A stretch of 37,276 bases of DNA from Candidatus Omnitrophota bacterium (GTDB lineage: Bacteria > Omnitrophota > Gorgyraeia > Zapsychrales > JAHFGK01): contig JAHFGK010000001.1 in the NCBI GenBank assembly GCA_023247475.1, positions 13,230 through 50,505 of the forward strand, given 5' to 3'. The translations under genes were made by a program, and so were the position numbers. The notes under the pieces are model-generated. The model saw only the letters and a list, made by a program, of their open reading frames with translations. It had not been told where the DNA came from and ran no database searches. Positions 1 through 37,276 of the stretch are shown piece by piece. Within the stretch, counting starts at the first letter, position 1; each line of letters opens with the position of its first letter.

Positions 1-2
1 GC

Positions 3-1050
3 GAGGATAACCTGCGCGACATTGAGATCACCGATTACCACGGGACTTCCTTTGGCATGTTGATCGAACAATTGGTCAAGGCAGAAAAAGAAACCGGCGG
101 TCAAATCAATGTTTCCGTTTTGAAGGCGTTCCGTAAACATCATTTAAGGGAAGTCTTAGAGAAAGTTAAAGATGAAAGTATTCGAAAGGATATTTTAAAA
201 TCCTTCAATGGAATGTCTTTGAGCCAAGTTAAGGATAAGATCTTGGAGGAAGTGATCAAATCCGATTATGCTTTATATGATGTGGTAGAAAAAGTGGTTC
301 GTAAGGAATTTAATGAAGCCTTTGAAGAAATTCGACGGCAGATCATACTTGAAAAAGGCAATTTGACAACCGATGAAGATATCCGAGAACGTTTGATCTT
401 TGCTTATGAGGCTCGCAAAAACGCCCAACAAGAGGTTCATCAATTTGAACGGGATTTGAATCAATTCGAAAAAGAACAGCCCATTTATCGTAAACGCATT
501 GGCGGTGTGAGCAGCGTCGGTATTGAAACAGGCTATATTAATTGGGTGGGTTCACCAATTTTAAGGAAAGTCAAAATGATGGGCTTAAAGCGTTCTTCGC
601 ATATGGGAGAGACATGGGAGAATGGAGAGTATCTGGCCGTGCTTCGAAGGATCAAACAAGAGATTGAGTTGGATGTGGAACGGTTAGCACATTTAACAGT
701 TTTAGGTCTTGATTTTGATGATCGTAAGAAAATTTTGGGTATCAGTAATAAAGAGAGAGCAGAAGCAAAACAACTGCAAGGTGAAATTTTTGATCTCATT
801 AGGAAAAAAGGCATTCACGTGGAGCTTCAACCCACCAGCCAAATCACGATTTCTCCGGCCTACAGTGATTATAAGGACCATACTGCCACAAGATTTTTCA
901 AAGAAAAAATCAGTATCTCCATCAATCCCGATGACAGCAGTGTCTTTGATACGAACCCGTCCCAAGAATTAGCAGAGATTTGGTTTGCCAATCCCGATAT
1001 TTCCTATGAACAATTGATGTGGACTGTCAATCAAGCCAAAGAGTATCGGT
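3..1050 (+). other. Domain of giant ORF: adenosine/AMP deaminase-like (C-terminal part of barrel)
   Basis: Motifs SHMGE (HAGE), ERLAH (RIGH), VELQPTSQ (EVCPTSN) and ISINPDDSSVFDT (SINTDDP..F.T) occur in the canonical order. Confidence 0.8.
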
Positions 1051-4000
1051 TTTATGAACATCCGGAAGAAGTAAAAAAGCGTTTAACAAAAGAACGTTGG
1101 CGCGTTTGGGAGGCATGTAGAAAATTTGTGTCGGCTGTAGTCGTCTTTGGAAGCGCTCGAATTGCTCGAGGATCCGTCCAATATGAAGTAGGTAAGAATT
1201 TGGGGAGGGCCATCCAGCGCAAAGGTTTAGTCCCGCGCAGCGGCGGGGGACCAGGTCACATGGAAGGTCCCGCGGAGGGCTATGTTTTGGAAAGACAAAA
1301 GACACTTAAGATTATTAAAAAGATGATCGATGCCGTTAAGACGCAGGCGATACGAATTGTTTTACCATTCGAACAGTTCACCAGTAAATTTATGGAGATC
1401 GTTTTTAATTTTAGCCATTTTGTTTTTAGGAAATTAGCTTTGCATTTGAAGAGTCTGGGGATTATTGCTCTGTCTGGCGGGCTGGGAACTTGGGATGAGA
1501 TTATGGAAACTTGGCGGCGGGAGCGGCCGGTGGTGCTTTTAGGGAAAGATTTTTACGAGCCTTTGATTAATGCTTTACGCGAAAGTTGGGAAATGGCCGG
1601 GATGACTGATCAGATTCGAATGTGGCCTGTAATTACGGATTCCATTGATGAAGCCTTGGATAATATGTTGCGATTGTCCCAAGAAGGTTATATTGCCAAA
1701 ACCAATCAGGCTGAAACGAAAATAGCCGTTAAGGAAATGCAGGATGGATTGGATAAATTGAATAAACTGCCTCGTGGAATAGTGATCTTAGGCCATCCTG
1801 CAGATCATCCTTATGGAAGAGAGGTTGTGGGAAGATTTCAAGAAATCCTCTCCGCCATGATGAAAAAGGATATGGCGGTGCGCATTAGCAGTCGTGGCCT
1901 TGTTTTTGATGCAACGTTGGAGATTGCAAGATCCATGCACAAGGAAAATATTTTACAAACAGTTTTGTTTAGATGGAACGGCGATCGGCCTTGGAGTTCG
2001 GAGGAAAATTATTTAGCTGAGAATTTTCCTAATAATACAGTTTTAACCACCGATGATTCGATTCATCAGTTGCTTTTAACTTACGATGCCCGCGGTTATG
2101 TGCTTTTACCCGGAGGTGTGGGGACATTGAATAAATTGTTTGATATCGTGGCAACGATGCAGACAGGAAAGATCCGTCGAAAACCCATTGTTTTGGTTGG
2201 TCGGGAATTCTGGGCGCCGATTTTGAAGAAGATGAAAGAGGTTTTTGAAGGGCACGATCCTCAGGTGATTTCTCCCGGGGATATGGAGCTCGTCAAAATT
2301 GCGGATACGCCTGAAGATGCCTTGCGTATTTTAGGATTAAATCATGATTTCTTAGAAAGAGCACCGCCTCCTTCAGCGTCACCGTCATCACCAGCCCCGG
2401 CTTCCTCGATTTCTTCCACTTCTCCCACCGAGCAAAATCGGAAAATCTATGAAGACATTTATCAGTCGTTTAAAACGAAGGGAATTGATCCCGAGAAGCA
2501 AAATGCTCTCCGTGGGAAATTTGAGAAAGAAGTGGATGGCTCATTAAAACTTATTGATCACAGTAACCTTCCGGTTAAAACCGCTGTACCTGTTGAGACC
2601 AATAGTTATTCGGCCTACATTGGCGCTCCATTGCCAGAAAAAGTAGCTCAGAGATTGCTTCAGATCAGTTCCGATATTCGCTCTATTTTGCCACCGGATT
2701 TGGCCGTTTATCAAGCTGATTTAGATTCCTTGCATATCTCTGTTCAGATCTTGCAGGATTTGGGAATCACGCAGATTTTCGATGATCCTAATAATGAGCT
2801 TACTATTGAAGAACGGCAAGGACTTATCGAAATTTTGCGTGATGTTGTCAACAAAACGAAAGAGTTTGATCTCAAATTAGAAGGGATACGATTCGGGAAC
2901 GACGGAGGAGTCATTGCTGTTCTAACCGATGACGGCTCTTTGTTTAAATTGAGGAAGGAATTTTATGACCGTGCTATTGAGGTGACGCCTAAGATAAAAA
3001 ATAAGCAACCGAAAGTAGTTATACTTATTACTTTGATGCGGATTTTGGATCACGTTGATGATAAGACATTAGCGATTTTAAAACAAAGGGCTGATGAACT
3101 TAAGGATATCACAGTTGAAAATTTGATTTTGCGCGTTGATAGAATCAAAGTTGGACATGAGACACGTTGGATGCATGAGGGAGTCGAAAATGAAGAGATT
3201 ATTCCATTGGCTTCTCAGCAAATTCAAGGGGCAGGCCCTGCTTCCAACAGCAGCGGGGCCGGCATGATTCCGGCTCTGAGTTGGTTGTTGATGAAGATGG
3301 GAATTTTACTGGAACATCAGGCCTGGATCGAGCAGGTGATTTTCTGGATCATCAATCTGTGGTTGATGACGGTCTTCGGCGCGCTTTGGGCAACCGCGAT
3401 CACCTGGTCGACGTTTTTCCTTTTGCATTTTCTGCGCACAAAAAACATGCCCCAGACGCCGCCGTGGCGAGGGATATTATTCATATCTGTTGTCAATACA
3501 CTTCCTTTCTTTTTCCTCTCATTTCAAAGTATTGGATTTCTAATTCTTTTCTTCATTTTTATAACAGCTATACATCATCTTCTTAATCTCGTTTATTTAC
3601 CTTCCGAAGAAATTGCAAGATTGCCTAAAGAAATTCGGACTAAGCAGAGTTTAGAAATCGTCTGGCTCTCTGCTTTAAAAGATTGGGATTCCTCCGATAG
3701 GAATGAGTTGCTGGGTGCCAAGGCCGCAAATTTAGAAGAATTGATGAATATCCCAGGGATTAAGGTGCCGAAAGGATTTGTAATCTCAACGGCTGTATTT
3801 GATCGTTATTTAAAGTCCATCCATTTGGAAGAATCGATTGCTGATTTAGAGAGATTGTCCAGTTTGCGCAAGAGTTTATCCAAGGCACACGAATTTATTA
3901 GTTATTTTTTTGAGGGAATATTGAAATTAACTATTGTTGCAAAAATATTATCTGAAATCTGGAGAATATTTTCTGGCATGATACGGATTGATGCTGATTT

Positions 4001-7000
4001 GGCCGAGATTGCTAAAAATATAAAGGAAAGGATAATTTCCGGACATTTAAGGGAAGATCTTCGCGTTTCCATTATTGCCGCTTATCAACAGTTAAGCTCA
4101 AAAAACAAAGATATGCTGGTAGCGGTTCGTTCCTCCGCAACGGCTGAAGATATGCCCCATGCTTCTTTTGCCGGTCAATATAAGACATATCTCAATCAAA
4201 TAGGTGAGGAACAAGTTATAGAAGCTGTAAAGAATGTATGGGCATCTACTTATAATATTAATGTTATCAATTATCGTAATGAGAATAATATTCCGCATGG
4301 TAAAACTAAAATGGCTGTTTTAATTCTCGAAATGATTGATGCCCAATCAGCAGGTACTGCCTTCTCTGTAGATCCCGAAACAGGATTTCCCATGGTCAGT
4401 ATTAATAATACTTACGGTCTTGGTGAAATTGAAGTGTCCGGGAATGTTACTCCAGATACATGGCTTGTTGACTCAGAAACAGAAACAATTCTTAAGCGCC
4501 GGTTGGGTGAAAAGCGAGTTAGGTTTGCTTACGACCCCCGAAAGAAGACAAATGTTATAGTTCAAAATTCGGCGGAAGAGCAGAGTCGATTTGCTATGGG
4601 GTCTAGGGAAGCCAGACAAATTGCTTCTCAACTCAGGGTTATCGATAAATATTACAAGAGCAGAATGAAAGATATTAAATATATTGAAACCGAATATGCA
4701 ATAACAAAGGATGGTGAAGTTATTTTCACCCAAGCGAGAGCCGAAACAGTTTGGAGTAGAGGGAAATCATTATTGGTTGCTATCGACAAGAAAGCTGCCA
4801 AGGATTTTCCTTTAATACTGGAGGGTGGCATTACAGGATCGGTGGGAGTGGCGACTGGAATTGTCCGCATTGTTTACTCAGTTGAAGACGCTGATAAAAA
4901 AATAAGGCCAGGAGATATCATGGTCGCCCCAAATACAACCAGTGTATGGGAACGTGCGATGGGATTGGCTGCAGGTATGGTTACTGAAATCGGCGGACCT
5001 GGGAATCATACAGCTGTTGTTTCTCGGGAACAAGGCAAGCCGGCGATCGTAGGAAATTCTAATGCGATAAATGTATTAAAACAATATGAGGGTCGAACAA
5101 TAACAATTGATGCTGTATTTAAACGAGTTTATTTAGGAAAAGTACATGCGTCCTGTTTTTATCGACCCGATCAAATACCAGCCCATTATCTAGGTCTCGA
5201 TAGTGTAACCGAGGAGGAACATTGGAACGGTGCTAAACAAGGCAGACAAACAATTGAAGACGGTGATGGAAAAAGATGGATTGGGAAACCTAACGAGCCC
5301 ACAAGTTTTTTCTTACAAAACATTCATGATAAAAGCCACGACTGGGTAGCTAGAGTTGCCAGTTTAAGTCCTATTGAGGAAGGGCAGGACAGAATTCAAG
5401 GAAAAATATATCAGGTTGATTTTAAAAATATTCATAAATGGCGGGAAGAATTCAGAAACAAGCGAATTGAGGAATTGGAAAGTCTATATCAGGAGTGGGT
5501 TGAAATTATTGACCATTATCTACGAGTAAGTAGGGAACTTGAATTATCAAGTGAATCTATAAGAGAGTGGATTGATGCATTTATGAAGCTTAACGGGATC
5601 ATGAATGTTTCATTCCCATTTAATGAAGTTGTAACAGGATTACTTGAACAGGAATTACAGGACAGAAAATTGAAAGAACCATATTTTTCATGGTTGCATT
5701 CTTCATTAAACAGCTCATTTTGCGGGACATTAAAAATGGAAGCTGATAGGGTCTATGGAGAACTTTTGGATGAATTAAGAAAACGACGATCTTCTATTAC
5801 CCATGCGCTTCAACGTGTGGCTCAAGATGGAAAATATACGGAAGAATTCTTAAACGACCAGAACCACAGAAGATTTCTGAGACAGCTCGAGAAATATGCA
5901 AAGAATTTCAGGGTTACCAGCGAATTTGCGTTAAGCTTAACTGCCACATGGCCTTTACAGAAAGTTGCACAAGATTTAGTCAGTGATCTCGAGAGCGGGA
6001 GAAGGATAAATATCCCTGAACAGATAATGGAAGAATATTATCCGGAAGATCAGGAATTTAACAGAATCTTTCGGTTGGCTGCATTATCCGCGAAATTAAA
6101 GCAAGATTCTCATCACATAAAATTCCGCGGGCAATGGAAATTTATGGAAAAAATTCAACCTTTAGAGGAATTCCTTATGCAAAAAAGGGAAATTGGCACC
6201 GTTGAAGAAATCTTCGACCATAAGCCGGAATGGCTGGTGGAGAAGATAATTGAATATGAAAAAACAGACGCTTTAAAAAATTTACTTCTCAAAGAATACT
6301 TAAATATGAGGCCGTATAAAACCTATCCGTTGCATCCTAAGGAATTGGATATAAGTTTAAAATTCTTGCCGATTGAAGGTGCTTTAGAAGAAATAAAGGA
6401 AATTTTGCTGGAAAGACACGTTGATCCCAATCGAATTGATAATTTGACAATGGGTTATGAGCGGGCGTGGGCATTTATTCGTAATCGCTACCCACATCAA
6501 AAAGAGAGATTGAGTAAATTAAAAATTCGGATCTCCAACAGGAAGGTATCAAAATTAGAGCCCCAAAAAGATATTTTACCTCTTGAGTATGAAGACTTAA
6601 AAAACAGCGATTATGTTACTCAAAAATTCCTAAGGGCTTTTGATTGGCATGCTGTTAGGCCGAATGAATCAATACAAAAGGCGGTTGAGGCATTATTTTT
6701 GGATATTGAAGAAGTTCTGTTTTTCTTGAGTCTGTCCCCGGATCGACAAAATAACTACTTGCAGTCAATGTTAAGGAAAAAATTTTATAAGGTTTTAAAA
6801 AGCATTGGAGAAGAAAATGAAAACGAGATCGCTGATCCCATTTTCCAATATGCCCGGCAAGCAAAGGAATATTCTGATTTTTCCTTAACGCGGTCATGGC
6901 AGAAGGATGAAAGACTACATGAGCTTATGGAGATTTTTGCCGAAAATCTCATTTATTTGAAATCATTGTGGAAGAACAAATATCCAAGCAAAAGTTTATA

Positions 7001-10000
7001 TGAATTTTATGGTTCCTTAATCGAAGAATCTCAAAAAACCGGAATATCACCAACCGTGATCGTGATTGGTGTAATTAATTTAAATAGAATAGAGAATACC
7101 ATTGATAACTTCTTATTAAGAAGGCGATATCAAATTTCGTTTGAAAAGACACCCGCCGATTATATTTTCATTGGGGGAGGAGGATTCAATTCGGGTACTA
7201 TCGGCAGAAGCCTACGCTGGGTCAAGGAGCATGAAGAGAATGATTTTGATGATCGATGTCATTGTAGCGTAAACATAACATCTACCTGGGATAGAGGCGG
7301 TTCATCACAAAAGGATGCCGATGCAGTCAGGGGCAGATACAAAACTCACGTATTGTCGCCGGGAGACATTATGACAGTTCTGTCTTTCCAGACCATTACT
7401 GATACCAATTGGTTTTCGAAGGAAGATCCAGAAAATTTGTGGGAATCGGATGATAAGCCCGAAAATAGTGAAGCTGTTAAGGATCTAATTTATACCTACA
7501 AAAATCGTCTTACTGTCCCTGAGGACCATACTTTTGAGGAAGTGATTGAAAAGAGGATACAGGAAGTTTATAAAAATGAAAATTTAATAAAACCCGATAA
7601 TTGGCAAGAGTTTGTAGTTAACTTAAGGGGAGCAGCCAGATTTGTTGACAGAGAATTGATTAGCAAAGGGTATTTGCAGGGTATCAGAGAGCAGGTGACC
7701 AGTGTACAAAATTTATTATTATTAGCATTGATTATTGCTTTTAATCCTGACTACAAAAAGGGTGAAAAACTTAATGCGACACACGCCTCTCGAGAGATTC
7801 ATTATATCCTAGGATTAAAAAGGATTTTTGCTCTGCCTGCTAGTTTTGAAGATGCGGTTTCCGCGATGAAATTAGAAGGCAGGGATCGGAAAGGAGAGAT
7901 AGTTAAGGAGATTGTCGGTCACTTGAATTTTGCTAATGAAAAAGAGGAGTATAAAATTGTTGAAGGGAAAGATTCCTATGAGGCAATACCATATCAGCTG
8001 GTCCTCAAGGAAACAGAGGATTCAAAAGCCGTAAGTAATCAAGATTTGAACCGTAATCGATTCCCTAAGGCGAATCCAGACGCTGTGAATGCAATTAAAA
8101 ATGCGAAAAGGGCTCTTATTATGGGGATGAGTAGCCCATTTGACAGCACTTTAGTTAATTTAATGCCGGTAGAAATAGTTGAAGAGATGGAAAAGAAAGT
8201 ATTGCAATGGAGAAAAAATGAGGGTGCGGGAGTCATGTCCTTTTATTTCCCTAAAGTTATTACAGAATTACAGATGGAAAAATTAAGTTTAAAGGAAATC
8301 TTTTTGTTAATGGAACGCTCTATTCAGGCCGCACAAGGAAGACCTGATTTTAGCATTGAGAATATTATTACGCATGTTTTTATGCCTAATGTCCCACAAA
8401 AGGTGTGGAGCATATATCTTGCGAAGTTAAAAAAGTCTAAGAGATATCTATTAAATGAATCTGGACAAGCGGAATTGGATAAAGTGGCGATCGGGGATCG
8501 TGATGTATTCGATCAAGTAAAGGCCATATTTTTTAATAAAAATTATTGGAGTAAAAAGGCACAGGAAGGAATAGAGGATGGGAGAATTAAGATAACGAAA
8601 ATGATTCCAGGAGTTCCTTTTATTTTTACAGATGAAGATCAAAACTTTTTAGAGAGTCGCGGAATTGAAGTTGTGGATGCTAGTCGCGAAGATCATGAAA
8701 AGCTATATCGTATATGGGAAGAAAGAGTTGTCTACAACACCAATCAAGTTGCACGTATTCTTAATCGAGTTATCAAGAAAAATGACCAGTCCAGCACTAC
8801 AATGCTTGATTCGAAATTGGTTAACGAAATTGTTCGGGTCGCCGGAGAGTCAATTAGGTCTTTCTTAAAAGACTTGGATCCCCATAGTGAGAATATTACG
8901 AATTCACAATTCTCCGATATCGCCCGATTCAATAATTTATGGGAAGCAGTTAGAAGATTTAAAAAAGAAGGACCGACAAGTTTTTCTAATGAGAAATTAC
9001 TTGCAGCAAAAACAGCCATCCCACGAATTGAGCTGAGAGGACGGCGAGAGAATGGTCAAGCTGCCCAAGTTGCCATAATCGGAGTGCCGGGTGTTTATAG
9101 AGCCAGAGTCATATCTTCATTCGATGAAATGATTAGAATGCATGGCTTAAATTTCAAGCCCGGAGGCGTAATGACGATCGAGGTTAATAGGGCGGGTGTC
9201 AATAAGGCTTTACCTATAGAATATCTTGGTAACCATTTTGATGAGATTCTGAAGCAGATGGAGTATACACCAGGTCATTTGATCAATTCCAGTAAAACTC
9301 GCACGGTCATCATCACCGATGCTGATGGAACCATTTACGGAAATCCGACAAAGGACCGAAATCCGTCATTAAGTGAAAGTCCTGTTCGACAAGTTTTGGA
9401 AGAATATTTGCAGGCAGGAGGAATCCTTGTTATTGATAGTGGAAATGATTTGGAGTTAACGGCAAAACGTTTGTTAGATCACGATGCGATTCCTCCTCGT
9501 TTACGCCATCGAATTATCATTGCCGCCAATGGTGGGACTAATATGGCCAGGTTGACCTCAGAAGGAAAAATGGTGGAAATTCTTGACTATGATCAAAATG
9601 CACTTAAAAAACATTTTTCACAAGATCGACATAAAGTTATTGAAGAATTAGATGCTGTTTATCTTGGAGACGATGCAAGCAAAGAGGGAAATGATTTTCC
9701 CAGTTATCGGAAAATGGGGTTCCACCGCTCTTTAACTGTAACGAGCGATGAGTGGGAGAACATTCCGGATGAGCTTAAAGCCAACTACATCGGTGGTTTA
9801 GAACAGGGGACAAGGATCTTTTTAGAAAGAGTAGTCGCGGCCGCAAAATTGAAACCCTATCAAAAATTATTTAATGTGCCCGGGCTCCGAACTACTATTG
9901 AGGGGACATGTAATGCCTTGACAGTTTTAGATAATGAAGAATTAAGAGAGATTATGAAGCAATTTACGAGGCATATGAATAATCGGGAAGTGGATGGGCA

Positions 10001-13000
10001 AAAGAGTTCACTGCCCATGATGCCTGCTTTCATTAAAGCGGCCACAGGAGGAGAATCGGGAGAGTTTCTTGGGGTGGATTGGGGAGGAAGCAATCTGAGG
10101 GTTATGCTTGTGCAATTAAGTCCTGGGAGAAAGCCAAAAATTGTAAAAAGCAGTAAACTAAAATTCAGTGATCAACATAAAAACGGCATTATCAATCCCT
10201 TTGAGACTATTGCCCAAGTGATTAAAAGTTTTAACCTAGACCCTGGTAAGAGGTATGGTCTGGGATTCACTTTTTCACAGCCTGTTGAGCAAAAGAGCCT
10301 TATATCAGCAATATTATGGAAATGGGTCAAGGGATGGAATATCAAAGACGTTGTGGGCAAAGATGTCAGTCAGCTTTTGCAAACAGCTCTTGAGAGCAAT
10401 GGGCTTAATGTTGAAGTGCGAGCCTTGGTAAATGACGTCGTAGCGACACACTTGGCAGTTCCCCATGCAGATATAGGGTTGGTTTTAGGGACAGGGTTTA
10501 CTTTTTCCATGCTCGGAGACGATGGTGAAATCATTAATACAGAAGGGGGTGCGTTTATTTACAACGGGCTACCCCAAACCATTTTTGACCGTGATATTTA
10601 TCAAAATATGGATCCACTCAATGAGCATGCCTTCGAGAAAATGGTTTCTGGAGCATATCTTGGCAAGATTCTTCGTATGCAATTAAGAGCATTGAGGGTC
10701 CAGGGTAAGTTTATGAATGAATATGACAAGGTATCATTTATTGATGAACCTCAAAAACTTCAGGTAGAGGAATTTAAAAATGGTGATGCTAGAGAATTCA
10801 TTGCGGCATTAACTGCCGATATACAAACAAAGCTAAAACACGATTTGCCGAAAATTGAGTCTCCAAGAAAAATGTTGGATTGGATTATCCAGGGCCCTGT
10901 TATCTTTGAGTTATTTGATCATTATAAATATGAATCCTTTTTGAGCGAAGCCGGATTAAAACTTTTTCACAAGATTAAAGCCTCATATAATGTGGCATCA
11001 TTGTCGGCATTAGCACACAATCAGGTTTCCCAATTAACAAGCACTCCGGATGGGCAGAAAATGCAAAGGATTATATTGGACTTAATTTATGCCGACAAAA
11101 TGCCCCAAGATAGCCCTGATATTTTAATGACCAAGTTAATCAGCTTAATTGAAAGTTATGATAACTTGGAAAGCCTTCGTGTTGCATTAGGAGGAGATGA
11201 GCAATTTGCAATATTGTACGGGATATCAAATCGAGACTTGAGAACATTGAAGCAATTGAGTAAAGATATTTCAAGACGAGCCGGGCGTTTGCTTGCCGCG
11301 GAACTCCTTGCGGCTATAGAAAAAAATGATCCTCAATTATCGAAGAATCATATAGTGGCTGTTGATGGGAGTGTTTATGAAAAACACCCCCAAATGCGTC
11401 AGTATATTCATGAAGGTATTGCTCAGTTACGAGGACTAAATATTAATGATCAAGGTGGACAGATTGAATTTGTTTTTGCCGAGGATGCAACCTTAATTGG
11501 AGCGGCAATTGTAGCAGCAGTGGCAGAACAAAAATTAAGTATAAAACAAAAGGAGGCATCTAGATTAAACTCTGGCGCAGGCATGATTCCGGCGTTGAGC
11601 TGGGCGTTGACGAAAATGGGAATTTCGCTTAAGCATCAGGCCTGGATCGAGCAAGTGATTTTTTGGCTCATCAATCTGTGGTTGATGACGGTCTTTCATA
11701 GTTTGCTGGCAACCGCGATCACCTGGTCGGCGTTTTTCCTCCTTCACTTTCTCCGCACCCAAAACGTGCCGCAGGCCCCGCCGTGGAAGTGGATAGTGTT
11801 CATTGCCATCATCAATGCTTTTGCCTTATGCTTCACTCCTCTTTCTTTTATAAAAATGTTGATTCTCAACTTTATCCTAGCAACTCTTATCCATCATATT
11901 CTCAATTTGAATAAGATGGTGATAACTTGGTACAAGCCTTACGTCCAAACACGATTATCCGAATTGCCTTTAGATGAGCGGGGCACGTTGATTCATAAAA
12001 TTTGGGAATCGATAGAATACGATGCTAATAATCCGCTCATCACTCAAATCGCTCATTTCTCCAAAAGGGGTGTTAAAAAAGAAACATTAAAAAGATTGAT
12101 TGATTTTCTAATGAGCATAGGTGCGGATGTCGCTAATCCGTGGGTCATTAGTTTCCGGTCGGAAACAGTTCTAACCAAAATGGCCTCGCATTTGTTAGAT
12201 GAACCTTCCAATTTATCTGATATTGAGGGTGATAGGAAATTTTTAGATATTAAGGTTTCTGAGCCGTTAGTAGAACCCGATCTTTCTTTACGAGCGGATA
12301 TTTCTCTTCAAGAAATGAAAGACAGTTATCATCGGTTGTTGGATTATCAGAAATCATGGATATTGTCCGGGCGTGGTTTTCTCGAAATTGCCCATCAAGT
12401 TCGTTGTAGCGGTAACAAATTTGCCGAGAATGTGATAAGAATCCTATTGTCAAGGGTCTGGGAAGAACTAAGGATATCTCCTCAAGCAGATGCGTTTTTA
12501 TTTTTTGCTGATATCAAAACCTTTGCTTCAGATATTGATTGGGTTTACTGGGGACCGATGATTGATGAGGTCAATGTCAGACTGGCTTCTTATCTACAGT
12601 TAGTTGGGTTTAATCCTGATTTGTTGGGATCAATGCTTTTGACCGAAGAAATAAGACAGGGGCGAGTCGGTCATACTCTCATTCAGTCTTTTGCCAACGG
12701 AACGGTGATTGAAATGAATCAGGGAAATTTTAACGATTTTTATCGAATGGTCATTAGGCCTAATGCGGATTTAAACAATGTTTGGTTGGAAGCTCACCGG
12801 AAATTATCGCGCCGGTTGGCCACATGGAACAGAACAACTTTGCAGCCATTCCGCTCCTTTAGAATCAGTGATTTTAAGAAACTTCAGCACCGGACTGTAA
12901 CAACGCTCCTTTTCGGTTTGGCGCGGAAATTTAATATCCCATTCGGCCCGAGTTGGGAAGATTTGTTTGAGCAATTGAAGCGATTTCTGTCGGAATCGGA

Positions 13001-15314
13001 TATTGTTTTCTTAAGAGAAGCTCTTTCTTTCATCGATCAAGAGCGTAATATTTATCAAATGATCAGTCAAATAAGAAAAGAGGTAGTGACCGGCAAAGAT
13101 CTGGAAAAAATCCGCGTCGTTTTTGCCAGGCAAGGGTTGACGGATTATGAAGCGCATTTGCGGAAAATGGGACAGAGACTCGAAACGATGCGGCAGGAAT
13201 TTTTCGGCGCTCCCGATTTCGGAAAAATTATTGATAGTTCACCTTTCCGCGATGAACGAAGGATTAACGCTTTGATTCCTACCGCCCGAGGATATAAAGA
13301 AATGCACTTTTTGAATATTCAAAAAGCAAAAGCGATTTGTGATCTTACAAATTGTTTAGACCAGTTGGCTGGTTATGCTGTCTCAGAACGAGGAAAGGTT
13401 CGGGAATTTGTCAGAAAATTGGAATGTCTTTTCCCCTGTGGAAGATTCTTAGAGTTCGGTGTTCATAAGATAGATCCCCAAATGATTGCTCGCTTAACCA
13501 ATTGCGGCGCTATTAACAATGAAAATGTTTTATTTAATGATACGGAGCCCATAGCCATTTTGTTATCCCAAGGACGGTTTGGCTTGATTAGTACAGCCGC
13601 GACATCGATTCAATTGATAACAAGTGTGGCAGAAAGAGAGGAGCGGTGGAGAAGTTTTGTTGGTATTGCTCTCCATGAGGCAGAGAAAATTTCTGAAGAA
13701 AAGGGGGAGCAAAAGGGATTTTCCCCCGAAAACGGTGAGCTTATTATTCTCCGACATGGAGAAACGGTATTAAATAATCGTGAACTGGTTTTATCAGCGG
13801 AGGGTATTGCGGATCTGAAAATTTCGGCCCATGCCTTAAAGCAAATTTATGGAAGGGATGGTATTGAAGAGTCGGTTGTTTCTGCTTCACAACGCATGAT
13901 CCATACTTTGGGCATTGTCATCGATCGGCTGAGGCCGGCTACGATGGACATATCAGTTCACAAGGCGATCAATGGTTCCAATCGAGGTCCGTTCACAAAA
14001 ATTCCCTATGAATCGTTAAAAGAGGAAATAGCCGTGCGGATACAGAATTTATGGCAGTTTTATCCTAAATTAAGAGAAGCTGCCGATGAAGTGATTTCTA
14101 AAGAAGTTGTTCACCGATGGTTCTATCCAACGCCTGCCATAAAACGCTTTGCCATCTCAGAATCAGCTCGTATGAAAGCGCAAAGGTTATTTGAGCAATG
14201 GAAATTAGTACAAGTCAGACCCGCTCCTGATGAACGGGGATTCTCCGAAGATTATCGAGAGGTGCAATCTCGCGTTGTCCCTTATTTTGAAAAAATTATC
14301 CGACCTAAAATCATGAGAGGGAAGAAAATTCTAATGGTCCTTTCGCGGAATGTTTTTGGTTGTTTGGCCGCGGACTTATTTGGTTTAACCTATAATGAAC
14401 TCACTCATATTCCCAATCCCAAAGCTATACCTATCCGAGTTTTATTCAAGAAAGATGGATCAGTGGAGAAGGTGGAATTTATTTTGAACACTGACGAAGA
14501 TTCTTTTTCAAAAAAGAGATTAGAAAATTTTGTTAAAATTTTAGAAAATAAACTTATCCCCTATACATATAGAAAATTGAGAAATGGCGCCGGCCCCACT
14601 TCCGAAAGCAGCTGGGGAGCTCCTGCTGAACCTAGCGGCGCAGGCATGATTCCCGTTATGAGTTGGATTTTGCTGAAGTTGGGAATTTCGCTCAAACACC
14701 AGGCCTGGATCGAGCAAATAATTTTCTGGCTCATTAATCTGTGGCTGATGACGGTATTTGGTGCGTTTTGGGCAACCGTGCTCACCTGGTCGACGTTTTT
14801 CCTCCTTCACTTTCTCCGCACCCAAAATATGCCCCAGGCCCCGCCGTGGGGTTGGATTGCGCTAATCGCTCTTGCCAATGCGATTCCCCTCTTTTTCCTA
14901 TCATTTTTAAATATCGTAATTCTAATTTCTGTATTCTTTTCTGTCACTGCTATTCATCACATTCTGAATCTTAAGGTCGATATAATAACTGGAGATAATA
15001 AGGGGAAATTAAACCGACTCCCCAAACTTCATCCGGACGGGATTGGGGTGAATGAGGGGTTGCTGGAAATTAAAGACGAGGATGGAACTCCCGCGGGAGA
15101 ATTTATCGCGCTTAACGTTGGGCCGGGATTCGCTTTGCATCAATCGATTATTTTCTCACTGCTTCGTGCTAAGAATATTTTTGACCGTTACTGGCAAGTG
15201 GATCCCGCAAGAGCGAAAGCCGATGTCATTGTGAGGACGGAGGATGATCGGGATTTCGCTCCTCGGGCACGAAGGAAAGGTTACCAGCAGAAATTACGGA
15301 GTGTTGAGAAATAA
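3..15314 (+). CDS. Giant multidomain membrane-anchored multi-enzyme protein (>5,100 aa, 5'-truncated)
   Basis: The ORF track gives 57..15314, but the frame is open from base 3 (EDNLRDIEITDYHGTSFGM...) and begins inside a deaminase fold, so the true start is upstream. It contains about 10 recognisable enzyme domains and 3 repeated TM cassettes. Confidence 0.93.
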   Translation, partial: EDNLRDIEITDYHGTSFGMLIEQLVKAEKETGGQINVSVLKAFRKHHLREVLEKVKDESIRKDILKSFNGMSLSQVKDKILEEVIKSDYALYDVVEKVVRKEFNEAFEEIRRQIILEKGNLTTDEDIRERLIFAYEARKNAQQEVHQFERDLNQFEKEQPIYRKRIGGVSSVGIETGYINWVGSPILRKVKMMGLKRSSHMGETWENGEYLAVLRRIKQEIELDVERLAHLTVLGLDFDDRKKILGISNKERAEAKQLQGEIFDLIRKKGIHVELQPTSQITISPAYSDYKDHTATRFFKEKISISINPDDSSVFDTNPSQELAEIWFANPDISYEQLMWTVNQAKEYRFYEHPEEVKKRLTKERWRVWEACRKFVSAVVVFGSARIARGSVQYEVGKNLGRAIQRKGLVPRSGGGPGHMEGPAEGYVLERQKTLKIIKKMIDAVKTQAIRIVLPFEQFTSKFMEIVFNFSHFVFRKLALHLKSLGIIALSGGLGTWDEIMETWRRERPVVLLGKDFYEPLINALRESWEMAGMTDQIRMWPVITDSIDEALDNMLRLSQEGYIAKTNQAETKIAVKEMQDGLDKLNKLPRGIVILGHPADHPYGREVVGRFQEILSAMMKKDMAVRISSRGLVFDATLEIARSMHKENILQTVLFRWNGDRPWSSEENYLAENFPNNTVLTTDDSIHQLLLTYDARGYVLLPGGVGTLNKLFDIVATMQTGKIRRKPIVLVGREFWAPILKKMKEVFEGHDPQVISPGDMELVKIADTPEDALRILGLNHDFLERAPPPSASPSSPAPASSISSTSPTEQNRKIYEDIYQSFKTKGIDPEKQNALRGKFEKEVDGSLKLIDHSNLPVKTAVPVETNSYSAYIGAPLPEKVAQRLLQISSDIRSILPPDLAVYQADLDSLHISVQILQDLGITQIFDDPNNELTIEERQGLIEILRDVVNKTKEFDLKLEGIRFGNDGGVIAVLTDDGSLFKLRKEFYDRAIEVTPKIKNKQPKVVILITLMRILDHVDDKTLAILKQRADELKDITVENLILRVDRIKVGHETRWMHEGVENEEIIPLASQQIQGAGPASNSSGAGMIPALSWLLMKMGILLEHQAWIEQVIFWIINLWLMTVFGALWATAITWSTFFLLHFLRTKNMPQTPPWRGILFISVVNTLPFFFLSFQSIGFLILFFIFITAIHHLLNLVYLPSEEIARLPKEIRTKQSLEIVWLSALKDWDSSDRNELLGAKAANLEELMNIPGIKVPKGFVISTAVFDRYLKSIHLEESIADLERLSSLRKSLSKAHEFISYFFEGILKLTIVAKILSEIWRIFSGMIRIDADLAEIAKNIKERIISGHLREDLRVSIIAAYQQLSSKNKDMLVAVRSSATAEDMPHASFAGQYKTYLNQIGEEQVIEAVKNVWASTYNINVINYRNENNIPHGKTKMAVLILEMIDAQSAGTAFSVDPETGFPMVSINNTYGLGEIEVSGNVTPDTWLVDSETETILKRRLGEKRVRFAYDPRKKTNVIVQNSAEEQSRFAMGSREARQIASQLRVIDKYYKSRMKDIKYIETEYAITKDGEVIFTQARAETVWSRGKSLLVAIDKKAAKDFPLILEGGITGSVGVATGIVRIVYSVEDADKKIRPGDIMVAPNTTSVWERAMGLAAGMVTEIGGPGNHTAVVSREQGKPAIVGNSNAINVLKQYEGRTITIDAVFKRVYLGKVHASCFYRPDQIPAHYLGLDSVTEEEHWNGAKQGRQTIEDGDGKRWIGKPNEPTSFFLQNIHDKSHDWVARVASLSPIEEGQDRIQGKIYQVDFKNIHKWREEFRNKRIEELESLYQEWVEIIDHYLRVSRELELSSESIREWIDAFMKLNGIMNVSFPFNEVVTGLLEQELQDRKLKEPYFSWLHSSLNSSFCGTLKMEADRVYGELLDELRKRRSSITHALQRVAQDGKYTEEFLNDQNHRRFLRQLEKYAKNFRVTSEFALSLTATWPLQKVAQDLVSDLESGRRINIPEQIMEEYYPEDQEFNRIFRLAALSAKLKQDSHHIKFRGQWKFMEKIQPLEEFLMQKREIGTVEEIFDHKPEWLVEKIIEYEKTDALKNLLLKEYLNMRPYKTYPLHPKELDISLKFLPIEGALEEIKEILLERHVDPNRIDNLTMGYERAWAFIRNRYPHQKERLSKLKIRISNRKVSKLEPQKDILPLEYEDLKNSDYVTQKFLRAFDWHAVRPNESIQKAVEALFLDIEEVLFFLSLSPDRQNNYLQSMLRKKFYKVLKSIGEENENEIADPIFQYARQAKEYSDFSLTRSWQKDERLHELMEIFAENLIYLKSLWKNKYPSKSLYEFYGSLIEESQKTGISPTVIVIGVINLNRIENTIDNFLLRRRYQISFEKTPADYIFIGGGGFNSGTIGRSLRWVKEHEENDFDDRCHCSVNITSTWDRGGSSQKDADAVRGRYKTHVLSPGDIMTVLSFQTITDTNWFSKEDPENLWESDDKPENSEAVKDLIYTYKNRLTVPEDHTFEEVIEKRIQEVYKNENLIKPDNWQEFVVNLRGAARFVDRELISKGYLQGIREQVTSVQNLLLLALIIAFNPDYKKGEKLNATHASREIHYILGLKRIFALPASFEDAVSAMKLEGRDRKGEIVKEIVGHLNFANEKEEYKIVEGKDSYEAIPYQLVLKETEDSKAVSNQDLNRNRFPKANPDAVNAIKNAKRALIMGMSSPFDSTLVNLMPVEIVEEMEKKVLQWRKNEGAGVMSFYFPKVITELQMEKLSLKEIFLLMERSIQAAQGRPDFSIENIITHVFMPNVPQKVWSIYLAKLKKSKRYLLNESGQAELDKVAIGDRDVFDQVKAIFFNKNYWSKKAQEGIEDGRIKITKMIPGVPFIFTDEDQNFLESRGIEVVDASREDHEKLYRIWEERVVYNTNQVARILNRVIKKNDQSSTTMLDSKLVNEIVRVAGESIRSFLKDLDPHSENITNSQFSDIARFNNLWEAVRRFKKEGPTSFSNEKLLAAKTAIPRIELRGRRENGQAAQVAIIGVPGVYRARVISSFDEMIRMHGLNFKPGGVMTIEVNRAGVNKALPIEYLGNHFDEILKQMEYTPGHLINSSKTRTVIITDADGTIYGNPTKDRNPSLSESPVRQVLEEYLQAGGILVIDSGNDLELTAKRLLDHDAIPPRLRHRIIIAANGGTNMARLTSEGKMVEILDYDQNALKKHFSQDRHKVIEELDAVYLGDDASKEGNDFPSYRKMGFHRSLTVTSDEWENIPDELKANYIGGLEQGTRIFLERVVAAAKLKPYQKLFNVPGLRTTIEGTCNALTVLDNEELREIMKQFTRHMNNREVDGQKSSLPMMPAFIKAATGGESGEFLGVDWGGSNLRVMLVQLSPGRKPKIVKSSKLKFSDQHKNGIINPFETIAQVIKSFNLDPGKRYGLGFTFSQPVEQKSLISAILWKWVKGWNIKDVVGKDVSQLLQTALESNGLNVEVRALVNDVVATHLAVPHADIGLVLGTGFTFSMLGDDGEIINTEGGAFIYNGLPQTIFDRDIYQNMDPLNEHAFEKMVSGAYLGKILRMQLRALRVQGKFMNEYDKVSFIDEPQKLQVEEFKNGDAREFIAALTADIQTKLKHDLPKIESPRKMLDWIIQGPVIFELFDHYKYESFLSEAGLKLFHKIKASYNVASLSALAHNQVSQLTSTPDGQKMQRIILDLIYADKMPQDSPDILMTKLISLIESYDNLESLRVALGGDEQFAILYGISNRDLRTLKQLSKDISRRAGRLLAAELLAAIEKNDPQLSKNHIVAVDGSVYEKHPQMRQYIHEGIAQLRGLNINDQGGQIEFVFAEDATLIGAAIVAAVAEQKLSIKQKEASRLNSGAGMIPALSWALTKMGISLKHQAWIEQVIFWLINLWLMTVFHSLLATAITWSAFFLLHFLRTQNVPQAPPWKWIVFIAIINAFALCFTPLSFIKMLILNFILATLIHHILNLNKMVITWYKPYVQTRLSELPLDERGTLIHKIWESIEYDANNPLITQIAHFSKRGVKKETLKRLIDFLMSIGADVANPWVISFRSETVLTKMASHLLDEPSNLSDIEGDRKFLDIKVSEPLVEPDLSLRADISLQEMKDSYHRLLDYQKSWILSGRGFLEIAHQVRCSGNKFAENVIRILLSRVWEELRISPQADAFLFFADIKTFASDIDWVYWGPMIDEVNVRLASYLQLVGFNPDLLGSMLLTEEIRQGRVGHTLIQSFANGTVIEMNQGNFNDFYRMVIRPNADLNNVWLEAHRKLSRRLATWNRTTLQPFRSFRISDFKKLQHRTVTTLLFGLARKFNIPFGPSWEDLFEQLKRFLSESDIVFLREALSFIDQERNIYQMISQIRKEVVTGKDLEKIRVVFARQGLTDYEAHLRKMGQRLETMRQEFFGAPDFGKIIDSSPFRDERRINALIPTARGYKEMHFLNIQKAKAICDLTNCLDQLAGYAVSERGKVREFVRKLECLFPCGRFLEFGVHKIDPQMIARLTNCGAINNENVLFNDTEPIAILLSQGRFGLISTAATSIQLITSVAEREERWRSFVGIALHEAEKISEEKGEQKGFSPENGELIILRHGETVLNNRELVLSAEGIADLKISAHALKQIYGRDGIEESVVSASQRMIHTLGIVIDRLRPATMDISVHKAINGSNRGPFTKIPYESLKEEIAVRIQNLWQFYPKLREAADEVISKEVVHRWFYPTPAIKRFAISESARMKAQRLFEQWKLVQVRPAPDERGFSEDYREVQSRVVPYFEKIIRPKIMRGKKILMVLSRNVFGCLAADLFGLTYNELTHIPNPKAIPIRVLFKKDGSVEKVEFILNTDEDSFSKKRLENFVKILENKLIPYTYRKLRNGAGPTSESSWGAPAEPSGAGMIPVMSWILLKLGISLKHQAWIEQIIFWLINLWLMTVFGAFWATVLTWSTFFLLHFLRTQNMPQAPPWGWIALIALANAIPLFFLSFLNIVILISVFFSVTAIHHILNLKVDIITGDNKGKLNRLPKLHPDGIGVNEGLLEIKDEDGTPAGEFIALNVGPGFALHQSIIFSLLRAKNIFDRYWQVDPARAKADVIVRTEDDRDFAPRARRKGYQQKLRSVEK
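1125..2340 (+). other. Domains of giant ORF: two tandem LOG/SLOG (nucleotide phosphoribohydrolase) domains
   Basis: Copy 1 has VVVFGSAR, SGGGPGHME, LPFEQ, FVFRK and SGGLGTWDE. Copy 2 has LLPGGVGTLNKLFD and KPIVLVGREFW. Confidence 0.85.
2600..3210 (+). other. Domain of giant ORF: 2H phosphoesterase (LigT-like), second His motif degenerate
   Basis: SLHISVQ (HxS) followed about 95 aa later by VILITLMR where HxT is expected; FDLKLEGIRF..DGGVI strand pattern in between. Confidence 0.6.
3252..3590 (+). repeat. TM cassette copy 1 (CPBP/Abi-like, about 4 TM)
   Basis: SGAGMIP...HQAWIEQVIFW...FFLLHFLRT...QTPPW...AIHHLLNL; 327 nt from ATG 3264 to the end. Confidence 0.9.
3690..5140 (+). other. Domains of giant ORF: PEP-synthase/PPDK-type ATP-grasp plus phospho-His swivel domain
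   Basis: LLGAKAANL, VPKGFVIST, AVRSSATAEDMPHASFAGQY, FTQARAETVW, then GGPGNHTAVVSREQGKPAIVG (His codon at 5007). Confidence 0.9.
7155..8780 (+). other. Domain of giant ORF: YvcK/CofD-like nucleotide-binding domain
   Basis: IFIGGGG, ITSTWDRGGSS, SPGDI and ANPDAVNAIKNA..LIMGMSSPFDSTLVNL match YvcK GGGTG / DDGGSS / PGDIR / P.A..AI..AD.I..GPGS..TS...NL. Confidence 0.7.
9300..9840 (+). other. Domain of giant ORF: HAD-superfamily phosphatase (IIB-like)
   Basis: IITDADGT (motif I), IDSGN (motif II), YLGDD...GNDF (motif IV). Confidence 0.8.
9920..11530 (+). other. Domain of giant ORF: hexokinase with a large insertion
   Basis: FLGVDWGGSNLRV, LGFTFSQP, WVKGW, LVNDVVAT, GLVLGTG, INTEGGAF, FEKMVSGAYLG, VAVDGSVYEKHP, EDATLIGAA. 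Confidence 0.93.
11571..11909 (+). repeat. TM cassette copy 2
   Basis: SGAGMIPALSW...HQAWIEQVIFW...FFLLHFLRT...QAPPW...LIHHILNL; 327 nt from ATG 11583. Confidence 0.9.
12300..13200 (+). other. Domain of giant ORF: GlnD/GlnE-like nucleotidyltransferase plus helical substrate-binding domain (possibly degenerate)
   Basis: FASDIDWVYW (SDxD), later SDFKKLQHR and LREALSFIDQERN resembling DLK..GLR / L.EA..FL..LRN. The usual G[S/G] loop before SDxD is absent. Confidence 0.5.
13735..14485 (+). other. Domain of giant ORF: histidine phosphatase / phosphoglycerate-mutase-like
   Basis: LIILRHGET, LSAEG, SASQRMIHT, SEDYREVQSRV, KILMVLSRN (second His not conserved). Confidence 0.8.
14634..14972 (+). repeat. 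TM cassette copy 3
   Basis: SGAGMIPVMSW...HQAWIEQIIFW...FFLLHFLRT...QAPPW...AIHHILNL; 327 nt from ATG 14646. Confidence 0.9.
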
Positions 15315-15319
15315 AAGAA

Positions 15320-15460
15320 CTAGGTTCTAAGGAATTGTTTATTGAGGAAATTTTCAGTCACTTCAACGATGGTAGGTCTTCCGTGCGGGCAGATGAAGGG
15401 ATCGCGGCGCGCATTATGAGTTTTAGTTTATCGCAGAAATTCGTTTACTGGGGATTTAAA
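15320..15460 (-). pseudogene. mutL: Remnant duplicate of the mutL 3' end
   Basis: Minus strand 15406-15320 reads RDPFICPHGRPTIVEVTENFLNKQFLRT*, versus MutL RDPFTCPHGRPTVVEMTESFLDKQFLRT* (23/28 identical). A frameshifted LNPQ match persists at about 15448-15459. Confidence 0.88.
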
Positions 15461-15520
15461 ATTAAGTCACAAGCTTTTTAGGGTTGCAACGATATTCAAG
15501 ATTAGCTTTTAAGAAAAATA

Positions 15521-16915
15521 TTAGGGATAAACGCCTCTTAAGGTTGGATAACCGTCGTTCACTTTTGAATTTTGTTCCCAAATTCCTTCAGGGTTATTAA
15601 CTTCATCATAAAAATTCCAGTCCACATAAATATTACCTGAATGCGGGGAAGTCGTCATTTCTTCTGTACTCCTAGGTTCTCCAAAACCGTTGGCCCAAGT
15701 TGACCCACTAATATCTATGTCCCAATAGGAATGGATAATGTCTTGTGGAGTGATAGGATTAATGACATTACCACTGTAACCAACGAGTCCAGTGGCACCA
15801 TGCATTGCCGAATAACAATTAATGACCTGGATACCTGTCCCCGTGTCTCCTTTTCCAGCCGCTCCAATTAATCCTGTTCCTTGGCCTATTTCCCCACGGC
15901 TAAAACAGTCTTTGATTGTTATATCACCAAGTAAATACCCACATAATCCCCCGCCTCCCTCCATATTAGCAAAAGCATAGGACTGAAGGACCTCACTGGT
16001 TATCTGTTTATGCTCACGCCCATCATTAATTTTCCCACCAAACATATACCCAATTAAACCGCCTACGGATTCCTTTCCAGAGACTGAGCCCAAAGAATAA
16101 GCATACCCAATAGTCGAATTAAATACTTGCCCCGCTATACCTCCAACGTTGTTACCTCCATAGACTGCTCCATTTATACCGGAATGAGTAATGGTGGAAT
16201 CACGTAAATCGCCCACAAGACCAGCCGTATAGTTACTCCCGCTGACCGTTCCTGTAACCTTGACATTAGATATAAACGCATCGCTTGCCCTACCTGCGAT
16301 TGCACCAACACACTGCTGGCCTAATATAATAACATTGTTTAAATGAATATTTTGAATCTTAGCCGAATTTAAGGTACTGAACAATCCAACAAAATCCTCT
16401 CTACTATGATCGATGGTAAGATTTGCAATTATTTTGTTATTCCCCTCCAGCACTCCGTTAAATATTTTTGTATCTGTTTGTATCGGCTCGAAAGGGGTAG
16501 CTAATTTTGACATATCAAGATCATTACATAAAAAATAATTGGCGCTTAAATTGTTTCGAATATTTTGCAAATCTTGCGGTGTCTTAATGGGAACAAAACC
16601 TTCGGGTGCTCGGCAGGGTTCTTTGGGTTGAGGTCCATCTATAAAGAGAAATTGAAGTAGATATATGGGATCACTAATGTCTAGAGTAGAATCTCCATTG
16701 ACATCAGCAATTTCTGGACAAGCAGATCCTTGGCCATTAGTAAAAAGAAATGATAAAAGAAAGACAGCATCGGATATGTCTACTGTATGATCGCTGTTGA
16801 TATCACCTGCAGAAAATTCCTCACAGGCAGCATAAGCACTGATAGGCTGAATTAGTATGCCGACTATAAGAATTAAGAGAATGTTAAGAGTAAGAGTTAT
16901 ATGCGATGGCCGCAT
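15521..16915 (-). CDS. Secreted protein with N-terminal dockerin-like domain and GLUG-motif beta-helix repeats
   Basis: Signal peptide (..SAYA); paired GDINSDHTVDISD / ADVNGDSTLDISD Ca-binding loops; IKTPQDLQNI..NLSANY.L.NDLD, F.GVLEGNNKII.NL and repeated VGGIAG/VGGLIG. Confidence 0.82.
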   Translation of the reverse strand: MRPSHITLTLNILLILIVGILIQPISAYAACEEFSAGDINSDHTVDISDAVFLLSFLFTNGQGSACPEIADVNGDSTLDISDPIYLLQFLFIDGPQPKEPCRAPEGFVPIKTPQDLQNIRNNLSANYFLCNDLDMSKLATPFEPIQTDTKIFNGVLEGNNKIIANLTIDHSREDFVGLFSTLNSAKIQNIHLNNVIILGQQCVGAIAGRASDAFISNVKVTGTVSGSNYTAGLVGDLRDSTITHSGINGAVYGGNNVGGIAGQVFNSTIGYAYSLGSVSGKESVGGLIGYMFGGKINDGREHKQITSEVLQSYAFANMEGGGGLCGYLLGDITIKDCFSRGEIGQGTGLIGAAGKGDTGTGIQVINCYSAMHGATGLVGYSGNVINPITPQDIIHSYWDIDISGSTWANGFGEPRSTEEMTTSPHSGNIYVDWNFYDEVNNPEGIWEQNSKVNDGYPTLRGVYP

Positions 16916-17028
16916 TTATTTCCTTTTTAAGAGAAGTGTATACTATGCTTTTTTAAAAAATAAGGACAAATAACAAGTGAGACGGTTCTTTGTTTGTCGC
17001 GATGAGGATTTCGCATGGCAATCCTAAG

Positions 17029-18822
17029 TTAAGTTCTTAAAAATTGTTTGTCTAAGAAAGATTCTGTCATCTCCACAACGGTAGGTCTTCCATGCGGACA
17101 GGTGAAGGGATCGCGGCATTTGATGAGTTGGTCGCGTACGAATTCGGCTTCTTGAGGGTTTAAGGAATCACCGGCCATAATGGAACAACGGCAGGCCCGA
17201 CGGGCAATGGTTTCGTGATCGCAGCGGATTACACTTCCACCCGCCAAAAGATCACGAACGGATTTTTCCGGTTCTTTTAAGAGTATAGGATAAGTATGAA
17301 CGGCAATGGTCTCCGGGTCCCATTGGTTTGTTGCAAAGCCAATAGTATCGAGCCTCTCTTTGGCCTCTTCCCAATTGACAATTTCCTGCGGAGATAATTT
17401 AATAAGATAAGGACTTAGCAAATGTTGAACCTCTACGGTGCCTTTTTGTAATTGTTTTATAAAATGTTCAAAGGTGATCCGCTCTTGAGCGGCGTGTTGA
17501 TCGATAACCAAAAGAGAAGTATCCACTTCAAAGAGAAGAAATTTATTGATGAATTGACCAAGATAGCGGGCGCGGAACAATTTTTTTTGCAGATGACTTT
17601 GTTTTTGGGTCACTAATGTTTTATCAGTGAAAGAAAATTCTTCCGTCTGTGGAAAAGCATACTGCTCCGTTGGATTCGGTTGCGTGGGTCCGGGAGAGGA
17701 GTGCTCCCAAATTTCCATTGAAGAAGGCTCATCAAATGCGGCTTCTAAGGGTTTTGTTCCGGCTAAGGCACGTTCTACGGAAAATTCTTTTTGTAATTTT
17801 GTTCCCATTGTTTTTATTTGTTTGGTCTGTCCTTGAGAGAGCAAAGCTCGTTCACACAAATTCCTCAAAAGAGAAGCAACTCGAAACTCATCTTTAATTT
17901 TAACCTCGCGCTTGGTGGGATGAATGTTGACATCCACATCTTCAGCGGGAAGATTTAGATAAACCGCAAAGAAAGAAAAATTGTTGGGCGGCAAAATCAA
18001 TCGATAGACAGCATTTATATGAAAGGTAATATTTTTATTCTGAACTGGTCGGTCATTCACAAAGATAAATTGTAAATCCCGGCGCGAACGGACGATATTC
18101 ATATCTCCCAAAATCATCCGAATGGTGACTTCATCCTCCGGAAAATCTTGTTTGACTTCCGTCAAATGCTCTTTATCCAAATTAAGTGTTTCGGCAATTC
18201 GAGAAATAAGTGCAGAGGGTTGAAGGTCTAAAAGCGTTTTTTCCTGATGGGTTAAAAGGAATCGGCAATCAGGATAAAGGAGCGTGTAAGAGATAAAAAT
18301 ATTGAGGATTTGATTAAGTTCGGTCGTATTCGATTTTAGGAATTTCCGACGGGCCGGTGTGTTGAAAAATAATTCTTTAACTTCGATTTCCGTGCCGATG
18401 GTCGGCATGGGTAAGGGACGCAGATCTAAATTTTTTCCGCCGCGTAAATGGATTTCCCATCCCATATCTTGATTTTTGGTGCGGCTGCGTAACGTTATAT
18501 CCGCAATAGATGAGATGCTGTAGAGTGCCTCACCACGAAACCCAAGGGAATGGATATTATAAAGATCATCGGCCTTTGCAATTTTACTCGTAGAATGTCG
18601 CAAGAAAATCGTTTCAATATCCTCGCGTTCAATACCGACGCCAGTATCTTTGATATGAATTAAAGCTTTTCCAGCCTCTTTTAAGTGGATCTCAATAGTT
18701 TTGGTTTCGGCATCGAGGGCATTTTCCATGAGTTCTTTAATGACCGAGGCTGGCCGTTCAATGACCTCACCGGCGGCGATTTTGCTAATGACGTCAGGGG
18801 GTAGGATGTGGACTTTTTTCAT
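17029..18822 (-). CDS. mutL: DNA mismatch repair endonuclease MutL
   Basis: KIAAGEVIERPASVIKELMENALDA, LGFRGEAL, DVNIHPTKREV, endonuclease motif DQHAAQERITFE, CPHGRP. ATG 18822 preferred over GTG 18837. Confidence 0.97.
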   Translation of the reverse strand: MKKVHILPPDVISKIAAGEVIERPASVIKELMENALDAETKTIEIHLKEAGKALIHIKDTGVGIEREDIETIFLRHSTSKIAKADDLYNIHSLGFRGEALYSISSIADITLRSRTKNQDMGWEIHLRGGKNLDLRPLPMPTIGTEIEVKELFFNTPARRKFLKSNTTELNQILNIFISYTLLYPDCRFLLTHQEKTLLDLQPSALISRIAETLNLDKEHLTEVKQDFPEDEVTIRMILGDMNIVRSRRDLQFIFVNDRPVQNKNITFHINAVYRLILPPNNFSFFAVYLNLPAEDVDVNIHPTKREVKIKDEFRVASLLRNLCERALLSQGQTKQIKTMGTKLQKEFSVERALAGTKPLEAAFDEPSSMEIWEHSSPGPTQPNPTEQYAFPQTEEFSFTDKTLVTQKQSHLQKKLFRARYLGQFINKFLLFEVDTSLLVIDQHAAQERITFEHFIKQLQKGTVEVQHLLSPYLIKLSPQEIVNWEEAKERLDTIGFATNQWDPETIAVHTYPILLKEPEKSVRDLLAGGSVIRCDHETIARRACRCSIMAGDSLNPQEAEFVRDQLIKCRDPFTCPHGRPTVVEMTESFLDKQFLRT

Positions 18823-18834
18823 GGTTTTTATTTG

Positions 18835-18895
18835 CACAGATGATCACAGATGTAATATCTGCGATCATCTGTGTTTAAATCAGCGATCATCTGCG
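18835..18895. repeat. 17-nt palindromic repeat cluster (CACAGATGATCACAGAT family) at the mutS-mutL junction
   Basis: cacagatgatcacagat 18835-18851 pairs 16/17 with atctgcgatcatctgtg 18857-18873; a third unit at 18879-18895 overlaps the mutS stop. Confidence 0.85.
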
Positions 18896-21450
18896 TTGTT
18901 TCCTTCCATCATTTCCTTCAACTCCTGCAATTTATTCAACGCCGCCAACGGTGTTAAATTGTTGACGTCCATTGATTCGATGACGGACTTAACTTTTTCT
19001 ACAATCGGGTCTTTTTGAGACGAGAAAAAATTCAATTGGTCTTCTTTAAGAGTATTACCTTTGATTGTTTCCCGCAAGTTATTTTTTAGTTCGAGCTGCG
19101 TTAAGATTTGTCGGGAACGGTCAATCACGGGCTTAGGAATCCCCGCGAGTTTGGCGACATAAATGCCGTAGCTGTCATCGGTTGAACCGGGAATGATTTT
19201 ATGTAAAAAAATAATTTCATCTTTCCATTCCTTGACGGCCACATTGTAATTTTTTACACCTCTGTATTCATCGGCTAAAGCGGTGAGTTCATGAAAATGG
19301 GTAGCAAAAAGTGTGCGCGCCTTTGTCTTTTGTAAATATTCCGCCAGCGCCCAAGCTAAACTCAAGCCATCATAGGTACTTGTCCCGCGTCCGATTTCAT
19401 CCAGGATGATCAAACTGCGCTCGCTAAGATTATTTAAAATATCGGCGGCCTCATTCATTTCCACCATAAAAGTGCTTTGCCCCTTAGCGATATCATCATG
19501 TGCCCCGATGCGTGTGAAAATTTTATCGACGATCCCGATATGAGCTTTGGTGGCCGGAATATAACTTCCCATTTGCGCTAAAATGACCAGAACCGCTGTC
19601 TGTCTAATATACGTCGATTTCCCGGCCATATTGGGACCGGTTAAGACAATGAGATGATTTTCTTCACAATCCAGTATCGTATCGTTAGGGACAAAAGCTT
19701 CGGCGGAAGTCTTTTCAACAACCGGATGGCGGCCTTCCTTAATATCTATAATGGTATCTTCCGCGACCTCGGGAATAATATATTTCAAAGACTGAGCCAA
19801 AATGCTTAAAGAATAGATTACATCGAGTGTGGCGATGGCTTGACTGAAATTATGAAGATCGATCGAATGATTGAGGATTTCGGTTTGAATTTTTTGAACA
19901 ATCTCATTTTCAATCTTGATGATTTTATCCTGGGCGGTCAGGATTTTCTCTTCGTATTCTTTAAGTTGTTGGGTGATGAAGCGTTCACCATTGACGAGCG
20001 TTTGTTTGCGCATATAATCGGCTGGCGCGGACTTAAGATTAGCATTCGAAATCTCGATATAATAGCCAAAAACCTTGTTGAATCCCACTTTGAGCGAATT
20101 GATATGAGTGCGTCGAATTTCTTGCTCTTGAAAATTCTTAAGCCACTGATGACCATTTTCTTGAATTTCACGCAAAGAATCCAACTCGGAATGAAAACCT
20201 TTCTTAACGACCTTTCCCTCGTGATTGGACAAGGGGATTTCGGCATTGATGGCCCGTTCGAGAAGATTACGTAACACCGGGATATCCTCAAGTTGAAAAA
20301 GAGGATTTTGCGTGATGAGCGGATGAATGGTGTTTTGGATTTCCGGGAAGGAACTTAAAGCATTACGGATGGCCAGAATATCTTTGACATTGGTATAACC
20401 GCAGCTCAGTCGAGAAATGCTTTTTTCGATATCCGGGATTATACGTAATATTTCGCGAAGTTTCTTCAGGATCATGGGAGTGTCGTTCAATAAACTAACA
20501 GCTTTTTGTCGTTCGCTAATAGCAGCGGGACTTTTGAGAGGATGATACAGCCAATAACGGAGCTTGCGTTTTCCCATGGCGGTTAAAGTATGATCGATCG
20601 TTTTTAAAAGAGTCTCAAGTTCCAGACCGTGGGTGGCGGCCGGAGAGATAAAAACATAGTCATCATCGGCATAGAGAGAAATTTTATCGATGTGCCGAAG
20701 AGGTTGCTTGTTCATTTGTTTGAGATACTCTAAAAGAGCGCCGGTACTGGAAATGGCGGAAGGCAATTCTTCGATACCGAAACCATGCAGATTATGGATG
20801 GCAAAATGTTCGCACAAAGTTTTTCGCGCAATGTCGGGATTAAAGCACCAATCGTCGTGAGGACTTAAGATCATACTTTTGGTTTTTAATAAGGGGTGTT
20901 TAAGGATTTGCTCGACAGAACCTTTCATGCTCATCGGGAAAATGCATTCGGAAATAGGAAGTCTGGTTATGAGCTCAATTGTTTTACTTTGGTTAGAATA
21001 TTGATTGGTTTGAATCGTGCCGGTGGCGGAATCGATAAATGCCACGCCGATTGTTTTGGAATCCGGACTTAAGGATAACAGATAACGCGCCTCCGCAGTA
21101 TTTTCGCCTAAAAATGTTCCTGAGGTGATGATCCGGATGACATCCCGTCGGACAATGCCCTTGGCCAAGGCAGGGTCTTCCATTTGTTCGCAAATGGCAA
21201 CTTTGTATCCAGCCTTGATGAGTTTGGCGATATAAGTGTCTGCGGCATGATAGGGCAGCCCGCACATGGGGACCTCCAAAGGCGTGCCTCTCCCTCGCGA
21301 GGTGAGGACAAGATCGAGGATATGGGAGGCTACTTTGGCGTCACCATAAAACATTTCATAGAAATCACCGAGGCGGAAAAAGAGAATACAGTCTTTGTGT
21401 TTAGCTTTGACAGCTTGATATTGCTGAAGCATGGGGGTAGAGGTTTCCAT
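18880..21450 (-). CDS. mutS: DNA mismatch repair protein MutS
   Basis: TPMLQQY, FFRLGDFYEMF, GPNMAGKSTY, GQSTFMVEM, DEIGRGTSTYDG, FATHFHEL, SYGIYVAKLAG. ATG 21450 preferred over the track start at 21483. Confidence 0.97.
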   Translation of the reverse strand: METSTPMLQQYQAVKAKHKDCILFFRLGDFYEMFYGDAKVASHILDLVLTSRGRGTPLEVPMCGLPYHAADTYIAKLIKAGYKVAICEQMEDPALAKGIVRRDVIRIITSGTFLGENTAEARYLLSLSPDSKTIGVAFIDSATGTIQTNQYSNQSKTIELITRLPISECIFPMSMKGSVEQILKHPLLKTKSMILSPHDDWCFNPDIARKTLCEHFAIHNLHGFGIEELPSAISSTGALLEYLKQMNKQPLRHIDKISLYADDDYVFISPAATHGLELETLLKTIDHTLTAMGKRKLRYWLYHPLKSPAAISERQKAVSLLNDTPMILKKLREILRIIPDIEKSISRLSCGYTNVKDILAIRNALSSFPEIQNTIHPLITQNPLFQLEDIPVLRNLLERAINAEIPLSNHEGKVVKKGFHSELDSLREIQENGHQWLKNFQEQEIRRTHINSLKVGFNKVFGYYIEISNANLKSAPADYMRKQTLVNGERFITQQLKEYEEKILTAQDKIIKIENEIVQKIQTEILNHSIDLHNFSQAIATLDVIYSLSILAQSLKYIIPEVAEDTIIDIKEGRHPVVEKTSAEAFVPNDTILDCEENHLIVLTGPNMAGKSTYIRQTAVLVILAQMGSYIPATKAHIGIVDKIFTRIGAHDDIAKGQSTFMVEMNEAADILNNLSERSLIILDEIGRGTSTYDGLSLAWALAEYLQKTKARTLFATHFHELTALADEYRGVKNYNVAVKEWKDEIIFLHKIIPGSTDDSYGIYVAKLAGIPKPVIDRSRQILTQLELKNNLRETIKGNTLKEDQLNFFSSQKDPIVEKVKSVIESMDVNNLTPLAALNKLQELKEMMEGNNADDR

Positions 21451-21470
21451 GGGTACTATAGGGATTTTTT

Positions 21471-21556
21471 CACAGATGATCACTGATTAGAAGATACTGA
21501 TGAACACAGACATTTTATCTGCGATCATCCATCCCTTTTATCTGCGATTATCTGCG
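21471..21556. repeat. Same 17-nt repeat family upstream of mutS (two direct plus two inverted units)
   Basis: cacagatgatcactgat 21471, tactgatgaacacagac 21495, atctgcgatcatcc 21517, atctgcgattatctgcg 21540. Confidence 0.82.
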
Positions 21557-21719
21557 TTTAACTTATAGCATAAATTTTAATTTTAGGGAATAAAACTTTA
21601 TCGTTCTCTACAGGCGGACAAAAAATTTTTCATAAATAATATATTTTATCGTGACTACATATTATAATACTACTAATTTAGTTAGAAATAAGGATTTACC
21701 TTTAGGAGCCATATAGGTT

Positions 21720-23186
21720 ATGAAAGGTATTAGGGTTTTATTTCTAGCCGTTGGGTGCATCTATTTTATCTTGGGTTTTGTTTGTTTGCGACAAGCTCAA
21801 GGAGATAGCACTATCGCCGAATATCTGTCTCAACAGGGGAAAGTGTTGTATGAAAAAGGCAACATTTCCGATGCCATTCATCAACTCAGTAAGGCTCTCC
21901 TTGTTGATTCCAACAATAAACTCGCCAAGGAATATTTAAAAAAAATAGGATTGGACGAAGGTCTGTACGGTCGTTCGACCACACCTTTAATGCGGGTGAC
22001 ACAAATGACCGAAGGGCTAAAGATGTTAAAAGGGGAGGTTTTGGATTTACAAGAAGAAAATAAGATAAAAGGTCTTCGGACTAAACAGTTACAAGATGAT
22101 AAAAGTAAGCTCTGCGATATTTTAGATATGGAAAAAGAGGAAATGAATACACTCGCCATTAGAAATAGTATCCTAAAAAGCGATTTAAACGAGCGGGATG
22201 ATGTCGTTAATCATATTAAGCAGATTTATTCTAAGAAGGAAGTTGAGGCCGATCATCTGCAAAAATCTCTTGAGCATTATGAAGATCAGTTGCTAAAGAA
22301 GGATCAAATTCTGAGAATAAAAAATATGGATATTCAAAATTCTAAAGACGAAGCGATCTTTGCGGAGGCCAAGCTGTTAAAACGAGAGATAGAATTCGAA
22401 AAAAGAATCGCCCAATTGAAAGAACAGTATTTGAATAAGGCCAATGAAGCTAAGGAATTAAATAATTTGCTTTTCGAACTTGAAAATCAATTGGCTGGTC
22501 AGCTTTCTATACTCGATAAGAAAGATCATGAACTTACGGAAATCGATAAAAAGATTAGCAAGATGAAAGTTCAACCACGCCCGGTAGAGGATCAATCACC
22601 CAAGGTAGCAGAGAAAAGCCAATCCCAAGATAATCGCCAGGATTTTTCCCAAGAGAAAAACGCAAGTAAAGATGAGATCGAATCCTTAAGAAAATTATTG
22701 GCTGAAAAAGAAAAAGAGATCGCTCAGTTCAAGGACGCGACGACCCTTCAAGAAAAGCAGTTAGCTAAAATCGACAATTTGATTAAAGAAGACCAACTCG
22801 TGAAAATGGATAAAATAACAACTCAGGCGCCTTTGATGGAAGAGCAAGAAAAGGTTAAGTTTCTTAAAAAACAGGATCAGTATATCGCCGAATTAAAGGA
22901 AAAATTTGCTAAGACCAATCAACAGTTAAATGACTTGCTGCACAGTTCTGCCCAGACAGATGAGGTGAAGGTTACGATTTTAAGAAAGGAAATAGGGGAG
23001 TTAAAGTCCCAGATATCGGAACAGGAAAATTCCCTGCAGGAAAAAAATAGTGAAATCCAATTATTGGGAGAAAGATTGGCCGATGCTCAACAGCAGCTTG
23101 GGTTAGCCAAAAAGGTTATTAAAGAAAGAGAAGATCAGGTGAAAGATTTGGAAAAGCAATTGAATCAACTCCAAGGTGGGACTTAA
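21720..23186 (+). CDS. Exported protein with single TPR-like motif and long coiled coil
   Basis: Hydrophobic N-terminus; GKVLYEKGNISDAIHQLSKALLVDSNNKLAKEYL; K/E/Q/L heptad-rich remainder; AGGAG upstream at about 21704. Confidence 0.75.
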   Translation: MKGIRVLFLAVGCIYFILGFVCLRQAQGDSTIAEYLSQQGKVLYEKGNISDAIHQLSKALLVDSNNKLAKEYLKKIGLDEGLYGRSTTPLMRVTQMTEGLKMLKGEVLDLQEENKIKGLRTKQLQDDKSKLCDILDMEKEEMNTLAIRNSILKSDLNERDDVVNHIKQIYSKKEVEADHLQKSLEHYEDQLLKKDQILRIKNMDIQNSKDEAIFAEAKLLKREIEFEKRIAQLKEQYLNKANEAKELNNLLFELENQLAGQLSILDKKDHELTEIDKKISKMKVQPRPVEDQSPKVAEKSQSQDNRQDFSQEKNASKDEIESLRKLLAEKEKEIAQFKDATTLQEKQLAKIDNLIKEDQLVKMDKITTQAPLMEEQEKVKFLKKQDQYIAELKEKFAKTNQQLNDLLHSSAQTDEVKVTILRKEIGELKSQISEQENSLQEKNSEIQLLGERLADAQQQLGLAKKVIKEREDQVKDLEKQLNQLQGGT

Positions 23187-23217
23187 GATTCAACGGATCA
23201 GGGATTATTATTTTTAA

Positions 23218-23258
23218 AGGAGGCAATCCTTTACCTTAAAGGATTGCCTCCTATTTTT
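23218..23258 (+). terminator. Rho-independent terminator
   Basis: Perfect 16-bp inverted repeat aggaggcaatccttta / taaaggattgcctcct followed by ATTTTT, 31 nt after the stop. Confidence 0.85.
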
Positions 23259-23283
23259 AAAAGTGTGGAAAGTACAAAGAAGA

Positions 23284-23344
23284 CCTGCCTGCTGGCAAGC
23301 AGATATGACGAACGTCCACCTGAGGCGGATCCGCCTTGGGCGGA
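23284..23344. repeat. Cluster of small GC-rich REP-like palindromes
   Basis: cctgcctgctggcaagcag, then tandem tccacctgaggcgga and tccgccttgggcgga. Confidence 0.55.
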
Positions 23345-23375
23345 AAGTGAGGAATTCTCTTGAAGGCACAGAAAG

Positions 23376-23732
23376 ATGGTTATCTTTTTAATTTTCATCT
23401 TGATAGGGGCTAGTGGGTGTTCGCTAATGGATGCTTCGCAGAGCTCATCTTATCCATCAGGGCCATCGAATGCCGCTGGGGATTTACGGGATGTCCAGAA
23501 TACTTCTCTTCCATGTTCACAAGAAATTATAGTAGGGATGAATAAGACGGATGTTCAAAGGATCTTGGGGGATCCAACTTCTGGCCAGTGGGAGGATAAT
23601 CTTTGGAGTTATCAGTTGACTGAAAATGAATTTTTAGAAGCAGAATATGTGATTTATTTTGACACTGATACCGTTACCAAAGTTGAAAAACGATTGAAAG
23701 ACTCAAGAGTCAAGGTGGAAGGTTTATGGTGA
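23376..23732 (+). CDS. SmpA/BamE-like lipoprotein
   Basis: Lipobox GASG-C; IIVGMNKTDVQRILGDP...WSY...VIYFD..TVTKV signature. Confidence 0.7.
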   Translation: MVIFLIFILIGASGCSLMDASQSSSYPSGPSNAAGDLRDVQNTSLPCSQEIIVGMNKTDVQRILGDPTSGQWEDNLWSYQLTENEFLEAEYVIYFDTDTVTKVEKRLKDSRVKVEGLW

Positions 23733-23809
23733 TTTTTTAGAATACGAACTCGGCAATTACTATTTTAAATCTATATCAATAAAAAAGGAAGGCTCCTTGG
23801 CTATATCAA

Positions 23810-23838
23810 TTGAAAAGCCTAGCATAAAATGCTAGACT
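23810..23838 (+). promoter_or_regulatory. Putative sigma70 promoter
   Basis: TTGAAA-N17-TAGACT with extended TG; direct repeat ctatatcaat at 23771 and 23801. Confidence 0.45.
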
Positions 23839-23904
23839 TATCTTAAACCGATCAAGATAATTAAATAGACAACTGCCTTTCATCAACAGGAAAGAACTAT
23901 TCAG

Positions 23905-24645
23905 ATGTTAATAGATCGAATGACCGTTTTAGTCAAATTGAAGGGCTTTTTGAATGGAGAATTGTCCAAGGAAGAAGTTTATCATTGGGCCTTGAGTAAA
24001 GCGGTCTCTGAGGAATTCCTGAATCTCCCCCAAATTGATCCCCTCCTCTTTGAAACGTTACAAGCACTGGTCGATATTAATCACGAAGATGCGGAAGTCA
24101 TTTTTACACGGGAAGATTTAGAGTATTATCAGCGATGCTTGGAAGGTAATGAAGAGTTTAATTCGTTACGTGCGAAACGTACTCAAAACAAACCAAGGGC
24201 GGTTCCAAAAAAGTTTTTTATTGATCTCGATCTTATTGCGAGGATCTATGTTGTTATGTTTGGCATTTGTTCCGTGATTATACATTTTGTAGGAATTTTT
24301 ATTCCCAATTTTTTGAGAATGAATATTAATCCACCTTCTCGATTGGATTCGTTTCTAGACTCATTACCTCATTTTGTTTATGCTGTTTTTCTATTTTTAT
24401 CCCCTAAGGTTTTAGCCAGAGGGAATTTATATTATGTGGCCTTGATGGCGTCAACCTTTGGGATTTTTTACTATGTGAATCTCACATTTAATATTGTTAA
24501 AGCACTGGGAGTTCATATTTTGGTGGTTTTGGTGTTATTACCCTATGGAGGACTGCCCGCAGCTTTGGCTTTGTATTTATTGTTCAAAGCAAGAAAAGGT
24601 TATCTGGCCTTTGAAATGCCTCGTCAAAACGCTACTGGAAGTTAA
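23905..24645 (+). CDS. Hypothetical membrane protein (soluble N-domain plus about 4 TM)
   Basis: 246-aa ORF with four hydrophobic segments in the C-terminal half; 12-nt gap to pcm. Confidence 0.7.
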   Translation: MLIDRMTVLVKLKGFLNGELSKEEVYHWALSKAVSEEFLNLPQIDPLLFETLQALVDINHEDAEVIFTREDLEYYQRCLEGNEEFNSLRAKRTQNKPRAVPKKFFIDLDLIARIYVVMFGICSVIIHFVGIFIPNFLRMNINPPSRLDSFLDSLPHFVYAVFLFLSPKVLARGNLYYVALMASTFGIFYYVNLTFNIVKALGVHILVVLVLLPYGGLPAALALYLLFKARKGYLAFEMPRQNATGS

Positions 24646-24657
24646 GTTTTCTTCCCA

Positions 24658-25350
24658 ATGTATAAAACCATATTCTTGACAACGATTTTAATATTTTGTA
24701 TTCCTTTGTTTGTGCGTGCCGAGGAACAAGACCCTTTTTATTTGAAGCGTAAAAGAATGGTTGAAGATCAAATTATCAAGCGAGGTATATCTGATGCAAG
24801 GGTGTTAGAGGCTATGATGAAGGTCCCACGACATCTTTTTGTCCCACGAGAATCTTGGGATTATTCTTATGAGGATCATCCCGTAGGGATTGGGCATGGA
24901 CAAACCATATCGCAACCCTATATTGTCGCTTACATGACGGAAGTTGCTCATTTAAGCTCAACCGATCGGGTTTTGGAAATCGGGACAGGTTCGGGTTACC
25001 AGGCTGCCGTCTTAGCTGAGATTGTCCAAGAAGTTTATACGATTGAAATTATAGAAGAGTTGGCTAACACTGCTAGGCAGCGATTAGAAAAACTAGGATA
25101 TGAAAATATTTTTGTAAAGTACGGAGACGGTTATCAGGGTTGGAAAGAACACGCACCCTATGATGTGATTATTGTCACGGCAGCGCCTGATGAAACCCCT
25201 CAAGAATTGGTAGAGCAATTAAAAATAGGGGGGCGTATGGTCATCCCCATTGGGTCATTTTTTCAAGAGCTTTACCTGATTATAAAGACAGAAAAGGGTG
25301 TGGAAAAAACCACCCTACTCCCCGTCCGATTTGTTCCCATGGTTAAATGA
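24658..25350 (+). CDS. pcm: Protein-L-isoaspartate O-methyltransferase with N-terminal signal-like peptide
   Basis: VPRHLFVP, GQTISQPYIVA, VLEIGTGSGYQAAVLA, GDGYQGW..APYDVIIVTAA, QLKIGGRMVIP, VRFVPM. Confidence 0.95.
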   Translation: MYKTIFLTTILIFCIPLFVRAEEQDPFYLKRKRMVEDQIIKRGISDARVLEAMMKVPRHLFVPRESWDYSYEDHPVGIGHGQTISQPYIVAYMTEVAHLSSTDRVLEIGTGSGYQAAVLAEIVQEVYTIEIIEELANTARQRLEKLGYENIFVKYGDGYQGWKEHAPYDVIIVTAAPDETPQELVEQLKIGGRMVIPIGSFFQELYLIIKTEKGVEKTTLLPVRFVPMVK

Positions 25351-25497
25351 AGACCTTCTACGATCTCCTAGCTTATTATTGCGTCGAAAATACTTTATCC
25401 TTTAAAGTGGAAATTGTTTTTTAGGACGTTTATCGGGTATACTTTAGTATAAGTATTTATATAGGTAACTAAAATCCCAAGCCCAATCAGAGGGGAA

Positions 25498-27354
25498 ATG
25501 ATGAGAACAATTATGATTAATTTTATAAGTGGAGTCCTGTTTATATTCTTCCTAGCGGTTTGCCAAGCACAGGCGGACGTTTTACCTATCCTGCGGGACG
25601 AAGGTCTTCCCCATGCTGAAGATGATCTTTTACTCTGGCCATTCTTCGGACAGGGAAACCCTGACAATGGTGTGGTTACGGAGATTCAAGAACAGACTTC
25701 GCCCGAAGGCGTTAAATTTTTACGTTTTTCCAAGGGAACAACTTATAAGGGCGGCGGTTTGTTTTTTTGCGGCGCAGCTGTTTGTGAAAAAGATTTAAGC
25801 CGGTTCCAAAATGGGAATCTTGAATTTTTGGTCCGGGTCAATGGTCAATTAAAAGTGGAAGTAGAAGCCCCTAAGGGCAATAAGAGTTCCGTTCTGATCA
25901 ATGGTAACGGCCCTTGGCAGAAGATATCGATTCCGTTAAGTAGCTTTGCCGTTGATTTTACCAGAGTCTACGGTCCTTTTCTCATCACGGCTGAGAATGT
26001 CGCATCTACCTTTTCCTTTGATGTGGATAATGTGCGGTGGACAGTTCCTTTACGTAATTATGAAAATCATACCGTCGTTTCGATTGATAATGGTCAACTC
26101 AAAGTTAACGGAGTGCCTTTTATCGCCAGAGGTGTGGCCAGTGATTTCACCCCGGTAGGAAAATATGGCCCAGCGTATCTGTGGTCAGAAGATCCGGTCA
26201 GCTATACAGCCGATATTACCTTGATGAAGGAATTGGGTGTGAACGTTGTGCGATTATATTCTCCACCCACCAATAGTGCTGCCTTAGATGCTTTTTATGA
26301 AGCGGGGATTTATGTTATTGTGGGTTTTCCTGTTTTTACAAAATGGAATGCCAATAATCGATTTGTAGATTTTAGCAACCCAACAGTCCAGCAAAATAAC
26401 AGGGATAGATTTAAAGAAATGGTTGAAGATTGGGGCAAGCATCCGGCGGTGTTAATGTGGGTGATGGGAAATGAAGTCAATATCAATACGGATAGAACGA
26501 AAATGTCCGATTGGTATACCCTTGTTGAGAATGCTGCCACCGATGTCAAACAATTAGAGCAAGGTATGGATAATAAACATTTGATTACTGTCGCCAATGC
26601 GGATGTATCAATTATACAAGATGTCACGACGTTTGACACTCTATTACAACATTTGGACTTATGGTCGGTTCATTTATACAGAGGAAAGTCATTTGGTCGG
26701 GTATTCGATGATTATAAGGCCTTGAATATCACAAAGCCGTTTATGGTGACCGAGTTTGGATGTGATGCGTACGATAAAAGAATCAATGATGAAAATCAGA
26801 CATTACAAGCGGATTATTTAGAGGCCCAATGGCAAGAGATTGAGCAACATTTAAAGAGGTCCGATAATACCGAACCACTCGTTGGGGCGTTTGTTTTTTC
26901 TTGGCGAGATGATTGGTGGAAAACTGGCAACGCCCATAATCAGCATGATACGGCTTGTGATTGGGATAATCCTGCTTATGCTGATCGCTGTATGAATGAA
27001 GAATGGTGGGGGATTTTAGGGATAACAACCAATCCCGATGAAAGAATTGAACGCGAGGCTTTTACCCGATTGAAAAATCTATGGAATCCACCGGTATTTA
27101 TTCGGGGAGATTCCAATGGAGATGGCTTAGTTAATATCTCTGACCCCATTATGACTTTAGAATATCTTTTTATTGGAGGCAAACCCCCAGCTTGTCTGGA
27201 TGCTGCGGATTCAAACGATACCGGAGACCTGGACATCTCTGATCCTATCCATACCTTATTCTATCTTTTTGTAGGTAACGTTGTTATACCGCCTCCATCT
27301 CCACCTCAACCAGGGCCGGATCCCACAGCGGATAATTTGGGATGTGGTAACTAG
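25498..27354 (+). CDS. Secreted clan GH-A glycoside hydrolase (GH2/GH5-like TIM barrel) with N-terminal CBM-like and C-terminal dockerin-like domains
   Basis: Signal AQA-D; LGVNVVRLY, HPAVLMWVMGNE (acid/base), KPFMVTEFG (nucleophile), FSWRDDWWK, NEEWWG; FIRGDSNGDGLVNISD..C.DAADSNDTGDLDISD. Confidence 0.85.
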   Translation: MMRTIMINFISGVLFIFFLAVCQAQADVLPILRDEGLPHAEDDLLLWPFFGQGNPDNGVVTEIQEQTSPEGVKFLRFSKGTTYKGGGLFFCGAAVCEKDLSRFQNGNLEFLVRVNGQLKVEVEAPKGNKSSVLINGNGPWQKISIPLSSFAVDFTRVYGPFLITAENVASTFSFDVDNVRWTVPLRNYENHTVVSIDNGQLKVNGVPFIARGVASDFTPVGKYGPAYLWSEDPVSYTADITLMKELGVNVVRLYSPPTNSAALDAFYEAGIYVIVGFPVFTKWNANNRFVDFSNPTVQQNNRDRFKEMVEDWGKHPAVLMWVMGNEVNINTDRTKMSDWYTLVENAATDVKQLEQGMDNKHLITVANADVSIIQDVTTFDTLLQHLDLWSVHLYRGKSFGRVFDDYKALNITKPFMVTEFGCDAYDKRINDENQTLQADYLEAQWQEIEQHLKRSDNTEPLVGAFVFSWRDDWWKTGNAHNQHDTACDWDNPAYADRCMNEEWWGILGITTNPDERIEREAFTRLKNLWNPPVFIRGDSNGDGLVNISDPIMTLEYLFIGGKPPACLDAADSNDTGDLDISDPIHTLFYLFVGNVVIPPPSPPQPGPDPTADNLGCGN

Positions 27355-27392
27355 TGATGTGAATAGTTATATAATTAATAGAAATAACATTA

Positions 27393-27432
27393 AAGGGCGA
27401 CTCGAAAATTCGAGTCGCCCCTTCGTTTTTTT
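27393..27432 (+). terminator. Rho-independent terminator
   Basis: gggcgactcgaa / ttcgagtcgccc stem followed by a T7 tract. Confidence 0.85.
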
Positions 27433-27560
27433 ACAAAATAAAAGGGTTTCATTGCTGTGATTCTAAAATTTATGTTATATTAATCCCAATGAAAAAATAT
27501 ACTTCCCCTATCTCCCGCAGACACTAGGTGTCGGTGGGGATTTGTACAAAGGAATAGGTT

Positions 27561-28550
27561 ATGAAGAAGATCCTTTGGCTAATTTTTTTTAGTTTAATGA
27601 TTTTCGATATATCCGGCTGTAAAAAATTCCCAGATGGGTATCAAAGAGAATACTATGAAAATGGGACTTTAAAAAGTGAGGGATATTATAAGCACTGGGA
27701 AAAAGATGGACTTTTTAAAGCTTACGATGAACAAGGACAACTTGTGGGAGAGGCATCTTATAAGAACGATAAGGCAGAAGGAATTTGTAAAACCTATTAT
27801 GATCAGGGACAACTGAAAAGTATAGAAAATTATAAGGATGGAAAACGAGATGGAGAGGTTAAAACTTATTATAAAAACGGTCAATTGATGTCGGAAGCGC
27901 AGTACAGGGATGACCAACCGCAATGGGCCAAAGAATATTACACAAATGGGAAACTAAAGGCAGAATTGTTTTATAGAAATGGGAGACGGGGTGGAGTTTG
28001 CAAAATTTACAATGAAAAAGGGGCATTACATTTTGAGTGGAGTTATAAAGATGGTCAGCGACATGGATTGAGTCGGGGGTTTTATGAAAATGGTGTGATA
28101 AAAACAGAGTTGAATTATAAAGATGGCCTTAGAGATGGAGTTAGTAAAAAATTTTATAGGAACGGTAAGCTTCAAGGCGAGTGGAACTACAAATTAGGTC
28201 AACTCGATGGTCCAGCGACTGGTTACTATGAAAACGAAAAAGTGGAAGTCATTAATAATTATAAAGACGGTCAGGTAGAGGGAGTAAGTAAGCGTTTTTC
28301 GATGGGCGGTGTGTTAAAAATGGAATGGGATTATAAGAATGGCCAGTTAGATGGCATTATGAAAAAATATTTTCCCGATGGTAAATTGGAAAGTGAAAAA
28401 ACATACAAGAGAGGGAAATTAGATGGCATTACTCGAGAATATTACAAAGATGGTCAAGTGAAAGAGGAGATATTATACAAGGATAACAAACTGGTTAAGG
28501 TCAAAACATATGATAGAAGCGGAAAGCTTGTTTCGGAAAAGAACTCTTAA
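27561..28550 (+). CDS. MORN-variant repeat (YwqK-like) lipoprotein
   Basis: Lipobox ISG-C; about 12 repeats of YYxNGxLxxExxYKxGxxxG. Confidence 0.88.
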   Translation: MKKILWLIFFSLMIFDISGCKKFPDGYQREYYENGTLKSEGYYKHWEKDGLFKAYDEQGQLVGEASYKNDKAEGICKTYYDQGQLKSIENYKDGKRDGEVKTYYKNGQLMSEAQYRDDQPQWAKEYYTNGKLKAELFYRNGRRGGVCKIYNEKGALHFEWSYKDGQRHGLSRGFYENGVIKTELNYKDGLRDGVSKKFYRNGKLQGEWNYKLGQLDGPATGYYENEKVEVINNYKDGQVEGVSKRFSMGGVLKMEWDYKNGQLDGIMKKYFPDGKLESEKTYKRGKLDGITREYYKDGQVKEEILYKDNKLVKVKTYDRSGKLVSEKNS

Positions 28551-28582
28551 CATCTACCTGTATTGTTATAATATTTAAAACA

Positions 28583-30757
28583 ATGAGCAAGATATGGTTC
28601 CCCCGCAGCATCACCTTTTTATCGGCATTTTTATTATTCCAAATTGAACTTATCATCGCTAAGGTCTTGTTACCTCTGTATGGTGGAAGTTATGCGGTTT
28701 GGGGGGCGTGTGTTGTTTTCTTTCAAGCTGTTCTCTTATTGGGTTATTTTTATGCCCATGTTGTTATTCAAAAGATAGGGATTGATCGGTATCGGTTCCC
28801 TCATACAATAATTTCGTTCGTACCACTCCTTACTTTTCCTGGTCGATCGTTGAAGATTGATCCTGCGTATTATCCAATCCCTTTGGTTATTAAAATTTTC
28901 TGGCAGTTACTTTTAAGTATAGGCCTCGTTTTTTTTATCTTATCCACGATGAGCATTATCTGGCAAAGTTGGTTGGAAAATTCTAATCTCCCCGAGCGAA
29001 GTAACCCTTATGCCTTATATGCGGTATCTAATTTTGGGTCGTTAACCGCTCTTTTAACATATCCTTTTCTTTTTGAATTATTCTTCGAGTTGAATACACA
29101 GTTAATGATTTGGAGACTCGGTTATTTGTGTTTGTTGGTCTTACAAATTATTGCTTTCTTTATCGTAAGAGTGTCCAGAGATGAACAGGAAAAATTGAAG
29201 GGGATGTTACATCTACCCCGGGGACAGATAGGACGTTGGTTCTTATTAGGAGCCGTTAGCGTTATCCTATTTTTAGCAGTCACAAATATTATTACGATGG
29301 AAATTTCCCCCATGCCTCTTTTATGGGTTATGCCACTAAGTATTTATCTCATTTCTTTCACTTTAAATTTTAAACATATGCCGTGGTGTCCTCGGTGGAT
29401 TTTGGAAAACATCCATTGGCCCTTGGGGTTGAGTGTTCTTTTCTATTTTTTTATTCAACAAGGTACTTTTCCTCTCATTTTAGAATTGATTTTCTGTTAT
29501 GGAATTTTGTTTATCTTATGTATGTATTGTCAAAATGAGTTGATAAGAACAAAACCATCACAGCAAGGAGGGTTAACCCTTTTTTATTTGACGATTTCTT
29601 TGGGAAGTTTTGCGGGAGGCATTTTTGTCAGTTGGATCATCCCTTTGATTACGACCTCCTATAGTGAATTTTTGGTCGGATTGATCCTGCTATGTTGGAC
29701 GATGGTTATGGGGGAAAGAAAACAAAAACTGGGACCTTATGAAATACGACTGATGATTTACCCTATCCTCTTTCTTGTGTTCTGGCCAATAGCCTTCTCA
29801 AACACTAATATATTTGGTTTGCTGTTGATTGTCGTTGTTTTTAAATTTATTTATTCTGAATTAAAAAAGAATCGACTGGCATTGCTGTTCGCCCATATTC
29901 TTATCTTGATTTATGCCCCTTTGTTAGTCTCTTTTTGGTCGAATAAATTTGAAATTTATAGCCATCGCGATTATTATGGTATGTTTCGTGTATTCGATTA
30001 CCACGGAACAAGATTACTTCAACACGGAATTACCGTGCACGGCGCTCAATATCTCGCTAAAGATGAACAAAATGAGCCTTTGGCCTATTATCATCGCCGT
30101 AGTCCCGTTGGGAAAGTTATGACCTCACCATTATTTCACTTTCATCGGATGGCGATGGTGGGCTTGGGGGCGGGGGCCTTGGCTGCGTATGCTCAGGAGG
30201 ATCAAGGAATTGATTTCCTTGAGTTGAATCAAGATATTGTCGATACTGCTCAACGGTATTTTTTTTATTTGAAGAAGTCTAAAGGAAAAATTAATTATAT
30301 CATTGGAGATGCGCGGGTATCCTTAACCCAAATCCCAGATCGAAAGTATGATTTTCTTGTGATGGATGCCTTCAATGGAGATGCTATTCCCACCCACTTA
30401 TTAACGGAAGAAGCCTTTGACCAATATCATAGAGTGTTGAATGTAAAAGGTATTATTCTTTTCCATCTCAGCAACAGATACTTAGATCTTGGGCCGGTTG
30501 TGTCCAAGACGGCTTACAATAGGCATGCCTTTGTAGCATACCAAATAAATCCCCAGTTTTCAGCGTATGAATATTCCTCAAAGTGGTTGGCAGTAACTTG
30601 GGATAAAGATAATTTTCAGAAGCTGATCTCACAGCTTCATTGGCAAGAAGTTGGTCAGGATAAAATAGGAATCCTAAGATCTTGGACTGACCAGTATACG
30701 AATATCTTGTCGGCAGTTAATGTGAATAGGATTGTGAGTGAATTGAAAAATTTTTAG
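28583..30757 (+). CDS. Multi-TM protein fused to spermidine-synthase-like SAM-dependent domain
   Basis: SAFLLFQIE..AK.LLP.YGGS..VW, PYALYAVSNFGS, HGITVHGAQ, VGLGAGAL, GDAR, DAFNGDAIPTHLLTEEAF, HLSNRYLDL. Confidence 0.88.
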   Translation: MSKIWFPRSITFLSAFLLFQIELIIAKVLLPLYGGSYAVWGACVVFFQAVLLLGYFYAHVVIQKIGIDRYRFPHTIISFVPLLTFPGRSLKIDPAYYPIPLVIKIFWQLLLSIGLVFFILSTMSIIWQSWLENSNLPERSNPYALYAVSNFGSLTALLTYPFLFELFFELNTQLMIWRLGYLCLLVLQIIAFFIVRVSRDEQEKLKGMLHLPRGQIGRWFLLGAVSVILFLAVTNIITMEISPMPLLWVMPLSIYLISFTLNFKHMPWCPRWILENIHWPLGLSVLFYFFIQQGTFPLILELIFCYGILFILCMYCQNELIRTKPSQQGGLTLFYLTISLGSFAGGIFVSWIIPLITTSYSEFLVGLILLCWTMVMGERKQKLGPYEIRLMIYPILFLVFWPIAFSNTNIFGLLLIVVVFKFIYSELKKNRLALLFAHILILIYAPLLVSFWSNKFEIYSHRDYYGMFRVFDYHGTRLLQHGITVHGAQYLAKDEQNEPLAYYHRRSPVGKVMTSPLFHFHRMAMVGLGAGALAAYAQEDQGIDFLELNQDIVDTAQRYFFYLKKSKGKINYIIGDARVSLTQIPDRKYDFLVMDAFNGDAIPTHLLTEEAFDQYHRVLNVKGIILFHLSNRYLDLGPVVSKTAYNRHAFVAYQINPQFSAYEYSSKWLAVTWDKDNFQKLISQLHWQEVGQDKIGILRSWTDQYTNILSAVNVNRIVSELKNF

Positions 30758-30812
30758 ATGTTCGAGTCTCGGAATTCCTAAGATACTGGCAAGAGTGAGG
30801 TGGCAAAGAATT

Positions 30813-32342
30813 ATGAACTATTTAAATAGTAACTCTTTAAAGAAGTTAATTGTTAATTGGCAAATTAAATTTCAAAGATTAGGTTATCAGAGATGGTTGC
30901 TCATTTTTATCATCTTGGGGGTAGTTTTTCGCTTAATTGAATATCTGTCGATTCGATCGGTAGATCTCGATGAGGCAAATATTGCATATGGAATTAGTAA
31001 TTTTTCCTTCGAAGATTTAATGAAAAAGAAGCACGTATTACCCTATCCTTTTTTATTTCTTGTGTTTGAAAAATTAGCTATTTCTATCTCTAGAGACAAT
31101 GAATTATGCATAAGATTTTTTCCCTTTATATTTAGTCTTATTTCATTGTTGCTTTTTATAAAAATTGCCAAAAAAATTGTTAGCCAGAGAAGCTTTTTAA
31201 TTGCCGCTTATCTTTTTGCTGTCTGTCCGCACCTTATTTATTATTCTGCCGTGCTTAAGCAATATTCTTCCGATGTGGCTATGACGTTGTTATTTTATTG
31301 GGGTTATCTCAAATTTTGTTCAACAAAATTTGAGAATTTTCATGTTTTCTTATTTGCATTGATTGGGTGCTTCATTATGTGGATTTCATATCCTTTGGTA
31401 TTCATTATAGTAGGAGCCGGACTAAGTTTAATGATCTTTTTGTGGAAGGAAAGGGCTTGGGAGAAAATATGGCAACTTTTTATTATACATATTTTATGGG
31501 GCATTAATTTCATTTTCTATTATTTTCTATCTATTCGTTATGTCATTAATTATGGTACCAGCTCGCAAGGTGTGATCGATTATTGGAAAAATACTTTTTT
31601 ATCATTACCGGATTCCTTTTTAGGTGTTATACGACATATTTTTCACTTTCTGGGGTTATCCAGTCGTTTAGTGGGGATACCAGTGGAACCTCTAGGCGGA
31701 TTATTTTTGATCTTGGGTTTTTCATCGATGTGGCTTCAAAAGAGAAATTATTTTTTTCTTTTTTTCTCGCCCATCATCGTTACATTCATTGTTTCAGCCA
31801 TGCATAAATATCCATTAGAAAAAAGATTCTTGCTTTTTTGGATTCCAGCATTAATTATTTTTATGGCTGAAGGGATAAATGTTATTTGGAAAAAGGCAAA
31901 GGAAACTTCTCCGTTTCTTGGGATTATGCTTATGGGATTAGTTCTTATTCAACCTATTTCATTAGCTTATACCTTAAATTCATTTTTTGATGAAGAAATT
32001 AAACCAGTCATGGAATATATTAAAAAACATAAACAGGAGGGTGATATTGTATATGTCTATTATGGGGCAGCTCCTGCCTTCAAATATTATGCCAAACGTT
32101 ATGATTTTAAAGAAGGTGATTATTTGATAGGGATAAGTGCAAGAGGGGAAAATCCTAAAAGATATCTTCAGAATTTGTATCAATTAACAGGAAATAAAAG
32201 AGTATGGATTCTTTGGTCACATATTTACGGGCATGAGGACAAGATCTTAATCTTTTATTTGAATAATATTGGCCAAAGAAAAGATGCCGTTATAGGGGAA
32301 GGGGCTGCCGCATTCCTTTATGATTTAAGCGAGACCCGGTAA
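30813..32342 (+). CDS. GT-C fold membrane glycosyltransferase (PMT/GT39-like)
   Basis: First TM followed by RSVDLDEA, IRFFPF, HLIYYS..LKQYS.D, about 11 TM and a C-terminal soluble domain. Start uncertain (GTG 30795 or ATG 30813). Confidence 0.72.
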   Translation: MNYLNSNSLKKLIVNWQIKFQRLGYQRWLLIFIILGVVFRLIEYLSIRSVDLDEANIAYGISNFSFEDLMKKKHVLPYPFLFLVFEKLAISISRDNELCIRFFPFIFSLISLLLFIKIAKKIVSQRSFLIAAYLFAVCPHLIYYSAVLKQYSSDVAMTLLFYWGYLKFCSTKFENFHVFLFALIGCFIMWISYPLVFIIVGAGLSLMIFLWKERAWEKIWQLFIIHILWGINFIFYYFLSIRYVINYGTSSQGVIDYWKNTFLSLPDSFLGVIRHIFHFLGLSSRLVGIPVEPLGGLFLILGFSSMWLQKRNYFFLFFSPIIVTFIVSAMHKYPLEKRFLLFWIPALIIFMAEGINVIWKKAKETSPFLGIMLMGLVLIQPISLAYTLNSFFDEEIKPVMEYIKKHKQEGDIVYVYYGAAPAFKYYAKRYDFKEGDYLIGISARGENPKRYLQNLYQLTGNKRVWILWSHIYGHEDKILIFYLNNIGQRKDAVIGEGAAAFLYDLSETR

Positions 32343-32536
32343 GAAAATCTTGGCCAATTTGGTCTAACTATCTGACATTAAAAAAGTTATAAAATAAGGA
32401 AAGTCACATACAAAACTCTATGCCATTATAAAGTATTTTCTCGCGATAAGAAGCTTCCTACCCCCCCCACATAACTTAAATTGTCTTATTACCTCCTTTT
32501 ATGGCATACTTATAATAGAAGAGGTCTTTGGGAAAA

Positions 32537-32546
32537 AAGGAGGTGA
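32537..32546 (+). promoter_or_regulatory. Strong Shine-Dalgarno site
   Basis: AAGGAGGTGA, 6 nt before ATG 32553; TATAAT at 32511. Confidence 0.8.
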
Positions 32547-32552
32547 TCTAAG

Positions 32553-32837
32553 ATGAAAAAAGCCATTGCAATCGTTGTTGCTGTGGTATTCATCTTAAGT
32601 TATGCAGTACCTCTCTTTGCGTTACCGGCGTCAATCGAGAAGCTCTATGGGGGAACCAAAGAAGTTGTAACCTCTCCTATTGAGCTAGGGAAGGCTGCGG
32701 TAGATGGGGTAAAGGGTGTAGATACTTTACATCTTAAACCTTTCGGGTTGATTGGCGGTGTATTAAAGGGATCGATTTCCATGATCCATCATATTGTCTC
32801 CGGGACCAGGGATATTGTGACCTTCCCAATCAAATGA
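32553..32837 (+). CDS. Small secreted glycine-rich helical protein (resembles TIGR04073 exosortase-associated family)
   Basis: Signal peptide; KL.GG..EVVTSPIE...GLIGGVLKG...SGTRDIVTFP pattern; strong SD. The family call is from recall only. Confidence 0.6.
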   Translation: MKKAIAIVVAVVFILSYAVPLFALPASIEKLYGGTKEVVTSPIELGKAAVDGVKGVDTLHLKPFGLIGGVLKGSISMIHHIVSGTRDIVTFPIK

Positions 32838-32914
32838 TAGGGAGTTCCATAATCCGCTGCATAACGAAAAAAGTTTCGTCTTAAGTCGCACCTCACCAAA
32901 GTATCGAAGCTTTT

Positions 32915-32958
32915 TTAAGGGGGGCAATTCTCATACGAGAATTGCCCCCCTTAATTTT
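32915..32958. terminator. Strong hairpin, probable terminator between convergent genes
   Basis: Perfect 18-bp inverted repeat ttaaggggggcaattctc / gagaattgccccccttaa with a 4-nt loop and T-rich flanks. Confidence 0.8.
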
Positions 32959-33002
32959 AATCTTTGTACGACCTCCCAAAGAGCGCCGCAACTTCGAAAA
33001 GA

Positions 33003-33034
33003 GGGAAGCCACGGCTGAACAGCCGTGGCTTCCC
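33003..33034. repeat. Second perfect hairpin (REP / IS200-IS605-end-like or terminator)
   Basis: gggaagccacggctg-aa-cagccgtggcttccc, 15-bp arms. Confidence 0.7.
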
Positions 33035-33087
33035 ATTGTTTCCTGGCGCAGATACTCTAGCTTTTCAAGAGGTATTAAAAAAAATTC

Positions 33088-34692
33088 CTATAAGTCATCC
33101 TTTGTACCGAGAAAAAGTAGGTACTTGGGATGAAGTTGATTATAATACTGTGGATAAAGTAGCTCGAATAGATTATACATTTTCTCTGGGGGGTCGGTAG
33201 TTTTTCTTAACCATTTAACGTAAAATATTTTCACCACGGTTGGGTCTAAACCAAAGGAAAAATCAGCTTCTTGATTGTGTTGTTGCTTTAAATTTTGGAT
33301 ATTATTCCATACTAACAGAAGTATTTTAAGCCCATAGGTATTTCTAATAAACAGATTTGAAGTCAGATATGCATTAATAAGAATTAATACAACTAGAAGA
33401 ATACTGGTTAACCGTTTTAAAGCGATAGGTAAGCTTCCTTTTTTAAGATAGTTAAATGGGATAGAGATATAGATGAAGATGGTAAAAAAGACCCAGAAGA
33501 AATAATTATAATAAGAATTATCGCGTAAAATTCTTTCTATCCCACGTATGCTGATTCGTCCAAAACAAATCGAAAGGGCGAAAAAAAATAACATGACCAA
33601 TAAAAGGGTTAATATTTTCCATTTGTCTTTAAAGTAGTTTAAATACATCCCTTTATAGAGGATAAAAAAGTATATAAAGATCACCATAACTCCTGGAAAT
33701 ATCGGTATTAAATTCAGACCATGTATTGGAAAAATTCCTGTAGTTGGTATTAATATAAATGGTGGAAAAATAGCTGTGCGTTGCGCAAGATTAGTTACGC
33801 ATTGTGATGGGAAAATACCGACATATACCCACCAGAGTAAAGTCGGGAAAAATTTGAGAACAGCCAGCATAATATTTTTATTTTGAACAATAGACTGACC
33901 TTCTAAGGATAATTTAAATCCTCTGAAATAAAAATCCGATAAGTTGATCACTATATATAAAATACTTGGGATACACAGAAGGAATGCCATGGCCGCTTGA
34001 TGATGCTTGAATTGAAATGAACTTTTTTTTCCCGGGTTAGTTTTCGAATAGTCCAGTCTTTTAGCCTTTAAAGAAAAATAAAAATATATCGTAAACAAAA
34101 TACAGTAAATAACCCCCAGTTCATGAGTGAAGGTCGCTATTGTCAAAGGAATGAGGATTTTTAGGATATCCTTGAGCCGGATATTGGTTAGGGTAAGCAG
34201 TCTTTGAATTTGGTACAAGGATATTAGTATGCAGATAATGAAGATCAAGTATCCGTGGACATTAGTCCATATGACCATTTCAACACCGGCATGTAAGACT
34301 GAAAAAAATGTAGTAAGAAGGATAGCAAAAACGTTGTGATAGGTTTGCAGTAATAATTTCAAAAGCCACCAGAGAACGGTTAAATGAAGGAAAAATCCTG
34401 TTATTTGCCAATATATGAAGTGATATTCAAACAACCATTTTTCTGTGCCGAGGAAAATGTAAATAATAGGGCGAAATAACAAATCATCGCGCATGTCATA
34501 GGGCAAATCTAATCTATTCATGGCATAATTTTTAAGAGCCAGAGAGACCCAATCGTGCTGATTGGCAACGTTGGCAAGATAGGCTAATTGATCTGACCTT
34601 GGTAATTGAAAAAAGGATAGGTAATAGACGATAAGATTAAAGAAGGCTAAGGGGATAAAATAAAAGAGTAGTCTATTTTTATCGGTACGCAT
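33088..34692 (-). CDS. Polytopic membrane protein, probable GT-C-type glycosyltransferase
   Basis: TM1 then PRSDQ, LFRPI, VEMVIW, FTHELG, FGR, about 11-12 TM; very AT-rich. Confidence 0.65.
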   Translation of the reverse strand: MRTDKNRLLFYFIPLAFFNLIVYYLSFFQLPRSDQLAYLANVANQHDWVSLALKNYAMNRLDLPYDMRDDLLFRPIIYIFLGTEKWLFEYHFIYWQITGFFLHLTVLWWLLKLLLQTYHNVFAILLTTFFSVLHAGVEMVIWTNVHGYLIFIICILISLYQIQRLLTLTNIRLKDILKILIPLTIATFTHELGVIYCILFTIYFYFSLKAKRLDYSKTNPGKKSSFQFKHHQAAMAFLLCIPSILYIVINLSDFYFRGFKLSLEGQSIVQNKNIMLAVLKFFPTLLWWVYVGIFPSQCVTNLAQRTAIFPPFILIPTTGIFPIHGLNLIPIFPGVMVIFIYFFILYKGMYLNYFKDKWKILTLLLVMLFFFALSICFGRISIRGIERILRDNSYYNYFFWVFFTIFIYISIPFNYLKKGSLPIALKRLTSILLVVLILINAYLTSNLFIRNTYGLKILLLVWNNIQNLKQQHNQEADFSFGLDPTVVKIFYVKWLRKTTDPPEKMYNLFELLYPQYYNQLHPKYLLFLGTKDDL

Positions 34693-34781
34693 TATTTCTA
34701 TTTATATAATGGAGAGAATACAAATATATAAAATCATAGCAATGCTGCCCTCAAAATACAATAAGATCTCACATTAATTGG

Positions 34782-34810
34782 TTGCAAAGATTTTGGTCTT
34801 TCCTTATAAT
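34782..34810 (+). promoter_or_regulatory. Sigma70 promoter
   Basis: TTGCAA (34782-87)-N17-TATAAT (34805-10), 59 nt before ATG 34870. Confidence 0.7.
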
Positions 34811-34869
34811 CTTTTTCTGGGTCTTGAGATTTATCAATGCTTCCGACAAAACCAATCTAAGTCAGCTTC

Positions 34870-37276
34870 ATGCGACTAAAATACCTCGTCATCTTTTTCG
34901 TTTCTCTCCTAGCCATATCTCTAGAATTGTTCTTTACTAGAATTTTAAACCTAAAAACATGGAATCATGTCGTCTATATCATTATTCCCTATGCCATTTT
35001 GGGATATGGGATAGGAGCTAATATTTATCTTATTTGCAAAAATTATTTTAAAAAATGGAAAGAAGATTATCTCATAGCGTATTTGTTGTTATTACTTTCT
35101 ATATTTAGTATCGTGTCCACTCAGGCCATAATCGATTTTCCTATCCTCATTGCCTATATTGCCAAACTCCTTGTTAATATAAAAGCCATTTACATGCTTC
35201 TTATATCGTATACGATCCTGATGATTCCTTTTGTGTTTATTGGATTTTTAGTCGTCTTTTTATTTACGACCCAGCCTATATCCAATAATAAACTTTACTT
35301 TTGGGATCTTCTGGGAGCTGGCTTGGGCGCATTTCTTTTTTACCCTTTAATCAATTCTATGAACGTTTTTCATTCCATCCTGTTTCTTTCTTTAATTATA
35401 TTTTATTTATCTCTTCTTTTATTTTTTCCAAAGCACTATTGGCTCTTTGGCCCGTTTGTCATATTATGTTCTGCCATAGCTTTTACAGCTCTTCCAGAGC
35501 CCGATCGGTATACAGTGGACAAAACCAAAGGATGGGAATATATACCTGGATTTGTGCCAGCGGAATACTATGAAAGAATAGTCTCTCGCTGGCATCCTCT
35601 TGGCCGGACGGAAATTTTTCGCATAACGGATGAATATGTGCAAGAACGTTTATATGCTAATGCGGTCGGCACCTTTGAAATTAATGTAAGGCCCATTCCG
35701 GAATTTTCTTTTGTGTCCACAAATTATCTGGCCGGAACTCCCATATACAAATTTTCCTCGGAAGGTCTAGCAGAAAAGAATTCCAAGATATATTTATTTA
35801 GTGAAGCCATGGAATGTCCTTATGTCCTGGAGAAAGAACCAAAAACATTAATTATTGGAACGGGGGGCGGTCGCGATATTTTTATGGCAGAGACTCACGG
35901 AGCTAAAGAAATTTATGGGGCAGAAATTAATCCAGCTATTTACGCTGAGATGGCTCCGGGAGGAAAGTTCTATGAATATTCCGGGAAGATCTATTTTCAC
36001 CCCAATACTAAAATTTTTAATGAAGATGGAAGGCATTTAGTGAAGAGACTAGACTCCCAAGATTTTGATCTCATTATTTTAAATGGTGTGGATACTTTTT
36101 CTGGTCTATCCACCGGAGCCTATGCTTATGCGGAAAGTTATCTATATACAAAAGAAGCCGTTCTTGATTATCTGCGTACTCTTAAAGTTAACGGAATAAT
36201 TAATTTCAATCGATGGAGTTTTTATCCTGACACTCCTCGAGAAGAATTGCGTCTCTTTGCCATTGCCCTGGAGGCCTTACGAACGATTGGGGCGCAAGAA
36301 CCATGGGAACATATTATTTTAGGAACCTATCGTTTTTGGGCCATTTTTCTCATTAAGAAAACCCCTTTTACACCGGAGGAGAGAGAAACTGTAGAAAATT
36401 ATTTTCTAGAACACAACATTAAATTGATCTTCCCATCAACTGAACAGAGTAGCTACATATCCATTTTTAATCAGTATGTACAATCTTTTAAAGAAAAAAA
36501 AGAAAAGATGTTTGCTAAAAACTATCCTTGTGATATTTCCGTTATTTCTGATGATGCCCCATTCTTTTATAAATATTATAAACTAAATTCCTTTAATCCC
36601 TTTAATGTCTTTGTTAAGCACCATACGGGTACAATCATTTTTATGACCCAAGTCCTCGTATTGGTTCAAGCGGTTGTCTTCATACTAATTTTTATTTTTT
36701 TGCCACTTTACGTTTTTAAGAAAACCGAGGTGAAAAATATGCCTACTGATTTTCGGAATTCATTTATCCTGTTTTTCAGTTGTCTCGGATGTGGTTACAT
36801 GTTTATCGAGATCCCGATGATGCAACGTTTTGTTTTGTTATTAGGGAGTCCGATTTATTCTATTTCGGTAACATTGACAGCCCTTTTGATTTCTTCCGGA
36901 CTAGGGAGTTTATTATTGCCTTATGCCCAGAAATTCCTAAAATCAAAAAAATTCTGTTTGACTCTATCGACCGCACTCTTAGCAGCTTTGATTTTAGGAT
37001 TAGTTTCAATTGGGATGAAAAGTTTAGATCATTTGATAGGTTTACCGTTTATGGGACGCGTCCTGATTGTTTGTTTAATCTTATTCCCCGTAGGATTATT
37101 GTTAGGAATGTTTTTCCCTTCCGGACTGCAATTGATCAGCCGCGAGTATGAAAATGCGATTCCCTGGGCATGGGGAATTAATTCTGGTTTTAGCGTATTA
37201 GGCTCGATACTAGCCATTATTTTTGCCCAATTTTGGGGGTTTAGTACGATCCTTCAATTAGCTTTGATAATATATT
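34870..37276 (+). CDS. Multi-TM spermidine-synthase-like SAM-dependent protein (3'-truncated, absent from ORF track)
   Basis: Translated by hand: MRLKYLVIFFVSLLAISLELFFTRIL..., LYFWDLLGAGLG, LIIGTGGGRDI...GAEINP, EDGRH, ESYLYTKEA, SDDAPFFY, GYMFIEI, WAWGINSGFSVLG, all in one frame that reaches the window end. Confidence 0.9.
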   Translation, partial: MRLKYLVIFFVSLLAISLELFFTRILNLKTWNHVVYIIIPYAILGYGIGANIYLICKNYFKKWKEDYLIAYLLLLLSIFSIVSTQAIIDFPILIAYIAKLLVNIKAIYMLLISYTILMIPFVFIGFLVVFLFTTQPISNNKLYFWDLLGAGLGAFLFYPLINSMNVFHSILFLSLIIFYLSLLLFFPKHYWLFGPFVILCSAIAFTALPEPDRYTVDKTKGWEYIPGFVPAEYYERIVSRWHPLGRTEIFRITDEYVQERLYANAVGTFEINVRPIPEFSFVSTNYLAGTPIYKFSSEGLAEKNSKIYLFSEAMECPYVLEKEPKTLIIGTGGGRDIFMAETHGAKEIYGAEINPAIYAEMAPGGKFYEYSGKIYFHPNTKIFNEDGRHLVKRLDSQDFDLIILNGVDTFSGLSTGAYAYAESYLYTKEAVLDYLRTLKVNGIINFNRWSFYPDTPREELRLFAIALEALRTIGAQEPWEHIILGTYRFWAIFLIKKTPFTPEERETVENYFLEHNIKLIFPSTEQSSYISIFNQYVQSFKEKKEKMFAKNYPCDISVISDDAPFFYKYYKLNSFNPFNVFVKHHTGTIIFMTQVLVLVQAVVFILIFIFLPLYVFKKTEVKNMPTDFRNSFILFFSCLGCGYMFIEIPMMQRFVLLLGSPIYSISVTLTALLISSGLGSLLLPYAQKFLKSKKFCLTLSTALLAALILGLVSIGMKSLDHLIGLPFMGRVLIVCLILFPVGLLLGMFFPSGLQLISREYENAIPWAWGINSGFSVLGSILAIIFAQFWGFSTILQLALIIY

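Follow-up and report, generated by a model that had tools for sequence, protein, structure and literature searches.

Why would a bacterium string a dozen ordinary metabolic enzymes between membrane anchors in one gene? The question is raised by an open reading frame (ORF) on the forward strand of the window, i.e. the whole stretch of 37,276 nucleotides analysed here, which comes from a Candidatus Omnitrophota bacterium. An earlier, sequence-only reading had described one giant ORF at positions 3..15314. The frame is indeed open there for 5,103 codons followed by a stop, but the extent given was wrong, as the ORF is open at its 5′ end and the gene runs on upstream. Recovery of the upstream sequence, proposed by the same reading as a check, added 4,394 open codons on the same strand (G000:C239:3-13184, locus L001), although the contig start was reached before the N-terminus. 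L001 is separated from the window by a run of 44 Ns, directly after which the window starts. The junction across this gap is intact in uninterrupted ORFs of four other genomes, with four codons between the two sides and the same frame (four of the five fetched loci matching the first 370 residues of the ORF; the fifth has only 271 nt upstream). Because the junction is reproduced in this way, L001 and the ORF in the window belong to a single gene with a minimum length of ~9,501 codons (5,103 + 4,394 + 4 at the junction) and about 20 domains, whose 5′ end is lost at the contig start. The giant ORF is real and larger than first stated.

A chimera, joined via repeats or at the scaffold gap, is hardly credible as an explanation. 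Logan contigs of the stretch are fragmented, have a depth of ~4x and do not span the N-run. Moreover, the copies of one repeated module (type I, see below) have exact words in common at which the contig graph of the run branches, so the order of the upstream cassettes hinges on how the assembler resolved these repeats. Against an artefact stand the stop-free 5,103 + 4,394 codons, impossible by chance at about 40% G+C, the gap junction seen in four other genomes, and a DNA identity of only 72–78% among the copies of the second module (type II), which are therefore not collapsible repeats. The stretch is present in four groundwater metagenome runs, all from one study, and no RNA run is listed among the sequencing runs that hold it. 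ORFs of 53,000–86,000 codons are found in genomes of the same order, an indirect sign in favour of the Omnitrophota attribution. The whole assembly contains no further ORF longer than 1,725 aa, and the first 200 bases of C239 gave no 21-, 31- or 55-mer match in the other 275 contigs. Contig C6 is the only contig open in one frame throughout; by eye, it looks like a fragment of RNA polymerase beta′.

An independent argument for selection keeping the giant frame open comes from an intact hicBA operon that lies antisense within the upstream part and across which the giant frame is free of stops. Like known HicAB type II toxin–antitoxin operons, it has a two-gene layout with an ATGA overlap (hicB, 69 aa; hicA, 75 aa) and matches the same Pfam families above cut-off (HicA_toxin PF07927, 63.3 bits; HicB antitoxin PF15919, 32.6 bits); unlike them, it sits antisense inside a giant ORF. 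The other 36 minus-strand ORFs of at least 60 aa inside the giant ORF had no Pfam match at E≤0.001, and Rfam returned nothing meaningful for the hicBA region. Antisense hicBA inside an open giant ORF was also found in four other genomes; the cassette measures ~480 nt, and the host giant ORFs are otherwise unrelated at the insertion site. We are evenly divided on whether giant genes of this phylum offer safe harbour to a mobile hicBA cassette, with both strands being read and the giant frame kept stop-free. If they do, an ‘antisense-of-hicBA’ linker of ~145 residues, at L001 aa ~504-648, would be translated as part of the giant protein, and hicBA could protect the giant gene from loss or control it via antisense transcription. 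Candidates for a true gene within a gene are rare in bacteria, and an operon of this kind in a giant ORF is one.

Which enzymes does the gene encode? Over the giant ORF, 12 Pfam families score above cut-off, to which NCBIfam adds FkbH (277 bits, cut-off 147); the highest copy number is two (LOG), and about 40% of the chain is without an assigned family. L001 contributes GlpD-like, DUF1537 kinase, PdxA and FkbH domains. DUF1537 kinases paired with PdxA2 produce DHAP from C4 acid sugars, and such acid-sugar catabolic pairs are said to have been described by Zhang et al. in 2016. As in these pairs, the kinase domains (SBD_N + NBD_C) directly precede the PdxA-family dehydrogenase here; in contrast to them, the two are fused in one giant chain, beside a GlpD-like oxidoreductase, and their NCBIfam scores are far under the equivalog cut-offs (105 vs 450 and 136 vs 290). 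The features within the window are collected in the table.

Table. Features of the giant ORF inside the window, in order of position (aa numbers count along the window part of the ORF)
Feature	Position	Strand	Evidence
Adenosine/AMP-deaminase-like, C-terminal two thirds with large insert	3..1052	+	Pfam, PDB, relatives
LOG/SLOG domain 1, aa 378-555	1134..1667	+	GGGPGHM and GTWDE motifs; PDB LOG alignment
LOG domain 2, aa ~600-780, degenerate	1800..2342	+	Pfam Lysine_decarbox, 59.7 bits
Segment of ~225 aa without family, preceded by Pro/Ser-rich linker	2445..3122	+	No significant Pfam/PDB match
Type II module, copy 1	3252..3590	+	Internal repeat, alignment, AF2 model
PEP-synthase-like N-half	3705..5114	+	Pfam, NCBIfam
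Conserved unit U1, aa 1720-2110	5160..6332	+	Recurs in a 23,032-aa ORF and others; no Pfam match
CofD/YvcK-like unit with insertions, aa 2302-2914	6906..8744	+	Marginal
HAD-like unit, aa ~2932-3300	8796..9902	+	Homologues in three relatives; NCBIfam HAD-IIIC, E 0.0012
Eukaryote-type hexokinase, aa 3308-3840, ~175-aa insert	9924..11522	+	Pfam, PDB; catalytic motifs aligned
Type II module, copy 2	11571..11909	+	Internal repeat, alignment
Domain of ~460 aa without family, invariant S-D-x-D..Y-x-G-P	11925..13322	+	Homologues in ORFs of 924, 930 and 2,841 aa
Histidine-phosphatase (dPGM-like) domain	13740..14498	+	His_Phos_1, 37.6 bits; PDB dPGM, 5e-8
Type II module, copy 3	14634..14972	+	Internal repeat, alignment
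C-terminal tail, 113 aa, without family	14973..15311	+	ORF, Pfam scan

Several enzyme calls of the sequence-only reading could be substantiated by family searches. Its adenosine deaminase (ADA) reaches 31.5 bits in Pfam (A_deaminase, aa 195-350, cut-off 27) and matches PDB ADA at aa 260-350 (E 5e-4). The N-terminal part precedes the gap (L001 aa ~4196-4394) in a block conserved across it in four genomes; this half had no Pfam or PDB match, and its PKSVLHEH motif is what we take to be its ADA signature. The PEP-synthase-like call likewise holds for an ATP-grasp domain (PPDK_N, aa 1235-1588) and a phospho-His swivel (PEP-utilizers mobile domain, aa 1635-1704), while the PEP-utilizers_C TIM barrel is absent and the NCBIfam alignments end at model position 467 of 798. 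The hexokinase is confirmed as well, with both Pfam domains above cut-off (PF00349 and PF03727; 1.4e-40 and 7e-34; 139.7 and 117.7 bits) and a match to PDB HK1 at 1.6e-72, in which the catalytic Asp and the glucose/ATP motifs are paired (lvnd/vvnd, dwggsn/dlggss, vdgsvyekhp/vdgslykthp). The three transmembrane (TM) blocks and the short tail reported earlier are also present.

Other calls stood in part or fell. Both LOG domains are confirmed by Pfam and PDB alignment, the second of them in degenerate form, as it reads PGGVGTLNK where LOG structures read PGGFGTLDE. The histidine phosphatase matches its family and keeps the RHG motif, but its second catalytic His (ahgn in dPGM) aligns with the Ser of lsrn; both this domain and LOG2 look catalytically impaired. 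The HAD-like segment is a real conserved unit, its homologues being stand-alone ORFs of 347 and 356 aa in two relatives and part of a 16,749-aa ORF in a third; the assignment to the HAD family is weak. For the marginal YvcK/CofD call, Pfam gives 18 bits (PF01933, UPF0052), under the cut-off of 30, but all four PDB matches of a three-sequence profile are UPF0052 structures (E 0.004–0.6). This unit carries GGGG, D-x-GGSS and G-x-x-SPFDS motifs, and no homologue was found among proteins of 248–790 aa in the word-indexed collection. By contrast, the proposed 2H domain was not borne out (2_5_RNA_ligase2 at E 0.21 in Pfam, no PDB relative), nor was the NTase-like domain: the S-D-x-D domain has no Pfam match and no PDB profile match, just its invariant motif. 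It recurs in ORFs of 924, 930 and 2,841 aa, the first two of which gave no significant Pfam match (one row at E 0.085).

These impaired or truncated domains could mean that the protein is largely a non-catalytic scaffold or sensor, many of whose enzyme-like domains bind ligands or exert regulation at the membrane. LOG2 and the histidine phosphatase have lost aligned catalytic residues, the PEP-synthase part has no substrate barrel, and SLOG domains are known ligand sensors. A regulatory Pfam module has been described in giants of this kind (Nielsen & Lui 2026). Nevertheless, the alignments of the hexokinase, LOG1, the C-terminal part of ADA, the phospho-His domain and FkbH show family motifs kept, and we regard such a role for the whole chain as distinctly unlikely.

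How is the chain organised? Two families of repeated membrane modules, each with three copies, split it into cassettes. Type I modules, all upstream of the window, are roughly 140 aa long and end in a helical hairpin; type II modules, all in the window, comprise 113 aa with four TM helices and a short N-terminal helix (hhalign of type I vs type II, P 0.12). An AF2 model of type II (pLDDT 92, pTM 0.85) places helices at 7-15, 20-42, 44-58, 72-88 and 94-112, and positive charges lie on the module flanks and in the central loop. The module copies are under purifying selection, with dN/dS values of 0.19, 0.22 and 0.27 between type II copies and 0.33 between type I copies 2 and 3 (dS 0.28–1.25). 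Type II is rare and tied to long proteins: 32 of 1.84 billion representatives match at E≤1e-3, 24 of which exceed 1,000 aa, the longest having 7,615 aa, and a locus search with the three-row type II alignment found two related loci. What these modules carry differs from bearer to bearer; 10 of the 14 scanned bearers have Pfam families, such as GcvP/H, glutamate dehydrogenase, aromatic-amino-acid lyase, helicases and UDPGP. A DGG ‘comma’ was considered as a junction mark and is ruled out here, DGG being found once in 9,497 residues.

A topology can be proposed from the number of helices, the positive-inside rule and a scan of hydropathy. Since the helices of every module are even in number, the chain would return to the same side each time, and all cassettes past the first module would therefore share one side. 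This side is probably the cytoplasm because the ATP-, FAD- and NAD-type enzymes need their cofactors there. We thus lean, if only slightly, towards a membrane-stapled, cytoplasm-facing mosaic of salvage enzymes. A membrane-tethered multi-enzyme assembly had been offered as an alternative by the sequence-only reading; it fits the even-helix modules that divide the chain. The placement is no given for the class as a whole, as one 147-kaa ‘metabolic’ giant is predicted to have a signal peptide (SP) plus TM helices with its enzymes outside (Nielsen & Lui 2026).

The same modules bear on the idea preferred earlier, an exported or injected effector array that drains the nucleotide and sugar-phosphate pools of a host. 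A link between Omnitrophota giants and predation has been drawn (West-Roberts et al. 2023, bioRxiv 10.1101/2023.11.21.568195), and many of these giants are predicted to be of the SP+TM type (West-Roberts et al. 2023, Nielsen & Lui 2026). The adjoining gene encodes a dockerin/GLUG protein, and a host could lose metabolites to the activities of hexokinase, ADA and LOG. Yet repeated even-helix modules would hold the chain in the membrane of its producer, the cofactor needs suit the cytoplasm, and domain searches found no secretion, adhesion or cell-wall-degrading domain in 9,497 residues. No export signal is visible, as the N-terminus is missing from the assembly. The effector array thus gains no support here and seems to us an improbable account of the gene.

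A second use of the modules would be proteolytic. They could be stripped-down intramembrane proteases of the CPBP/Rce1 type with cytoplasm-facing sites, cutting the chain into cassette-sized enzymes that are anchored or free. In an alignment of 25 type II modules (the three copies of this ORF plus a single one from each of 22 further proteins), P7, Q23, E27, F55, H59 and H108 are invariant and Q28, W52, P70, N82 and N112 nearly so; N112 is kept in ≥90% of the 25 rows, and row P0010, which lacks the last motif, had been dropped beforehand. The resulting pattern, E...FxxxH...HxxxN with 32 residues from E to H and 49 from H to H, places its residues near the same helix end in the AF2 model. Rce1 has eight helices. 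Type II has only 113 aa, and it shares with CPBP/Rce1 the four-helix core, the order of E, FxxxH and HxxxN and a similar spacing. In hhalign, all three motifs are in register with 28 local CPBP domains (P 0.095), and type I aligns with CPBP at P 0.002 and a probability of 13.8%, with FLED over LLEE and the HxxxN motifs aligned. In four genomes of the same order, canonical CPBP domains are part of ORFs that range in length from 8,045 to 85,816 aa.

CPBP/Rce1-like proteins (PF02517) have the motifs EExxxR and HxxxN in TM4 and TM7 (PMC11980579). Whereas the FxxxH and HxxxN motifs are found in the 25 aligned type II sequences, the first motif departs from EExxxR: the invariant E27 is followed by Q28 in place of the second Glu, and the Arg is absent. 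None of the tests for CPBP-likeness (Pfam, PDB profile, hhalign, Foldseek, VIA-align) was significant, i.e. no HMM, profile or fold match rose above noise. The PF02517 HMM does not match any of the six modules at E≤10, a scan of the genome itself at E≤1 gave only two other loci, a PDB profile search with type II gave no hit, and Foldseek and a wide VIA-align search returned only generic helical bundles. Giant proteins have been proposed to be cleaved into several products, namely by C39 and S8 domains (West-Roberts et al. 2023). For the present chain, self-cleavage by its modules strikes us as doubtful.

In the salvage mosaic that we prefer, the modules act as membrane anchors between a series of enzyme cassettes. 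Cassette 1 combines the GlpD-like domain with the DUF1537 acid-sugar kinase and the PdxA-like dehydrogenase; cassette 2, FkbH with a segment without family; cassette 3, the ADA-like domain with LOG, degenerate LOG and another segment without family; cassette 4, the PEP-synthase N-half, U1 and the CofD/YvcK-like, HAD-like and hexokinase units; and cassette 5, the S-D-x-D and histidine-phosphatase-like domains. With such an array, a host-dependent bacterium of small genome size may convert the nucleosides, nucleotides, glycerol-phosphate, C4 acid sugars and hexoses that it scavenges into central phosphorylated intermediates, close to its uptake systems. That the enzymes do not form one pathway, as had been claimed, is too strong, given that functions cohere within cassettes: GlpD-like, DUF1537 kinase and PdxA domains all point towards DHAP, and ADA and LOG act on purine nucleosides or nucleotides.

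Such a gene may have been built by shuffling ready-made cassettes among giant genes. The ADA-LOG-LOG block (~980 aa) is 37–47% identical to three other giant ORFs (2,169, 38,333 and 4,858 aa) that have nothing else in common with this protein, and other units (HAD-like, S-D-x-D, U1, CofD-like) recur singly in other ORFs. A contrary suspicion, that the domains are the sole housekeeping copies of the organism, fails for the hexokinase: the genome has two stand-alone ROK kinases, and within the order hexokinase is patchy (two of 40 other genomes, both in long ORFs of 1,298 and 1,861 aa). At least this enzyme type is accessory rather than housekeeping. PPDK_N paralogues are present on four other contigs.

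The gene most likely joins a kind of giant already catalogued in Omnitrophota, the ‘multi-enzyme metabolic clusters’ with TM-only topology that form class 1 of Nielsen & Lui (2026, bioRxiv 10.64898/2026.06.07.730766). Class 1 resembles the present gene in that a single polypeptide is covered by many enzyme Pfams, no one of which dominates, TM helices (~2% of residues) are distributed over its length, the content includes sugar-kinase, HAD, PPDK and hexokinase domains, and the sequence is unique while the type of architecture recurs. Here, TM modules are present, and the N-terminus lies beyond the assembled contig; the catalogue starts at 10,000 aa, compared with at least ~9,501 aa for this copy, whose 5′ end is cut by the contig start. 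In term searches, the preprint gave no mention of cassettes bordered by repeated membrane modules, of recurrence at the level of cassettes, of cleavage or CPBP, or of antisense toxin–antitoxin genes. Giants of the ‘archaeovorin’ or dockerin type (West-Roberts et al. 2023) are also multi-TM and contain glycolytic and PPDK-type domains, but their SecA-DEAD, C39, S8, dockerin and carbohydrate-binding content was not found in this ORF by domain searches; hexokinase, deaminase and CPBP go unmentioned in the accessible part of that account.

What emerges is that an unwieldy giant protein can be resolved into testable units, namely cassettes bounded by two conserved families of membrane modules. Entire cassettes, ADA-LOG-LOG among them, move from one giant gene to another, and the cassettes provide concrete constructs for asking whether the protein works as a single membrane-bound chain or as cut pieces.

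The giant gene is real and about twice as long as reported. Its C-terminal part occupies window 3..15314 (+) as a single open frame of 5,103 codons that ends in TAA and is open at its 5′ end; the sequence-only reading had described one ORF here, and the open frame stands, but its extent does not. The window itself is C239:13230-50505. Immediately 5′ of it lies a run of 44 Ns (C239:13186-13229, on the host contig C239), preceded on the same strand by L001 (C239:3-13184), the upstream part of the same ORF, with 4,394 codons open at both ends. L001 and the window ORF are one base out of frame with each other across the N-run, whose length therefore cannot be that of the real gap. When the first 370 residues of the window ORF were searched against 400 other genomes of the phylum, six matched, all in long ORFs (1,866 to 38,333 aa). 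Five of these loci were fetched for synteny, one of which has merely 271 nt upstream, leaving four that are informative for the junction. In all four, exactly 4 codons separate the end of the homologue of the last ~190 L001 residues from the homologue of window residue 1, with both sides in the same frame and no stop between them. This synteny puts the gene at no less than 4,394 + ~4 + 5,103 codons, i.e. at least ~9,501, its 5′ end being cut off by the contig start.

No other contig of the assembly overlaps the start of C239, and no second ORF >1,725 aa was found elsewhere in it (90.7% complete, 276 contigs). The DNA is also contained in four groundwater metagenome runs of one study, at ~4x depth and in fragmented contigs, none of which bridges the N-run. 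Logan contigs branch at L038 1091-1356 (a fetched stretch of C239; = C239 12276-12541), within copy 3 of the type I module, a ~140-aa unit ending in a helical hairpin, and one loose Logan contig end is exact type I copy 1 sequence (L001 4300-4329). Since the type I copies have exact words in common, the order of the upstream cassettes, i.e. the enzyme sets between membrane modules, rests on the assembler's repeat resolution.

Features of the giant ORF and of the antisense operon within it (residues are numbered separately for each part)
Feature	Part	Residues	Remarks
N-terminal region without family	L001		~1,350 residues
Module I-1	L001	1378-1527	
GlpD-like FAD oxidoreductase	L001	1567-2005	
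DUF1537 kinase	L001	2127-2548	SBD_N + NBD_C
PdxA	L001	~2560-3080	
Module I-2	L001	3105-3241	
FkbH	L001	3453-3782	277 bits vs cut-off 147
Segment without assigned family	L001		between FkbH and module I-3
Module I-3	L001	4047-4183	
Deaminase block, N-part	L001		after module I-3
hicB	L001, minus strand		69 aa; PF15919, 32.6 bits
hicA	L001, minus strand		75 aa; PF07927, 63.3 bits
Adenosine-deaminase-like, C-part	window	195-350	Pfam 31.5 bits vs cut-off 27; PDB ADA E 5e-4
LOG1	window	378-555	
LOG2	window	~600-780	
Segment without assigned family	window		~225 aa; between LOG2 and module II-1
Membrane module II-1	window	1084-1196	
PPDK_N of PEP-synthase N-half	window	1235-1588	276 bits
Phospho-His mobile domain of PEP-synthase N-half	window	1635-1704	
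Unit U1	window	1720-2110	
CofD/YvcK-like unit	window	2302-2914	
HAD-like unit	window	~2932-3300	
Hexokinase	window	3308-3840	PDB HK1 E 1.6e-72
Module II-2	window	3857-3969	
Domain with invariant S-D-x-D motif	window	3975-4440	~460 aa
Histidine phosphatase	window	4580-4832	
Module II-3	window	4878-4990	
C-terminal tail	window		113 aa; after module II-3

Not every domain named from the bare sequence was borne out. A proposed 2H domain reached E 0.21 in Pfam and had no relative in the PDB search, and an NTase-like domain was supported by neither Pfam nor PDB searches. The CofD/YvcK call is borderline, with a Pfam score of 18 bits where the cut-off is 30, but all four matches of a three-sequence profile are UPF0052 structures (E 0.004 to 0.6). 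The TIM barrel of PEP synthase is absent, with NCBIfam alignments ending at model position 467 of 798. In the PDB alignment, the catalytic and binding motifs of the hexokinase align with those of HK1; a ~175-aa insert (window 10700-11230, aa ~3570-3745; query positions 270-445, unaligned to HK1) splits its large domain. Two other domains look inactive, judging by their altered catalytic motifs: LOG2 has PGGVGTLNK aligned with PGGFGTLDE of solved LOG enzymes, while the histidine phosphatase keeps RHG and aligns lsrn where dPGM carries its second catalytic His (ahgn). At the contig start, L001 aa ~82-86 (nt ~246-260) spell HELGH, a zinc-protease-like HExxH motif, with no Pfam match at E<=1. L001 aa ~136-455 form what sequence comparison indicates is a further conserved unit: of the 400 other phylum members searched, five have homologues, within ORFs of 1,761 to 11,476 aa.

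The upstream part also harbors an intact hicB-hicA operon on the minus strand of L001 1512-1945, antisense within the giant ORF, with the two genes overlapping by ATGA. Across the entire operon the giant frame has no stops, compared with seven and nine in the other two frames of its strand. When the first 1,353 residues of L001 were searched against 400 other genomes of the phylum, 28 matched, and in 23 of these the match fell on one and the same short segment (L001 aa ~498-722). Among these 23, the match lies in frames <340 aa in 11 (10 of which have 1 to 11 stop codons), and the remaining 12 have it in frames of 1,470 to 35,884 codons that are free of stops. Four of the stop-free loci were fetched, at 3.5 kb each: every one is spanned in full by a giant ORF and carries antisense hicB and hicA that are 62-73% identical to the L001 pair and intact, bar one stop in one hicA, and the giant frame again has no stops, while the other two frames have 3 to 16. 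DNA similarity between the five hicBA cassettes is limited to ~480 nt with unrelated flanks, and the cassette is single-copy in the genome. Pfam matched none of the 36 other minus-strand ORFs >=60 aa that the giant ORF contains. The recurrent lack of stops across hicBA argues for selection that keeps the giant frame open, which independently supports its translation. As the hicB start is antisense to a hydrophobic peak at L001 aa 639-657, that peak may not reflect a genuine membrane helix. A limited literature search, which took in part of Nielsen & Lui 2026, returned no published account of an antisense hicBA in a giant ORF.

Self-comparison of the giant ORF reveals two repeat families, type I and the 113-aa type II. 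Type II copies share about 69% protein and 72-78% DNA identity, with dN/dS of 0.19, 0.22 and 0.27 at dS 0.75-1.25 (Nei-Gojobori); the corresponding identities for type I copies 2 and 3 are 81-91% and 90%, with dN/dS of 0.33 by the same method. The module copies are old duplications maintained under constraint. A three-copy type II profile, run against 1.84 billion representative proteins, matched merely 32 at E<=1e-3; 24 of these exceed 1,000 aa (maximum 7,615 aa), one having five copies and one three. Of the 14 bearers short enough for Pfam, 10 contain families, which vary between proteins (glycine-cleavage P/H, glutamate dehydrogenase, aromatic-amino-acid lyase, amino-acid kinase, helicases, UDPGP, GNAT and PPDK_N), and four contain none. 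The type II module is thus a portable component of long proteins that combine several enzymes.

For alignment of the type II family, eight matches covering <100 profile positions were omitted, as were the matched proteins P0002 (identical to copy 3), P0013 (a near-duplicate of P0012) and P0010 (last motif not visible at its end). All 25 rows have P7, Q23, E27, F55, H59 and H108, and Q28, W52, P70, N82 and N112 are nearly invariant. A confident AlphaFold2 model from this alignment (pLDDT 92.0, pTM 0.85) has a short helix (7-15) and four long ones (20-42, 44-58, 72-88, 94-112). Four membrane helices would leave both ends on one side; type I ends with two hydrophobic helices, likewise an even number. 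Positive charges precede the first long helix and also occupy loop 59-72, and by the positive-inside rule this side probably faces the cytoplasm.

Could the modules act like a CPBP protease and cut the giant chain? The order E...FxxxH...HxxxN in the 25 type II rows is common to CPBP/Rce1, the family to which the FxxxH motif and Rce1 residue spacing belong, and four same-order genomes have genuine CPBP domains within ORFs of 8,045, 53,549, 82,151 and 85,816 aa. However, type II lacks the Arg of EExxxR, which, with HxxxN, is named as a CPBP/Rce1 motif in PMC11980579, and every formal test of type II fell short: no module matched PF02517, the PDB profile search with type II gave no match, hhalign put the three motifs in register with those of 28 CPBP domains from related genomes, but at P 0.095, and the best Foldseek E for the model was 6.5. 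For type I, hhalign against CPBP gave P 0.002 at a probability of 13.8%. We therefore do not assign the type II module to the CPBP family, and keep CPBP-like cutting of the chain as a rival reading that is rather unlikely.

Between the modules, the enzyme units recur in other contexts. The deaminase-LOG-LOG block (~980 aa, from just past module I-3 to the LOG2 end) recurs at 37-47% identity in three genomes (ORFs of 2,169, 38,333 and 4,858 aa), of which two belong to the same order and one just to the same phylum; a fourth, with a 35,884-aa ORF, has the deaminase part alone. Within 9,497 residues, nothing else matched the proteins bearing this block at E<=1e-5. The HAD-like unit matched four of 40 other same-order genomes, as a stand-alone ORF of 347 or 356 aa in two, within a 16,749-aa ORF in a third and, weakly and on a different stretch, in a fourth. 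The S-D-x-D domain has homologues in ORFs of 924, 930 and 2,841 aa. One same-order genome keeps U1 and the CofD-like unit collinear; two ORFs, of 23,032 and 12,948 aa, have them separated or in a different order. Functions appear to cohere inside cassettes, to go by established family knowledge: GlpD leads to DHAP, as reportedly does the DUF1537-kinase/PdxA2 pair of acid-sugar catabolism, and deaminase and LOG substrates are purine nucleosides and nucleotides.

Whether these domains are the organism's only housekeeping copies depends on the domain. The hexokinase of the giant ORF is the sole one in the genome, which has no detectable PF02685 glucokinase and two stand-alone ROK kinases (315 and 309 aa); two of 40 further genomes from the order carry a hexokinase, within ORFs of 1,298 and 1,861 aa. 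PPDK_N has paralogues on four other contigs, LOG, GlpD-like and PdxA have paralogues elsewhere in the genome, and His_Phos_1 is also present on contig C145. Hexokinase and the domain types with paralogues are accessory copies, not the organism's sole ones, but A_deaminase, DUF1537 and FkbH were found in the giant ORF alone, in a genome that is 90.7% complete.

Adjoining the 3′ end of the giant ORF is a 464-aa protein (window 15521-16915 (-)) with dockerin, GLUG and M26-peptidase-N-like matches; dockerin proteins are recurring companions of Omnitrophota giants in published work. An ordinary mutL-mutS pair follows (window 17029-21483 (-)), and its MutS shares 43% identity with the MutS from a bin labelled Planctomycetia, in which a type II module relative is also present. 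Two long ORFs have no Pfam match at E<=0.001: 534 aa at window 33088-34692 (-), and 802 aa at 34870-37275 (+), running past the window end.

The giant gene is of an already catalogued kind, the multi-enzyme, TM-anchored giant proteins of Omnitrophota described in two preprints (Nielsen & Lui 2026; West-Roberts et al. 2023), whose catalogues may already include this protein or its modules. Indirect evidence for placement in that phylum includes ORFs of 53,000 to 86,000 codons in same-order genomes. What the giant gene adds is a grammar of cassettes and modules, evidence of cassette exchange, the accessory status of the enzymes and a nested hicBA operon.
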